A DNA stretch of 64,000 nt, taken from Paramoeba atlantica. Lineage: Eukaryota > Protista > Discosea. Position 1 is the first letter of the stretch, and every line of letters starts with the position of its first letter. Both the position numbers and the translations under genes were made by a program. The notes below the pieces were generated by a model. That model worked only from the letters and a program-made list of their open reading frames with translations. It ran no database searches and had not been told where the DNA came from. This document shows positions 1-64,000 of the stretch, one piece after another. Location of the stretch: positions 744,001 to 808,000 of the forward strand of contig CDRNVI010000040.1 of assembly GCA_977017575.1 (NCBI GenBank). The letters run 5' to 3'.

Positions 1-1930
1 CGATGTGTAAATTAGCTTGTTTCGCTTCCTGTGCGGTAGAGTCAATCATCTTTGAAAGTTCACCCTTTGTGGGGGCCAGCAGGGCAATGCCATCAGCATA
101 GTTAATATCCCGCAACCTCAACTCTTTGACTCCCCTGCTTTTGGTTCCGCTTGTTTCAAGAATAAGACCCAAGGGTTTCGTATCTAGAGCTCTACATAGA
201 ATGCGACCCACCACAAGCACGAAGAGATATGGCGCTAACACATCACCCTGGAGAATACCAGTTTTAATTGGAAAGCCATCCGTATTCCCGTTTGGCGTGC
301 GAACAATCCCATTCAAACCGGTATAGATTGACATGACGGTTCTAGTAATCAAGGGTCCTACATGAAAAGCACGGAGTGCAGCTCTAATTGCCTGAAAAGA
401 AACTGATGGGAAGGCTTTAGCAAAGTCAAGAAACGCCACGGCAATTCCCGATTTATCTCTGGATGCTCGAGTCTTCGTTTCATTAAACAACAGCTGTGCC
501 CCTGCAGTCGATCGTTCTGGTCGAAAACCAAATTGAGTCTCCCGAAGCACTGATTCAATCGAAGGCCGAATGCGCTGCAATATCATACTATTCATCAGTT
601 TGACCACGCTGTTGACAAGGCATATGGGGCGCCAATTATTGATTTGAGTGAGATCACTCTTTTTCGGAATTGGAACCTGTAGCACATTCTTCCAACAATC
701 TGGAGCAACACCAGTTTCTGAAACATTATTGATAAGATCAAGGAGTGTGCGCCGTAATTCTCCGTGTTCCACCATTATACTAAGCACTTCGGCGGCTATT
801 TCATCAATTCCAGGGGCTTTATTTCTTGCTAGCCTAGAGGCTCCAATCTGAAGCTCTTCTTCGGTAAATAATTCATCTCTTATTGGAATCAATGATTTCC
901 TCGCCTCGTCGAATTCGATGTCCGGGTTTCCCTGATCGTCGTTTCCTATGTTTGAAAAGAAATCGCGAACCACTTTCAAAGTCTCGTTCGTCGATGTAGT
1001 GTTAATACATAGGGTGTCGCGGTAAATGCCACATATGTTCCGCAATGTTCTCCACGGGTTTGCCCTGTTAGACCGAAGCCCTTTCTCTATCTCTGCACAC
1101 TCCCGAGAAATTTGATCCTCGATATACTTCCCATGTGTTTCAACAAGTGTCTTGAAGTGTTCTGGTTTCCTGCTTTTCTGAAAGACACGTCGGAACTTCA
1201 TCTCTTCTTTTGTCTCGTTTGAAAAGTGCACTTTATCGCAAGGATCTTCTTGGAAAGTCTTTAGTTCATCGCTCTTGGACATCTTTTTGCATACGCTTTT
1301 CATAGTGTCAGATATCGTTTCCCAAGTTACAACAGGTTCCTTTTGTATTGCCTCCCAAACTTTTTGCTGGAAAGTGACTCGATTCTTTTCATCACGTAAT
1401 TTTATCCATGGAATCCAAGACGATCCTCGCTTACGCCCAGAGCGCCATTTGATATCAACAGTTGCCATAACTACACAATGTGTAGTTGGTATCGGTGACT
1501 TCAGAACTTTATGCCCGCATAGGCTGGAAGAAAACCTGTCACCAACTAGAATGTGATCGAGTTGTCTCTTCACATCTCCTGTCAAAAGCTTGTTCGTCTC
1601 GGGGTACTTGCCACTATCAAGCTGTTTACCAATTTCTACAAAATCTGATTTACAGTTCTCGGAATTATTTCTGGATCCTATTAAATTCATAGATGTATGT
1701 TCCTTATGTTTGCTAATACCAGAGGGTCCTTTCGAGATTGATTTCATTCTGCTGAGCAGTTTTTCTTTCTTCCTCCTACAAGGAAGCTCACACGTCCATT
1801 TTCTTCGGATTGGGCAGATAGAATGTGCTGACTTGCAACCTATTGCCTTTTCGCGCGGTACGTCCAACAACAGTCCCTTTCAATTTGTAGCTCTCTGAAT
1901 TCTGCCGAAACCCCCACTCTATTACGCATT
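1..1930 (-). mobile_element. Non-LTR retrotransposon fragment (APE C-terminal half to RT motifs), diverged paralogue of the 3379-7490 element
   Basis: Minus strand reads AHSICPIRRKWTCELP...RQLDHILVG, NWRPICLV, GILQGDVLAPYL and DINYADG. It is collinear with 4290-6150 and carries stops and frameshifts. Confidence 0.9.
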
Positions 1931-2079
1931 CAGTGCCTTTCCCCCATTTCGCTACGGTGTTGTGAACTTGATCTGCTGATTTTGTACTGTTGTTTAGCAT
2001 CGCCATTTCTCCCTGATCAGCGTCGGAATCACTGTCTAGCGTCATTTGATCACGCGCAAGTTTTCCTGGCCAATTTTCT

Positions 2080-2160
2080 TTTTTAGGCTCTTCTTTAAAC
2101 GCGGCGGTAGTTTTCAACGTGAAGCGCGCAGCATGATTAACTTCTAAGTCGAAAACAACC
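2080..2160 (-). repeat. Partial terminal hairpin of the R1 element
   Basis: ttttaggctcttctttaaacgcggcggtagttttcaacg matches the hairpin at 44730-44840. Confidence 0.8.
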
Positions 2161-2259
2161 GAGCAAAATTAGTTGGTCGTTTACTTCGCCACAGCACCTC
2201 TTATAAGGCTTCTCCTTATAAGCTTCTCCTCTGGAATGGGAGAGAAAAGTCGCGTAAGC

Positions 2260-2972
2260 TTTCAGCGGCCAAAGAATGTATTCGTGACTTGGGAATCACG
2301 CTCGAAGAGGCCCATTTGCATTTTCGCACGATAGAGCTTACTGGCAGAACCTCGTTGAAGGTTTAAAGAATCAACTGGAACCCACCCCCTCACTTGTTGA
2401 AGTAACATCCCCGCGCTGGAAAACGATGCTCAATCGTGCAATAAGGTGTAATTCGTGTTACGACTTTCAATTCGTTGAAGAAAATACAACTCCTCTTCCA
2501 AGTATTTCCAACGAGGATCATGTGTACACGGACGGTTCGATTTACCACGAGCACGTTTCTTCGCAGAGAACAGGTGGAGCTGAAATTGTTACAGTTGGGC
2601 CAAAAGTCGCCATTGGGCCTCAGTTGGTGCGCTGCCACCCCCTCCTACTGAGCGAGGAAACTCCGGATAGGTCTGAAATTCAGACAATAATTGCTGCCTT
2701 TTCTTATTTGCCTGATGAAGCGAACACTTTCGTCTTTCACACTGACTCCGCCTACGTATGGCATTTTTTCCATGTGATTCGACATAAACAGCGGATCATT
2801 TGCTATACCGACGTTCCGAAAGGAGATTTGCTTCAGACCCTGGATTACACCATTCGCTCGCGCGAGGCAACTGGATCTACCATTTATTTATACAAAGTTA
2901 TGGCTCACACTGGCAACCATTGGAATGAGGCAGGGGATCAATTGGCAAAACAAGGATCTCGGAGACATATAG
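2260..2972 (+). pseudogene. LINE 3' fragment: RT thumb and RNase H
   Basis: DLGITLEEA, then YTDGS...HTDSAYVW...KVMAHTGNHWNEAGDQLAK in ORF 2426..3253. The ORF's C-terminal ~90 aa is read-through into a SINE. Confidence 0.85.
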
Positions 2973-3377
2973 AAAAAAAATCATTTCCGGATTGCTCCGG
3001 ATGGTCACTGGCAAGCCAGACCCTTCACAGACAGATTTGGAAGTTCCGAGGCCGACGTCCTCTACCAGTTTCCGCTTTTCCAAGGCGGCACCAACATGCT
3101 GTTGCCAACACGTTGCGTCGACTAACTGTACGTCAACACGGCTTGCCCAAGAGGTGTAAGCCGGGTAAGGGAGCTGGTTCACTGAGGGGAGGGCCAGGGA
3201 CGGTCCTCCGAGTACTGGGCCTAGTCGGTTATCAGCCCAGCCTCTTAGAGTGAGCCCGCCGGGAATATTGCGATGAGCGGATTTGAACTCGCCGTCTGAG
3301 CACATCAGGAATGATATGTAGACCTTCGCGATACATCTTTGAGTAGTCGAGCGTTGCAGGGCCGTAAAGCTCCTTAC
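2972..3377 (-). mobile_element. SINE-B variant with a replaced 5' head
   Basis: The body is nearly identical to the other SINE-B copies (22762, 28689, 37312). The ~80-nt 5' segment is shared only with 23100-23177. Confidence 0.85.
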
Positions 3378-5752
3378 TGATCCTCATAAAAGGCTTCTGC
3401 TTCAGCTATCTCGGAAGAAGGAGCCTCAAGTCGTAATGATATAAACTTGTCTTTTGTCCACTTTTGTCGGATTACTAGGCCCGCTCCGCTTCTGTATTCT
3501 TGTTTGGTTTTAAGTAAGCGGACAGACCCATCGATGTAAATGTGTACCTCTTTATCTTTGATGGGAAATGGTTCACTATCTTCTTCCAAAAACTGTAAAT
3601 CATACAAGCTTTCTTTTTCGATCGCGTCTTTGTAAAGGCTTTTCCATTTTGATGTTTTAACGCGAACGTAATCAGGGAGTGGTTCTAATATTTGGTGTAA
3701 ATTTTCACAGAGTTTTTTCCAATGAATGCGGTCTTGAGAGTACACCAGAGCTTCCTCCAGAGTTATCCCCAGATCTCTGATGCATGATTCAGCTGGTGAC
3801 ATGGAGCGCGACGTTTCCTTGCTTTTCCATTGTATAAGTTCTCTAAACATCGAGGAGTGTCGAAGAATATGTCCTACAAGCTTTGCGCGACTGACACGGT
3901 GTATTGTTGAAAAGCGCGGTGTACCACAATAAAGAGATTCCAATGGGTAGCAGTGACCAAATTCATCCAGCTTTGCACATTGGCACGCGAATCTACGCAT
4001 CATGTTTATTTCGACCTCAATTGAGCGAATCATGGCATTAGGAATTGTTATTGAAGCTGCTCCAAATGTGAGTATGGGGTAAACGAGACAATTGAACAAG
4101 CGTAGTTTCGTCTCTGCGTTCAATGGTGAATCCCAAATTCCTCGTATCTTTCACGGATGAGGAAGAATCGGCAGCGTCCTGCATGTTCCCAAGATACCGG
4201 TATTTATCGACATACGGGATTTTCCCAAAAGAAATAGTACGAAGATCGCGAGTTCCGCCAGGAATTTTTCCGAATGCCAACCAAGCATCAGACTAAGCAG
4301 CCTTAGTCTGACCAACGGCAATGTGTAGATTAGCCTGTTTTGCCTCATTTGCTGTTGATTCAATCATTTGAGAAAGTTCACGCTTTGTGGAAGCCATCAG
4401 GGCAATATCGTCAGCGTAATTAATGTCCAGCAACCTTACTTCCTTGATCCCCCTACTTTTGGTTCCGCTGGTTTGAAGAACAATGCCTAAGGGTTTGTTG
4501 TCTATGGCTCTATATAGAATACGGTCTACAACAAGGACGAAAAGATACGGAGCTAAAACATCACCCTGGAGAATTCCAGTTTCGATCGGAAAAGGATCCG
4601 TGTTCCCATGCGGCGTCCGAACAATTCCCATCAATCCAGTATATATAGACATAATTGTTCGAGTAAGAAGGGGCCCGACGTGAAAAGAATTTAATGCAGC
4701 TCTAATGGCTTGAAAGGAAACTGATGGGAAAGCCTTTGCGAAATCAAGAAAAGCCACAGCAATTCCTGATTTATCTAGTGATGCCCTAGCCTTTGTCTCG
4801 TTAAGCAATAAGCCCCTGCAGTAGATCGTTCGGGTCGAAATCCGTACTGACTATCCCTTAGCACTGGTTCAATGGAGGGTCTAATGCGCTGTAGAATCAT
4901 ACTATTCATAAGTTTCACCACGCTGTTCACCAAGCATATGGGGCGCCAGTTAGAGATTTGAGAGAGATCACCCTTTTTCGGAATAGGAACCTGCAAAACA
5001 TTCTTCCAAGAGTCCGTGGCAACCCCCGTTTCGCAAACATTATTAATAAGATCAAGGAGTGTGCTCCGTAATTCACTGTGTTCCATCATAATGCTTAGTA
5101 CTTCAGCGGGTATTTCATATATTCCCGGAGCTTTGTTTCGTGCCAGTCGTGCTACTCCATTCTGAAGCTCTTCCGTTGTAAAGATTTCATCGTTAATAGG
5201 AATGGAAGACTTTCTAGCTTCGTCAAAGACAATGCTCGCATTGCCACGATCATCATTTCCTATGCTAGAAAAGAAGCCTCGAACCACTTTTAAGGTCTCA
5301 TTCGTTGATGAAGTGTCAATACATAGGGTGTCACGATAGATTCCACATATCCTTCGTAACGTTCGCCAGGGGTTCGCCCTATTAGACCGAAGACCATTTT
5401 CTATTTCTGTGCACTCCAGAGAAATTTGCTCTTCAATAGTTTTCCCATGCAATTTAACGATTTCTTTGAACTGTGCGGGTTTCCTACTTTGCAGAAAAAT
5501 ATCTCGAAATTTCATCGATCCGTTTGTCTCGCCTGAAGAGTGTACGTTGTCATGTGTTACTGCTTCTTTTGTATCATCACTCTTACATATCTTGTTGCAT
5601 ACACTCTTCATAGTTTCAGAGAGATCACCCCACGTTACAACAGATTCCTGCTGGGTTGCCTCCAACACTTTTGTTTGGAAAGTGGCTCGTTTCGTGTCAT
5701 CACGTAGTTTTATCCATGGTATTCAAGATGTGCCGCGAGTGCGCCCCTTCCG

Positions 5753-7210
5753 TCATTTAATTTCTACATCTGCCATAACTACGCAATGTGTGGTTGGTGT
5801 CGGTGCCTTTAAAACTTTATGCGCACATAAACTAGAAGAGAACCGATCCCCAACTAAAATATGATCAAGTTGCCTCGTCACTCTATCTCCTTCATTTTTC
5901 CCTGACTTGAAATGGTCGCCTCCACTGATGGTTTCACTACTCTCTGCAACCTTTGATTTACAGTTATTGAACTTATCACTGGATCCCATCAAATCCAAAG
6001 ATGTATGGCTCTGAATTTTGATATCATCAGACGGTCTCTTTAAGCTTGATTTCCCACCTTTGAGCTCTACTCCTGTTTTCTTTCTGCAAGGAAGTGTGCA
6101 TGTCCATTTGCGTCGACTAGGGCATAGAGAATGTGCTGATTTGCATCCTATTGTTGCCATAAGACCTTTCAACTGGGAAACAGCCGGTGGGTCCATTTTC
6201 TTATTTGTTATTAAGGTAAGGGGTGCGTTGAAGCCCCCCATGACCAACAAAGGTCGTCGCCTCACCTTTGTGCCAACCTCACGGCACGCCTTTGCCACAT
6301 CCCCCAGAAAGGCCGCATGTGCGGTCTCTGAGGAGTCCCTCGTAGGGGCGTAAACATTAAATAGCATACCCTTCCCTCCCTCAAGGGAATATTCAGCTCC
6401 CATAACCCTTCCACTCACCTTCCACACATTTCCTAGTAACCTTCGGCTAACGATAGCCATGCCGTTGTATGAATCCACGCTTGTGGCAGACTGAAGGTAT
6501 ACATGAAACCTATGTCCCAAATATTCGACCTTCCTATAAATAATTCCATCCTCGTGAACATCCTTGGAAAATTTATACCTAGTTTCCTGTAAGCACATAA
6601 TGTCGGCCCCCTTTTCTATCATGAAAGAGAATACCTCACAAAGACGAGTGCATCTTCGAAAGGAAAACTCGTCTTCCCCCTCAAGTTTTAGTGTCGTCAC
6701 GTTCAGTGTGCTCACTGTCGTGTTTCTCCTCTCAGCGGAACCTCTAGGATTCTCCAATTGGCGTCGAGCATGCATGCCACGCAATGCCCGTGGTTTATGA
6801 GGGCTGTGACGGGCAGTTCTTCGGACCACTTTTTTAGGATGGCACACCTGCGCGGCACAGAGAACTACACCAGTAGAAGAAAAGGGGGGGAAATGGAGAG
6901 TTGTGTGCGGACGCTCCTCGTACCGCACGCGGAATGCACCTGAACGACTTTCCGAGGAAAGCAATTCAGGATGCACCCCTAAAACACTCCCCGACCAAAG
7001 ATAAAGTTTGCTACAGGTCTCGTATCTCCATACAACACGAAGCGTTGACCCCAAGCGAGTAGTCTTACAGACTGCGCGCACCGCCCGCTGGCGGAGTTTA
7101 GCAAGCTCTTTCCCGACCGGAGGAAGGAAAACAACTCCCCGAACACGCTTGGTCCGCAAAAGAGTTTCAACGGCCTCTGTCCCCTTCTGCGTGCCGGAAG
7201 CATCCGCCAT
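5753..7210 (-). CDS. N-terminal domain plus APE endonuclease of L-c
   Basis: Starts MADASG and carries APE motifs. GD is mutated to GG in VMGGFNA. Confidence 0.85.
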   Translation of the reverse strand: MADASGTQKGTEAVETLLRTKRVRGVVFLPPVGKELAKLRQRAVRAVCKTTRLGSTLRVVWRYETCSKLYLWSGSVLGVHPELLSSESRSGAFRVRYEERPHTTLHFPPFSSTGVVLCAAQVCHPKKVVRRTARHSPHKPRALRGMHARRQLENPRGSAERRNTTVSTLNVTTLKLEGEDEFSFRRCTRLCEVFSFMIEKGADIMCLQETRYKFSKDVHEDGIIYRKVEYLGHRFHVYLQSATSVDSYNGMAIVSRRLLGNVWKVSGRVMGAEYSLEGGKGMLFNVYAPTRDSSETAHAAFLGDVAKACREVGTKVRRRPLLVMGGFNAPLTLITNKKMDPPAVSQLKGLMATIGCKSAHSLCPSRRKWTCTLPCRKKTGVELKGGKSSLKRPSDDIKIQSHTSLDLMGSSDKFNNCKSKVAESSETISGGDHFKSGKNEGDRVTRQLDHILVGDRFSSSLCAHKVLKAPTPTTHCVVMADVEIK

Positions 7211-7227
7211 ATTTTTTATAAACGAAT

Positions 7228-7490
7228 TATAAAGAATGTGTTCATTATAAAAAATGTGTTCATTATAAAAAATGTGTTCATTATAAAAAATGTGTTCATT
7301 ATAAAAAATGTGTTCATTATAAAAAATGTGTTCATTATAAAAAATGTGTTCATTATAAAAAATGTGTTCTCCTGTCCCACCCTCTCTCTTTTTTTTTTTT
7401 TTTTATAAAAAATGTGTTCATTATAAAAAATGTGTTCATTATAAAAAAATGTGTTCATTATAAAAAATGTGTTCATTATAAAAAATGTGT
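7228..7490 (-). repeat. 5'-terminal 18-bp tandem array of L-c, (aatgaacacattttttat)n
   Basis: About 8 plus 5 units, separated by a duplicated 21-nt piece of flanking DNA and poly-T at 7369-7404. Confidence 0.95.
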
Positions 7491-8738
7491 TCTCCTGTCC
7501 CACCCTCTCTCTGAGAATAGCTCTCTCTGAGAATAGTATGACCCTGCTCGTTTTTTTTTCTCTACATATATACAAAATGCAAACCGTGTTTTTGGTGGCC
7601 AGCTGGCCACTTTTCGACGAAGCACAAACCGTATTTTTGGTGGCCAGCTGGCCACTCTTCCACAACACTCTCTTTTTATTTTTGTTTTTTAGCTGGCCAC
7701 CCTTCCACAACATGGACAGCTGGCCACCCTTCCACAACACGGCCAGCTGGCCACTCTTCCACAACACTCTCCCACCCCCGTGGGACTCACTCAGTGGACT
7801 CACTCAACGTGAGTCACTGCCCCACGTGGCAGTGCTCTGACTCTCTCACGTGCCACTGTAGGTACAGTGCCGATGCAGCCACTACCTTACGTGGCAGTAC
7901 TCTCACTCTCTCACGTGCTACTGCAGCTGCACTGCATCACTGCAGTCACTGCCTCACGTGGCATTGCCTCTCACTCTGCCACTGTATCTACACTGCGATT
8001 ACTGCCTCACGTGGCAGTACACTTACTCTCTCACGTGCCACTGTATCTACACTGCAGTCGCTGCCTCACGTGACACTACTCTTACTCTCGCATGTGCCAA
8101 TGCAGTTGCACTGCGATTACTGCCTCACGTGGCAGTACTCTCACTCTCTCACGTGCTACTGCAGCTACACTTCAGTCACTGCCCAACGTGGCACTACTCT
8201 TACTCTCTCACGTGCCACTGCAGCTACACTGCATCACTGCAGTCACTGCCTCACATGGCAGTGCACTTACTCTGGCACGTGCCACTGCAGCTGCACTGCA
8301 TCACTGTGCAATCACTGCCTCACGTGGCACTGCTCTCACTCTCTCAAGGGCCACTGTAGCTACACACTGTACCACTCGGACCTGCACATTATTTTTCTCT
8401 CTCTATATATATAAAATGCAAACCGTGTTTTTGGTGGCCAGCTGGCCACTTTTTTCAAGAAAAAAAAATCTGAAAAAAAAATCGTTCCGAATTTGTTTTT
8501 TTCGCGATTTTGAGCATATAATTTTTTTTGTTCAAAAATGTCGATGCCGGGAATCGAACCGCGGACATCCAGCGTCAAAATGGAACCCCTTTACCAACTG
8601 GACTACTCAAAGGACTCTCCTTAGTCAACCAGTTTGTCGTATCGCAGACCTTTGCAGACGCACTTTTTTTTACCAAAAGTGTTCTACAATTTGGGAAATG
8701 AGGTCTTTGTAGATGATTTTTCGAGTATTAAAGAGTTA
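7491..8738. repeat. R2 non-coding repeat with internal 27-bp and ~50-bp satellite arrays
   Basis: Collinear with 26590-28408. A direct repeat atatatacaaaatgcaaaccgtgtttttggtggccagctggccact brackets the arrays. Confidence 0.9.
8540..8612 (-). ncRNA. tRNA-like Pol III unit (degenerate; not a folded tRNA)
   Basis: A box TAGTCCAGTTGG, B box GGTTCGATTCC and a TTTTT terminator directly after. The acceptor stem does not pair. Confidence 0.55.
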
Positions 8739-8871
8739 AGGGGTGTCATGTTCTATATAAAATAACTAGCAATTGGTGAGCCCAAAACTAGCAAATGTAT
8801 GTAAATTGTGCCGCTAACATGAAACAATAAAAATTAAAACAGAGAAACAAGCAAAACAAGCTATTTTTTTT

Positions 8872-9033
8872 GAAGACCTTTGTTTTTTTGAAGACCTTTG
8901 CTTTTTTGAAGACCTTTGCTTTTTTGAAGACCTTTGTTTTTTTGAAGACCTTTGCTTTTTTGAAGACCTTTGTTTTTTTGAAGACCTTTGTTTTTTTGAA
9001 GACCTTTGTTTTTTTGAAGACCTTTGTTTTTTT
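8872..9033 (+). repeat. 5'-terminal 18-bp array of L-d, (gaagacctttg[t/c]tttttt)x9
   Basis: Nine units, then the hairpin tttttgaa-tattc-ttcaaaaa and the ATG. Confidence 0.95.
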
Positions 9034-11526
9034 GAATATTCTTCAAAAACATGGCGAAGGCGTCCGGGCCTTGCGAGAATAGTATAGTGAATCTTCTAGT
9101 ACGGTCCACGTTAGGTCTGGGTGTCCTTTTTGAACCAACTTTGGATTTTGATGGACATGCTAAACTTCGCCTGCGTACTGTGATGAGTATATGTAAAATT
9201 CTTCGTCCTGGAGACTGCATCGCGCTGTGCTGGCGATATGCGGGGGCTGCGGAGTATCGGGTTTGTAGGGGGGATGTCACACATAGAGGTTATGGGTCTC
9301 TCTTTCAGCTAGGTCGCTGGCGGGTGAAATACTACCGGCGATCGGAAACGCTTCCTTTCCCGCCGTATGACCCACGTATAGTGCTGTGTGGGGTGCGAAT
9401 TCGGAAACCTCGACGTTCGAATACCCGAAAGAAAGTACGTAAAAATATGGCACTGTGTGGCAAGCATGCTCTTCGCGACAACGACCCTGAAGGGTCTGCT
9501 GTGAGGAAGTATTTATCTATAGGAACTCTTAACACGACTTCGTTGAAACTTAAGGGCGACGACGTTTTCAGACTGAAAGCATCCTCCCGATTCCATGAAA
9601 CATTGCGATATATGGCTCAGAAAGATTTGCATGTTCTGGCTTTAAAGTAAACAAGATTCTCTTTTACTTCTAGCGGTGGGTCTGACATTTTGCGCAGGCA
9701 ACTACGGTACGGAGATAAACACTTTTTCATCTACCTTTTGTCGGCGGTGAATGGGTACAACGGTATGGGGTTTATCTCTCAGCATCCGTTTTTGAAGGTT
9801 TGGAAGGTGAGTGACAGGATCATGGGGGCCGAGTTTACTATAGAAGGGGGGTCGGCCTTTATCATGAATGTATACGGGCCGACGCGCGATTTTTCACAAG
9901 ATGCAATGGAAGAGTTTGACATTTCTCTCACCACTGCGTTTCATGACGCAGTTGGTAAATATTCACGACGGCCAGCTCTTCTCCTTGGAGATTTGAATGC
10001 ACCGCTCACTTTTAAAAATAAGACGGAAGAGGACGCGCTATCAATGGAAAGATTAGAAGGCCTTTTAGAAGGAATAAATTCTAAATCGGGGCACACCTTA
10101 TGCCCAAGCCGCCGTAAATATACATGTATACTGCCGAACGATGCTAAGCGACAGCTCGATCACATTGCAGTTTGTTCGCGCTTTGCGTCTGCCCTACATA
10201 AACATCAAGTTTTTGGCGCACCAACACCAACTGTACACTTTCTGGTGAGAGCCGAGATCAAGATCAAATGGAAAGTTTCCACAAATACCCACAGAAATAA
10301 GATTCCCTGGCTTCAACTTTCTAACCCAGAATATAGTGAAAAATTTGACAAACGAATCTGCGATCATGTCAATGGCGAACTGCACAACAAGGATTTCCCT
10401 TCCTGGGATCTTCTTGCCTCTTGCCTTCGATCGTCTGGCATGGAAATTCCAAAACCACAAAACAAAATATCTCTTGAAATCCATTCGCCAATGGAAACGC
10501 TTGAAGGAGCCGAAACTGGTTATTTGCGCAGAATCTTTGAGCTAAGCAGAAAGCATAAGGACTTCAATGAATTGGTTTTACAAACACAGGTGCCAATAGA
10601 GGAAGCAATAGCCAAATCATGTGATGTCCTGGAAACTAAACTAAAGAAGAATCATGCCAGCCCATGGAGAGCTCTGAAAGAAATATGTGGATTTCATCGC
10701 GCCGATTTTAAGATTTCAGGGACCTGTAATAAACAAAAGCTGGCGGAAATCAAATCATTCTTCGAAGCCTTTGCGGGAGACGCCGGGGGGGACACGAATA
10801 TAAAATTTCCTGAGGCCAAACCATCCCCTAACACGATTAACGACTTCACTTTTACGGAAGAAGAGCTTCAAATTGGCATCTCACACTTTGGTATGGGAAA
10901 ATCGCCAGGCAAAGACGAAATACCAATGGAAGCCTTGAAATGCATAGCTGGTAACGAGTTACTTCGAGATTGGCTGCTATGTGTCATAAACAGAGTTCAC
11001 GATACCGGGATGGCTCCGGATGTTTGGGGTGATGTCTTAGAAGTTCCTATACCAAAAAAGGGTGATTTGGGTCTTCTTAAGAACTGGCGACCTATTTGCT
11101 TAGTGAATTGCATCGTCAAACTAATGAACAGTTTAATCTTGCAACGAATGAGACCTTATGTGGAGCCCGTGCTTCGCGAGAATCAATATGGGTTTCGACC
11201 AGATCGCTCAACAACTCAAGCCCAGGAGATTCTCAACGAAGCAAGAGTTAAAGCTTTGCGGGAAAATGGGCAACATTGGTTTCGTGGATTTTGCAAAGGC
11301 TTTTCCATCTGTTTCGTTTGATGCTATCAGGGCATCTCTGGTAGCATTCCACATTGGCCCCAAGTTAGTAGAAATGATTATGTCGGTCTATCGCAATATG
11401 AGAGGCGTCGTTCGTACACTGTACGGGCTAACGGAAGCTTTCCCCATCACGACAGGAATTCTACAGGGCGACGTTCTCGCACCGTACCTCTTTGTTATGG
11501 TCCTGGATCGAATATTATTTAAGGCA
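8872..11526 (+). mobile_element. Non-LTR retrotransposon L-d, 5' half (N-domain, APE, RT up to the QGD motif)
   Basis: ATG at 9051 (MAKASG), a stop at 9650, ORF 9690..11321 with APE motifs and WRPICLVN, a frameshift near 11270, and an end at DRILFKA where L-e begins. Confidence 0.92.
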
Positions 11527-11613
11527 AAAGATCAAGTTTTTTGTAAAGATCAAGTTTTTTGTAAAGATCAAGTTTTTTGTAAAGATCAAGTTTTTTGTAA
11601 ATTTATTTGCAAA

Positions 11614-14580
11614 ATGGCGGATGCTTCCGGTGCACGCATGCCCACTGCTATTATGAATCTTCTTGCGTGTTCCAAGCTTGATCGGGGGATTCTTTTCCGT
11701 CCTGCGAAGGGTGGAACGGAATGTGCTAAACTCCGCGCGAGGTCGTTAGGACGCATTATGCGACTGCTTTGTTTAGGCGCTAAGCTTGCGGTGGTTTGGA
11801 GGTACGCGGATTCATCGAACTACAGTGTTTGGGAGGGGGTAGTAGAGAGTTGGGTGCCGAGCCGCTGGCTTGTTCGCTACGCTCAGTGTTCGCGATTTAC
11901 GCTTCCGTTCCCTCCATGTAGTCCTCACATCGTCCTCTGTGCTGCTCGGGTTTGTGCGCCTAAGCGTAGACGTCGTTTCAAAAAGCGCTCTCGCAAATAC
12001 AGGGCACAGTCTGGCAAACGTGCTCTCCGTGACTTGGTGGGCCCTGGGGGCCCCGCTGTGAAGAGAATGTTGAGTGTGGGAACCTTGAACGTGACTACTC
12101 TTAAGCTGAAAGGTGAAGACGAGTTTAGCCTACGAAAGTGCGGACACCTTTGCGAAGTACTTGCCTTCATTGGTCTGAAGGGAATAAATATTCTGGGCCT
12201 GCAGGAAACGCGATTCAGATTCCCATCTTCTGAAAAGTCGGATGTCCTTCACCGCAAAGTACAATATCGGAACGCAGAGTTTCACTTGAACCTCATTCCA
12301 GCGCGCGCAAAGGATGCATACAATGGAATGGGATTCGTCAGCACTTTTCCCTTGTCTAAGGTATCTAAAACCAGTGAAAGGATTATGTCGGGTGAATTTG
12401 AGATGGAGGAAGGAGTCGCAACAGTTATTAACGTATATTCTCCTACACGCGATTCTAAGGACGTCGAGGTTACGGAGTTCTACGGAGAACTCGAACGTTG
12501 CTGCTTGAGAATAAGGGAAAGCAACCCGCGTCGCCCATTAATTGTGCTGGGCGACTTTAATGCACCTTTGACACATATAACAAATAAGGATCTAGATCCC
12601 ATTGCGGCCGCCCGTCTTAAAGGACTTTCTTGTTCTATAGACTGTAAGTCTGCGCACTGTCTTTGTCCAAGTAGTCGGAAATGGACATGCGAATTACCAA
12701 ACAAAACTTTAAGGCAGTTAGATCACATATTTATTTGTAGCAGATTTGCATCGGCAATTCAACGACACAAAGTGATCAAGGCACCCATTCCTACTACTCA
12801 CTGTTGTTTTATAGCCAGAATTAAAATTAAATGGCGAGTCAGTGATCCCAAAACGAATACGAATCAGCTCTCGTGGATTTCTTTTCGAAATAGTGAGGAT
12901 AGGAAGAATTTCATCAATAAAGTTCACGACCAATATCGAGCAACCTCGAACTCTTGTCGATCATGGAGCGCTCTCGCACAATATATGAAAAATGCTGTAA
13001 AAACTTTCAAAAAACCGACGAAACGAAATTTGAACAAAGAAGCTGTAAAGGACTCAAAAATACATGATTTGCGCGGTTTATATCACAAGAGCAGAAACAA
13101 AAAGGTGTTCAACGCTCTCGTAATGGAGAATAAAGCGGAAGTTGAAGAGATTATTTCCGACGAATGCTTGGAGATTGAAAAACAGCTTCGTAAAAACCAT
13201 TCAAACCCATGGAGAACGATTCGAAAGATATGCGGGCAATATCGTGATACCTTTAGCACGAACGGAAGCTCACGAAATGATAAACTTAACGAAATTCGAT
13301 CGTACTTCATGAAATTTAGTGGCGCTGATGATGGAGATCCAAATCTTAGCTTTGAACTGCTGCCGCCGCCGTTAGTACCAATATCCGATGCAGCATTTAC
13401 AAGCGAGGAGTTAAGCACATCTTTAGAACATTTCAGAAGAGGAAAAACACCGGGAAGTGACGGAATACCAATGGAAGCCCTTCAAGCTATAGCGGTCCAC
13501 CCTGATCTGAGATCGCATCTCCTGAATATAATCAACCAGGTACACGAAACGGGAGTCACAGAGGAAGCCTGGCGCAACACTCTTCAAATACCCATCCCAA
13601 AGAAAGGAGACCTCACTAACATTGAGAATTGGAGTCCTATACGCGTAGTAAATAGCGTAGTTAAGCTCATGAATCATATGATACTCTCCCGCATTAGACC
13701 CAACATTGAAAAGTCTCTTCGGGGTAACCAGTATGGGTTTCGACCTAACCGAGCGACTTCTGGAGCTCAGATTATCATGAACGAAATAAAAACCAAAGCA
13801 TTCAGAGGACAAGGCCTTTCTGTAGCTTTTATAGACTTTGCTAAAGCATTTCCTTCGGTATCGTTCGCTGCTATTAAAGCTAGTTTGCATGCATTTCGAG
13901 TAGGTCCATGTCTTTCTAAGATGATAATGTCTATATACGATGAGCTGAAAGGCACTGTACGAACTTCTATTGGAATCACAAAACCTTTCCCTATCACTAC
14001 AGGAATACTTCAAGGTGATGTATTGGCGCCTTATCTGTTCGTTATGGTGTTAGATAGAATTCTCAATAAAGCACTAGATGGAAAATCAGACGGGGTTCTT
14101 CTCAGCTCTAGGGGTACAAGAAAGCGGGGTCTTCATGAAAAGCGCCTGAGTGACATTGAGTATGCGGACGATATAGCGTTATTTAGTGACACGAAGAGTG
14201 GTTTGACAAATATGATAGACAATGTAGCTGAAGAGTCACGCAAAGCTAATCTGAAACTAGCCGTCGGAGCAAACAAGACAGCCTGGTTAACTTTTGGTAA
14301 ATCTCAAATGAGCAGCGAGAGCCTGAACAGCAAATTCTCGGGGATGATTCCGAAAGTTACGTCTTACAAACACTTAGGGCATCGGCAGGAAAATGATTTT
14401 ACATCTACAGTTAAAGATCGATTGAAACTAGCTTGGGGATCTCTCTTTCGAATGAATGGTATTTGGTCTTCACCACTTAGCCAGGAGACTAAGCTGCGCC
14501 TCTACGATTCAATAGTATCCGGTGCTAAACTTTGGGACAGGTGCACTTTCTATTTCAAAATCCATGCTCCGAAGAATTGA
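11614..14580 (+). CDS. L-e polyprotein: N-domain, APE, RT
   Basis: MADASG...GTLNVTTL, LQETR, NVYSP, LGDFNA, QLDHI, QYGFRP, FIDFAKAFPSV, GILQGDVLAPYLF, YADD. The track ORF 11158..14580 is an in-frame chimera with L-d. Confidence 0.92.
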   Translation: MADASGARMPTAIMNLLACSKLDRGILFRPAKGGTECAKLRARSLGRIMRLLCLGAKLAVVWRYADSSNYSVWEGVVESWVPSRWLVRYAQCSRFTLPFPPCSPHIVLCAARVCAPKRRRRFKKRSRKYRAQSGKRALRDLVGPGGPAVKRMLSVGTLNVTTLKLKGEDEFSLRKCGHLCEVLAFIGLKGINILGLQETRFRFPSSEKSDVLHRKVQYRNAEFHLNLIPARAKDAYNGMGFVSTFPLSKVSKTSERIMSGEFEMEEGVATVINVYSPTRDSKDVEVTEFYGELERCCLRIRESNPRRPLIVLGDFNAPLTHITNKDLDPIAAARLKGLSCSIDCKSAHCLCPSSRKWTCELPNKTLRQLDHIFICSRFASAIQRHKVIKAPIPTTHCCFIARIKIKWRVSDPKTNTNQLSWISFRNSEDRKNFINKVHDQYRATSNSCRSWSALAQYMKNAVKTFKKPTKRNLNKEAVKDSKIHDLRGLYHKSRNKKVFNALVMENKAEVEEIISDECLEIEKQLRKNHSNPWRTIRKICGQYRDTFSTNGSSRNDKLNEIRSYFMKFSGADDGDPNLSFELLPPPLVPISDAAFTSEELSTSLEHFRRGKTPGSDGIPMEALQAIAVHPDLRSHLLNIINQVHETGVTEEAWRNTLQIPIPKKGDLTNIENWSPIRVVNSVVKLMNHMILSRIRPNIEKSLRGNQYGFRPNRATSGAQIIMNEIKTKAFRGQGLSVAFIDFAKAFPSVSFAAIKASLHAFRVGPCLSKMIMSIYDELKGTVRTSIGITKPFPITTGILQGDVLAPYLFVMVLDRILNKALDGKSDGVLLSSRGTRKRGLHEKRLSDIEYADDIALFSDTKSGLTNMIDNVAEESRKANLKLAVGANKTAWLTFGKSQMSSESLNSKFSGMIPKVTSYKHLGHRQENDFTSTVKDRLKLAWGSLFRMNGIWSSPLSQETKLRLYDSIVSGAKLWDRCTFYFKIHAPKN

Positions 14581-15691
14581 CGTTGAAGTTAACAACATGA
14601 GAAGAATAGTTTGCCAATGCAACAGATTAGATGAATACGGAATGAGCTACCCGAATGCTTCTCTGTATCTTGAAACTGAGCGCTTTTCTACTATACACAA
14701 GGTTCAGAAGGCCAAGCTCGTCGGGCACATGCTGAGGCACTCCAGTGATTTTCAAGAGCTTGTACAGTGGAAACAACGCCCGAATGCACGCAATTTATCT
14801 CCAAGCGAGGCTTGCTTCAAGGATCTTAACATTACACTGGAAGAGGCATTGGTATTTGCGTCAGACCGTGAACACTGGTATCGTCTGACAGAAAAATTGC
14901 GACGTGAACTTGAACCGCTCATAGAATACGAAAAAATTAGGTCAGCAAGGTGGAAAACTGCTCTTGCCAAAGCTAAAAAACAAAAAAGTCCTTCAGAATT
15001 ACAGTTCGTTGAAGAATCAAATGTGCCTTTTCCAGCCTATAAAGCCATACAAATATATACAGATGGCTCTGTTCTGCCGATGAAAAATACGAAAGAGATT
15101 CGAAGTGGCATAGGTATCGTAGTTCTAAAACCACGATGCGAACCCTCACGGATATCCATACCATTGGAATCAGACACTATTGAGCGAGTAGAGATCTTAG
15201 CTTTTCAGCATGCCCTTCTCCAACTGCCGTCAAAACCATGCGCTTGTCTGTTTCATACAGACTCTTACTATCTATGGGACTTCTTTCACAATCTTCGATA
15301 TCGGCGGCGAATCGTTGGCTACAAGGGGGTTTTAAATGGAGATTTGTTCTCCCAGTTAGACGGAAAATTACGGTCCTTAAAACATGATTTGTACTCAATA
15401 TATATGTGCAAAGTCAAGGGTCACTCAGGAAATAAATGGAACGAGGAGGCAGATGGGTTAGCACTGATTGCAGCGCGAAAAGTTCCTCGACCGCCTGAGC
15501 AGAAAAAGAGAAAAACAAGTAATGATTCCAACGCATCACAAATCGACAAATCCTTGGAAAAGCTGATAAAACATAGAACCTTGGAAAAGGGAAAGACGAA
15601 AACCAATCCAGCACCCAAGCGCGGCGCCGAGGCTAAAGTCACTCTGTGCGGGAAGATTGCGAAAACTGGTGGGAAGAGGGCGCCTTCATAG
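14522..15691 (+). CDS. L-e C-terminus: RT thumb, RNase H, K/R-rich tail (frameshifted continuation)
   Basis: AKLVGHMLRH, YTDGS, VEILA, HTDSYYLW, KVKGHSGNKWNEEAD (full D-E-D-D set). Confidence 0.9.
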   Translation: MLNFGTGALSISKSMLRRIDVEVNNMRRIVCQCNRLDEYGMSYPNASLYLETERFSTIHKVQKAKLVGHMLRHSSDFQELVQWKQRPNARNLSPSEACFKDLNITLEEALVFASDREHWYRLTEKLRRELEPLIEYEKIRSARWKTALAKAKKQKSPSELQFVEESNVPFPAYKAIQIYTDGSVLPMKNTKEIRSGIGIVVLKPRCEPSRISIPLESDTIERVEILAFQHALLQLPSKPCACLFHTDSYYLWDFFHNLRYRRRIVGYKGVLNGDLFSQLDGKLRSLKHDLYSIYMCKVKGHSGNKWNEEADGLALIAARKVPRPPEQKKRKTSNDSNASQIDKSLEKLIKHRTLEKGKTKTNPAPKRGAEAKVTLCGKIAKTGGKRAPS

Positions 15692-15799
15692 TAAGAGTTG
15701 GGCGGAAGACGTGTTTCCACCAGCAGGTTCGGAATACCCTGAGGAAGAGTTCAGGAAGATAAAGGAAAAGTATTGTCTTTTTAAAGGAAAAGTATTAAA

Positions 15800-17400
15800 G
15801 GAAAATTGGATTGGATTGGGCGCGGCTCACTGATCTGAATTATGCTGACGATTTGCTCCTATTTGGGAGCGACAAGGAAGACTCATTTTTCATTCTCCTT
15901 CTGAAGCCTGCATGGGCGATATGGGGATCATGGTTGAACAAGCATTGGTCTAGGGAAAGAATCATACTGCATACGGATTCCTGGATAGTTTGGCATTTTG
16001 CAAATGTGATTAGAAAAAAGTATTATTTGATTGATTTTGAAGGCCTTCCAAATAGCGATATATATTTGGATCTGGAACACGCTTTTCGAGGCTTAGAAGC
16101 GCGTAGTGTGCAGCTTTTTGTTTTTAAGGTGAAAGGTCACTGCGGAAATTTCTTTTTTAGGCTCTTCGTTAAACGCGGTGGTTGCTTTCAACTTAGAAGT
16201 CACTCATGCTGCGCGCTTCGCGTTGAAAACTACCGCCGCGTTTAACGAAGAGCCTAAAAAAGAAAATTTAGCCTGGAAAACGGAAAGATTATAGCCAAAA
16301 ATAGCCGAATTTCGGGTACAAATGGGGTCATTTTCGCATATTTTTGCTCTCAGAGCACTAAATCCGACATTTGCGCGTGGCAAATCACTCGGAGGCATGA
16401 ATGGAAGCCTACCGAACGTATTGGGTAGAGAATGCGACTCCAACCATACCATTCTGTCGACACAAAAATGCCCCTTTAGGTCCGAAAAATACTTTTTCAC
16501 CTTTTTTAGTCAAAAATGGGTCATTTTGGGGGGCGCACCACAGTTTGAAGAAGTGATACCTTGCGAAAACAACTGCGTAGAAAGCTAGTGTAGGTCCCAA
16601 ACTATCAAAATACAATAGGGGAAACGATTTTGGAAAAATAGTTTTTTTGTCATTTTTTTCGCCAAGTTGAAATTTTTTTCAAAAAAAATTTTCCGAAAAA
16701 ATCCGAACTTGGCGGACCCGTCCTGCCGATACGCGGGGGGGTCACCCCCGGGTAGGGGGGTGGAAAATGCGCGCCAAGACCCCGGCTACCCGTTCTGCGG
16801 TTTTTTTTCGAAAACTAATTTTTTCGAAAAAATTTGCTCGACCATGCCCCCCCCCCCTGGACCCCCCCCCTGGACCCCCCCCCTGGACCCCCCCCATGGA
16901 CCCCCCCCATGGACCCCCCATTTTTTTCAAATTTTTTTTTCAGTTTTGGACCACCGGAGCCCCCTTTTATATTTTTTTCTTCTATTATATTACTGTGTTC
17001 CTCTTTATATTTTCACTGTTTTTGTTCACTTTTTTTTCAATAATCGAGTGTAGAGCGGTAGTTTTACAACCACCGCAATATTTACAACGATAAGTGCGAT
17101 TTAATAGCCAAAGCAGCTCTTTCGCGCAACTCTTCGAAGAAAAAGCGCAAAACCTCCGCCGCGACAAGCGAAGGTCAAAATTCTGATCTCCTTTCCGAGC
17201 CTGGCATGCCAGAGGTAGCAAGGACCCCTAACACCAGTGCCAATCGCCGCCGCGGTAGTCTACGTGACGGGAATCAAACAGCCCAAACAAAGCGTCGCCC
17301 CCGCTAGAAACCACGAAATGCGGCCACCTACCAGGGCAAGAGAACCGTGAGCTTTATGCAGTGAGGAATGTATTGGGGGGAAATTTCCACTTGAAAAATA
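15800..17400 (+). pseudogene. Internally deleted LINE remnant (YADD joined to RNase H), split by R1
   Basis: NYADDLLL, HTDSWIVW and KVKGHCGN lie before R1. The frame resumes as IYNDKCDLIAKAA at 17080. Confidence 0.8.
16150..17079 (+). mobile_element. R1: ~930-bp non-autonomous element with a long 5' fold-back, a short 3' hairpin and no TSD
   Basis: Hairpin 16147-16269 (aggctcttcgttaaacgcgg...ccgcgtttaacgaagagcct) and 3' end gcggtagttttacaaccaccgcaat. Removing it restores the RNase H frame. Confidence 0.88.
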
Positions 17401-17440
17401 AGTTGTTCGAAAGTGATATGAGGAAATTTAAGAATGAATA

Positions 17441-17642
17441 CCCAGATTGAAAGGGGCGAGGGAGATACGAAGCAACAGGCGTGGAAGATTACCACTGAAA
17501 AGAAATGGTATCTCCCTGCACGAAGTTTGTCTCCGAGCTAGCAAGCGCAAAGGCTTTTCTCGTGCGGGGAGATACCATTTCTTTTCAGTGGTAATCTGCC
17601 ACGCCTGTTGCTTCGTATCTCCCTCGCCCCTTTCAATCTGGG
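17441..17642. mobile_element. MITE M2 (202 bp, ~76-bp TIRs)
   Basis: cccagattgaaaggggcgagggagatacg... and its reverse complement, with one mismatch. Other copies at 49577 and 60286. Confidence 0.9.
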
Positions 17643-17848
17643 TTATACGGAGGGCCGTTCGAGGCGGTGCAGACCCGCTGGCGCGGGTGGTGCTTTACCT
17701 CGTGACAAGTGATCTTGAAGGAAACAAGCTTCTGAAATCTTTTTTTTGAGGGGCCCGCCCGGCTAACATTTTGCCTCTGGGAGGTCTATGTTCGATTCTA
17801 CTTACGTCTTGTTTATGTTAAGCATTGAGCCCCTTATGTTGTACTTTA

Positions 17849-18278
17849 GGGCGGTGCGAGTGTAGTTGGTAGACGGTGGGCCTTACAACCTGCAGGTTGT
17901 TGGTTCGATTCCCGCTATCGACAAAACTCGTTACCTGGCGGCCTCACTAAAAAGGGAAAGCGATCAGGAGTGCCTTCAAGGCCCACACCCAACCCCGCTC
18001 CCCTGGAGGACCGACCCTGAACCGTCGAGCTGAACCAGGCTCCAGCGCAGCCGCTAAATTGCGAGCTGCCTACGCAAAGGAGGCTTGAAACACAGCCTAC
18101 ACGATGCAACGGGGTGGACGCCCGTCCTGGTAGCTACGGTTTGGTAGCCGTGCTCTGGCAGCAAGGCGTCGAGTGCCGTCTTGGAAGGGGGTAGCAAGAC
18201 GATGAAGGTCGGTCACCTGAGACTCTACCCTAACGGTTGGCGCTGCAGAGCCCTCTGTGTCTGTGTGTCTGTGTCTTC
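17849..18278 (+). mobile_element. SINE-A, full length, tRNA-derived head (Val-TAC-like)
   Basis: A box tgtagttggtag, loop cttacaa, B box ggttcgattcc. 12-bp TSD tgttgtacttta at 17837-17848 and 18279-18290. Confidence 0.9.
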
Positions 18279-18554
18279 TGTTGTACTTTAATAATGCAAA
18301 AGTGCACCTATGGGCACGTTCACCGGCTCAGTGAGACGGAACCGAGGTTCCCCCAACACTACCTTACACCAGGTCTTGCATACGGAACATTTCGTTCGTT
18401 GACAGTTCTTTATGTATCTCTGCTTGGTTAGCCAACAGGCATTAAGCTCAGACGCCACGTCAAGGCGAGAGATAATTGTCTGAGGACCCTCTTCTCACGA
18501 AGAAGGTATTCAAAATGAATGTGATTTTCGTATCAATTTACTCTAATTTCTTTT

Positions 18555-19781
18555 CTATTTTCCACTGTACATTTCTTGTTCCACTGTATTTCTTGTTCTT
18601 CGCTCTTTTGCCCATACCGCTTCTACCGATTCCCGGCTGACGATCTGAGCAAGTTCCGTACGAGACAGTTCAGGAGGTGTTTCGAGACCTGGAGTTGCGC
18701 ACTGAATCATCCAACGGCAAACGAATAAAGCACAGTCATTGGTGCCATCATCTTGCACCAAGGTTGAGCCCTGTATAATCTACCAGCCATGTGCTCCGTG
18801 AAAGATATTTTGCGCAACAGTTTGCACATCTAAGAGCACTTCAGTTCTTCTCCTCGGATTGTGGTTAGGCAGGGAATCGAACCAAAGTAACTTTCCGCCT
18901 TCTTTATTTTCATGCGGTACGATAACACATAGAGCGAAGTGTTGATTGAAAAAGAATGGAACGGCAGTGCGGTCAGCCAAGAAAATTCTTGTTCTTATTT
19001 CTGCCGGTAAATCCCCTACTGATGTGGCATATCTCTTAAAAACCGTAGTTGCCACAGAACTATCCAATACTTGATATCTTTCAGACGGGCTTGAAAGTAC
19101 TGAACCTAAAGTGTTTATAACTGTGTCCGGTATAAATTGTCCAGGTTGTGTCCACTGATTGTCTTGCGTCCGATCTTTTAACTGGGGTCGCGTGTAAGTT
19201 TCAGTTTCGCGCGACATAGTGTATTCCCCCTTTCTTTGCAGTTTCTTTTTCTTAGATGGCGGAGGGCAACGGTACAGAGTTTTTTCAGGTACGTGTTTTT
19301 CATTGCCTTCCTTCTGCGTCATACGTTTCACGAATTTCGAAACGTCGGCGTTGGGTCGCAAGTTTTCCAAGTAGCTAAAGCCTCCATCACTTCTTTCAGG
19401 GAGTAACCAAAGTTGACTCACACTTTTTACTCTTGAGAGGGCCACGTACACCGAGGCATGACATAACATCGTGCTGTGATAGCATGTTGGTCTGCGGTTC
19501 AAGTCTATGCAGACATTTTCTGTAAGAGTAGCTCCCTGTACTTTGTGAATGGTGTAAGAGAAGCCGCACCCAATTTCAAGCTCATCATCAACATCACTTT
19601 TTCGAAATTCAGCGGAAAGATTTCCGTCTACTGTTGAGGCCGAGATGCCAGCTATTGAGAAGGCTGTGCAATCCAAAATTTTACCAGGCCTTCCATTTTC
19701 TTTAATGTATGAGCTTAATTCTTCTTTGGTCTTCTCGTTCTTTACAATGATTTCATCTTCAACCATTAGCGTACCATTCAC
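18555..19781 (-). pseudogene. Helicase C-terminal motifs fused to a C48/Ulp1-like peptidase
   Basis: TIHKVQG and YVALSRV, then IPDTVIN, PFFFNQHFAL, WFDSL and, across a frame break, QDDGTNDCALF. Confidence 0.8.
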
Positions 19782-21649
19782 TAGTAAAAATACCTAGCGC
19801 CTCCTATTGAGAGCTCCAATACGGACATGCCTCTTTCCTGAGCAAATTCCTGACTCCGAAGTCTTGAAAGCACTTCTTTTTCTCTGTTGGTGCTCACCAG
19901 CATGCATGAATTCTTTGGTATCCCATCAGTAGCATACTGGGCGTTTTTTAAGAAACCCTTAAAGGATGAAGCGCATAAGCTTGGGTCCCGCAAGTTCATC
20001 AGCATTCTTTGATGTTCAAAGTCCTTTTCACTTGTTCCATCTGCTCTATGTTGGGTGGTAAGATTCGTAAAAACAAAATCATTGATTCCTAATGTACATG
20101 AATGGGGGCTGCAGCTAGCACCGTAGACCAGTGATGAGTGTGAAGTTCGTACTGGGGGTAATTGGAAAAAATCCCCGACCATGACTATGGAAAACCCGCC
20201 AAATATTGCTTGGCTCTCAGAAACTGCACAAAGTCTTTGATGAATTTGCCACAAAGTCTTAGTTGACACACACGATGCTTCGTCGATCAAAACGGTATCC
20301 ACGCCATTGAATTTTTCTTTTAACTTTTTCAGCCTCTGAGGGTTTAGATAATCTAGGAAAGCGCTCTTACTCTTTTTACTCCACGCTGCTGGGAAACAGA
20401 ATCCAGAATGTATGGTCTCCCTATTGATGTTGACAGCGCAAGCCCCCGAGTATCCGAAGGCAAGTACGGATCTTGGGCGGAAAGCGTTCTTGGCTTCCAT
20501 AAAGCATCGGCTGGTTTCACTTTGACCACACCCTGGACCTCCATGTAGAAAGGCTTTGTATCCTTCTGACAATCCTATATGATTTTCTGTTTGCTTTAGT
20601 GTGTTGAGAAAGAATTGCTCTTGATCCTTATCCAACTTTTTGTCGAGAGACCTATTCCTTATATGTTTTTCACCTACACGAAAAATGAGCTCAACACTTT
20701 TATTTATACTAAGAACTCGGGATTTCGAGAACGGATTCTGATTCAAACTTTCCAATACATCTTCTTGCGTTGCATTATTTTGCTTGAGCTCATCAATATC
20801 ATGATCAGGCGTTTGATTTGAAATTATCCTCCTGGATTTCCCAGCTGACACCTTTATCTGAAACTTGTATGTTTTGTTGTCGAATTTATCACGACAGGAT
20901 GTACTCATTGCGCCGATGCTCTGAGGCGCAGCATAGCAATGATTCGTTCTCTGATCCGATGCCCATGTATCTTTCAAAAGCCTTTCTACTTGATCTTCAA
21001 GTTCAACCAAGAAAAGTTCAGTTTCAACGTTTCTTTTCTTTCCTTTCTTCGAATTTGCTTGATGTTGTGCAAGGAGATCGTTCGCTTCCTGAATTCCATC
21101 CGCAGCTTCTTTTTCTAAACACCCAGTAGCTTCTGCAACATCTTGCGCTGTTTCTGTTAAGCCTTTTGATTTCCATTCTTCATAAGTAGTAGCTTCCTGG
21201 TGCCTAAACATGTTGATCATGCATCTTGGTTCTTCAAAGGAAGAATCCTGAATTCCGATTCTCAAGTTATTGATGATCTTAATTAAGCAAGAGCAAATTT
21301 CCGGAGGGTATTCCGTTCCTTCCACCTTTTTTCCCTCACTACACTCCTTGAGTATCTTCAAGTACTCTTTCCAGTCTCTTGGCCTATATGATATTTTCTT
21401 ATCTTTTGAGAAGGGGCGCATAAGGGCAGAAAAATATTTCGCGTGTTTTTTTGCTAAAACAGTTGTAGAATGATCGCAATCTGTAGCGACATCCCGGAGA
21501 TGTGACCAGTGTGGTATATACCCTGGAGATGGGATAACATATTTGCTACGTATTCGCTGAGTAAAAATTTCAATCAGCGGATGTCCTTTCTTGAATGCGA
21601 ATGTAGTGTTTCTTGATCTCCCTTTCTTGGTTTTACCAATTGTTTTCAC
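19781..21649 (-). pseudogene. Pif1-family helicase, N-terminal motifs of the Helitron
   Basis: Degenerate Walker A GGPGCGQS, DEAS, GDFFQLPPV, LTTQHR. Confidence 0.9.
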
Positions 21650-21709
21650 TGATGATATGCGAACTCTCGCAATAGTGGCGTCGTAAAGGTAAAAATTTAA
21701 GAACTCAAG

Positions 21710-24200
21710 TTATGTGCCTCGAAAGTAATAGTCCAGAGCCTTACTGCACATTTCAGTAGACCCATCATCCCTTACAATCACATCAGAGAGGCCTTCATTA
21801 TCTGATATTTCGCTATCAGTCTCTGTTTCGTCTTCCTGTACTCCTGAAACGCCTTTGACCATTAATTTAGATGCCTGCCGTACATCCAAGTAGGAAACTA
21901 TATGGCTGCATTCTTCCGACTCATAACCAAGGCAGCAATACATGGCCAGCTGGGCCGACACTTCTTGCATTCCTAGTTGACTATTCCCAAGCCTATTGCA
22001 GAGCAACGTGTCTGCTGAACTCTCGTGCGATCTTCGGCTTCCGTATTTTTCTTTGTGTTTTGCTGCTTGAACTGCCACAATACAAGTATTGATATCAAGC
22101 AAGTTTTTGGACAAATATTTAAAAAGATAGAAAGTAGTTATCGCTGCAACGCAAGCTGATCCGAGAAAAACAACATTTGTATTGAATCCCAGGAGGCAGG
22201 ACATGATCGAATTGTATTCTGCAGTATTTTTATCCCTTGATGATATCTTAGGCAAGTACAATAGAGGGCGAAAGTCGGGTGACATATAACCAAAGAAAGA
22301 GGGCTCTGTACTTTCAGCACGGGCCGCCATATTTTCTGAAAATGTTTTTGCCACTACTTTTCCTGGTGTAGAAATTGATTGTTCTAACGAATAAAAAGCA
22401 TTCAATGGCGTAACCTGGCGTGGGTATGCATATCGGCATTTTGTTGGCGCTACACCTATATTTTTGAAACATTTCTCCGTATGCACATGCTGTTGCACAG
22501 TTGATGCAACTCGATGCTCTCTGATATCCATTGCTTTCTGATTATCGAATGGCGGGCATGCCTCTAACCCCACTCTTCCCCCGACGCTTCTCGTATCTCC
22601 TTTATCCCACGGCACGGAAACCGTCAACCAATCAGAAACTAATTGGCTTATACTGTTTCTTTCTGATTCCATATGAATCTTTTCGGAAGCATACTCAGCG
22701 AGAGGGATGCCCCATAGAACAATATGCATATGCAAATTTCCTCTACCTTGTGTCTCAACCAAAAAAAAAAAAATCCAAATCATTCCGGATTGCTCCGGAT
22801 GGTCACTGGCAAGACAGACCCTTCACAGACAGATTTGGAAGTTCCGAGGCCGACGTCCTCTACCAGTTTCCGCTTGTCCAAGGCGGCACCAACGTGATGT
22901 TGCCAACTCGCTGCGTCGACGAACTGTACGTCAACACGGCTTACCCAAGAGGTGCAAGCCGGGTAAGGGAGCTGGTTCCCTGAGGGGAGGGTCCGGGACG
23001 GTCCTCCGAGTACTGGGCCTAGTCGGTTATCAGCCCAGCCTCTTAGAGTGAGGCCGCCGGGAATATTGCGATGAGCGGATTTGAACTCGCCGTCTGAGCA
23101 CATCAGGAATGATATGTAGACCTTCGCGATACATCTTTGAGTAGTCGAGCGTTGCAGGGCCGTAAAGCTCCTTACTGATCCCACGACACGGAAACCGTCA
23201 TCCAATCAGAAACTAATTGGCTTATACTGTTTCTTTCTGATTCCATATGAATCTTTTCGGAAGCATACTCAGCGAGAGGGATGCCCCATAGAACAATATG
23301 CATATGCAAATTTCCTCTACCTTGTGTCTCAACCACCCCAAACATTCCCTTCATAATCTTGAAAATTCCAACGGGTATTTCTTCTGAAATAGCACTGACC
23401 GATTGGCCTGATTTTTTAAATCGTTTGTGCGGGACTACACCAAATATCGTGGTAAGTAACGCATCAATAATTAAATGAAATGTTTGCGCTGCATATGCAG
23501 GGTGATCTCGCACTTTTTGTACTCTTTGGTACGCATCGTCAATTAGAAAATCCTCTTGCACGCTTTTTGAAGAGGCGCATAGGTATTTCAGGGTAATTTT
23601 CATATCTGGATCGCATGGGGATACGGTGACGTAGAGTGTCGGATGGCCCATGAACCCATGAATTGCCACCATTTGTTTAAAGCACGCATTCCGAGCTGCG
23701 TCGGAAAATGGAACATCACGAGTTACAATATGCAGGACATTGCATGCTTCCAACAGAAGCTTACGATTTTCCTTTCGTTGAGGGTCCTTCTGTGCCTCCT
23801 TCAACTGCACAATTATATTTTCTTTTTCCAAAAGTTTCTTTGCTTTTTTCCACATATTGGGCTTGACCCTCACACTTCGAGCTAAGGAATGGCGCCTGAT
23901 TTGATCCCAATGTAAGAAACCAAAATTTCCGTTTCTGCACCAACGAGGGTCTTTTTGCAACAACAAATGCTTCAGGCCGCTGTCAGGAGTAAGGGGGCGC
24001 TTTAGGAGATTGGCAGACGCTTCAGAAAGAACTGGAAAAAGATATGGAAACCCCATTCCCAAAATTTTGTCATTCTCGTTAAACTCGTTAGCTGCACTTG
24101 TAAAGTGAATTCTGGCATGGTGCCTTCTTTGGTCATTACCTTTTATGAGGTTTGTTAGTCTTTCGACTATCTCATCCTCAGCATTTCGTTGGGGAGGTTC
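21710..24200 (-). pseudogene. HUH Rep domain of the Helitron, interrupted by a SINE
   Basis: Motif 2 VETQGRGNLHMH appears twice because of the 158-bp TSD. Motif 3 is YLFKYLSK. Confidence 0.9.
22762..23177 (-). mobile_element. SINE-B variant with a 158-bp target-site duplication
   Basis: 22604-22761 is repeated at 23178-23335, with two mismatches seen. Confidence 0.9.
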
Positions 24201-25089
24201 ACATAGTAAAACGTTTTCTACCTCCGGCTTTTCTTCTTCTATTAGCGTTTCGTTTATGAGCTAATAGTGAAGCTGCCACTGAAATGGCATTGTTGACAAC
24301 AGTTGCTTCTTCAAGTATTCTTTTGCTTTCGTTCACCAAATCCTCTATTCTCTGTTCCGATATGTGAATATCTGAGTAGAATACATTGTGTTCTTTAAGA
24401 AAATAAAGCCAAGCTCTTGTAGCGTCAGCCCGAACAGAGAAATATGCCTGTAGGGGAGCATCTGTTTCAGCTTTCCTTTTTGTTTGTTCACCGACAAATG
24501 TCACAAACACCCTCTGTTCAGTAGCTGGAAGAATCTGAGCTATGTCCTGAGGTCCTGTTGAAAACAATGAAATAACATGATTTCGAAATTTTTTCTCAAA
24601 ATTCCGCTCATGACGAATTTCACAGAGCGTCTGGAAATTCAGAATACGGCATATGGCCGATCGTTCGACAACTCCCAATGTTGGCAAACGGAGATCTCTT
24701 AAATTCAGACCAAAGTCCCAGTCGTTCTTAAACGAAAAGTATGGGATGCCTCCTAGTCTAACGCGTTTCCTGCAACGAGAACACGAGCGCAACTCAGTAC
24801 CAAACACCGCCTCCGAATCTATGCAATACACATTTCCACCTATCGAAGACGTGTGTTTTCCTTTTAAGTTTGCATCCATGCTAGCACGAAGCATGTCACG
24901 GTCTTTTACAGGGATTCCTTCCAAAATCTCATGGGAAGGTTCAATAACCCCACACACGCCACACGACGTAGCTTTAAGCTCTGTATTCCTTTGGAAAATA
25001 TGAAAACATTCAGCTTTTTCTTCAGACGTGCAAGGCTTCAATTCCTGCTTCCAATCCTTTGGAAACATTGGTGATCCCTGTAAAAGCCT

Positions 25090-25600
25090 TTTTTTTTTTG
25101 CAATTAATAAGGGGAGAGAAGTATGAATCGCGGCACTGCCTCTATATTTTGACCCAGTAGACGAACCAAGTAGGTCCATTGGGGTGGAATACGAGTTGAA
25201 AACAAGCAATCAAATTAGCAATTCTTTTTCTTTCCACAGATGTACCTTTTTTTTGTAATTAATAGGGTGGAAGAGTATGAGTTCTAACTTTCTATGAATG
25301 TACGGTATCACTTTCTTACTTACTTTCCTACTTACTTTACTTCGCCCTTATCAACTTCGCCCTTATCAACTTCGCCCGCTTCTCTCCCTTATCTCCCCCC
25401 CCCCAAAGAAACCATCCGCGACTTCCCGACTTCACCCGCTTCTTTCCCTCACTCCCCCCCCCCCGAGCATCCATCCGCGCCTTCCAAACTTTGCCTTCCT
25501 CTTTCTCTCACTTCCCCCCAGAGTACCTTTTTTTTTTCTTTTTTTGCACAAAACTAGCAATTTAAGCACCCCTAAGTATATACTACAAACAAGAAACAGT
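25090..25600. repeat. R4 modular non-coding repeat
   Basis: Blocks match 42490-42650, 57860-57935 and 58330-58510. The first ~40 aa of ORF 24199..25209 come from this repeat. Confidence 0.7.
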
Positions 25601-25801
25601 AAAAGTTTTTTTTTTTTTTTGCAAATAATTGGGGGGAATAGTATTGAGTTTAACGTTTTTATCTACTTTTCGAACACTTTCGCTTTTTTTTTTTAATACC
25701 AAACTAAATAAATGAAATCTCTAAACAAAACAAACAAATCATATCTCATAATATAAATATTATGTGCCCCGAAGGGCCATTATATCAATCATCCTAAATT
25801 T

Positions 25802-26191
25802 CTAAACATGCAGTTTCACGTTTTCCAGTGAAGCAGCACCTCTATATTTGCAGCAGGAGCATCTGAACACTCGCCTGCTAGGTAAGAAAAGCACCTTTCT
25901 ATGGGATTTGTTATACGTTGCTAAGAAGGCTCTAATTTGATGAGATTCCCCTTTCTCATGCCGTTGAACGTTCTTTCTCACTACTTCAATATTGCAAACA
26001 TCGCACATGTAAAGTGCAACGTTAACGCTTCCTTCTACTTTCTGAACATCATACATTTCCTCACCATCTTTGCAATGCTTCTCCCGCATGTGCCGCTTCA
26101 TATTTCTTTGCAAACTAAAGCATCCGCAAATATTGCAACGTACTTTTTGACTCTCGTGAGACGACAGGTGGGTATGTCTCTTTTTCGGCAT
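25802..26191 (-). CDS. C2H2 zinc-finger ORF (three finger-like motifs)
   Basis: CNIC...HMREKH, CDVC...HEKGESH, CSCC...LH. Same strand as, and upstream of, the Helitron. Confidence 0.65.
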   Translation of the reverse strand: MPKKRHTHLSSHESQKVRCNICGCFSLQRNMKRHMREKHCKDGEEMYDVQKVEGSVNVALYMCDVCNIEVVRKNVQRHEKGESHQIRAFLATYNKSHRKVLFLPSRRVFRCSCCKYRGAASLENVKLHV

Positions 26192-26559
26192 ACCAGAGGA
26201 ATAAAAAAAAGGTTTGAAATTACTCTAGCACGAAATGCCGCTCGATTACTGTACCTGAACACACTTCAACCTCGTAAACGCCAACTTCACTTTTCATACA
26301 TTGTCAAACCATACAAAATTTCAAATTCCTTTCATGGCAGTCTTCCTCCAAAAGTGGCTTTTTCACTACTAATACAGTAATGATTCAATTTCCTACTTGT
26401 ACCACTATAGTGAAGTGTCTTAGCTCGGGCGGCGGGGTGCGCTAAGCCCCAACACTACTAGCCTAAATCATCAACCAAAGCTTTCAAAGTATGCTAGCAG
26501 TGCCCCTGGCCGGAGTGATTCTCTTTCTCTTTCCTTTATTTCTACCGCCCACCTTTCCA

Positions 26560-28408
26560 CGCCCTTCTTTTTCTACACATCCTCGCTCTGTGTCTCTCCT
26601 GTCCCACCCTCTCTCTGAGAATAGCTCTCTCTGAGAATAGTATGACCCTGCTCGTTTTTTTTTCTCTACATATATACAAAATGCAAACCGTGTTTTTGGT
26701 GGCCAACCTTCCACAACATGGCCAGCTGGCCACCGTTCCACAACATGGCCAGCTGGCCACCCTTACACAAATTGGCCAGCTGGCCACCCTTACACAACAT
26801 GGCCAGCTGGCCACCGTTCCACAACATGGCCAGCTGGCCACTCTTCCACATCATGGCCAGCTGGCCACCCTTACACAACATGGCCAGCTGGCCACCCTTC
26901 CACAACATGGACAGCTGGCCACCCTTCCACAACATGGACAGCTGGCCACCCTTCCACAACATGGACAGCTGGCCACCCTTCCACAACACGGCCAGCTGGC
27001 CACTCTTCCACAACACTCTCCCACCCCCGTGGGACTCACTCAGTGGACTCACTCAACGTGAGTCACTGCCCCACGTGGCAGTGCTCTGACTCTCCCACGT
27101 GCCACTGTAGGTACAGTGCCGATGCAGTCACTACCTTACGTGGCAGTACTCTCACTCTCTCACGTGCTACTGCAGCTGCACTGAATCACTGCAGTCACTG
27201 CCTCACGTGGCATTGCCTCTCACTCTGCCACTGTATCTACACTGCAATCACTGCCTCACGTGGCAGTACACTTACTCTCTCACGTGCCACTGTATCTACA
27301 CTGCAGTCGCTGCCTCACGTGACACTACTCTTACTCTCGCACGTGCCAATGCAGCTGCACTGCGATCACTGCCTCACGTGGCAGTAATCTTACTCCCTCA
27401 CGCGCCACTGTAGCTACACTGCAGTCAATGCCTCACGTGGCACTACTCTTACTCTCGCACGTGCCACTGCAGCTACACTGCATCACTGCCTCACGGGGCA
27501 CTGCTCTCACTCTCTCACGTGCCACTGTAGGTACAGTGCCGATGCAGTCACTGCCTCACGTGGCAGTACTCTCACTCTCTCACGTGCTACTGCAGCTGCA
27601 CTGCATCACTGCAGTCACTGCCTCACGTGGCAGTAATCTTACTCTCTAACGTGCCACTGTAGCTACACTGCAGTCACTGACTCTCTCACATTCCACTGTA
27701 TCTACACTGCATTCACTTCCTCACGTGGCAGTAATCTTACTCTCGCACGTGCCGCTGCAGCTGCGCTGCATCACTGCAGTCACTACCTCACGTGGCACTA
27801 CTCTTACTCTCTCACGTGCCACTGCAGCTACACTGCATCACTGCAGTCACTGCCTCACATGGCAGTGCACTTACTCTCGCACGTGCCACTGCAGTTACAC
27901 TGCATCACTGCAGTCACTACCTCACATGGCAGTGCACTTACTCTGGCACGTGCCACTGCAGCTGCACTGCATCACTGTGCAATCACTGCCTCACGTGGCA
28001 CTGCTCTCACTCTCTCAAGGGCCACTGTAGCTACACACTGTACCACTCGGACCTGCACATTATTTTTCTCTCTATATATATACAAAATGCAAATCGTGTT
28101 TTTGGTGGCCAGCTGGCCACTTTTTTCAAGAAAAAAAATTCTGAAAAAAAAAATCGTTCCGAATTTGTTTTTTTCGCGATTTTGAGCATATAATTTTTTT
28201 TGTTCAAAAATGTCGATGCCGGGAATCGAACCGCGGACATCCAGCGTCAAAATGGAACCCCTTTACCAACTGGACTACTCAAAGGACTCCCCTTAGTCAA
28301 CCAGTTTGTCGTATCGCAGACCTTTGCAGACGCACTTTTTTTTACCAAAAGTGTTCTACAATTTGGGAAATGAGGTCGTTGTAGATGATTTTTCGAGCAT
28401 TAAAGAGT
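26560..28408. repeat. R2 copy with expanded arrays
   Basis: About eleven 27-bp units cagctggccacccttccacaacatggc, then ~1 kb of cacgtg-rich units. Collinear with 7491-8738. Confidence 0.9.
28212..28284 (-). ncRNA. Second copy of the tRNA-like Pol III unit
   Basis: Matches 8540-8612. Confidence 0.55.
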
Positions 28409-28670
28409 TCATCTAATGAGCTACTGCTACGTTTTAAAATTTTGAAAAAACTCGATCTCTCGCTTCTTTGAGGGGCATTTTCAAGTTTTGGAATTAACCT
28501 TAGTAAGCGAGTTAGATACTCCGTATCTCCCTCAATAGTATAGTCACCTAATAGTACCCATAGATAGTTCACCTCAGTTCGTTCTGCCCAAGAATAAAGA
28601 ATGAACTTAAAAACAAATAGCATTCGAAATGTTTTTTTGCTACCTAAATATTATAATCCGAATCCAGGTT

Positions 28671-29229
28671 AAAGTGGACGAGGGAGATCCAAAATCCAAA
28701 AAATCCAAATCATTCCGGATTGCTCCGGATGGTCACTGGCAAGCCAGACCCTTCACAGACAGATTTGGAAGTTCCGAGGCCGACGTCCTCTACCAGTTTC
28801 CGCTTGCCCAAGGCGGCACCAACGTGCTGTTACCAACACGCTGCGTCGACGAACTGTACGTCAACACGGCTTACCCAAGAGGTGTAAGCCGGGTAAGGGA
28901 GCTGGTTCCCCGAGGGGAGGGTCCGGGACGGTCCTCCGAGTACTGGGCCTAGTCGGTTATCAGCCCAGCCTCTTAGAGTGAGGCCGCCGGGAATATTGCG
29001 ATGAGCGGGTTTGAACTCGCCTTCTGAGCACCATGTGCTTCAAACTTTGAATTCTTGCCACTCCGCCACCTCCGCTAAAAACACCTCAGGCAAACCACCA
29101 CAAAAATGAAACGTTATCTCCCGATTTGTAAAGGATTCTGATGGGACAAAAGAATCTTTAACGGGAGATACTGTTGCATTTTTGTGGTGGTTTGCCTGAG
29201 GTGTTTTTAGTATCTCCCTCGTCCACTTT
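28671..29229. mobile_element. MITE M3, with its left TIR interrupted by SINE-B
   Basis: aaagtggacgagggagat|SINE|ctaaaaacacctcaggcaaaccaccacaaaaatg is the reverse complement of 29177-29229. Confidence 0.8.
28689..29074 (-). mobile_element. SINE-B, full length, tRNA-derived head (Ser-TGA-like), (GGATTT)n tail
   Basis: A box tggcggagtgg, loop tttgaa, variable arm gcacatggtgc, B box gagttcaaacc. Confidence 0.88.
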
Positions 29230-29389
29230 TTTTTTTTTGCCAGCGTCTCGAGTATTGGTTGCATCAAGTGCCGCAGAGCTGAAGAAGAGTCAAGGAGAAT
29301 GTTGCAGCCAGGGCACTGGAGATTGCACGGTATGTCGGGGTGTGGGAGATATTTCCTCTTAGGAATCCCCCATCTTCAATCTTCGATAA

Positions 29390-30116
29390 ATTTTAGGCTC
29401 TTCGTTAAACGCGGTGGTTGTTTTCAACTTAGAAGTCACTCATACTGCGGGCTTCGCGTTGAAAACTACCGCCGCGTTCAACGAAGAGCCTAAAAAAAAA
29501 AATTTAGCCTGGAAAACGGAAAGATTATAGCCAAAAATAGCCGAATTTTGGGTAAAAATGGGGTGATTTTCGCATATTTTTGCTCTCAGAGCACTAAATC
29601 CGACATTGCGCGTGGGAAATCACTCGTGGGCAGGAACAAAAGCCTACCGAACGTATTGGGTAGAGAATACGACTCCATACCATTCTTTCGACACAAAAAT
29701 GCCCCTTCAGGTCCGAAAATCACTTTTTCACCTTTTCTAGTCAAAAATGGGTCATTTTGAGGGGCGCACCACGGTTCGAAGAAGGGATACCTTGAGAAAG
29801 CAACTGCGGAGAAAGCTCGTGTAGGTCCCAAACTATCAAAATACAATAGGGGAATCGATTTTGGAAAAATATTTTTTTTGTCATTTTTTTCGCCAAGTTG
29901 AATTTTTTTTCAAAATCTTTTTTCCGAAAAATTCCGAACTTGGCGGACCCGTCCTGCGGATACGCGAGGATCCGTAGTCACCCCCGGGTAGGGTGGTGGA
30001 AAATTCGCGCCAAGACCCCGGCTACCCTTTCTGCGGTTTTTTTTTTAAAAAACTAATTTTTTCGAAAAAATTTGCTCGACCATGACCCCCCCCCTGGACC
30101 CCCCCCCTGGACCCCC
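29390..30116 (+). mobile_element. R1 copy lacking the 3' end
   Basis: Collinear with 16158-16900, then runs into the gcacatt array. Confidence 0.88.
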
Positions 30117-30215
30117 CGCACATTGATAATGCATATTAAGCGGCACATTGATAATGCATATTAAGCGGCACATTGATAATGCATATAGCACATTGATAAT
30201 GCATATAGCACATTG
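30117..30215. repeat. gcacattgataatgcatat 20-25-bp tandem array
   Basis: Also found at 43398-43450 and 51917-52165. Confidence 0.9.
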
Positions 30216-30243
30216 ACCTTCAGAATTTTATTTGACCTCCAGA

Positions 30244-30453
30244 ATGTCAGTTTCCCAACGTAAAACGAAACGCCTAGACACCGAGGCCCGGGAAACTATC
30301 GCAGTGCTCTATAATCAACAAGGCTTCTCCCAAGAAGAAATAGCAGAAAAACTTGGAGTAAGCCAGGCTACTGTGAGCCGGGAGCTCAAGCGAGGCGCAC
30401 GTCTCGGCGAGTACAGTGCAAAGCGTGCGCAAGGGACGAGTGAAAAACCATGA
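30244..30453 (+). pseudogene. IS30-type transposase N-terminal HTH fragment
   Basis: RLDTEARETIAVLYNQQGFSQEEIAEKLGVSQATVSRELKRG...YSAKRAQ fits the IS30/HTH_38 pattern. It is cut by a SINE, and no DDE domain is seen. Confidence 0.7.
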
Positions 30454-30454
30454 A

Positions 30455-30697
30455 TTGTTACCGGTATCAAGCGTGCTTCCGCCCTGGAGAGGTCTTCCTG
30501 AGAAATCGGTGAGCCGATTTGCTTTTTCCATGGCCGGAAATTTAGGCCTATGGTAACGTGAGGGGAGGGTCCGGGACGGTCCTCCGAGTACTGGGCCTAG
30601 TCGGTTCTCAGCCGAGCCTCTTTTGGATGAGGCCGCCAGGAATATTGCGATGAGTGGGTTTGAACTCGCCGTCTGAGCACCATGTGCTTCAAACTTT
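30455..30697 (-). mobile_element. SINE-C: SINE-B head and core with a different 3' body
   Basis: 30560-30697 matches SINE-B. 30455-30560 matches 35860-35968. Confidence 0.8.
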
Positions 30698-30930
30698 GGC
30701 CACATGCTGAGGCACTCGACCGCTTTTCGCGAGCTTGTTCAATGGAATACTAAAGAGAGAACACAAAGTATTTCCCCCAGTGAGGCAAGTTTAACGATCT
30801 AGGTATTACGCTCGAACAAGCTCTTGTTTACTCCCAGGATCGAGAACACTGGCAAAAGCTTTGTGACAATCTCCGACAAAAACTTGAGCCTCTTCCGGAG
30901 TACGAAGTATTACGGTCTTCGAAATCGGGA
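30698..30930 (+). pseudogene. LINE RT-thumb fragment
   Basis: GHMLRHSTAFRELVQW...DLGITLEQALVYSQDREHW. Confidence 0.8.
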
Positions 30931-30980
30931 ACGAAATCGGGCACGGCGAATTAACCTACGCTTCCTCCTCCCGCGAAAGT

Positions 30981-33900
30981 AACCAACCAACCAACCAACC
31001 ATCACTGGGATAATAAATTAATATGTCCCAGTTGAAAGCTTCACAAATTTCTCCTACCCATAAATCACTTTGGCGGTGTCCACAAAACTAACATATTCAC
31101 CAGAATCTTTTCAAAAACATCTTGCAACAACTTCCATGTATCCTAATCATTCGAGGTGGATGGCGTTCCAGTACTTAGTCAAAGAATTGTGATATGAAAT
31201 CGACTTTTCATTTTCAGCACAAACGGTTTACCTAATAAAACATTTTCACGCGAAACAACAGCATACCACCTTATCACACTATCCCTCACCTGTTCAGAAA
31301 ATGCGATCAAGGGGGGTATGAGGGGGGTACCATTTCTTTGGTGTTCGTAATACGTTCTTAGTTCGCGATCTATCGTCTTTCCCCTGACGCTTTTCTGTCT
31401 TTTTGACGCAGTTCTCTCTTTTACTGGGTGTTTTTTGACGTGACCCCTTTGTTTCCAGACTTTCATAGCTTGGCTCATCATTCTCCTGGTATAACTGATT
31501 ACTCCTCTTTCTTTGCGGAGCTCTAAATTTAACCCGATCACTAATAACAATACGTGCTACATGAGGCAACTGTTGATTTGACTCAATGTATTTTAGCCTT
31601 TTTGTGTTGTTGGACTGTACGCGTTCTTGTGATCTTGTGCGTTTCGTTTCCGTTTCTATCTCTGTATGTTTGCCTTTGCTAACTGTCCTACTTTTTGGCA
31701 ATATTTTTACGTGCTCACCATGGGTGCATATTTGGCTAGAGGTTACCGATTTAAGTTTGCGCTGCATTTTGCTGCCATTAGAATCACCATTGGTATGGTT
31801 TTTGCGCTTGTCTTCTGCATGAGGAATCTCGCCGTAGAATCTCAAGGCCTTTTATCCCTTGCTTATTTTACTTGCTTGTTTAGCCACCCAGTCTGCCATA
31901 TAATTATGTGGATTTTCGTTATGCGCTTTAACTTTTACGCAGTAGAAGCGCTTTGTCCCTCTTAGCGAAATATATGTTTCTTGCAATTTCTGAAGTATAG
32001 CGCCTCCCTCAAACGATTTAAATCCTATGAATCTGAACCTATGGATAGCTCCATGAAAGAAATCCCAAACATACTCAGAGTCCGTGTGCAAAATGACATC
32101 TCCATCGTAGGACAATGCGATGAGAAGAGCCTCGTGCGCGGCAAAGGATTCTATTTCTTGAATAGATTGAGAGAATTCATGAGGAGGTTTTAACCCAAGA
32201 GATATAGAGGGCTCGCGGCGGCGTAGGCAGACTACCCCACAGCCTGTGTGAGTTTCATCCTTTTTAACGATTCGTGCTCCATCTGTATAAATGTGTGTTT
32301 CATTTGGCCCGATTGGAAATGGTTGCTGCCCTTCTTCAATGTATTGTAGGGTTTCGTAGCACCCCTTGTTTACCCCCTTTACCAAAAGATTTTCCCATAG
32401 TTTTGAAGTTGTTTTAGTGTACGAGGGCCTGGGTTCAAGCTGATTTTGAAGAATTTCAAGTTTCTTGCACCATTGAGACCGATTTTGACCAAGTTTTAGA
32501 ATCTCATACGTCAGAATGTAACTCTTTTGCACATCTTTCTGATAGCGAGGGCTTGGAACTCTCATCATTCGTTCTCCATAGTACGGCAGTTACGAATGGA
32601 GTAGGGTGACGAATAAGGTGGCCTACTAGCGAGGCACGTTGCAATTGTATCACAGTATTGGGCTTTAGGTCAGTGGGGTAAAGAGAGTCTACTCTGCAAT
32701 GCGCCTCTTTCGAGCACTTGACTCCCAATACGACCCTCCTCATTCTGTTCATTTGGACTTCCACTTCATGTAGCTCTTTCTGATTTAAATTCCAAGTCCC
32801 TGGATTATAGTAGACCACTGATTGAACGAGGGACTTAAAGATGTGTAATTTTCTTTTTGGTGATATAGTAGAACCCCATATGGCTTTGAGTTTGCGCATT
32901 ATTGCACAACCTAATCGTACACGTTCTTGTGAGTTTGAGCTGCGATCCTCCTCGTTCTGAGTGCTACGCAAGTAGCGATAAGATGTAACTTTTGGTATAT
33001 CGCCGAGTGTCGCTACTTGCAGAGGTCTTCCATCATCCTTAACTTTACCTAGTGTCATCCATGCCGTTTTGTTTGGTCCGACATTTATTTTCAAATTAGC
33101 TTTTTCTGCGGAAGTTTTAAGTTTGTGCAACATTGTGCTTAGCTCCTCCTTGGATTCGGAGAAGAGAACTATATCATTCTTCTTCTGTATGGTGTTTTCA
33201 CGTGCGATATGAGATTTTGATAAATACACATGATCGTAGAACTGAGATTTTCAGAAATATCTAAAGCACGTAATGTCTCTTTTATCGCAGCGAATGATAA
33301 TGAAGGAAAGGCTTGTTGAAAGTCGACGAAACAGACGAACACCCCAGCCCCTCGGCGCGATTTTTCCATTATTTCTAAAAACGTTGCCTGAGCGCCAGCT
33401 GTTGAGCGGTTAGGTCGAAATCCGAATTGATTCCCGCGAAGCGAACTTTCCACTGCTGGTTGTATTCTGTCTAAAATGATTCGATTCAAAATCTTCACTA
33501 CATGATTCACAAGACAGATTGGTCTCCAATTTGTGAGTGAGCGCAAGTTACCTTTCTTTGGCAATGGGACCTGCAATATCGATTTCCAAGATTCATCCGC
33601 TTTTCCGGTTTTTCGTACTTCGTTCATTATATCCAGGAGAGCATTACGCAAGTCTTGATCAGCTGAAATAGCACGTAGAGCTTCAACCGGGATATTATCA
33701 TCGCCTGTAGCTTTTCCTGACTTAATCTTTACCATCGCAGCAGTTAGTTCCTCCACTCGAAATTCACCATCATCAATTTTTGCCAGTCGTTTTGGTGCAG
33801 TAGGTAAACTTATTGCTTCATGACCTTTGTAAGCACTACCCCCTACCATGCTGAAATGATTCTTCACTATATTAAGGCTGCTGTTTACCGTAGTTGAAAA

Positions 33901-35734
33901 TAGCGGAAAATCTTGCTTCTTGTCCCCTACAATTTTTCGAATTGTTCTGTACGCGGATTTTGGAGTTGATTTAAGCTCTTTTTCCAGGGCGTCGCACTCA
34001 TTTATAATAGAGGAGTCTAGTTTTTCAGAGAATTCTTTTGATGCAGTAGCAAACATAGTTTTATTGCCCACGATCTTCAGCAGAGACTTCATGACAAATC
34101 CGGATAGATCTGTTTCAGCATCAATGCGAATTTCTTTTGCGTTACTAGTTTTATTGGGAAGACTAGATGCGGACACTCTAACAGCAGAAGAGAGTCTTGT
34201 CCAAGATATTTCGCTGGCCTTATCTATTTCCATTTTTGGCGCGTTTTCGGACTTCTCATCCTCCGACCGAATTCTTTTTGGCACAGATTTTAATGATTCC
34301 TTTACTTTCGAAACAAACTTATTTCGGATTTCATCATTTTTCAATGCCTCCCAAAAAGGCTTTTGTTGAGACAGTTTTTGATTTTTCCATCGAAAATTGA
34401 AGTTCGATGTCAAAGCACAATGTCTGGTAGGTATGGGTGCGATGTGGCATTTTGTGGATCGTATAGAAGAGAAAAACCTTTTGTTATCAACGATGTGGTC
34501 AAGTTGCTTGGTCATTCCCTCTGGATGCCGACGAGTTTTAGGAAACCTATACGTCCATTTTCTTCTTGCACAACAGCCTTCATGCACAGATTGAGCTCCA
34601 AGCGAGCATAGTAGCTTTCGTAACTGTTTTGCACGCTTTGTATAACATTTCCTCCCCCCTGGGTTTAGTAGCGGCGAATTTAGATCTCCACTAATGATTC
34701 TTACCATACCATCATCTTCATAACATGCATCGAATAAGTCTTCGTCAAAACTTTGTTGCGTCGATTTGTTAGCTTTCGCTGTAGGTGAATAGACGTTGTA
34801 AATGCAGGCTTTCGTTTCACCTAGAATGAAGTGTCCACTCATAATGCGATCGCTAATCTTCTGAACAGATAGAGGTTTAGTGCTCAAAAATGCCATGCCA
34901 TTGTACCCGTTGATTGCACTCATCAGGTAGAGGTGAAGTGAGATGCCGTTTAAAAAGAGCTGCCTATGTAAAATAGAATCCTTATCATCAAATTTTAACC
35001 TTGTTTCCTGAAGCGCCATGATGTCAACATGTTGACTCCTCATGAGACCTGCCACTTGATATAGTCTAATCGACTTCCGAAGCGTGAAAGTATCAGTCGC
35101 TTTGACTTTCAAGGTGTCCACTTTTAGGGTACTTATCGTAAAACCCCCTCTCTTAGCATTCTTCTCGGATCCCTGACCCCGGTAGCCACTTCGAGGACAG
35201 TTGGTGCGTTTCCTATTTCGTTTGGATTTCCATTTTCCCAAGAAACCTACCCTACCACCCAGAATTTGAACTCGTTCATCTTTCGGAGGAAACAGGAAAA
35301 GGCGATCATCCACTAAATCATACTTCACTAGACGTCTACCGTCCGGAAGCATAGATTTAACAGTCCCCTCCCACAACCTCGTACGTAAATCATATGACAT
35401 ACTCCAGGCAACAGCAGAGCGTTTTCCAGGAGACAAAAGACATGACATTCGAAACAGGTCCCGCGGCCGGAGTTTGGCTACTCCCCATTTCCGCTTTTTA
35501 GGTAGAAACAGGTTTCCCCGACAACACGTGGCCAATCGGAGTTTTTCTTTGACCGCCAAGAAACCCCAAAAGGTCCGGACGCCTCCGCCAAATTATTATT
35601 AATTGCCATTAATAAAAATTGTTATCTTAATAAAAATTGTTATCTTAATAAAAATTGTTATCTTAATAAAAATTGTTATCTTAATAAAAATTGTTATCTT
35701 AATAAAAATTGTTATCTTAATAAAAATTGTTATC
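30981..35734 (-). mobile_element. Near full-length non-LTR retrotransposon L-f with a (GGTT)n 3' tail
   Basis: ORFs 33169..35559 (N-domain, APE, RT start), 32504..33229 and 31852..32568 (RNase H: YTDGA, HTDSEY, KVKAHNEN). The RT core is deleted. 5' array at 35610-35734. Confidence 0.92.
35610..35734 (-). repeat. 5'-terminal 18-bp array of L-f, (taagataacaatttttat)x7
   Basis: Followed by the hairpin tattaat-ggca-attaata and TTG-GCG-GAG-GCG-TCC-GGA. Confidence 0.93.
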
Positions 35735-35789
35735 GACATATATCTATCGACATATCTATCGACATATAGCTATCGACATATACGTGGAA

Positions 35790-35970
35790 CTCCTCAGGCC
35801 TAACTCCTCAGGCTGTTGGGATCACTCGCACTTCTTCTGCCGAAGCTGAGGATGGCAGGGCTTGTTACCGGTATCAAGCGTGCTTCCGCCCTGGAGAGGT
35901 CTTCCTGAGAAATCGGTGAGCCGATTTGCTTTTTCCATGGACGGAAATTTAGGCCTATGGTAACGTGAAG
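35790..35970 (-). mobile_element. SINE-C 3' fragment
   Basis: Matches 30455-30560. Confidence 0.7.
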
Positions 35971-36184
35971 TCCAAAAAAAAAAAAACCTGAAGTCAGGTG
36001 TGTTCCTGGGTGAGGAACTTCCTCCACTTGAGAGCTTCCTTGGGAAGCCTCATCATGGTGCTGCGCCTTTTTGGCGTAAAATTCTACACCTCACCATTTC
36101 TCAATCCTATTCTATCCTATCCTATCCTAAAACACTTGTTATTAAAACCAGTTAAGAAAACAACCTTTTCTTACGTTGTAACAG

Positions 36185-36795
36185 AAGAAGAAGAAGAAGA
36201 AGAAGAAGAAGAAGAAGAAGAAGAAGAAGAAGAAGAAGAAGAAGAAGAAGAAGAAGAAGAAGAAGAAGAAGAAGAAGAAGAAGAAGAAGAAGAATAAGAA
36301 GAAGAAGAAGAACACGGAGGGCTCTGCAGCGCCAACCGTTGGGGTAGAGTCTCATTTCACCGACCTTCATCGTCTTGCTATCCCCTTCCCAGGCGGCACT
36401 CGACGCCTTGCGGCCCGAGCACGGCTACCAAACCGTAGCTACCAGGACGGGCGTCCACCCCGTTGCATCGTGTAGGCTGTGTCTCAAGCCTTCTTTGCGT
36501 AAGCAGCTCGCAATTTAGGGGCTGCGCTGGAGCCTGGTTCAGCTCTGCGGTTCCGGGTCGGTCCTCCAGGGGAGCGGGGTTGGGTGTGGGCCTTGAAGGC
36601 ACTCCTGATCGCTTTCCCTTTGTAGTGAGGCCGCCAGGTTGCGAGTTTTGTCGACAGCGGGAATCGAACCAACAACCTGCAGGTTGTAAGGCCCACCGTC
36701 TACCAACTACGCCCGCACCGCCCCTACGCCAGCACCGCCCCCTACGCCAGCACCGCCCCCTACGCCCGCACCGCCCCCTACGCCCGCACCGCCCC
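36185..36795 (-). mobile_element. SINE-A with a long (TTC)n tail and a five-fold reiterated 5' end
   Basis: (gaa)n at 36184-36312 on the plus strand. Units tacgcc[c/a]gcaccgcccc(c) at 36708-36795. Confidence 0.92.
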
Positions 36796-37060
36796 TTTAT
36801 TCTCCTCCCATGGGCAAGTTAGTTCAATAATGAGCTCTTTCCCGCCCCTTAGCTTTACCCACCCGTCCGGACGCAGCATACCGCCATTGTCGGCTAGCCA
36901 CGTTGGAGGGAGTCGCATGCCAGGTAGGTCGAAATGAGAGAGAGCTGTATGGGGGGACTCGCTTACATGGTAAGCTAGGGCCCGTAAGATGAAGTCGTGT
37001 CTGAAAGTGTAACGCCCTTGATCTAGAGCAACTCGGCATCCCGCGAGAATGTGCCTTGGG
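36796..37060 (-). pseudogene. HERO-like RLE retrotransposon fragment (CCHC end and endonuclease)
   Basis: An open frame absent from the ORF track reads PRHILAGCRVALDQGRYTFRHDFIL...LRPDGWV...IIELTCPWEENK. Confidence 0.85.
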
Positions 37061-37311
37061 GTTGTAACAGCTTTGGATCCTTAGAAGTTTCATCCTTACC
37101 CCCCACAGATTCTTCCATTACCTGTTGAAGTTCTTTTTTGGTCCCTTTATGCTGCTTCTTTTTCACTTTAGGAGTATTACTGGAACCTAAGTACTCATTC
37201 TCTTCCGAAGGGAGTTCCACGGAACTTACACCTACCTTGAGAGGCGGTGTACCATCCTCAACCGCACATCGCTTAGCCACAGACAACGTTTTAGTCTCAC
37301 CAGACAAAATC

Positions 37312-37696
37312 CAAAAATCCAAATCCAAATCATTCCGGATTGCTCCGGATGGTCACTGGCAAGCCAGACCCTTCACAGACAGATTTGGAAGTTCCGTGGC
37401 CGACGTCCTCTACCAGTTTCCGCTTGCCCAAGGCGGAACCAACGTGCTGTTGCCAACACGCTGCGTCGACGAACTGTACGTCAACACGGCTTATCCAAGA
37501 GGTGTAAGCCGGGTAAGGGAGCTGGTTCCCTGAGGGGAGGGTCCGGGACGGTCCTCCGAGTACTGGGCCTAGTCGGTTATCAGCCCAGCCTCTTAGAGTG
37601 AGTCCGCCGGGAATATTGCGATGAGCGGGTTTGAACTCGCCGTCTGAGCACCATGTGCTTCAAACTTTGAGTTCTTGCCACTACGCCACCTCCACC
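37312..37696 (-). mobile_element. SINE-B, full length
   Basis: 12-bp TSD ccagacaaaatc at 37300-37311 and 37697-37708. The empty homologous site is near 48690. Confidence 0.92.
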
Positions 37697-38999
37697 CCAG
37701 ACAAAATCGATGTTTGCACTTTTTGTGAGCTCAGAGTTCGAGCTGGGACTACACCTGGCGTCTTTTTTCTCCTCTTTGGTTCTGAGGTATGAAGAGCCTT
37801 GCGTGTTCCTGAAACGGCCAGCGCATCAGCCTTCTCATTATGTGTTCCCATTATGGGACCTCACTTTGCACATGAATACTTCAACGTTCTCAGCTTGCAT
37901 TGACCGAATTTTCCTGCCTAATAAGGGCAGAAGATCCCCATTTGGTACTTTATTATACCCAATAAAACGGAGCCGAAATCTCATTAAATGAAAGAAATTC
38001 CGTACGTAGAAGGAATCAGTGTGTAACATTAGTTTCTTTGCTCCTTCATGTTTAGTGCTTGTTGTAGGGATTCCGTATCTGCTCTATCTGGTGTGTCAGC
38101 ATTTAATCGTATGGAATAGTGTTGATCATTCTGGTTAGTCTGCTTTATGACGATTCCTGCGCCGCCTCTGCCTTCATTGGTGCCTCTAACGGTGCAAACC
38201 GAACCATCAATATACATATGTACTGCCTCTTCCCCTATCGGAAAGGGTTCGGGTCCTTCTTCAACGAACTGTAGTCCGTAAGGTTCGCCTCTGATTGCAT
38301 TCCTGTGTTTGGCCTTCCATTGTGATGATTGTAATCTAATATAATCTGGTAGTAGCTCAAGGTTTTGCCTGAGTTCTTCGCATAACTTTTGCCAGTGTGT
38401 TTGATCCGATGAGTAAACAAGAGCTTCCTCAAGGGTTATTCCTAAATCTACTTTTCGTGCCAGCACTCTTTAAAAGAATTCCTTGAGGCTTTTTAACGAC
38501 AGCACGATGAAGGACACGATCAATTACAAGTACAAAAAGATATGGCGCAAGAAAATCACCCTGAAGAATTCCAGTCGTAATCGGAAAAGGCTGCGTGTTC
38601 CCGTACGGTGTGCGCACTATCCCCTGAAGATCAGTGTAAAGAGACATAATTGTGCGAGTCAGCGCAGGACCGACGTGAAAGGCATCAACCGCGGAACGAA
38701 TAGCATGATAAGAAACGGAGAGGAACGCCTTGGCAAAGTCAATGAATGCTACTAATATGCCTCGTTTGTCTCTTGTTGCGCGTGCAGTTACAACACAACA
38801 CAACAACAAAGACACTGATATTGAAATATCAGTTAAAGGATTTGTAGTTCATACTAGTAACGAAACATATAAAAATACAATATCACCTAGAATTTGCGCG
38901 GTGAAGTACCTTCCACAGCCCTGTCATCCATGTATCCTAGTTACTTTCTTTGGAAATGCCTCTTTAGGGCGAATGTGTCTTCCAGCAACTCGCCTTCAT

Positions 39000-41900
39000 A
39001 TTCATTTGGCCTTCTGACCTGTTGGCTCTATACCTCTGTTTTTGCCTAGGGCACAGAGCGAGACGCGTTGTTAATTCAAAACCTTGTTTACGCAACCAGT
39101 GTATATAAAAGGGTATGTATATTTTGAAAAGAAAGAAAATAATAATGAGCCCATTCAAACACCTCCCTATGCATGAAAATTCAGTCCTCATTTGTTCAAT
39201 CAGAACTCCTCGTAGATTTTTGTGTTGTACATTCCTCCTCACAATGTAATCGTTTAATTTGTGGAGTGCGCGCCGTAACTGTAGGTACGAAAACCTTGGT
39301 TTTACGTTGTACACGTTGTTTTTCATTATTCTGGAGCCTTTTTGGGCGAACCTTCTCATTGGATCTTGTTTGCTTGGCCTTTGATCGAGCACGTTTGTGC
39401 GTTTCTGATTTAGAATTTCTACTATTTGATGCCTTCGCGGATCCATTTTGGATTGGATTTGGATTTTGTAAGGGGCTGGAGTTTATGTCTTTGGCCGTAA
39501 CCTGTGGGAGCGCGAAAGCTGGCAAAGTGCGTTTTTGCAAAGTTTTAATTTTCTTATCATTACTCAATGGAATAGGGTCTCTCCTTTTCGTGTGTGATTT
39601 ATCATCAAAGCCACGGTAACAGAAGGAGCAATTTTCCTCAACTTGTTGCGAGGCGCGTTTTGCAAGCTAATCCAATGTGGCATTGTGCGGATTACCTTCA
39701 TGACCCCTGACTTTAATGTAGTAAAGAGTATGATTCTCCTCTATCTGAAAGCAAATCCGGGTTATTTTTGATAAAAGCTCCGAATTTTCGAATGACTGAA
39801 ATCCGATTAAAGAAAACCTCTTCCGAATTACGTGAAAGAAGTCCCAGACATACGCCGAATCCGTGTGAATAACAGCGTCCTTGGAATATGTCCTTGCAAG
39901 GCTCAACGCCTCATAGACAGCGTATAGTTCTGCGGCTGTTATGGTGAGCGATACGTGTGTCGGTGGTTTCAATCCTATAAGTGTCTTCCCGACTCGTTCC
40001 CCCAACAACACGATACCGCACCCTGAAGAAGTGCTCGTTCTCGTCGTTTTTAGTGCTCCATCGGTGTATAGATGCAAGGAATCGGATAGAAAATGGAAAG
40101 GTACTGACCCGTCTTCAACAAATTGTAGCATTGCATAGTTTTCCTCATCTTGCAAGCTGCGTACATTCTTTCCCCACCCAGGAGATTCAATAGGCTTATA
40201 GGTAAGGCGGGGCTCAAGGCGTGATTTCAAACGATGCAAATTCGAACGCCATCGTGATCGATCATTGGAAATTTGAATTACATCTGGTAGGGACAAGCCA
40301 AGGTCATCGGAACATGCTTCGGAAAGAGAGGCGTGTGTCGTTTTATCTCACTCGCGCCAAAGAATAGCAACACTGAATGGAGAATCGTGCCGAAGAATGT
40401 GACCAATAAGCTGCGCCCGTTGAGCCTTTGCTGTGGTGCTGAGCTTCAAATCATTCTGATATAGAGCTTCTAATCGAATAGACCGTTTTCCATCCCATGT
40501 ACGCCCAACATTGCATACCATTCTTCGCATCTTATTCATCTCAATGTCGAGTTCCCGAAGTTTGGAAGTCGATATATCCCACGTCCCTGCATTGTAGTTC
40601 ACCACCGGCATGACTAGCGTGCGGAATACTGTCATTCGACTAGACATTGGAAGAGGCGATTTCCATATTGACCGGAGTTTGTGCATCACCGCCCATCCTA
40701 ATCTCAAGCGTTCGTTGGGTGCAACATTGCGATCATCACTCTCCTGTGTGCTGTTTACTTTGGTGAGGTGCTCGGGTATATGAAAAGCGTTCAATGCACC
40801 TACAATGGCCGAGAATGGTACTGATGGAAAAGCCTGCTTGAAATCCACGAATGCCACCGCAACTCCCTGACCGCTCAAAGCCTTGGCGGAGATTTCTACG
40901 AAAGTAGCTTGTGCACCAGCAGTCGATCGGTGTGGGCGAAAACCGAATTGATTCGGCCGAAGCATGTTTTCTACCGCTGGTTGAATACCATCCAGGAATA
41001 CCATCCTGTTCATTATCTTGACCACGTGATTTACTATGCATACCGGCCTCCAGTTGGACAGATTGCCCAGATTTCCCTTTTTTGGAAGAGTCACTTGCAA
41101 TATCATTTTCCATTTGTCTGATGCAATTCCTGTGCTTCTGACGTCATTTACTATATGAAGCAAAGTCCCCATCAATCTCTCATTTGCGCTCAATGACCTT
41201 AACGCTTCGATTGGAATACCATCGGAACCTGCCGCTTTTCCCGACTTCACTTTCAGCAGTGCGGAACGCAGCTCTGATAGTGTAAACTCTCCATCTTGTA
41301 TTTCAATGAGGCTCTTTGTCAAAAGAGGAAAGTTTACCAGACCACCTGTGTTCATCTCTTGCCCGATCGCCTGAAAGTGATTTTGGACAGTGCGGAGGCT
41401 ATCCCGAACAGAGAAAATTTCACCGAACAAAGAAAATTCCTTTCGATTGTCACCTACAATGTTTCGTATGGTGCGGTAAGCGCTCTTCGGATGTTTGTAT
41501 AAATCTTCCGCAAGCACGTTGCATTCTTCTTTTATACATTTTCCAATCTTTTCCGCATGTGCCCTGGAAAAAGCATCAAATCTGTGCGGATTTCGAGCAA
41601 CTTTCACAATAGCTTTCAAGTCGAGCTCCCCGGGACCCGGCGCTTCATCCTTATTTGTATTGTGATTAGAAACTCGGGAAGGAAGCTCTCCGGAAGCATT
41701 CTTTACGGCACTAGCGAATTTGTCCCACAACAAAGGACCGACTGCATCATCTCTTGTTCGTTTGTTGCCACCCTCCATTGCAAATTCTACGTTCTTGACA
41801 AATTTATCCTTTATTACCTCATTCCGAAGAGATCCCCAAAAAGGCACTTGTTTGCCAGCTTTGCTTTGCGCCTTCCACCGTATTTTCAACTGTTCTGTCA

Positions 41901-42480
41901 CCACGCAGTGGCGCGTCGGTAATGGGGCTAGAAGCACCCGCTGAGAGCGAATCGCTGAACTAAAGCGTGTGTTTGTAATGATCTGATCCAGCTGCTTCGT
42001 GAGTCCCAGAGGATGTTTCACATTAGGCGGGAACCGATACGTCCACTTCCTCCCCGCACTACAACATTCGTGTGCGGATTTTGCTCCTATAGATAGCAGA
42101 AACTTCCTAAATTGTTTCGCCCTTTTAGAAAAACACTTCCCCCCCTGCGGCGTTTGCAGAGGCGAGTTCATATCTCCACGTGTGCAGTTAACGCGTGCAG
42201 TTAAGTCATTCAATAGTAATTGAGCACCTGCGGTGGACCTGTCCGGGCGAAACCCAAATTGACTATCACGCAGCAACCCCTCTATTGATGGCCGTATACG
42301 ACGCAAAATCATGCAGTTCATTAATTTTACTATACTGTTAACTGGACAAATAGGGCGCCAATTAGAAATTTGAGATAGATCACCTTTTTTGGGAATCGGA
42401 ACTTGTACTACAAGTTTTCAGCACTCTGGCGACTCCCCTGTTTGATGGATTTTGTTCATAATTTGCAATAGATAGGATCG
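39000..42480 (-). mobile_element. Rearranged LINE L-h (partial APE and RT, RNase H, basic tail)
   Basis: ORF 40348..42321 fuses RT and APE pieces. ORF 39667..40296 has YTDGA, AELYA, HTDSAY and KVRGHEGNPHN. The 3' boundary is approximate. Confidence 0.85.
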
Positions 42481-42489
42481 TAATTCAGG

Positions 42490-42650
42490 TTGTATTTTTT
42501 TTTTGCGATGAATCAGGGGGGAGAAGTATGAAACGCGGCATTTCCTCTATATTACCCAATACATGAACATGATTTTACAAGCAATCAAATTAGCAATTTC
42601 ACATGTTGTAGCCCAAAACTAGCAATTCAAGCTGTCCTAAAATATTCTTA
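42490..42650. repeat. R4 module
   Basis: Reverse complement of 58330-58500 and similar to 25100-25230. Confidence 0.7.
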
Positions 42651-42666
42651 TAATATTCTGATAATA

Positions 42667-43626
42667 ATTAGGCTCTTCGTTAAACGCGGTGGTTGTTTTC
42701 AACTTAGACGTCACTCATGCTGCGCGCTTCGCGTTGAAAACTACCGCCGCGTTCAACGAAGAGCCTACAAAAGAAAATTTAGCCTGGAAAACGGAAAGAT
42801 TATGGCCAAAAATAGCCGAATTTCGGGTAAAAATGGAGTGATTTTCGCGTATTTTTGCTGTCAGAGCACTAAATCCGACATTTGCGCGTGGGAAATCACT
42901 CGTAGGCGTGAATGAAAGCCTACCGAACGTATTGGGTAGAGAATGCGACTCCAACCATACCATTCTTTCGACACAAAAATGCCTCTTTAGGTTCGAAAAA
43001 TACTTTTTCACCTTTTTTAGTCAAAAATGGGTCATTTTGAGGGGCGCACCACGGTTTGAAGAAGTGATACCTTGAGAAACCAACTGCGGAGAAAGCTAGT
43101 GTAGGTCCCAAACTATCAAAATACAATAGGGGAAACGATTTTGGAAAAATATTTTTTTTGTCATTTTTTTCGCCAAGTTGAATTTTTTTTCAAATTTTTT
43201 TTTCCGAAAAAATCCGAACTTGGCGGACCCGTCCTGCGGATACGCGGGGGGGTCACCCCCGGGTAGGGGGGTGGAAAATCCGCGCCAAGACCCCGGCTAC
43301 CCTTTCTGCGGTTCTTTTCGAAAACTAATTTTTTCGAAAAAAATTGCTCAACCATGACCCCCCTCGCCTGGACCCCCCCCCTGGACCCCCCGGCGCCCGC
43401 ACATTGATAATGCATATTAAGCGGCACATTGATAATGCATATAGCACATCCCCTGGAACCCCCCCATTTTTTTTAATTTTTTTTTTCAGTTTTGGACCAC
43501 CGGAGCCCCCTTTTATATTTTTTTCTTCTATTATATTACTGTGTTCCCCTTTATATTTTCACTGTTTTTGTTTACGTTTTTTTCAATAATCGAGTGTAGA
43601 GCGGTAGTTTTACAACCCCCGCAATG
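42667..43626 (+). mobile_element. R1 copy with an internal gcacatt array
   Basis: Both ends are present. Confidence 0.88.
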
Positions 43627-43939
43627 ATTCTGATAATACTAATAATAAAAAAGGAAGCAATCCACGCAATATTCCAAATTCGGTGCGCGCACTCACGAGT
43701 CCTTTTATAAATAAAATATCTTTTTTTTTTTTGACGAAGGTAACTATATTTAGATATATTCGCCATCATTTGTGCAAAGGGGCGATTATTCGAAAATTTT
43801 GATTTTGCTAATTATTTTTTTCTAATTATGTAAAGGGAAGGGTGGTGATCCAAAATTTTCGAGTTGCAAAGTAAAGCAAAAGCTTTATTAACTTTTGCAA
43901 AAAGTTTTAACTTATGGAAATTGTTTCTAATGTTCAATA

Positions 43940-44845
43940 AAATTGCGGTGGTTGTAAAACTACCGCTCTACACTCGATTATTGAAAAAAAAGTGAACAAA
44001 AACAGTGAAAAAATAAAGAGGAACACAGTAATATAATAGAAGAAAAAAATATAAAAGGGGGCTCCGGTGGTCCAAAACTGAAAAAAAATTTTGAAAAAAA
44101 TGGGGGGTCCATGGGGGGGGTCCAGGGGGGGGGTCCAGGGGGGGGGGGCATGGTCGAGCAAATTTTTTCGAAAAAATTAGTTTTCGAAAAACAACCGCAG
44201 AAAGGGTAGCCGGGGTCTTGGCGCGCATTTTCCACCCCCCTACCCGGGGTTGACCCCCCCACGTATCCGCAGGACGGGTCCGCCAAGTTCGGATTTTTTA
44301 GGGAAAAAATTTTTGAAAAAAAATTCAACTTGGCGAAAAAAATGACAAAAAAAATATTTTCCAAAATCGTTTCCCCTATTGTATTTTGATAGTTTGGGAC
44401 CTACACTAGCTTTCTCCGCAGTTGTTTTCGCAAGGTATCACTTCTTCGAACTGTGGTGCGCCCCTCAAAATGACCCATTTTTGACTAGAAAAGGTGAAAA
44501 AGTATTTTTCGGACCTAAAGGGGCATTTTTGTGTCGAAAGAATGGTATGGTTGGAGTCGCATTCTCTACCCAATACGTTCGGTAGGCTTTCATTCATGCC
44601 TGCGAGTGATTTCCCACGCGCAAATGTCGGATTTAGTGCTCTGAGAGCAAAAATACGCGAAAATCACCCCATTTATACCCGAAATTCGGCTATTTTTGGC
44701 TATAATCTTTCCGTTTTCCAGGCTAAATTTTCTTTTTTAGGCTCTTCGTTAAACGCGGCGGTAGTTTTCAACGCGAAGCGCGCAGCATGAGTGACTTCTA
44801 AGTTGTAAACAACCACCGCGTTTAACGAAGAGCCTAAAAAAAGAA
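43940..44845 (-). mobile_element. R1 copy
   Basis: Both ends are present, inverted relative to the 42667 copy. Confidence 0.88.
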
Positions 44846-44924
44846 ATAAAATCATATATTTCGTCTGAACGATTACCTGACTTTCCTAGTATAATTACTA
44901 ACACAAGTTTACATTTTTGTCATT

Positions 44925-45215
44925 CCTGGCCTCACTCTAAGAGGCTAGGCTGATAACCGACTAGGCCCAGTACTCGGAGGACCGTCCCGGACCCTCCCCT
45001 CAGGGAACCAGCTCCCTTACCCGGCTTACACCTCTTGGGTGAGCCGTGTTGACGTACAGTTCGTCGACGCAACGTGTTGGCAACAGCACGTTGGTGCCGC
45101 CTTGGACAAGCGGAAACTGGTAGAGGACGTCGGCCTCGGAACTTCCAAATCTGTCTGTGAAGGGTCTGGCTTGCCAGTGACCATCCGGAGCAATCCGGAA
45201 TGATTTGGATTTTTT
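44925..45215 (+). mobile_element. SINE-B, 5'-truncated
   Basis: Runs from ggcctcactctaagagg to atgatttggatttttt. Confidence 0.88.
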
Positions 45216-46240
45216 GTTCCCATGTACTGTCTTCCTTTTTCCGTGCAGCGGAAAAAACTAGTTCTTGGAATTCTTTTTCTTTTTTTGGTCCCCGAAACAT
45301 GGCCAGATTACGCCACAGCTTCCCTTTTTGTTCTCGCATTTTCATTTGATCTTCAAATTTACAATCACAGCACAATGTGTAGTTGATATCGGTGATTTAA
45401 GAACCCTATGTCTACTTATGCTTGAAGAAAAACGCTCAATCACTAATACACGATCAAGTGGCCTGCATATGTTTTTGCCTTTTCCCTTCTTGGGCAATGC
45501 GCACGTTTTGCAAAAAAAAAATTGTGCATTTTTTTTTTCCGGCTGGGGCAGAGGGAGTGTGCTGATCTACATCCAATGGAGCAGAGAAGGCCTCTCATTC
45601 TCGATACCGCCGGTAAATCCATGCGATAATTTGATACCATTGCTAATGGTGCATTAGAGTCGCCCATAGGAATTGTTGGTCGCCGACGACCTTTTGCACT
45701 AACCTTCTTCCACGCATGTTCAAGGTCCCCCAAGGACTCCGCATGAGCGGTCTTCGAGGAATCTCTCATTGGCGTAGACGTTAATTAAGGTACCAGTCCA
45801 TTGCTCTAGGGAGCATTGTGCTCTCATCACTCTGGGGCAAGAGGCATAGGGGGGGAAAGGTAATGTCTCTGACGGTCGCTCCTCATATCTCACCCTCGTA
45901 GGCAAACCCTATGTAAAATAGACTTGCAAACAAAGAAACACATTCTCACTAGTGAAGTGCCTCCATACCACATGGAGCCGAGATCCGACTCTAACTAACT
46001 TTATCAGTGCTCGCGCCGCCTTCTGGCGAAGTTTAGCAGGTCCTCTCCGCTGCGGTGGGCGAAAAAGAACCCCTCGAACACGCTTGGTTCGTGTAAGAGT
46101 TTCAAGGAGCTCTGTCCCCTTACACGCGCCGGCAGCATTCGCAATATTTTTATAATCATATTATAAAAATCGTGTTCTTATAAAAATGGTGTTCTTATCA
46201 AAATGGTGTTCTTATCAAAATGTTCTTATAAAAATGGTGT
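45216..46240 (-). mobile_element. LINE L-i 5' remnant (N-domain, deleted APE) with a 17-bp 5' array
   Basis: ATT-GCG-AAT-GCT-GCC-GGC start, homology to L-c 6750-7210, and (aagaacaccatttttat)n at 46160-46240. Confidence 0.85.
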
Positions 46241-46255
46241 TCTCGGTGATTACAA

Positions 46256-46631
46256 CAGCGATCAGGAGCGCCTTCAAGGCCCATACCCAACTCCGCTCCC
46301 CTGGAGGACCGACCCGGAACCGCCGAACTGAACCAGGCTCCACTAAGCGCAGCCGCTAAATTGCAAGCTGCTTACGCAAATGAGGTTGAAACACAGCCTA
46401 CACGATACAACGCGTTGGACGTCCGTCCCGGTAGCTACGGTTGAGTAGCCGTGCTCGAAGCCGCCTGGGAAGGGGGTAGCAAGACGATGAAAGTCGGCGA
46501 CCTGAGACTCTACCCTAACGGTTGGCGCTGCCGAGCCCTCCGTGTCTTCTTCTTCTTCTTCTTCTTTTTCCTCTTCTTCTTCTGCTTCTGCTTCTTCTTC
46601 TTCTTCTTCTTCTTCTTCTTCTTCTTCTTCT

Positions 46632-46677
<46 letters not shown>

Positions 46678-46708
46678 TCTCTTCTTCTTCTTCTTCTTCA
46701 TCTTCTCA
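46256..46708 (+). mobile_element. SINE-A, 5'-truncated, long (TTC)n tail
   Basis: 15-bp TSD tctcggtgattacaa at 46241-46255 and 46709-46723. Confidence 0.9.
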
Positions 46709-46723
46709 TCTCGGTGATTACAA

Positions 46724-48350
46724 GGGGTGCTCCTTTTACAAATGCAGAAAATGCTTCAGGGTGTTCACACTCTGATGTTACTGAAATTCTACAACTTGGA
46801 CAAGATCGCCCCACATGGCGGAAGAAACTTGAAAAACTACAGGTGGAGCTGGAACCACGGCCTTCTTACACAAAGTCTTGTTCTCCTGCTTGGGAAAAAT
46901 GTATTAAAAATATATTGGAGAACAAGGACTATCAAACTCTACAGTACGTGGAAGAAAGTAGCACCCCTTTTCCCATAAGCGACTCGGAAACACACTTATA
47001 TACGGATGCCGGGTAACCAGCTCCCTTACCCGGCTTACACCTCTTGGGTGGGCCGTGTTGACGTACAATTCGTCGACGCAGCGTGTTGGCAACAGCACGT
47101 TGGTGCGGTCTTGGACAAGCGGAAACTGGTAGAGGACGTCGGCCTCTGAACTTCCAAATCTGTCTGTGAAGGGTCTGGCTTGCCAGTGACCATCCGGCAC
47201 AATCCGGAATGATTTGGATTTTTTTTGGATTTGGATATACGGATGGGTCGCTCATTCCTGGTACAAAGAAACAACTCCAAGGATGCGGCATAGTAATAAT
47301 ACGAAACAACGAACGTACATTATTCTACGGGACAAGACCTCCGGAAAAATTCTGTGATTCCATACAATCTATAGAGGCATATGCTGTTGTCGAGGCAATT
47401 TCTCTGGCTAGCAACTACGAGGGAGATGTAATACTTCACACGGATTCAGAGTACATATGGGATTTCTTCCACGAAACTGTGCATCGGTACCGGCTCATTG
47501 GGTTCCACTCATTCAAAGGGGGCGAAGCAATGCGATCCCTTCAAAACGCTTACTACAGTACAAAACATACTAAAAAATTCTACTGTATCAAGGTCAAATC
47601 ACACAATGAAAATATGTACAACGATACCGCAGATTATTTAGCCAAAAAGGCGTGCAAGCTGGAAGGAAATGAACTAGCTATAAAATACTACGGGGATATA
47701 TTGCACGGCAATGCAAAGAGGAAATCAGAGCAAAATAATACCTCAAGATTTCTTAAAACTCAGAGGACTAGAAAAGGCACAAACCAAAGAGCAGTACCTG
47801 TATCTACGGGGCCCCCTTTGTCGGAAAACTCAAAAGATTCACGTTCAACGAAACAACCCAAACAGAGCATTCGAATAAATGAAAAGAGGACGAAATCTCC
47901 CATACGCAAAGCTTCTTTACATAAGAAGACAAAGGGTATCAACTTAATTTCCAGCCCCCCACAGATAACCAATTCGAACGTAAGCATTGAGGTGAAACGA
48001 AATAAACCGAAAATGAAGCGTCTAAAAGGTACAAGTTTGGACTTATCATCATCCCAGACAAAGAGTGAACTAGAAAATGAAAAGGAGTCACAAAAGCGAG
48101 TGAAAAGGACATCAAAGAAAAAACCTTGTTTTACAGCTAAAGGGAAAGACAAGAGTATAATTGATGTAAAAAAGCATGGAAATAAGCGGGAGAATTAGCC
48201 TTACATTAACTTTCCGATTTGAGAGATGCTATTGGAGCCTATGCTTCTGTTATATTTAAGTTAATTACCATCAGATTTGGTGAATTAAAGAATTACGTTC
48301 GCTGACGTGATTGCGACGGTGAGTTGTCTTATAGTGTTCAAAAGCTAAGT
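46724..48350 (+). mobile_element. LINE 3' part (RNase H and a long K/R/S-rich tail), related to L-f
   Basis: LEPRPSYTK...THLYTD|SINE|YTDGS...HTDSEYIW...KVKSHNENMYNDTAD. Confidence 0.85.
47009..47234 (+). mobile_element. SINE-B, 5'-truncated, inserted in the RNase H YTD motif
   Basis: 11-bp TSD atatacggatg at 46998-47008 and 47235-47245. Confidence 0.88.
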
Positions 48351-48519
48351 ACTAATGGTTCATAGAGATCGATTGATTAGGAGGCTTGAAATTGAAAGTC
48401 TGTTTGTTTTTGAAAAATTTTCTGTAAGTGTGTTCTGTGTTGATGTTTTGAAAGTGGAAATATTTAGGGGAAATTTTTGAATCCTTTAACTGGGCTAACA
48501 TCTCAGTGTTGGTTGGTTG

Positions 48520-48987
48520 TTGTTCCCATAATGGGAACACATAATGAGAAGGCTGATGCGCTGGCCATTTCAGGAACACGCAAGACTCTTCATACCTCAG
48601 AACCAAAGAGGAGAAAAAAGACGCCAGGTGTAGTGCCAGCTCGAACTCTGAGCTCACAAAAAGTGCAAACATCGATTTTGTCTGTGAGACTAAAACGTTG
48701 TCTGTGGCTAAGCGATGTGCGGTTGAGGATGGTACACCGCCTCTCAAGGTAGGTAGCGTGTACGTTCCGTGGAACTCTCTTCGGAAGAGAATGAGTACTT
48801 AGGTTCCAGTAATACTCATAAAGTCAAAAAGAAGCAGCATAAAGGGACCAAAAAAGAACTTGAACAGGTAATGGAAGAATCTGGGGGGGATGAAACTACT
48901 AAGGATCCAAAGTTGTTACAACGTAAGAAAAGGTTGTTTTCTAAACTGGTTTTAATAACCAGTGTTTTAGGATAGGATTTAGGATAG
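48520..48987 (+). mobile_element. 5'-truncated copy of the L-g family ending in ggatag/ggattt repeats
   Basis: Reverse complement of 36095-36183 joined to 37061-37860, without the insertions. Confidence 0.85.
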
Positions 48988-49565
48988 TGCAGCTGCAGTG
49001 GCACGTGAAAGAGTAAGGGACTACAGTGTAGCTGCAGTGGCACGTGAGAGAGTAAGTGTACTGCCATGTGAGGCAGTGAACGCAGTATAGATGCAGTGGC
49101 GCGTGAGAGAGTAAGAGCAGTGCCACGTGAGGCAGTGGTTGCACACTGATGCAGTGCAGCTGCAGTGGGACTTAGTAAGTGTATTGCCATGTGAGGCAGT
49201 GAACGCAGTGTAGGTGCAGTGGCACGTGCAAGAGTAAGTGCACTGCCACTTGAGTTGGAGCGTGAATGCTGTTGGGCTGCGCATGAAACACCCACAGTGT
49301 ACACCCGCAGTGTAGATGTCTACACCCGCAGTGTAGGTGCAGTGGCACGTGCAAGAGTAAGTGCACTGCCACTTGAGTTGGAGCGTGAATGCTGTTGGGC
49401 TGCACATGAAACACCCACATGAGAGACCGAAAGTTCTCGGTTCGCCACGAGTGGCTACACCGGTGTTCCATTTAGAGAGCGTTGTGGAATCGCCATGTTG
49501 TGGAAGGGTGGCCATGTTGTGGAATCGCCATGTTGCTGGCCATGTTGCGGAAGGGTGGTCAGCTG
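48988..49565 (-). repeat. R2 satellite fragments, including a ~120-bp tandem duplication
   Basis: cacgtg-rich units and 27-bp-like units in reverse orientation. Confidence 0.8.
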
Positions 49566-49576
49566 GTTTATAGAAA

Positions 49577-49720
49577 CCCAGATTGAAAGGGGCGAGGGAG
49601 ATGCCAAGCAACAGCGTGGAAGATTCCCACTGAAAAGAAATGGTATCTCCCTGCACGAAGTTTGTCTCCGAGCTAGCCCGCGCAAAGGCTTTACTCGTGC
49701 GGAGTAAAGTAACTCGGGGG
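49577..49720. mobile_element. MITE M2, partial
   Basis: Left TIR and spacer match 17441-17570. Confidence 0.8.
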
Positions 49721-49884
49721 GGATACCTCTGAGACCCAAACCTGATGGAAAGTACGTTTAAACTGTGCTAAAGGTTGCAATAAAAGGGGCAGCGTATCAT
49801 TCTGTTCCTGAAAAGCCAGTTATCTTAGCAGGGAACACAGCAGTATCTCCCTCGCCCATTTCGATCTGGTTTATTAGAAGAGGG

Positions 49885-50027
49885 TTAGCTACGGTTGGGT
49901 AGCCGTGCTCGGGCCGCAAGGCGTCGAGTGCCGTCTTGGAGGGGGGTAGCAACATGACGAAGGTCGGCGACCTGAGACTCTACCCTAACGGTTGGCGCTT
50001 CAGAGCCCTCCGTATCTTCTTCTTCTT
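49885..50027 (+). mobile_element. SINE-A 3' fragment
   Basis: gctacggttgggtagccgtgctc...gccctccgtatcttcttcttctt. Confidence 0.85.
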
Positions 50028-50290
50028 GTGACGAATCATCGTCCTTGATTTGTAGATCTGTGATCTGACTCACTTGAGATGTTTGCCAGGAAATTCATTA
50101 CACGGTTGATACTGATCCATGGGAAAAAACCCAGAGACACCTTCACTCTTGCATCCTAATGAATTTATTCCGGGCCCATCTCAAGAGCAACCAGGAAGAA
50201 GATAGGAAACCCAGAATATTGAAAACGCTGGCGTTAGCCGCGCTGAGCCCAACTCATTGTCCCAAGGAAAGTCTGCCGCGCTCCGAAAGT

Positions 50291-51542
50291 AACCAACCAA
50301 CCAACGAACCATCACTGGGATAATAAATTAATATGTCCCAGTTGAAAGCTTCACAATTTTCTCCTACCCATAAATCACTTTGGCGGTGTCCACAAAACTA
50401 ACATATTCACCAGAAGCTTTTCAAAAACATCTTGCAACAACTTCCATGTATCCTAATCATTCGAGGTGGACGGCGTTCCAGTACTTAGTCAAAGAATTGT
50501 GATATGAAATCGACTTTTCATTTTCAGCACAAACGGTTTACCTAATAAAACATTTTCACGCGAAACAACAGCATACCACCTTATCACACTATCCCTCACC
50601 TGTTCAGAAAATGCGATCAAGGGGGGTATGAGGGGGGTACCATTTCTTTGGTGTTCGTAATACGTTCTTAGTTCGCGATCTATCGTCTTTCCCCTGACGC
50701 TTTTCTGTCTTTTTGACGCAGTTCTCTCTTTTACTGGGTGTTTTTTGACGTGACCCCTTTGTTTCCAGACTTTCATAGCTTGGCTCATCATTCTCCTGGT
50801 ATAACTGATTACTCCTCTTTCTTTGCGGAGCTCTAAATTTAACCCGATCACTAATAACAATACGTGCTACGTGAGGCAACTGTTGATTTGACTCAATGTA
50901 TTTTAGCCTTTTTGTGTTGTTGGACTGTACGCGTTCTTGTGATCTTGTGCGTTTCGTTTCCGTTTCTATCTCTGTATGTTTGCCTTTGCTAACTGTCCTA
51001 CTTTTTGGCAATATTTTTACGTGCTCACCATGGGTGCATATTTGGCTAGAGGTTACCGATTTAAGTTTGCGCTGCATTTTGCTGCCATTAGAATCACCAT
51101 TGGTATGGTTTTTGCGCTTGTCTTCTGCATGAGGAATCTCGCCGTAGAATCTCAAGGCCTTTTATCCCTTGCTTATTTTACTTGCTTGTTTAGCCACCCA
51201 GTCTGCCATATAATTATGTGGATTTTCGTTATGCGCTTTAACTTTTACGCAGTAGAAGCGCTTTGTCCCTCTTAGCGAAATATATGTTTCTTGCAATTTC
51301 TGAAGTATAGCGCCTCCCTCAAACGATTTAAATCCTATGAATCTGAACCTATGGATAGCTCCATGAAAGAAATCCCAAACATACTCAGAGTCCGTGTGCA
51401 AAATGACATCTCCATCGTAGGACAATGCGATGAGAAGAGCCTCGTGCGCGGCAAAGGATTCTATTTCTTGAATAGATTGAGAGAATTCATGAGGAGGTTT
51501 TAACCCAAGAGATATAGAGGGCTCGCGGCGGCGTAGGCAGAC
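50291..51542 (-). mobile_element. Young 5'-truncated copy of L-f
   Basis: Nearly identical to 30981-32232. 11-bp TSD gctccgaaagt at 50280-50290 and 51552-51562. Confidence 0.93.
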
Positions 51543-51916
51543 GAACCACGGGCTCCGAAAGTGCCCGGCCCAGGGATGTTCATGGCGCAGTCCGTCGCAT
51601 GCCAGATCCTGGCAAGCCTTCTATAACCATGTCGCCTGCACGGTAACAGCATCCCTAATGAATGGTGGTACAGAGAAGGGCGTTTTCTATGCACCTGCAT
51701 GCGGGCGCCACTACGACAACCACAAACGATCATCGCACACACACAGCTCCAAAGGAACGAAAACCGTCGCGGTCCTTTCTCCCGAACTTCTTACTCCAAC
51801 CAACGAAGTGAGCACCGCACCAATACCAGAGAACACCAACTTTGAGCTCCCACCTCTTCCTTCTGTCTGCTCTCTTCAGCTGAGTACGTGCAAAGTCGTG
51901 CCTTACGGGTGGCCGC

Positions 51917-52165
51917 CCGCACATTTATAATGCATACTAAGCGGCACATTTATAATGCATATAGCACATTCAGATGCATATTAGCACATTCACATGCATA
52001 TGGCACATTCAGGTGCATATAGCACATACAAATGCATATTTACTGCACATTGATAATGCATACTAAGCGGCACATTCACATGCATAACAGCACATTCACA
52101 TGCATAACAGCACATTCAAATGCATATAGCACATTCGCATGCATATAGCATATTCACATGCATAT
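51917..52165. repeat. gcacatt...atgcat degenerate tandem array
   Basis: Same unit family as 30117-30215. Confidence 0.85.
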
Positions 52166-52489
52166 TTCTCAATTTTAGTGTAGATATTATTGGCTCATTG
52201 GCCCGGCCGACCCATCCGTGCGTCCGGCCTCTCATTTCCCCCAAAACAACTACCGCCTTCCCCCTATTTATCAGGGGTCGCTCGCGCGACGCAGATCCTC
52301 TGCCGGCACTATGGGCTTACGCCCAGAGCACCTACAGGGCCCAGAGCACCTACAGGCACCTACAGAGCACCTACAGGCAGCACTGCTCGTACACGGAAGT
52401 GACTTTCTCCGATCCCTCACAAAGCTAAAATCGCCTCCTAGCTGGGAACACCCAGAGCTGGGTACTTCAGAGCACCCTCTGAAGTACAG

Positions 52490-52710
52490 GCGCACTTTGC
52501 AGGGGCGCGTTTATGCGCCCTATCAGAGGGCGAAAATGATGTTCGTCCGATCGCTGCCGGTGAAACCCTTCGGCGATTAGCGAGCAAAGCCGTATGCAAC
52601 GCAATCCGACCCAAAGCGAGCGAGCTCTTTGAAGGCAAGCAGTACGGAGTGGCAGCGCCATCCGGGGCCGAAAGAGTCATTCACATGTGTCGCCTGGCCA
52701 TGTCGTCAGG
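52490..52710 (+). pseudogene. CRE-clade RT fragment
   Basis: VRPIAAGETLRRLASKAVC...QYGVAAPSGAERVIH. Confidence 0.85.
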
Positions 52711-52899
52711 AAACTCGCCCATAGCTCCCGACCACGGATTTGAGCTCCCGACCACGTTCTTCGGAAAATCTCGGATTGGGGTAAAGGAACGACGTGTGCA
52801 GTACGGTGGTGTTTTCGAAACTCTCAGAATCGAATCTACGAATCGATTGGTGAAGTTGTTTCCAGAAAACTGCGAAAGAAAGCGTTGAACATCAAAATT

Positions 52900-55800
52900 T
52901 CGTACCATCCAGCCCCTGACGAAGCCGGGCCCTCTGGAAATCTTTATCTTCCCCAGTCGACGAAAATCAAGGTTTTCGGCATCCGAGCAACTCATCTAAG
53001 CCGTGTTCCAGATTGTGAAGTTTCAACGACGATATGCGCGTCAGAAGATGCGGACGACACAGATCACGGGTGTGACCTAGAGCCTTTGCCTTCTTTCTCC
53101 CAGATCGATCCGACGTTTTCTGTGCATGTGGTAGCTATTTTCCGTTCGATTATAAGAGACTATCCGAGACTTAAACTATCCTCAGAAAAAGATAAATTAT
53201 GGCAAAAATTCCTCAACGCCCCACGAGACTCACTAGTAAGCGTGCGGAAAGCTATCCAAAGACGGGACAGCATCCCGCATAGCCATAAGAGCGCCAATGC
53301 CAAGGAAAATTTATTTTTATCCAAAGAGGAGGTAAAGGAGCTCGAAGTTGACCGCCGCTCAATACGCAACTCAATACGCAACTCAATACTCTCCATGCAG
53401 CTCGTGCAGGAAATTTAAGTAAAGCAACCAGAGTCCTGGACAACGTTTCTGTAGACTCCCAACTCAGTGTGGACGAAAAAGTGCGAAAATTGAAAGACCT
53501 TCATCCCACAGGTGATCCACCACCTGCGTCATCAGTAGAATACCCACGGGCTGGCGTAATCGAGATGGGCGAGGTTCGCTCAGCGGTAAACAAACTCGCG
53601 CATGGAGAACCCCAGGCCCAACGGGATTGAGCGAAAACATCCTCCGCTTACTGGCTGATGACGTGGAATGTTGTTCAGGTTTGTGCCACATGATTAGAGA
53701 TGTCATCAACGGAGAAATAAGCACATCAGTTCGCAACCGTCTGACACGTTGTAGAATCATCGCCTTAGAAAAGCCGAATAACGGGGTAAGACCGATAGCG
53801 ATGGGTGACACAATGCTCAAAATATCTTATCTTATCTTATATGACTGATAAATCGGTTGAAACACTGAATATATTCATACTCTCATAAAACACTCAAATT
53901 GAAAGAGAAGACGCATTTGACCTTACTTATCAGTTATCGCTCTACTATTCTACACCATCTTTTGCGTCCTCAGAGCATTCCTGCTCAGGTGACGGGCATA
54001 TTTTCCTTCGATCTACTTTGCGAGACGAACTTCGTCGCTAGTTTCTATTTTCTTCCGTCTGCTACTCCGCGATACTTCCTCGGTCCGCTCGGGTTTCGTA
54101 GGTCTGGCGTTGTTAGCTTTCGCTTGTTCGTTTGAAAGCTCAAAATAAGTGGCTCAATCCTGCTGCAACGTCATGAAGACTCGTTGAAAAGGTTCTTCCA
54201 CCCTATGCAACGTGGTGTCTTAGAAAAAAATGCATGTGAAGGAATCGTTCACGAGCTTCTTGATGACTACAGCAACGGGCACACTATTCTTTCGGTAGAT
54301 TACACCAACGCATATAACACTGCACAGCTCTCAGCAATTGCTCAATCCCTGCAGGCGCACAAAGTTTTCAAGCCGTTTATGCGCATGTTTTATTGCGAAT
54401 ACGGAAATCCCTCGGACCATGGGTGACGTTACATTGTCCTCAAAAAATCGCATCTCACTGGAAGCCGCGTTCTTACATCTCAGAGAGCTATCCACTGACC
54501 TTGGCCTGCACATAAATTATTCAAAATCAGAATGGTTCAACGCTGAGAGCAGTAAGAATCGGAACAGCCATCCTGATGCTCTTCGCTCCCTAGGCGTCAC
54601 GCATTCTGACAAGACAATCAAAATCCTTGGAGCCCACATCGGGGATCACCAAGAGGTCAGCTCACTTCTGGTCAAAAAACTAAAGAAGCCCCAATGCCTG
54701 TTCCGTAGGCTTCGTCGAATGGGGCCCAGCAACATTTCACTGGCTGTACTGCAACGCTGTGCGCTCCCACGTCATGATTATCACCTGAGTGTACACCGTC
54801 CAGAAGACTCGCTTCTTATGGCCCAAAAATTTGATGAACAAGTTAATGATATTGTGTCGCACTGGTTCTTTGCTGATCCTATCTCTGATCAATCCTATTT
54901 GCTGATCAAGCTATCGTCACTCCCACAACACCTAGGAGGACTTGGTTTGACACCGTCAACATTAAGACATCGTTTCTTTTTCGACACCGCGCGCAAATCG
55001 ATTGATGAGCGAACACTATCCAATAAAGCTCCGGTAGTTTTGCGCAAATCGAAAGGAGGCATTCCCGATGATAATGGAAGCTCAAGCCGCACAGCCAAGC
55101 ATCAGACAGCCAGAATTCAAGCACCAAAAGCTATGAAGACAGAACAAAAACTATTAGCCACCGAGTTACGTAAGGATAGCAGAATAGACTCCATACTAAA
55201 ACGCAGAACGACTGCCTTTCGACATCTTCCTTCAACTAGCGGATACGTTAATCCTTACCTTTTCAGATACGCTATCATGTTTAGATTAGGCATCAAACCG
55301 CCTTCGTTGCCGGATCAAGTGAGTTGCCCTGGATGCGCTGCTCAGATAAAATCAGAGGAAATCCTTCACCACATTGTGGGTTGTACAAAGTGTTCTGGAA
55401 TGAACGCTACACGAAAACACTCATCTCTAGTGCGCTTTCTAGCCGAACTTTGCTCAAAAGCAGGCCTCCAGTCCGTCATAGAACCTCGCACTTATTCATC
55501 CTTCTATCAAGTGCAAGGCACACGTCTCCGCTGATGCGATTGATAACCATCCGTGCCGCGCACGAAGAATAAGGTCAGGCCCCGACCTCGGAATTATGTG
55601 GCCCCATACGGGTGAAGTACTTTACGACCTCACAGTTGTCCGCACCGGTAGCCCGAGCTATCGAAAAATGACAGAAGCTCAGCTCCTGCAAAATGCTATT
55701 GAGAGAAAGCAGAAGAAATACGTTGAGAAGAGGGGATTGATGAAGACTTTTTTCGCTGCATCTCCATGACAGAAGGCGGTTTCTTACACAGCCATACGAA

Positions 55801-56040
55801 AAATCTCCTTTCCTGTCTAGCAAAGAAAGCCGAACTTTAAGTCCCTGAAGTACTAGAAGCTTTTCAACTTGAGATTGAAAAGCTTAATGCATATACAATA
55901 GTTGCGCAACTGCGCGACTATCTACCCTGAGCATCGTGGCTGGGTTCACTGCAATCGTAAAGAATCCGTAAAGATTACGAATTGGTTACGAATTTTCATT
56001 AACTGAAAGAAGAAATGATATTTTATTTTATTATATTAAA
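52900..56040 (+). mobile_element. CRE-clade RLE non-LTR retrotransposon, decayed
   Basis: RAGNLSKA...LKDLHP, VRPIAMGD, VDYTNAYN, GLHINYSK, LGGLGL, CPGC...HIVGC...RKH, RPDL...YDLTV...KQKKY. The RT core is deleted (MGDV in place of YxDD). Boundaries are approximate. Confidence 0.88.
53845..54172. other. 328-bp unclassified insertion in the CRE RT
   Basis: Flanked by atga on both sides. Its removal restores ILYEDSLKRFF. Confidence 0.7.
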
Positions 56041-56149
56041 GTTTAAACGTACGCGTCTGGCATACTCCAAATTCCATTGTCAAGGTACTATTGGATCATA
56101 AAGTTCTTCAGAAAACACTAACATTAAATAATTGGTGCACAAAACAATC

Positions 56150-57560
56150 AAGAAGGTCAAAAAAGAATTGTACAATGGAAATTTTGAACAAACGTTAGGG
56201 ATGCAGGACGTCAATACCTAGTCTCAAAAGAGGCAATCATCTGTCCTCTGTACAGGTCAGCACAATCTCAAGCACAGCTACTGAAGCGCCATGGGGGATT
56301 AGGTCTGAGATCCGAAGCTCTCCACGCTTCCGCGGCTTACGTTGCATCCGTCGCCTTTGCCTCTGACAAAGATTCCTGGGATCCCGAAGACGCTGAAGGT
56401 TTCTCGGAGGCCGTCCTCGACATCAATCAGACGGCCGGCACTGCTCTCCTCGATCCCAGAGGTCGTGTTCTCACAACTCCCAACGCCCCATGCGAGAAGG
56501 CCCTGAGCGCGCCGTACTCCTACCGGAAGAGAAGGCACCCTCCGCCAGGGAATGATCCTCCCCCCCCGGACGAGCCTCCGGGACATGTTCTTCGTACGAC
56601 TTCCAGCGCGGCCAACACACCCACGGATGCCTACCTACTCTCGACTCCCCTCTACGGTTCTGAAGAATGCCAGGAAATGTTACCCCCACAGTGGCCCAAA
56701 GGGAAGACCCCGAGCCAGCGGGTAATCAGTTATGCTATTGCAGCCCATGCCTTTTCCCAGGAATATGAGACAACTGACGCACGAACCAGTGCAAGGTGGA
56801 TCTCCCAGTGTGGCACGGGAGCGAGCAGCTGGGCCTTTGTGACTCCTTTGAAAGACCTTGGGCACGCCTTTACCCCCACACAATTCCGAACTTTGGCCCG
56901 TTGGTGGTTAGGCGTGGACATCCACCATGAAGATAGCACGTTCCCCATGCCGAAATGCTCGCTCCCCCTTGACAGCAGAGGGGATCATGCACTGTCTTGC
57001 AAACATGGCCATGGTATTGTGACCAGGCGCAACGCTGTTACGGACCAGTTCGCGGACGTGTGCAGTCGAGACCGCCTCGCCCCTCAACGAGAAAAGAGTC
57101 TCGGGAACAGGGGCCCAGGTTGGGCCCTCACCAGACCTGGCAACATATACTTGCCCAGCCTTTTTCTTGGAAATCCCATTGTGCTTGACTTCGCGGTCAC
57201 CCATGCTCAGCAATTAAAATATACGGACAAAGTCCGAAACGCTAGCTGGGTTGCCGCGGGGTCATTTGCCGAACATTATTCCTCAATGGGCAAGTGCAAG
57301 CAGCGCCGAGAAGCCATAGAAGCAGGATGCGACTTTACGGCCATGATGGTCGAAAGTTATGGCGCCTAGAGCCCCAGCGCTTCAGCCGTGCTCCGCAAAG
57401 TCGGTGAGAGGTGTTCGCACGCCTCGGGGGGTCTACTTTCGGAAGGTGAGGCAACGAGCCGAATCTCCGCTGAACTAAACACACCTTATGCGCTTTCAAG
57501 CGCGCATGATGGTTGCTCGTTCACCTTCCGAAGACCCCATAGCAACGCTGGAGGAGTAGC
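56150..57560 (+). mobile_element. Second CRE-clade element, C-terminal part (zinc knuckle and RLE)
   Basis: GGLGLRSEALHASAAYVAS, ASSW, WWLG, GDHALSCKHG...RRN, RPGN...LDFAV, MVESYG. Confidence 0.88.
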
Positions 57561-57719
57561 CTCCAGACCCATAGCAACGCTGGAGGAGTAGCCTCCAGAG
57601 CGGCCCGAGGCCGATCGAGCCGACAGTGCCTATCCTCACGCCTCGCTTTCACGAGCAAGGTACCCCAATGTGAGATAGGTACGGGTTCGGAACATTCATC
57701 CGAGTCCGGCGATCAAAAC

Positions 57720-57935
57720 CCAACTTCGTGACCGTGCCGCTGTCGGCACATGCCCGCGCCTGCGCCCTCCCGTATAACAAGGGAAGGGTTCCCAAGCCAG
57801 GCCATGGAGAGGTCTAGAGATCCGGTCCGAAGCGCGCACTGTTGGAAGAAGGAGTGGAGCACGCGCGGATGGATTTTTGGGGGGGAGTGAGGGAAAGAGG
57901 AGGGCAAAGTTTGGAAGGCGCGGATGGTTGATTGG
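57720..57935. repeat. R4 module with the hairpin gtgccg-ctgt-cggcac
   Basis: 57725-57800 is repeated at 58510-58590, and 57860-57935 matches 25420-25520. Confidence 0.65.
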
Positions 57936-58250
57936 GGGTAGTTGGTAGACGGTTAACAACCTGCAGGTTGTTGGTCCGATTCCCGCTATCGACAAAACTC
58001 GCAACCTGGCGGCCTCACTACAAAGGGAAAGCGATCAGGAGTGCCTTCAAGGCCCAAACCCAACTCCGCTCCCCTGGAGGACCGACCCGGAACCTCCGAA
58101 CTGAACCAGGCTCCAGCGCAGCCCCTAAATTGCGAGCTGCTTACGCAAAGAAGGCTTGAGACACTACACGATGCGGGGTTGGACGCCCGTCCTGGTAACT
58201 ACGGTTGGGTAGCCGTGCTCGGGCTGCAAGGCGTCGAGTGCCGTCTGGGA
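57935..58250 (+). mobile_element. SINE-A, truncated at both ends
   Basis: Collinear with 17862-18190. Confidence 0.88.
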
Positions 58251-58329
58251 AGGTGAGAAGGATTGGGCCTGGATTGCTTCCTTCTGATTTTTATTATTAT
58301 TGTTATCAGAATCATAAATAACTTAAGGC

Positions 58330-58715
58330 AGGTTGAATTGCTAGTTTTGGGCTACAACAAGTGAAATTGCTAATTTGATTGCTTGTTTATAAATCATATA
58401 CCGCCCCCCCAATGGACCTACTTGGTTCGTCTACTGGGTCAAAATATAGATGCAATGCCGCATTTTATACTTCTCCCCCCGTATTAATTGCAAAAAAAAA
58501 AAAGTCCTGTTTCGTGACCGTGCCGCTGTCGGCACAAGCCCGCGCCTGCGCCCTCCCATATAACAAGGGAAGGGTTCACAAGTCAGGCCGAGGAGTGGTC
58601 GAAAGACCCGGTCCGGAACGCGCAGATGGATTGGGCATGAATTGCTTCTTTTTATTATTATTGCTATAAACTCCTACTCTTCCCCCCCTATTTATTGCAA
58701 AAAAAAAAAAAAACT
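58330..58715. repeat. R4 modules
   Basis: Match 25090-25290, 42490-42650 and 57725-57800. Confidence 0.65.
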
Positions 58716-58734
58716 TCTTGGGTGAGACGTGTTG

Positions 58735-59020
58735 ACCAAGGCGGCACCAACGTGCTGTTGCCAACACGCTGCGTCGACGAGCTGTACATCAACACGGCTT
58801 ACCCAAGAGGTGTGAGCCGGGTAAGGGGAGCTGGTTGCCTGAGGGGAGGGTCCGGGACGGTCCTCCGAGTACTGGGCCTAGTCGGGTATCAGCCCAGCCT
58901 CTTAGAGTGAGGCCGCCAGGAATATTGAGATGAGCGGTTTTGAACTCGCCGCCTGAGCACCATGTGCTTCAAACTTTGAAATCTTGCCACTCCGCCACCT
59001 CGGCCTACTCCGCCACCTCC
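58735..59020 (-). mobile_element. SINE-B lacking the 3' end, with the 5' end duplicated at an 18-nt period
   Basis: actccgccacctc occurs at 58989 and 59007. Confidence 0.85.
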
Positions 59021-59099
59021 ATTTGTGGCATTGGTGCTAGCTGAGGTTTTATCCCTACCCATCTCCCGGAGAAGTCAGACATACCAGGGCGAGAGAATC

Positions 59100-59960
59100 G
59101 CCATTGCCTTTAACGTAAACGACGTTATGTCCATCATGATGTCTCTGAATAGAGCATCTTTTATTTCCACCGTTTTGGAGGGTTTCATCACAAACAATGT
59201 GTGAATTGATGATAATATTCTCAATCAGTTGAAAAGATGTGAGTGTTAGCGTGGAGCACTGATTCACACGTTCCAGCTCATCATCGCATGAGCTCTGTTA
59301 CTCTCAGCTTGTGTGATTCGAAGTCGAAAAAGCCCGAGCTTCAGCATGCCGCGGATGGCGGTAAAAATGCTTTTGAAGCCCCTTAAACGTGAACATTTGC
59401 TCGGTGGCGCACAAAGTGCACTTGAACTTGTTCTGTTCGCAGTGGAGGGCGAATTCGATCCAGTCGACTTTTGTTTGAACATAACGTGTATGCTCACTTG
59501 ATACCAAATGGTATTCATCTGCTGGGATAATACCCGTTGTTCCTTGAATCTGTGCGAAATACGTACATACTTCGCACAGAGGAACATTCGTATCAGTTGG
59601 GAGCACCTGTGAAGGGTGTCCCATACTGAGTATGTGTCGCATCATAGGTTTGACACTTTGCTTACGTATGGCGTGGAGTGCACCACATACGATCCAATGG
59701 AGAAACTTACGTGAAACCCCCGTTTAGGATGTAGATACGCCATTTCCCGGTGTTTCAGAGAATTCGCGCGAGTCGTATCCACCATGACTGGCGGTAAATC
59801 TTGCAAGATAGCAAAGTAATTGCAAGGAATACATAAATGCATTCCTTCGCAATGCTGTGCTACATGCTTGGTCATAGCCTCTTTTTCAAGAGGTGTTTCG
59901 GAACACCCAAGCAGTTTGCACTGGTATGTGTTTTCCGTTTCAAGGACATTTTCTGTCCAA
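59100..59960 (-). pseudogene. Multi-C2H2 zinc-finger fragment
   Basis: CKLLGC...KHVAQH, CIPCNYFA, CEVCTYFA...EH and CTLC...QKHFYRH across ORFs 59642..60208 and 59304..59645. Confidence 0.6.
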
Positions 59961-59989
59961 AATGCGTGCCACTTCTTGTGCTCAGAGCA

Positions 59990-60282
59990 CTTTGCAGGAT
60001 TGTGCTTCTTGTGCGGCATGCGCCCCGCACCTAAGAACATATTCTCACTAGTGAAGTACCTCCATACCACATGGAGCCGAGATCCGACTCTAACTGACTT
60101 TATCAGTGCTCGCGTCACCCTCTGGCGAAGTTTAGCAGGTCCTCTCCGCTGTGGTGGGCGAAAAAGAACCCCCCGAGCACGCTTGGTTCGTGTAAGAGTT
60201 TCAAACATCTCTGTCTCCTTACACGCGCCGGAAGCATTCGCAATATTTTTATAATCATATTATAAAAATGGTGTTCTTATAG
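59990..60282 (-). mobile_element. LINE L-j 5' remnant (L-i subfamily)
   Basis: Matches 45945-46185. It has one array unit, the hairpin tttttataat-atg-attataaaaa and an ATT start. Confidence 0.85.
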
Positions 60283-60285
60283 AAA

Positions 60286-60503
60286 CCCAGATTGAAAGGG
60301 GCGAGGGAGATACGAAGCAACAGGCGTGGCGGATTCCCACTGAAAAGAAATGGTATATCCCTGGACGAAGTTTGTCTCCGAGCTAGCACGCGCAAAGGCT
60401 TTACTCGTGCGGAGTAAAGTAACTCCGGGGGGATACCATTTCTTTTCAGTGGGAATCTGCAACGCCTGTTGCTTCGTATCTCCCTCGCCCCTTTCAATCT
60501 GGG
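60286..60503. mobile_element. MITE M2, complete
   Basis: Both TIRs are present. Confidence 0.88.
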
Positions 60504-60509
60504 CTATCT

Positions 60510-60655
60510 CCCAGCTGGCCACCCTTCCACAACATGGCCAGCTCGCCACCCTTGTGTGCAGCTTGCCCCTGCATCTACATTGCATTACTGCAGTCACGTG
60601 GCAGTGCACTTACTCTCGCACGTGCCACTGCATCTACACTGCGTTCACTGCCTCA
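60510..60655 (+). repeat. R2 satellite fragment
   Basis: cagctggccacccttccacaacatgg and cacgtg units. Confidence 0.75.
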
Positions 60656-60656
60656 G

Positions 60657-61040
60657 TGGAGGTGGCGGAGTGGCAAGAATTCAAAGTTTGAAGCACATGG
60701 TGCTCAGGCGGCGAGTTCAAACCCGCTCATCGCAATATTCCTGGCGGCCTCACTCTAAGAGGCTGGGCTGATAACCGACTAGGCCCAGTACTCGGAGGAC
60801 CGTCCCGGACCCTCCCCTCAGGGAACCAGCTCCTTACCCGGCTCACACCTCTTGGGTAAACCGTGTTGACGTACAATTCGTCGACGCAGCGTGTTGGCAA
60901 CAGCACGTTGGTGCCGCCTTGGACAAGCGGAAACTGGTAGAGGACGTCGGTCTCGGAACTTCCAAATCTGTCTGTGAAGGGTCTGGCTTGCCAGTGACCA
61001 TCCGGAGCAATCCGGAATGATTTGGATTTTTTTTGGATTT
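60657..61040 (+). mobile_element. SINE-B, full length
   Basis: TSD tcactgcctca on both sides. Confidence 0.9.
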
Positions 61041-61054
61041 TCACTGCCTCACGT

Positions 61055-61490
61055 CCAAATCCAATCCAAATCATTCCGGATTGCTCCGGATGGTCACTGG
61101 AAAGCCAGACAAATCCAAATCCAAATCATTCCGGATTGCTCCGGATGGTCACTGGCAAGCCAGACCCTTCACAGACAGATTTGGAAGTTCCGAAGCCGAC
61201 GTCCTCTACCAGTTTCCGCTTGTCCAAGGCGGAACCAACGTGCTGTTGCCAACACGCTGCGTCGACGAACTGTACGTCAACACGGCTTACCCAAGAGGTG
61301 TAAGCCGGGTAAGGGAGCTGGTTCCCTGAGGGGAGGGTCCGGGACGGTCCTCCGAGTACTGGGCCTAATCGGTTATCAGTCCAGCCTCTTAGAGTGAGGC
61401 CGCCAGGAATATTGCGATGAGTGGGTTTGAACTCGCCGTCTGAGCACCATGTGCTTCAAACTTTGTGTTCTTGCCACTCCGCCACCTCCG
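61055..61490 (-). mobile_element. SINE-B, full length, with its 3' end duplicated
   Basis: Tail-to-tail with the 60657 copy. 61055-61090 repeats 61115-61160. Confidence 0.9.
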
Positions 61491-61643
61491 CCTTTGGCAA
61501 ACTACCACAAAACTGGAACAGCATCTCCCGGTTTGTAGAGCATTCTGATGTGACAAAAGGATCTTTAACGGTTGATACCGTTCCAGTTTTGTGGTAGTTT
61601 GCCAAAGGTCCCTTTAGTATCTCCCTCGACCACTTTAGCCTGG
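61491..61643. mobile_element. MITE M3 variant, left TIR cut by SINE-B
   Basis: cctttggcaaactaccacaaaactggaac and gttccagttttgtggtagtttgccaaagg...tatctccctcgaccacttt. Confidence 0.8.
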
Positions 61644-61647
61644 GTTT

Positions 61648-62515
61648 AATTGCGGTGGTTGTATAACTACCGCTCTAACCTCGATTATTGCAAGAAAAAG
61701 TGAACAAAACAGTGAAAATATAAAGAGAAGCACAGTAATATACACACGGGGGGGGGTCCAGGTGAGCACGAGCAAATGTTTTTTAAAAAAAATATTTTTC
61801 GAAACAAAACCGCAGAAGCGGTAGCCGGGGTCTTGGCGCGCATTTTCCACCCCCCTGCCCGGGGGTGTTTTCCACCCGTGCCCGGGGGGTTTTCCACCAC
61901 CCATCGTGTGCGCAGGACGGGTCCGCCAAGTTCGGATTTTTTCGGAAAAAAAAATCGAAAAAAATTTCAACTTGGCGAAAACAATGGCAAAAAAAATATT
62001 TTTCCAAAATCGTTTCCTCTATTGTATTTTGATTAGTTTGGGGCCTACACTAGCTTTCTCGGCCGTTGTTTTCACAAGGTATCCTTTCTTCAAGCCGTGG
62101 TGCTCCCTCAAAATGACCCATTTTGACTAAAAAAGGTGAAAAAGTATTTTTCGGACCTAGAGGGGCATTTTTGTGTCGAAAGAATGGTATGGTTGGAGTC
62201 GCATTCTCTACCAAATACGTTCTGTAGGCTTTGATTCGTGGCTACGAGTGATTTCCCGCACGAAAATGTCGGATTTAGTGCTCTGAGAGCAAAATTACCC
62301 AAAAATGACCCCATTTTTACCTGAAAATCGGCTATTTTGGGTATAATCTTTCCGTTTTCTTCAGCTTTCCAGGCCAAATTTTCTTTTTTAGGCTCTTCGT
62401 TAAACGCGGAGGTCGTTTTCAACTCGACACGCGCAGCACAAGTTACTTGTGCATGAGTGACTTCTAAGTTGAAAACAACCACCGCATTTAACGAAGAGCC
62501 TAAAAAAGAATAAAA
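61648..62515 (-). mobile_element. R1 copy (diverged)
   Basis: Both ends are present, with an extra palindrome gcacaagttacttgtgc inside the terminal hairpin. Confidence 0.85.
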
Positions 62516-62759
62516 TTGTAAACTTCGTCACCGGTAGTGTCATTTTCTCGACCGACACCGCTTAAAAATACACTAATTTTTACGAGCACTGTATATGGCA
62601 TATCCTGTCACTGAACTTACGTAGGCATTGATTTTACAATTCTAAATCAATTGAAATACAAACGAGCACGACTTTTTTGACCCCTTTTTTTCTCTCTCTC
62701 GTACTCTAAAACACGTTTTCACACCACAACCCTCAAATCTATTTTTTTCCTTCAAAAAC

Positions 62760-63045
62760 CCTTCCCTACCCCTCCCAATGTCTCTCCCACCCCCATCCCA
62801 AAACCCCCCAACCCCCCCAATCCCCTCTCCCAAAACGAAAACCAAAACCCCACCCCCTCCCACGCTCTCCAACGACCCACCACCTTCTCCCCCCCCCTCC
62901 CCCTCCCCTCCCCCCTCCCCCCCTCCCTCCTCGCCCTCTACCGCGCCCTCCTCGCGGCCTCCACCCCCTCCCCCCCCTCCCCCCCGCCCGGCCCTGGGCC
63001 GACTTCGCGGACCGTTCCGCGCTCACCCCCCCCGCCTCCCCCCCG
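62760..63045. repeat. C-rich low-complexity tract
   Basis: Runs of cccctccc; the Pro-rich and Gly/Arg-rich ORFs over it are compositional. Confidence 0.8.
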
Positions 63046-63054
63046 ACGGGAATT

Positions 63055-63375
63055 GTTTCGGAAATTGTTTTTTGAAAAAAAATTCAACTTGGCGAAAAAA
63101 ATGACAAAAAAAATATTTTTCCAAAATCGTTTCCCCTATTGTATTTTGATAGTTTGTGGGACCTACACGAGCTTTCTCCGCAGTTGTTTTCTCAAGGTAT
63201 CCCTTCTTCGAACCGTGGTGCGCCCTCAAAATGACCCATTTTTGACTAAAAAAGGTGAAAAAGTATTTTTCGAACCTAAAGAGGCATTTTTGTGTCGAAA
63301 GAATGGTATGGTTGGAGTCGCATTTTCTACCCAATACGTTCGGCAGGCTTTCATTCATGCCTACGAATGATTTCC
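63055..63375 (+). mobile_element. R1 internal fragment (opposite orientation to the 16150 copy)
   Basis: Matches 44320-44620. Confidence 0.8.
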
Positions 63376-63406
63376 CACGCGCAATTACAACCACCGCAAT
63401 AACCGG

Positions 63407-64000
63407 ATTGCGGTGGTTGTAAAACTACCGCTCTACACTCGATTATTGAAAAAAAAGTGAACAAAAACAGTGAAAATATAAAGGGGAACACAGTAATATA
63501 ATAGAAGAAAAAAATATAAAAGGGGGCTCCGGCGGTCCAAAACTGAAAAAAAAAATTGAAAAAAATGGGGGGTCCAGGGGGGGGCATGGTCGAGCAAATT
63601 TTTTCGAAAAAATTAGTTTTCGAAAAAGAACCGCAGAAAGGGTAACCGGGGTCTTGGCGCGCATTTTCCACCCCCCTACCCGGGGTGACCCCCCCGCGTA
63701 TCCGCAGGACGGATCCGCCAAGTTCGGATTTTTTCGGAAAAAAATTTTTGAAAAAAATTTCAACTTGGCGAAAAAAATGACAAAAAAAATATTTTTCCAA
63801 AATCGTTTCCCCTATTGTATTTTGATAGTTTGGGACCTACACTAGCTTTCTACGCAGTTGCTTTCGCAAGGTATCACTTCTAACCGTGGTGCGCCCCTCA
63901 AAATGACCCATTTTTGACTAAAAAAGGTGAAAAAGTATTTTTCGGACCTAAAGGGGCATTTTTGTGTCGAAAGAATGGTGTGGTTGGAGTCGCATTCTCT
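63407..64000 (-). mobile_element. R1 copy running off the window
   Basis: Matches 43940-44560. Confidence 0.88.

Follow-up and report, generated by a model that had tools for sequence, protein, structure and literature searches.

A 17-19-nt module repeated at the 5' ends of Paramoeba atlantica LINEs and its possible renewal during retrotransposition

LINEs in a 64,000-nt stretch of the Paramoeba atlantica genome (contig CDRNVI010000040.1; hereafter, the window) start with tandem arrays of a 17-18-nt unit, which TRF and direct reading find on all full-length 5' ends of the family in this stretch. The reading preferred here, to which a probability of about 50% is given, is that this 17-19-nt unit is an inherited 5'-terminal LINE module whose copy number is reset on copying, and which is later multiplied by slippage and by growth at the DNA level. 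An event at the RNA 5' end in the course of retrotransposition is supported by the sequences of three SINE heads, which are reiterated from their nt 1 with an 18-nt period, one of them in a chimera bounded by a TSD. There are also hints, still unproven, that the RT re-copies the very start of its RNA template.

The LINE family and its 5' arrays

The LINEs have one ORF, composed of an N-terminal domain, an APE endonuclease, an RT, and an RNase H, and at their 3' end a hairpin precedes a (TTGGA)n-type tail. Pfam Exo_endo_phos, RVT_1, and RNase_H all match LINE C of the window and the 1363-aa ORF of a copy at L002 6810-2719, and the RNase H catalytic residues D, E, D, H, D align with those of E. 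coli RNase HI; judged by these domains, the family is an APE-type LINE with an RNase H domain. The RNase H of LINE C is interrupted by a frameshift near 14550. Database relatives are ENA proteins and distant vertebrate matches, and a protein-guided scan of JGI metagenome contigs for the LINE N-terminus gave no match. A SINE-B-like block at 2978-3383 was considered as the 3' UTR of LINE A and rejected as an insertion, because the LINE A ORF stops mid-RNase H there; the partnership between SINE-B and the LINEs is therefore indicated only by their common 3' architecture of a hairpin plus (TTGGA)n.

The original prediction had placed tandem arrays at the heads of the window LINEs and described them as unlike the LINE 3' tails, and both observations hold: arrays head LINEs A-E, LINE F has one unit plus 5 nt (Table 1), and the arrays have no match in the (ATTGG)n and (GGTT)n tails. 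Between the array end and the conserved start ATGGCGGATGC lie 11-17 nt in the LINEs of the window except LINE D, whose array ends ~50 nt upstream of a TTG start.

Table 1. Positions of LINE and SINE features in the window
Feature	Position	Strand	Description
LINE A ORF start	5753..7210	-	Conserved N-terminal domain and APE endonuclease
LINE A whole array	7226-7492	-	Period 18; 13 units in two blocks (TRF, direct reading)
LINE A proximal 5' array	7226..7369	-	8 units GAACACATTTTTTATAAT, then leader, ATG at 7210
Mini-retrocopy at LINE A 5' junction	7370..7511	-	19-nt direct repeats (7370-7388, 7493-7511) flanking A16 (7389-7404) and 4.9 units (7405-7492)
LINE B 5' array	8865..9036	+	18 nt x 9.6 units GACCTTTGTTTTTTTGAA; first unit partial (T8)
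LINE B hairpin	9029..9049	+	TTTTTGAA / TTCAAAAA; last unit and leader; closes 1 nt before ATG 9051
LINE B coding region	9051..11526	+	RT domain interrupted by LINE C insertion
LINE C 5' array	11527..11601	+	18 nt x 4.2 units GATCAAGTTTTTTGTAAA
LINE C body	11614..15819	+	N-terminal domain, APE, RT, RNase H, 3' UTR, (ATTGG)3 tail 15805-15819
Reference SINE-A	17849..18280	+	One head GGGCGGTGCGAGTGTAG; TSD TTGTACTTTA
LINE D 3' end	30981-31001	-	(GGTT)n tail
LINE D 5' array	35609..35734	-	7 identical 18-nt units GATAACAATTTTTATTAA
Chimeric insertion	36175..37070	-	10-nt TSD CTGTTACAAC at 37061-37070 and 36175-36184
SINE-A head reiteration	36707..36795	-	4 x GGGGCGGTGC[G/T]GGCGTAG (18 nt), then native 17-nt head
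Foreign fragment 5' of SINE-A array	36796..37060	-	Sense R2/HERO-like REL-endonuclease coding piece; same TSD
LINE E 5' array	46161..46243	-	5 units of 17-nt module GAACACCATTTTTATAA
SINE-B head duplication	58987..59019	-	GAGGTGGCGGAGT, then full head AGGCCGAGGTGGCGGAGTGG; period 18
LINE F (E family) 5' end	60260..60281	-	Single unit; unit's last 5 nt in front

Of 20 independent LINE 5' ends in the window and ~190 kb more of its ENA assembly, 15 have a period of 18 nt, four of 17 nt, and one of 19 nt; the number of units ranges from 0.95 to 266. The arrays stop 11-17 nt ahead of the ATG, or ~50 nt in D-type families, and 11 of the 20 start at unit nt 1-2 (P = 2e-6 against random phase). The claim that every intact LINE carries an array fails genome-wide, since the copy at L002 6810-2719, with an intact ORF and the TSD CGGTAACAGC, has less than one unit. 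A copy in L005, 99.7% identical to it, has 33 perfect units within the TSD ATCACGTGCGGG. DNA-level duplicates retain their short arrays, as found in the four units of the L012 macro-repeat and in L007 compared with its window paralogues (99.3-99.5% identical). At L002 16199-16435, an array is joined to an ORF whose start lies mid-RT, and the array unit mismatches the adjacent body.

Some other repeats were rejected as LINE heads or as a fourth reiterated 5' end. Arrays with a period of 19-25 nt at 30118-30206, 51919-52167, and L001 9961-10026 adjoin an HTH-type ORF, and a repeat of period 18-19 at 52320-52378 lies inside an RT coding region, the duplication being absent from the L002 homologue. 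A DNA-level tandem duplication of another length, 32 nt at 57536-57599, is not found in the L007 paralogue.

A common module with a hairpin arm

The units had been regarded as unrelated in sequence, and their common period as a sign of the enzyme. They are instead diverged copies of one ancestral module, GA-N5-7 followed by a T-run and xTAA, with a mean pairwise identity of 0.76 versus 0.62 +/- 0.008 for shuffles, and the argument from period to enzyme falls with this homology. The period common to the LINEs is inherited, because the units share the module and its 3' half is a conserved hairpin arm, which pairs with the leader ahead of the ATG. Single-sequence folds and reading of the arms, on which this hairpin is based, give an equivalent of the LINE B structure in all LINE families; RNAalifold on a MAFFT alignment of the leaders returned no structure, the alignment being out of register at the short AT-rich arms. 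Several families have TATAAA-like motifs inside the unit, and hundreds of LINE junctions show no variation in the first G of the unit. The 2-3-nt repeat after each array, which had been likened to an alignment register, is an artefact of an arbitrarily chosen phase, so that a partial unit was read as a register. Phased by their ends, the arrays finish on a whole unit with zero overlap, and the first bases of the leader are unrelated to the unit.

Growth of arrays in DNA and a mini-retrocopy

Repeat addition does not hold as the only source of the arrays, given the 115-unit array, in which variant units occur in duplicated blocks (higher-order repeats), and a 266-unit satellite of 4.8 kb; the arrays of L008 and L011 prove expansion at the DNA level. 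In an 87-unit array, some variant units differ in T-run length only. Multi-unit RNAs probably exist, because the TSD-flanked poly(A) mini-retrocopy at the LINE A 5' junction consists of ~5 units alone, and the paralogous empty site (26597-26615) has one copy of the 19-mer. The original prediction counted transcripts that already hold arrays against repeat addition by the RT, and to that extent the mini-retrocopy, in suggesting multi-unit RNA, weakens it.

Reiterated SINE heads

The SINE heads resemble tRNAs and bear no relation to the LINE unit; ARAGORN and Rfam give no tRNA match for them, and the Rfam search of the window has zero matches, ribozymes included. The first helix of the SINE-A fold is preceded by nt 1-16 as an unpaired leader. 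When JGI metagenome contigs were scanned for exact-pattern matches to the SINE-B head, the result was negative. The two head repeats predicted in the window, SINE-A x5 and the SINE-B duplication, were recovered, and a second SINE-B head duplication, also of period 18, is located at L006 545-582. All three independent reiterations restart exactly at head nt 1 with a period of 18 nt. They are three events among ~15 heads, ~80% of which are single, and the ~14 kb of SINE sequence examined showed no further tandem duplication.

The SINE-A reiteration is part of a chimera, which contains, in order, the REL-endonuclease fragment, five heads, the SINE-A body, and a (TTC)n tail (36183-36312). Its junctions have an extra G relative to the single-head copy, the unit being 17 nt plus this G, and the variants along the array follow the pattern G G T T G, which is unexpected from recopying one RNA end. 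In SINE-B, this base would be T or absent, according to where the RNA truly starts. LINE arrays look templated rather than composed of 17 nt plus one untemplated base, because their first G is invariant, whereas the SINE junction base varies (G, T, or none). The SINE-A chimera may have been made by another RT, without RNase H, as it carries an R2/HERO-like fragment.

Origin of the repeats

According to the preferred reading, the unit would be the inherited 5'-terminal module of one LINE superfamily, and would include the RNA start, placed there because the first G or A of the module is where arrays begin, together with the T-rich arm on the 5' side of a hairpin closing just ahead of the ATG. 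Copy number would be reset at each new copy, and not merely inherited, by a reiteration of the head at copying of the kind directly seen on three SINE heads. After two or more units exist, in-register slippage may add others, and long arrays would later behave as minisatellites or satellites that grow via unequal exchange. A step at retrotransposition is favoured because the 99.7%-identical sisters carry less than one and 33 units, each in its own TSD, and because the arrays start in phase (11/20). A start site in every unit would equally yield in-phase starts and one-unit progeny of a 33-unit parent. What survives of the proposed slip-back of the RT at the RNA 5' end is thus an event at retrotransposition, and not the telomerase-like register, the origin of arrays by the RT only, or the period argument; that the RT makes the repeats is what we infer, and it may also set the 18-nt step.

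A possible but less probable explanation is that the units are inherited promoter monomers only, each a putative core promoter/initiator in which transcription may start, so that progeny carry from one unit to the parental number and regrowth occurs only by DNA replication slippage and unequal exchange. The homology and phase of the units, the TATAAA-like motifs, the multi-unit RNA implied by the mini-retrocopy, and the growth in DNA proved by higher-order repeats and the 4.8-kb satellite agree with it, but 33 units that are 100% identical, in a copy only 0.3% diverged from a one-unit sister, do not, as DNA-level duplicates of similar divergence retain their unit numbers. The SINE-head duplications would then be a separate, substrate-driven oddity in which the repeated piece ends in a D-loop-like or unpaired 5' leader region; the unpaired SINE-A nt 1-16 and the DNA duplications of other lengths (57536-57599, 52320-52378) are consistent with this, whereas the failure of ARAGORN and Rfam to call a tRNA speaks against tRNA-like heads, and three duplications from exact nt 1 with equal period are unlikely as random DNA events.

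More doubtful is a mechanism in which an RNA oligomer of ~17-18 nt, left at the 5' end by the final RNase H cut, is reused as acceptor for repeated end-to-end jumps. With the RT at the RNA 5' end, the leftover oligomer would be too short for another cut, and each jump would add the terminal piece and 0-1 extra base; the distance invoked is the 17-18 bp of retroviral RTs (PMC3627382). If true, this would give the LINEs and their SINEs a telomerase-like, self-renewing 5' end. It is unlikely that the RT literally acts like telomerase, translocating back by ~18 nt with a 2-3-nt overlap and making all arrays de novo on any RNA to offset 5' erosion. The period of 17-19 nt, constant over ~16 unit variants and two SINE families, and the precedent of a bacterial RT whose successive template jumps generate tandem repeats (PMC12039810) speak for it, but homology accounts for the LINE period, the overlap is zero when phase follows the array ends, reiteration is lacking from ~80% of SINE heads and from several young LINE copies, and neither the block duplications inside arrays nor the mismatched unit at L002 16199-16435 fits. 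Long-read assembly or sequencing artefacts are hardly credible as a source: the T-run-only variants of the 87-unit array could be read error, but the independently named contig L010 repeats window 2981-17132, with the arrays of LINEs A, B, and C, at 99.97% identity and 4 gapped positions, and arrays are consistently placed ahead of the conserved ORF at 20 loci.

Relation to known systems

Mouse L1 elements of the A, Tf, and Gf types have tandem 5' monomer promoters with monomers of ~200 bp. In the arrays described here, too, the units stand in tandem ahead of the ORF at the very 5' end; their number varies by copy, and they are uniform inside a subfamily and distinct among subfamilies. In contrast to the mouse monomers (reviewed in PMC7778262), the units are 17-19 nt long, include a hairpin arm, and occur in <1 to 266 copies, and their promoter role is putative. 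The trypanosomatid L1Tc/ingi elements possess Pr77, a single 77-nt copy with an HDV-like ribozyme, common to their non-autonomous partners, which is thought to supply the elements' own transcription start (PMC3383444, PMC4748587). Both are short conserved 5'-terminal modules on protist LINEs with APE, RT, and RNase H. The present one, unlike Pr77, is 18 nt long, tandem, and absent from the SINEs, and appears to lack the Pr77-type hallmark, the Rfam ribozyme search of the window being negative.

End-to-end template jumping and chimeras are known from the R2 RT in vitro, from U6/L1, from a tripartite Magnaporthe pseudogene (PMC2104539), and from R2 5' junctions (PMC2718515). The SINE reiterations resemble these cases, as their junctions lie exactly at the donor RNA 5' end (3/3 at nt 1) and several RNAs are joined in one TSD in the SINE-A chimera; extra untemplated nucleotides may also be present at the junctions. 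Known cases, however, join different RNAs once or twice, and we know of no description of repeated return to one 17-18-nt terminal piece. Chimeras are also known to form by another route, in which RNAs are ligated before they are reverse-transcribed (PMC6789731).

RTs of the telomerase/DRT2 type copy an RNA that serves only as their template and has defined boundaries and an alignment region (PMC12039810). If the arrays here are RT-made, one short template stretch would similarly be copied repeatedly into tandem DNA, but the template would be the 5' end of any retrotransposed RNA, and the LINE arrays, with zero overlap, show no alignment region. CR1/L2/RTE-type LINEs have 3' microsatellite tails, which arise from RT slippage at initiation. 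The (ATTGG)n or (GGTT)n at the 3' end of the present LINEs is comparable and indicates that their RT already allows slippage in register on short repeats, but the feature described here differs from such tails, with their 4-6-nt units, in its 5' position and its 17-19-nt units.

Significance

LINEs lose their 5' ends nearly every time they are copied, and it has long been asked how they keep a functional one. The present family is a compact test case, in which an 18-nt module goes from 1 to 33 copies between 99.7%-identical sister insertions, and its partner SINEs suggest that reiteration with an equal step is possible on arbitrary RNA 5' ends. Should the RT make the repeats, a retrotransposon enzyme would have a new activity, the addition of repeats, and satellite DNA could arise from a transposon head by a simple route; otherwise the arrays would still be an unusually small and clear tandem 5' promoter/leader module, with a hairpin arm in each repeat.

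Tandem heads of the LINE family

Tandem Repeats Finder and reading of the sequence place arrays of 17-18-nt units before the LINE ORFs, as the original prediction had described (Table). Five of the six arrays in the window lie immediately 5' of the conserved start of a long ORF, ATGGCGGATGC(T/G)TCCGG, and a sixth LINE copy, at window 60244, carries one unit plus 5 nt. According to Pfam, the LINE ORFs encode an APE-type endonuclease, an RT and an RNase H, and their N-terminal alignment contains a further conserved domain, which has no assignment.

A profile search with this N-terminal domain returned 16 proteins, all from contigs of the ENA assembly ERZ24900291, and twelve stretches of this assembly (L001-L012, about 190 kb) extended the sample beyond the window; in scans of JGI metagenomes no relatives came to light. 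Since L010 is 99.97% identical to window 2981-17132 and L007 is 99.3-99.5% identical to window 49770-60654, these contigs come from the genome of the window itself or from one nearly identical to it. The EF-1alpha encoded at L004 6826-8178 is identical to a protein that EukProt lists for Paramoeba atlantica (MMETSP0151).

When each locus is counted once, the window and the assembly stretches provide 20 independent LINE 5' ends, of which 15 have an array period of 18 nt, four of 17 nt and one of 19 nt. The low half of these ends comprises 0.95, 1.1, 1.3, 2, 4.2, 4.9, 5, 5.4, 5.9 and 7 units per array, and the high half 9.6, 13, 13.9, 15, 26.5, 33, 59, 87, 115 and 266. A further LINE copy is cut off within its leader, the stretch between array and ATG (L003 7839), and an orphan array is found without its LINE (L005 1979-2043). 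At L002 16199-16435, 13.9 copies of a 17-nt head unit (GAGAACCTTTCTTTTTA) are fused to an ORF that starts partway through the RT domain, and this unit has no match to the adjoining body; the locus is either a copy with an internal deletion or a truncated element that has captured an array.

Other repeats and elements occur in the same DNA. Subterminal arrays of 19-25-nt units (ATGCATTATCAATGTGCTAT-like; window 30118-30206 and 51919-52167, L001 9961-10026) were rejected as LINE heads, being unrelated to them, and adjoin an HTH-type ORF. The minus-strand ORFs at window 19781-22783 suggest a Helitron-like element: they match a PIF1-like helicase and, weakly and below threshold, Rep (E 0.008).

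Table. Location of arrays, element ends, duplicated heads and hairpins (L numbers, stretches of ERZ24900291)
Feature	Location	Detail
Period 17-18 array	window 7226-7492	Tandem Repeats Finder
Period 17-18 array	window 8865-9036	Tandem Repeats Finder
Period 17-18 array	window 11527-11601	Tandem Repeats Finder
Period 17-18 array	window 35609-35734	Tandem Repeats Finder
Period 17-18 array	window 36707-36795	Tandem Repeats Finder; SINE-A head
Period 17-18 array	window 46161-46243	Tandem Repeats Finder
LINE 3' microsatellite	window 15805-15819	(ATTGG)3
LINE 3' microsatellite	window 30981-31001	(GGTT)n
LINE 3' microsatellite	window 50291-50311	(GGTT)n
LINE 3' hairpin and (TTGGA)n end	L002 2519-2560	
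LINE 3' hairpin and (TTGGA)n end	L002 14330-14360	
LINE 3' hairpin and (TTGGA)n end	window 15780-15819	
Leader hairpin	window 9029-9049	
Leader hairpin	L003 9969-10000	example of the equivalent place in every family
Leader hairpin arms		5' TTTTTGAA; 3' TTCAAAAA
Leader hairpin arms		5' TTTTGTTAA; 3' TTAACAAAA
Leader hairpin arms		5' TTTTGTAAA; 3' TTTGCAAAA
Leader hairpin arms		5' TTTTTATAAT; 3' ATTATAAAAA
Leader hairpin arms		5' TTTTGTTTTAA; 3' TTAGAACAAAA
SINE-B duplicated head	L006 545-582	AGCGGAGGTGGCGGAGT T AGCGGAGGTGGCGGAGTGG
SINE-B duplicated head	window 59019-58987	GAGGTGGCGGAGT AGGCCGAGGTGGCGGAGTGG
Mini-retrocopy	window 7370-7511	4.9 LINE-A head units, then A16, between perfect 19-nt direct repeats TCCTGTCCCACCCTCTCTC

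Homology of the units and the leader hairpin

In the phase where most arrays begin, the unit consists of GA, 5-7 variable bases, 4-7 T and (A/G)T(T)AA(A), for example GAACACATTTTTTATAAT, GATCAACCTTTTTGTAAA, GACCATCTTTTTGTTAA and GACCTTTGTTTTTTTGAA. Across 16 unit consensuses, pairwise identity averages 0.76, versus 0.62 +/- 0.008 in shuffled units, and by this comparison the LINE units are diverged copies of a single ancestral module. Given this descent, that they are equally long calls for no separate account, and the earlier argument from a period shared by unrelated sequences falls, the units being homologous. In the GA-first phase, every array closes on a whole unit and the leader then opens with unrelated bases; the 2-3 nt that had been taken for an alignment register are a partial unit, which arose from the phase chosen.

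Single-sequence folds pair the T-rich 3' half of the last unit with the leader in a predicted hairpin of 7-11 bp, which in most families closes 1-3 nt short of the ATG and in the D type (the kind of LINE D) farther upstream. The arms covary between families, with A-T pairs replaced by G-C in a compensatory manner, and in several families they include G.U pairs, which are C.A mismatches on the opposite strand; as these work in sense only, the hairpin points to a structure of the sense-strand RNA. RNAalifold on a MAFFT alignment gave no support for the hairpin, and because the arms were misaligned there, the covariation rests on the single-sequence folds and inspection.

Reiterated heads of SINEs

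Two short element families, SINE-A and SINE-B, also carry reiterated heads. SINE-A usually starts right after the TSD with GGGCGGTGCG(A/G)G(T/C)GTAG TTGGTAGAC, the reference copy being that at window 17849 (TSD TTGTACTTTA). The arrayed SINE-A head reads four times GGGGCGGTGC(G/T)GGCGTAG, then GGGCGGTGCGGGCGTAG and then TTGGTAGAC, which amounts to the first 17 nt and an additional G, five times. This copy is part of a chimera limited by a perfect 10-nt TSD, CTGTTACAAC (window 37061-37070 and 36175-36184). The 265 nt that separate its array from the 5' TSD (window 36796-37060) correspond, in sense, to an R2/HERO-like LINE in its PD-(D/E)xK endonuclease region (RHD...RPDG...ELTCPWE). Because this fragment stands 5' of the SINE-A array within one TSD, the chimera shows that its cDNA departed from the 5' end of the SINE RNA and went on along another RNA.

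SINE-B usually starts with (T/G)AGCGGAGGTGGCGGAGTGGCAAG, and its head is duplicated in two independent copies, both with a period of 18 and an upstream piece that ends ...GGAGT. Single heads are found in about twelve other SINE-B and two other SINE-A copies. About 14 kb of SINE sequence showed no other tandem duplications, which ties the head events to the RNA 5' end.

At the 3' end, SINE-B has a 5-bp hairpin and then (TTTGGA)n (e.g., window 28690-28730), and the LINE has a 5-bp hairpin, CCGAC...GTCGG, a T-rich stretch and TTTTGGATTGGATTGGA, of the (TTGGA)n type. The hairpin sequences differ but the architecture is alike, and because it is common to both, SINE-B is probably mobilised by the present LINE family; the tail of SINE-A is (TTC)n. 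By eye, the SINE heads are tRNA-like, with A-box and B-box motifs, and neither ARAGORN nor Rfam called them. In the fold of SINE-A, nt 1-16 form an unpaired leader ahead of the first helix.

Probable reset and drift of the unit number

The number of units in an array is probably set anew at each retrotransposition, and it changes further at the DNA level. The copy at L002 6810-2719, which has an intact ORF of 1363 aa with all three domains, is flanked by the TSD CGGTAACAGC and begins ATCAACC..., with less than one unit. Its sister in L005, 99.7% identical to it over the first 677 nt and 99.6% over 3.6 kb, carries 33 units of 100% identity within the TSD ATCACGTGCGGG, with four additional bases (ATTA) at the junction, and a third sister, at L001 6791, carries 1.1 units. 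Sisters of the D family, at 97-98% identity, have 0, 7 and 15 units. Copies duplicated in DNA retain short arrays, with 5.4 units in 4/4 copies of a 3.4-kb macro-repeat in L012, and the arrays of L007 and the window paralogues agree. Eight of the 20 ends start at the G of the unit and three at the next A (P = 2e-6 against random phase); at the remaining nine, 2-13 nt of an incomplete unit come first.

In long arrays, evolution at the DNA level is also clear. The array of 115 units at L008 3940-6006, only 87% matched, contains higher-order repeats in which long blocks of variant units recur in the same order. The head unit has turned into satellites there, at L011 2016-6801, a 266-unit satellite of 4.8 kb that starts in phase and is interrupted by another insertion, and at L012, where the macro-repeat, which includes SINE-A and the LINE head, makes up the whole locus.

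A mini-retrocopy made of head units is located exactly at the 5' junction of LINE A, and a paralogous empty site (window 26597-26615) has its 19-mer in single copy. It resembles a poly(A) retrocopy whose source was a short transcript of head units only, which suggests that multi-unit, polyadenylated RNAs exist. A large composite repeat with internal satellites of 16, 27 and 59-67 nt is present twice (window 7505-8737 and 26597-28409), and one of its copies has LINE A inserted at the edge.

Origin of the arrays

The original prediction, in which the RT may slip back about 18 nt and recopy the RNA 5' end, loosely in the manner of telomerase, holds in part: SINE heads are reiterated from the RNA 5' end and unit numbers differ between near-identical sisters, while its shared-period and register arguments are lost. 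The favoured model, with a probability of roughly 0.5, has two layers. The unit would be an inherited functional head that contains the RNA start and one hairpin arm, and the RT, on reaching the RNA 5' end, would re-copy the terminal 17-18 nt and so reset the unit number of each copy; such reiteration is seen on the SINEs. Once two units are present, in-register slippage could act, and later the arrays would drift and at times explode into satellites through unequal exchange. A polymerase-to-RNase H spacing that sets the 18-nt step, the last cut leaving a reusable 17-18-nt RNA as jump acceptor, is a rather improbable refinement. The catalytic residues of the LINE RNase H are present, and in HIV-1 RT this spacing is 17-18 bp, with cleavage 17-18 nt behind the primer end (PMC3627382).

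Several observations count against the two-layer model: the first G of the LINE unit is invariant and the extra bases of the SINEs are variable, the variants in the SINE-A array follow the order G G T T G, and the mini-retrocopy implies a multi-unit polyadenylated RNA. The R2/HERO-like fragment of the chimera suggests, in addition, that this event may be the work of another RT, one that lacks RNase H. The main alternative, considered the less likely of the two, is an array of promoter monomers with a start site in each unit, which would regrow only in DNA, the SINE events being due to the tRNA-like substrate. It is favoured by ordinary DNA-level tandem duplications of other lengths nearby, such as a perfect 32-nt duplication at window 57536-57599, which is missing in the 99.4% identical L007 paralogue and is a recent event at the DNA level. 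Another, at window 52320-52378, is a messy duplication of 19/18/9/12 nt, all ending CCTACAG, within the RT gene of another retroelement, whose homologue in L002 is without it.

Relation to known systems

The 5' monomers of mouse L1 are much longer units than the 17-19-nt LINE heads. The Pr77 head of trypanosomatid L1Tc/ingi is single-copy (PMC3383444, PMC4748587), whereas the heads here are tandem. Among the closest known processes are the template jumping and junction variation of R2 (PMC2718515), chimeric retrocopies formed via double template jumps (PMC2104539) and the repeat-adding RTs telomerase and DRT2 (PMC12039810). The literature searched, which is not exhaustive and does not establish novelty, described neither tandem LINE heads with 17-19-nt units nor an RNA whose first 17-18 nt are copied over and over. 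As a whole, the feature stands closest to the known LINE 5' monomer arrays and to RT template jumping.

What the first reader, a model, noticed from the sequence alone, without database searches (positions are those of the whole stretch)
11614..15691. Single-ORF LINE family with an unrecognised N-terminal domain, an RTE-like RT and an RNase H
Seen: a ~130-aa domain precedes APE in all subfamilies. Its conserved pattern is GxLFxP...AKLRxR...GxxxxVxWRY...WxGxV...VxY...TLPFPP...VL, followed by a basic linker. Established: RTE-clade elements have a single APE-RT ORF and normally lack RNase H, whereas Ingi and I-group elements carry RNase H. Here the RT and thumb motifs (GILQGDVLAPYLF, AKLVGHMLRH) look RTE-like by eye, yet an intact D-E-D-D RNase H follows and there is no zinc knuckle. 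Inference: the W..WxGxV..VxY..FPP spacing resembles a Tudor/SH3-like barrel that could read chromatin or RNA. This may be a new clade.
Basis: partly seen in the sequence, partly recalled or inferred. Interest (0 to 1): 0.75.

Follow-up and report, generated by a model that had tools for sequence, protein, structure and literature searches.

The report
RTE-type LINE with Tudor-like domain
This is a nearly intact copy of a young, abundant jumping gene of the RTE type that carries two extra modules, an RNase H and an N-terminal barrel resembling the Spindlin/Tudor readers of histone marks. I found no description of this combination, and it suggests the element may choose its landing sites by reading chromatin.

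Summary
Window 11527-15819 (+) is one copy of a LINE whose intact sisters encode a single 1359-aa protein: N-domain (aa 1-115), basic linker, AP endonuclease, reverse transcriptase, RNase H with D-E-D-H-D, and no zinc knuckle. The window copy is broken once, by a 2-bp deletion after 14515.

The genome holds at least 150 N-domain copies in 12 or more subfamilies. About 45 lie in open frames of 1340 aa or more.

In RT trees the family is monophyletic (100/100). It nests inside RNase H-less, roughly 1000-aa APE-RT elements of RTE type. Joining it to other RNase H-bearing LINEs is rejected (AU p = 2e-5).

The N-domain has no Pfam or PDB sequence match. Across 1.84 billion proteins it has 35 relatives, and all those long enough to judge are LINE proteins. 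Its barrel (aa 53-115) is under purifying selection. Two models and language-model features point to Spin/Ssty-type Tudor repeats.

Three things are new here:
- The first 41 codons overlap a covarying Y-shaped RNA structure.
- Elements start with 17-18-bp tandem arrays of 4 to more than 235 units.
- All six young copies checked sit inside other repeats.

The scan had already noted the RTE-like plus RNase H lineage elsewhere in this genome (s1-377419, s1-403737, s1-403829). Placement among Repbase clades and the barrel's ligand remain untested.

The parts
11527..11601 (+). 5' tandem array, 4.2 units of AAAGATCAAGTTTTTTGT; a truncated remnant of an array that has 17 to more than 235 units in sister copies
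   Evidence: TRF; array lies inside the target-site duplication in L013; copy numbers
11602..11613 (+). Short unique leader between the array and the ATG
   Evidence: Alignment of eight copies
11616..11737 (+). Conserved Y-shaped RNA structure (three helices, 33 pairs) that starts at the G of the start codon and overlaps codons 1-41
   Evidence: RNAalifold and pair counts: 87% of cells paired against 74-75% shuffled and 35-50% slid; 20 pairs with compensatory change. The covariance model hit covers 11612-11749. dS is low in codons 1-52
11614..11769 (+). N-domain head (aa 1-52): MADASG start, helix, short strand, AKLR helix
   Evidence: Alignments A1 and A2; AF2 model with pLDDT 44-76 in this part
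11770..11958 (+). N-domain barrel (aa 53-115): five-strand Spin/Ssty-like Tudor barrel with invariant W62, W73, G75 and Y89, and F99 in PFPP
   Evidence: AF2 pLDDT 85-91; fold searches; ESM features; hhalign to the tandem barrels, 98.1%; pN/pS 0.26-0.54
11959..12093 (+). Basic linker (aa 116-160); candidate nuclear-localisation or nucleic-acid-binding stretch
   Evidence: Sequence; function inferred
12094..12813 (+). AP endonuclease (aa about 161-400)
   Evidence: Pfam PF03372 and PF14529
13594..14379 (+). Reverse transcriptase (aa 661-922)
   Evidence: Pfam RVT_1, E = 1.8e-25; RT trees
14515..14516 (+). Site of the 2-bp deletion (TA missing after 14515), the only frameshift of this copy
   Evidence: Alignment to three intact copies
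15041..15466 (+). RNase H domain, D-E-D-H-D with basic protrusion
   Evidence: Pfam RNase_H, E = 2.2e-16; alignment to RNase HI; genome scan places it at C40:759041-759466
15467..15691 (+). Basic C-terminal tail and stop codon; no zinc knuckle
   Evidence: Translations
15692..15805 (+). 3' UTR, shortened by 55-bp and 25-bp deletions relative to intact copies
15806..15819 (+). 3' tail of TTGGA repeats, with no poly(A)
9049..11526 (+). 5' part of an older copy of another subfamily (N-domain, APE, RT up to ...DRILFKA) into which this element inserted
15820..16140 (+). Continuation of the older copy's RT (...RLTDLNYADD...). About 22 codons are missing at the junction and no clear target-site duplication is seen
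   Evidence: Sequence compared with the intact RT; the size of the gap is my estimate

Best explanation
What is shown.
- This is a young, probably still active family of APE-type non-LTR retrotransposons whose RT belongs to the RTE-type radiation.
- A full-length element has, in order: a 5' array of 17-18-bp units, a 1359-aa ORF, a 3' UTR of about 210 bp and a TTGGA-repeat tail.
- It is flanked by target-site duplications of 8-12 bp, which fits target-primed reverse transcription.
- The lineage added a C-terminal RNase H of the cellular/bacterial HI type to an ancestor that lacked one.
- It also carries an N-terminal small beta-barrel homologous to the tandem barrels of RNase H-less sister LINEs.

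What is inferred.
- The RNase H removes the RNA from the cDNA hybrid, so that second-strand synthesis does not depend on the host.
- The barrel is a Spin/Ssty-like Tudor module that binds a methylated histone tail through the invariant aromatic residues W62, W73, Y89 and F99. This would tether the RNP to repeat-rich, silenced chromatin.
- The basic linker serves nuclear import or nucleic-acid binding.
For: Architecture and intact copies.

Abundance and youth: at least 150 N-domain matches, about 45 of them in open frames of 1340 aa or more. Intact copies are 99.4-99.8% identical to each other.

Element ends: target-site duplications CTTTGCGCCT and GGATATCC; simple-repeat tails.

RT placement: the family is monophyletic at 100/100 and nested at 100/98, 95/94 and 100/100 inside RNase H-less RTE-type proteins. 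The AU test rejects a clade with the other RNase H-bearing LINEs, p = 2.3e-5. DUF6451 traces sit just after the RT.

Barrel: only 35 relatives among 1.84 billion representatives, and every one long enough to judge is a LINE ORF. hhalign to the tandem barrels gives 98.1%. Purifying selection, pN/pS 0.26-0.54. Spindlins are the only Foldseek hits at E <= 1e-3 for the tandem model. Spindlin-4 has the top VIA Z of 5.9. The top ESM feature hit is Spin/Ssty at 0.89, followed by other Tudor families. The spacing of the four invariant aromatic residues resembles the Spindlin1 cages W62/W72/Y91/Y98 and F141/W151/Y170/Y177 (PMC3967050).

Chromatin theme: one relative has a C-terminal PHD finger at 23.3 bits. 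Six of six young copies lie inside other repeats.
Against: No curated Repbase references were available. 'RTE type' therefore rests on proxies: DUF6451, CFDP2-named proteins, and the length and architecture of the neighbours.

No N-domain passes the Pfam Spin-Ssty threshold: 0 of 13 single barrels, and 1 of 9 tandem forms at E = 0.0015.

The single-barrel model gives no Foldseek hit better than E = 0.1. VIA Z values of 4.7-5.9 tie Spindlin with KOW, CPH, bL19 and Sm-like barrels, so geometry alone shows only an SH3-like barrel.

I had no residue-level superposition of the aromatic residues.

Nesting in repeats could reflect selection against genic insertions or sheer repeat density rather than targeting. 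The genome's repeat fraction is unknown to me.
Confidence: 0.7

Rival explanations
1. The N-terminal barrel is a nucleic-acid-binding or chaperone module (Sm-, KOW- or OB-like use of an SH3-type barrel) that, with the basic linker, replaces the missing ORF1 protein and packages the element's RNA. It does not read chromatin.
For: VIA Z scores tie Spindlin with KOW (Spt5), bL19, LSm/Hfq, RimP and WYL barrels. There is a sub-threshold KOW6 Pfam hit in P0135. An adjacent, strongly basic linker follows the barrel. RTE-type elements lack an RRM-type ORF1 (my own knowledge).
Against: Foldseek, which uses 3Di plus amino acids, puts only Spindlins at E <= 1e-3. All ten best ESM family hits lie in one Tudor clan. 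The invariant residues are aromatic (W, W, Y, F) rather than basic.
Confidence: 0.25
2. The family is a divergent member of an RNase H-bearing clade (Ingi, I or Tad1 group). RNase H is then ancestral, and the RTE-like look of the RT is an artefact of sampling.
For: The RNase H sits C-terminal to the RT, as in the I group. The host uses spliced leaders according to earlier notes, and Ingi elements live in kinetoplastids (my own knowledge). The tree holds no curated references.
Against: After the family itself, the best hits to the RT region are RNase H-less proteins of about 1000 aa at E = 1e-64 to 1e-30. The first outside protein with RNase H appears at E = 2e-12. The split has 100/99 support and the AU test gives p = 2.3e-5. 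Sister lineages with the same barrel lack RNase H. There is no zinc finger and no poly(A) tail.
Confidence: 0.05
3. The conserved N-terminal 'domain' is conserved mainly for an RNA function (the structure at the ORF start), and the peptide itself has little function.
For: dS is low (0.43-0.69) and pN/pS high (0.55-0.95) in codons 1-52. A covarying 33-pair structure spans codons 1-41.
Against: This holds only for the head. The barrel (codons 53-115) lies outside the RNA structure. It has saturated dS with pN/pS 0.26-0.54, folds with pLDDT 85-91, and has protein-level homologues in lineages with quite different DNA.
Confidence: 0.1

Closest known systems
RTE-group LINEs (RTE-1, BovB, RTEX, Proto2 types)
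   Same: A single ORF with APE followed by RT. RT and post-RT (DUF6451) region are the nearest by search and by tree. The 3' tail is made of short simple repeats rather than poly(A). No zinc knuckle.
   Different: The protein is about 360 aa longer. It has an N-terminal barrel domain plus basic linker, a C-terminal RNase H, and a 5' UTR made of a long array of 17-18-bp units. An ordinary RNase H-less, barrel-less RTE-type element also lives in this genome (L042).
Ingi/L1Tc and other I-group LINEs
   Same: A single long ORF with APE, RT and then RNase H. L1Tc has a conserved, functional RNA/DNA element at its very 5' end, Pr77 (my own knowledge).
   Different: The RT does not group with the RNase H-bearing LINEs sampled. 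There is no C-terminal zinc finger and no poly(A) tail. No HDV-like or other Rfam ribozyme hit at the 5' end.
Plant L1 and oomycete Utopia (independent RNase H captures)
   Same: Precedent for a LINE lineage that gains RNase H secondarily (PMC4640811).
   Different: Those carry the 'archaeal-like' form with R in place of H, and in Utopia it sits upstream of the RT. Here the domain keeps H, sits downstream of the RT and is closest to E. coli-type RNase HI among solved structures.
Spindlin (Spin/Ssty Tudor-like repeats)
   Same: A five-strand Tudor-like barrel, often in tandem, with four aromatic residues at similar spacing. Spindlins are the top Foldseek and ESM matches.
   Different: Not a sequence-level member: below the Pfam cut-off. 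It is fused to a retrotransposon enzyme. The ligand is unknown.
Chromoviruses (Ty3/gypsy integrase with chromodomain)
   Same: A retroelement enzyme fused to a 'royal family' reader that steers integration to marked chromatin (Gao et al. 2008, as cited in PMC3597677).
   Different: Those are LTR elements with integrase and a chromodomain at the C-terminus. Here it is a LINE with a Tudor-like barrel at the N-terminus, and targeting is not shown.

Membership tests
RTE group of non-LTR retrotransposons | One ORF with an N-terminal AP endonuclease followed by RT | tested here: met
   Pfam order is APE then RT in intact 1359-aa ORFs, with an extra domain in front of the APE.
RTE group of non-LTR retrotransposons | RT groups with RTE-type elements in phylogeny | tested here: met
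   Nested at 100/100 and 95/94 among DUF6451-positive proteins of about 1000 aa and CFDP2-named proteins; split 100/99 from the other groups. These are proxies, not curated references.
RTE group of non-LTR retrotransposons | Placement in one of the Repbase clades RTE, RTEX, RTETP or Proto2 | not testable with these tools
   No Repbase or RTclass1 sequences were on hand.
RTE group of non-LTR retrotransposons | No RNase H domain | tested here: not met
   PF00075 at 56-62 bits in every subfamily.
RTE group of non-LTR retrotransposons | DUF6451 motif directly after RVT_1 | tested here: inconclusive
   14-24 bits in family ORFs, cut-off 28. Some RNase H-linked genomic copies reach 29.7 bits in the six-frame scan.
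RTE group of non-LTR retrotransposons | 3' end of short tandem repeats, no poly(A) | tested here: met
   Tails of (TTGGA)n, (GTTG)n and (TTG)n.
I group / Ingi clade | RT clusters with RNase H-bearing LINEs | tested here: not met
   AU p = 2.3e-5 against a clade with P0095 and P0114. No curated Ingi or I reference was included.
I group / Ingi clade | C-terminal zinc finger and poly(A) tail (Ingi/L1Tc; my own knowledge) | tested here: not met
   Basic tails without Cys/His motifs; simple-repeat tails.
Spin/Ssty (PF02513), Tudor 'royal family' | Match to the Pfam model over its cut-off | tested here: not met
   0 of 13 single barrels; 1 of 9 tandem forms at E = 0.0015 and 18.8 bits.
Spin/Ssty (PF02513), Tudor 'royal family' | Four core strands plus one extra strand forming a Tudor-like barrel | tested here: met
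   AF2 strands at 57-64, 70-81, 84-89, 96-99 and 106-114. Spindlins give E = 6.6e-5 by Foldseek and Z = 5.9 by VIA for the tandem model.
Spin/Ssty (PF02513), Tudor 'royal family' | Aromatic cage of four residues | tested here: inconclusive
   W62, W73 and Y89 are invariant and F99 nearly so. Their spacing is like the Spindlin1 cages. No residue-level superposition was possible.
Spin/Ssty (PF02513), Tudor 'royal family' | Binds methyl-lysine or methyl-arginine | not testable with these tools
   Needs peptide-binding assays.
RNase H type 1 (PF00075) | Catalytic D-E-D-H-D and basic protrusion | tested here: met
   Aligned residue by residue to RNase HI; Pfam at 56-61 bits.

The most novel reading that the evidence does not exclude
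An undescribed lineage of RTE-type LINEs, present in this protist and in unnamed organisms behind metagenome and transcriptome contigs, fuses a Spindlin-like methyl-mark reader to the LINE enzyme. Integration is then guided by chromatin state, which would be the LINE counterpart of chromovirus chromodomains. The same lineage captured RNase H independently. It also evolved two unusual cis elements: a covarying RNA structure that begins at the start codon, and a long array of 18-bp monomers at the 5' end that would let 5'-truncated copies stay complete.
Probability: 0.35. Interest if true: 0.8.

Novelty: new variant of a known kind. Interest (0 to 1): 0.6.

Why it matters
LINEs are usually thought to choose targets through their endonuclease or through DNA-binding motifs. 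A Tudor-type reader fused to an APE-RT protein, kept under selection in dozens of intact copies and shared with sister lineages, would make chromatin-guided LINE integration directly testable.

The family also adds an independent RNase H gain inside a group described as lacking it. That bears on the long-running question of how often retroelements acquire RNase H.

The start-codon RNA structure and the monomer array are candidate cis-acting elements for translation or transcription in an organism that trans-splices its mRNAs.

Tried and rejected
N-domain against sequence libraries: Pfam on every N-domain and the A2 profile against PDB sequences gave nothing meaningful; the best hit was RAD54B at E = 1.1.

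RNase H origin:
- The RNase H domain alone, in the word search, returned only three fragments of the same family, so no close cellular donor turned up.
- The RNase H1 hybrid-binding domain PF01693 was not found in the genome, so the host's own RNase H1 could not be located for comparison.
- All 150 listed PF00075 matches are LINE-borne.

Spin-Ssty Pfam scan of the genome: nothing, and nothing in the 14 control genomes either, so this result is uninformative.

Known RNA families: the Rfam E-value scan of 9000-18000 found no HDV-like, twister or hammerhead motif at the element's 5' end.

RNA structure stability: the thermodynamic z-score is only -0.46. Support for the structure comes from covariation alone.

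The organisms behind the metagenome relatives, and the host's own name, remain unknown to me.

Spliced-leader relic: I looked for one at the 5' junctions of two copies and saw none.

N-domain-less variant: an apparently N-domain-less RNase H-bearing copy (L043) proved to be 5'-truncated.

Not done: an RNase H phylogeny against cellular and other LINE RNase H domains, for lack of reference sequences.


Full report
**What is in the window.** On the + strand, two overlapping open frames, 11158-14580 and 14522-15691, carry the finding. From the ATG at 11614 they encode 988 aa and, in the second frame, a further 389 aa. Pfam finds Exo_endo_phos (aa 181-378) and RVT_1 (661-922) on the first piece and RNase_H on the second. 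It finds nothing on the first 160 residues, even at E = 0.1.

The same genome (G000, 45.7 Mb in 248 contigs) holds intact sister copies with one 1359-aa ORF: L013:1182-5258, L014 and L015. Aligned to three of them, the window copy is 98.7-98.9% identical. It differs by one 2-bp deletion after 14515, which causes the frameshift, and by two deletions in the 3' UTR. The intact copies are 99.4-99.8% identical to each other. The family is single-ORF, but this copy is freshly broken.

**Element limits.** Every copy of this subfamily has a tandem array of the 18-bp unit AAAGATCAAGTTTTTTGT directly upstream of the ATG. In L013 the array has 55 units. The sequence CTTTGCGCCT lies just before the array and again just after the (TTGGA)4 tail. 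The array is therefore part of the element, and the 10-bp repeat is a target-site duplication. A second copy, on contig C43, shows GGATATCC at both ends.

The window copy keeps only 4.2 units (11527-11601) and ends with TTGGA repeats at 15819. It sits inside the RT gene of an older copy of another subfamily:
- Upstream, the older copy runs from 9049 and its reading frame stops at ...DRILFKA.
- Downstream, from 15820, it resumes at ...RLTDLNYADD.
- By my estimate about 22 codons are lost at the junction, and there is no clear duplication.

**Abundance and diversity.** A six-frame search with the first 135 residues finds at least 150 matches at 28-100% identity. About 45 of them lie in open frames of 1340 aa or more. 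Six are inside this 64-kb window. I extracted intact ORFs of 12 subfamilies, 1353-1533 aa long. All have the same order of parts: N-domain, basic linker, APE, RT, RNase H. Their C-terminal tails are basic and hold no Cys/His motif.

**The N-domain as protein.** Across 13 representatives, the invariant residues are G6, R24, F28, K39, L40, R41, W62, W73, G75 and Y89. PFPP at 98-101 is nearly invariant. The domain ends near residue 115, and a basic stretch of about 45 residues leads to the APE start (TLNVTTL).

Sequence searches:
- No member matches any Pfam family, and the profile matches no PDB sequence.
- A profile search of 1.84 billion representative proteins returns only 35 hits at E <= 1e-3.
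- Every hit long enough to judge is a LINE protein.

The hits are of two kinds. The closer ones have the same N-domain-APE-RT-RNase H layout. The more distant ones (P0142, P0145, P0149, P0032) have two barrels in tandem, then APE and RT, and no RNase H. Profile-profile comparison links the single and tandem forms at 98.1% probability, E = 1.2e-13.

**Fold.** AlphaFold2 on the 13-row alignment gives pLDDT 79 and pTM 0.70. The model has a helix, a short strand and a helix, followed by five strands at residues 57-114 with pLDDT 85-91.
- For this single-barrel model, Foldseek against the PDB gives nothing below E = 0.1, although Spindlin1 rows carry probability 0.9-0.97.
- The VIA search gives Z of at most 5.3, with Spindlin-4 at 4.7 among many SH3-like barrels.

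A second, independent model of a tandem-barrel protein (P0150, nine rows) is confident for the second barrel (pLDDT 88-94).
- Here Foldseek returns 27 hits at E <= 1e-3, all of them Spindlin-1, -2B, -3 or -4 (best 6.6e-5, 16-23% identity). The next family is a tandem Agenet domain at E = 0.014.
- VIA ranks Spindlin-4 first (Z 5.9, rmsd 2.7 over 62 residues), but this ties with bL19, HERC2 CPH, Spt5 KOW and RDM15 Tudor.

Other lines of evidence:
- ESM feature search of the N-domain puts a Spin/Ssty cluster first (0.89, 174 shared features), then PTM/DIR17 Tudor and KDM3B Tudor.
- One tandem protein has a sub-threshold Spin-Ssty Pfam hit at E = 0.0015.
- Spindlin1's two methyl-mark pockets are formed by W62/W72/Y91/Y98 and F141/W151/Y170/Y177 (PMC3967050). 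The invariant aromatics here, W62/W73/Y89/F99, have a similar order and spacing. I could not superpose them residue by residue.

My reading: an SH3-like barrel is secure, a Spin/Ssty-type Tudor module is probable, and membership of the Pfam family is not met.

**Selection, and an overlapping RNA element.** I compared subfamily pairs by Nei-Gojobori counts.

| Region | pN/pS | dS |
|---|---|---|
| Barrel (codons 53-115) | 0.26-0.54 | saturated |
| RNase H | 0.28-0.57 | saturated |
| APE and RT | 0.18-0.36 | saturated |
| Head (codons 1-52) | 0.55-0.95 in five of six pairs | 0.43-0.69 |

The low dS of the head, when the rest of the ORF is saturated, led me to fold the region. RNAalifold on nine subfamilies predicts a Y-shaped structure of 33 pairs. 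An outer helix joins GGCGGA, which starts at the G of the ATG, to the codons for K39-L40-R41, and it encloses two hairpins.

Pair counts support the structure:
- 86.9% of cells are paired, against 73.7 ± 1.5% in shuffles and 35-50% when partners are slid.
- 20 pairs show changes on both sides, against 10.4 ± 2.0 in shuffles.
- No shuffle out of 500 reaches the observed value on any of the five measures.

A covariance model built from these rows finds the element at all six N-domain starts in the window and in every subfamily locus. It finds none in the RNase H-less RTE-type element L042. On 27 distinct sequences the numbers hold: 87.2% paired, against 75.5% in shuffles and 38-49% slid. That alignment is fitted to the model, which favours the structure. 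The single-sequence fold reproduces the shape, but its energy is ordinary, z = -0.46. Rfam has no match there.

AKLRxR) is therefore constrained at least partly at the RNA level. The barrel lies outside the structure.

**RT affinity.** With the RT-thumb region as query, the word-indexed search gives three tiers of hits:
- Family members at 37-59% identity, all with RNase H where they are complete.
- Proteins of about 1000 aa with APE and RT, some with DUF6451, at about 30% identity over 98% of the query (E = 1e-64 to 1e-30).
- The first outside protein with RNase H, at E = 2e-12.

One tier-two protein, P0027, has named relatives in Brachionus, Branchiostoma, Strongylocentrotus and other animals, and relatives called 'Craniofacial development protein 2'. 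From my own knowledge, that name derives from the BovB/RTE endonuclease fused into bovine CFDP2.

Trees:
- A 120-row tree and a 70-row tree with ultrafast bootstrap and SH-aLRT agree.
- The family is monophyletic at 100/100.
- It lies in a clade (100/98) with the tandem-barrel RNase H-less LINEs and some barrel-less ones.
- That clade is nested (95/94, then 100/100) among the RTE-type proteins.
- The whole RTE-type side is split 100/99 from two other LINE groups and the zf-RVT outgroup.
- Forcing the family together with the two outside RNase H-bearing proteins costs 135.9 log-likelihood units, AU p = 2.3e-5.

The DUF6451 motif recurs right after RVT_1 in family ORFs at 14-24 bits, against a cut-off of 28. 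It exceeds the cut-off in some RNase H-linked copies in the genome scan. The genome also holds a plain RTE-type element with neither barrel nor RNase H (L042).

Limits of this evidence: rows were drawn from hits to my own queries, no curated clade references were available, and the position among RTE, RTEX, RTETP and Proto2 is open.

**RNase H.** The domain aligns along its whole length to E. coli-type RNase HI (E = 4e-8). D, E, D, H and D are in place and the basic protrusion is present. A published survey lists RNase H in the I group, plant L1, Proto1 and Dualen, not in the RTE group (PMC4640811). My literature searches found no RTE-type element with RNase H and no LINE with a Tudor-type domain. 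The library is incomplete, so this is weak evidence of absence.

Because barrel-bearing sister lineages lack RNase H, the simplest order of events is barrel first and RNase H later. The inner nodes that would fix this order are weakly supported (63/23). I could not identify a donor.

**Chromatin hints.**
- One family relative (P0009) ends in a PHD finger (23.3 bits, cut-off 24). Another (P0007) ends in a C2H2-like motif, which I read by eye.
- The basal member P0016 carries a barrel-like segment at its C-terminus.
- All six young copies whose flanks I examined lie inside other repeats. Two sit in RT genes of other retroelements. Four sit in sequences present 15 to more than 125 times in the genome.

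These points fit a reader that tethers the element to silenced, repeat-rich chromatin. They also fit selection against genic insertions.

**The 5' arrays.** Ten of twelve subfamilies have a 17-18-bp array directly upstream of the ATG. The units are subfamily-specific and share a core like TTAAGAC[CA]..CTTTTT. Among copies that are about 99.5% identical elsewhere, the number of units is 4, 17, 45, 55, at least 86, at least 204 and at least 235 (more than 4.1 kb). Some arrays are built wholly of a 17-bp variant.

The most economical explanation is ordinary 5' truncation within a very long array of the source copy. The array would then act like the promoter monomers of mouse L1 (my own knowledge), or as a spacer that spares the ORF from truncation. 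This is inference.

**Verdict.** The feature is a real, young and abundant LINE family of RTE type with a domain set I could not find described. I rate it a new variant of a known kind.

The RTE-like plus RNase H lineage had already been noted by this scan on other DNA of the same genome (s1-377419, s1-403737, s1-403829).
- The evidence on the N-terminal barrel.
- The sister lineages with tandem barrels.
- The RT tree.
- The RNA structure at the ORF start.
- The anatomy of the element's ends.

Noticed in passing
window 11616-11737 (+); also at 9049-9183 (+), 7078-7212 (-), 35454-35593 (-), 46013-46147 (-), 60112-60246 (-): A Y-shaped RNA structure of about 122 nt (33 pairs) starts at the G of the LINE's start codon and overlaps codons 1-41. 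Twenty pairs show compensatory changes. There is no Rfam match, and it occurs in every subfamily of this family.
   Followed up: partly
window 11527-11601; L013:181-1169; G000 C18, C41, C43, C63, C83 copies: The elements begin with tandem arrays of subfamily-specific 17-18-bp units that lie inside the target-site duplication. Copy number ranges from 4 to more than 235 among near-identical copies, and some arrays use a 17-bp variant throughout.
   Followed up: partly
window 9049-11526 and 15820-16140; L013:5483-6499; flanks of the C18, C41, C43, C63 copies: All six young copies examined are inserted inside other repeats. Two are in RT genes of other retroelements; the window copy shows a target deletion of about 22 codons instead of a duplication.
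   Followed up: partly
proteins P0009, P0007, P0016 (metagenome relatives): Relatives of the family carry further modules. P0009 has a C-terminal PHD finger (23.3 bits). P0007 has a C2H2-like motif (read by eye). P0016 has a barrel-like segment after the RNase H.
   Followed up: partly
L042:4036-7530 (-) = G000 C66: The same genome holds an ordinary RTE-type element (1165 aa; APE, RT, DUF6451 at 29.5 bits) with no RNase H, no N-barrel and no start-codon RNA structure.
   Followed up: partly
L021 and L022 flanks; L042 locus: Arrays of the 17-18-bp units also occur in inverted orientation and downstream of elements, so arrays of different elements often lie side by side. Whether arrays attract insertions was not tested.
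   Followed up: no
window 16136-16279: A long hairpin gives weak plant-miRNA-like Rfam hits on both strands (E = 5e-5 to 6e-4, far below the gathering scores). It lies in the fold-back element noted earlier as s1-389822.
   Followed up: no
L018:98-1100 (+): In this copy, the roughly 300 residues of open frame upstream of the ATG belong to another element and give a faint LsmAD hit (E = 0.12).
   Followed up: no
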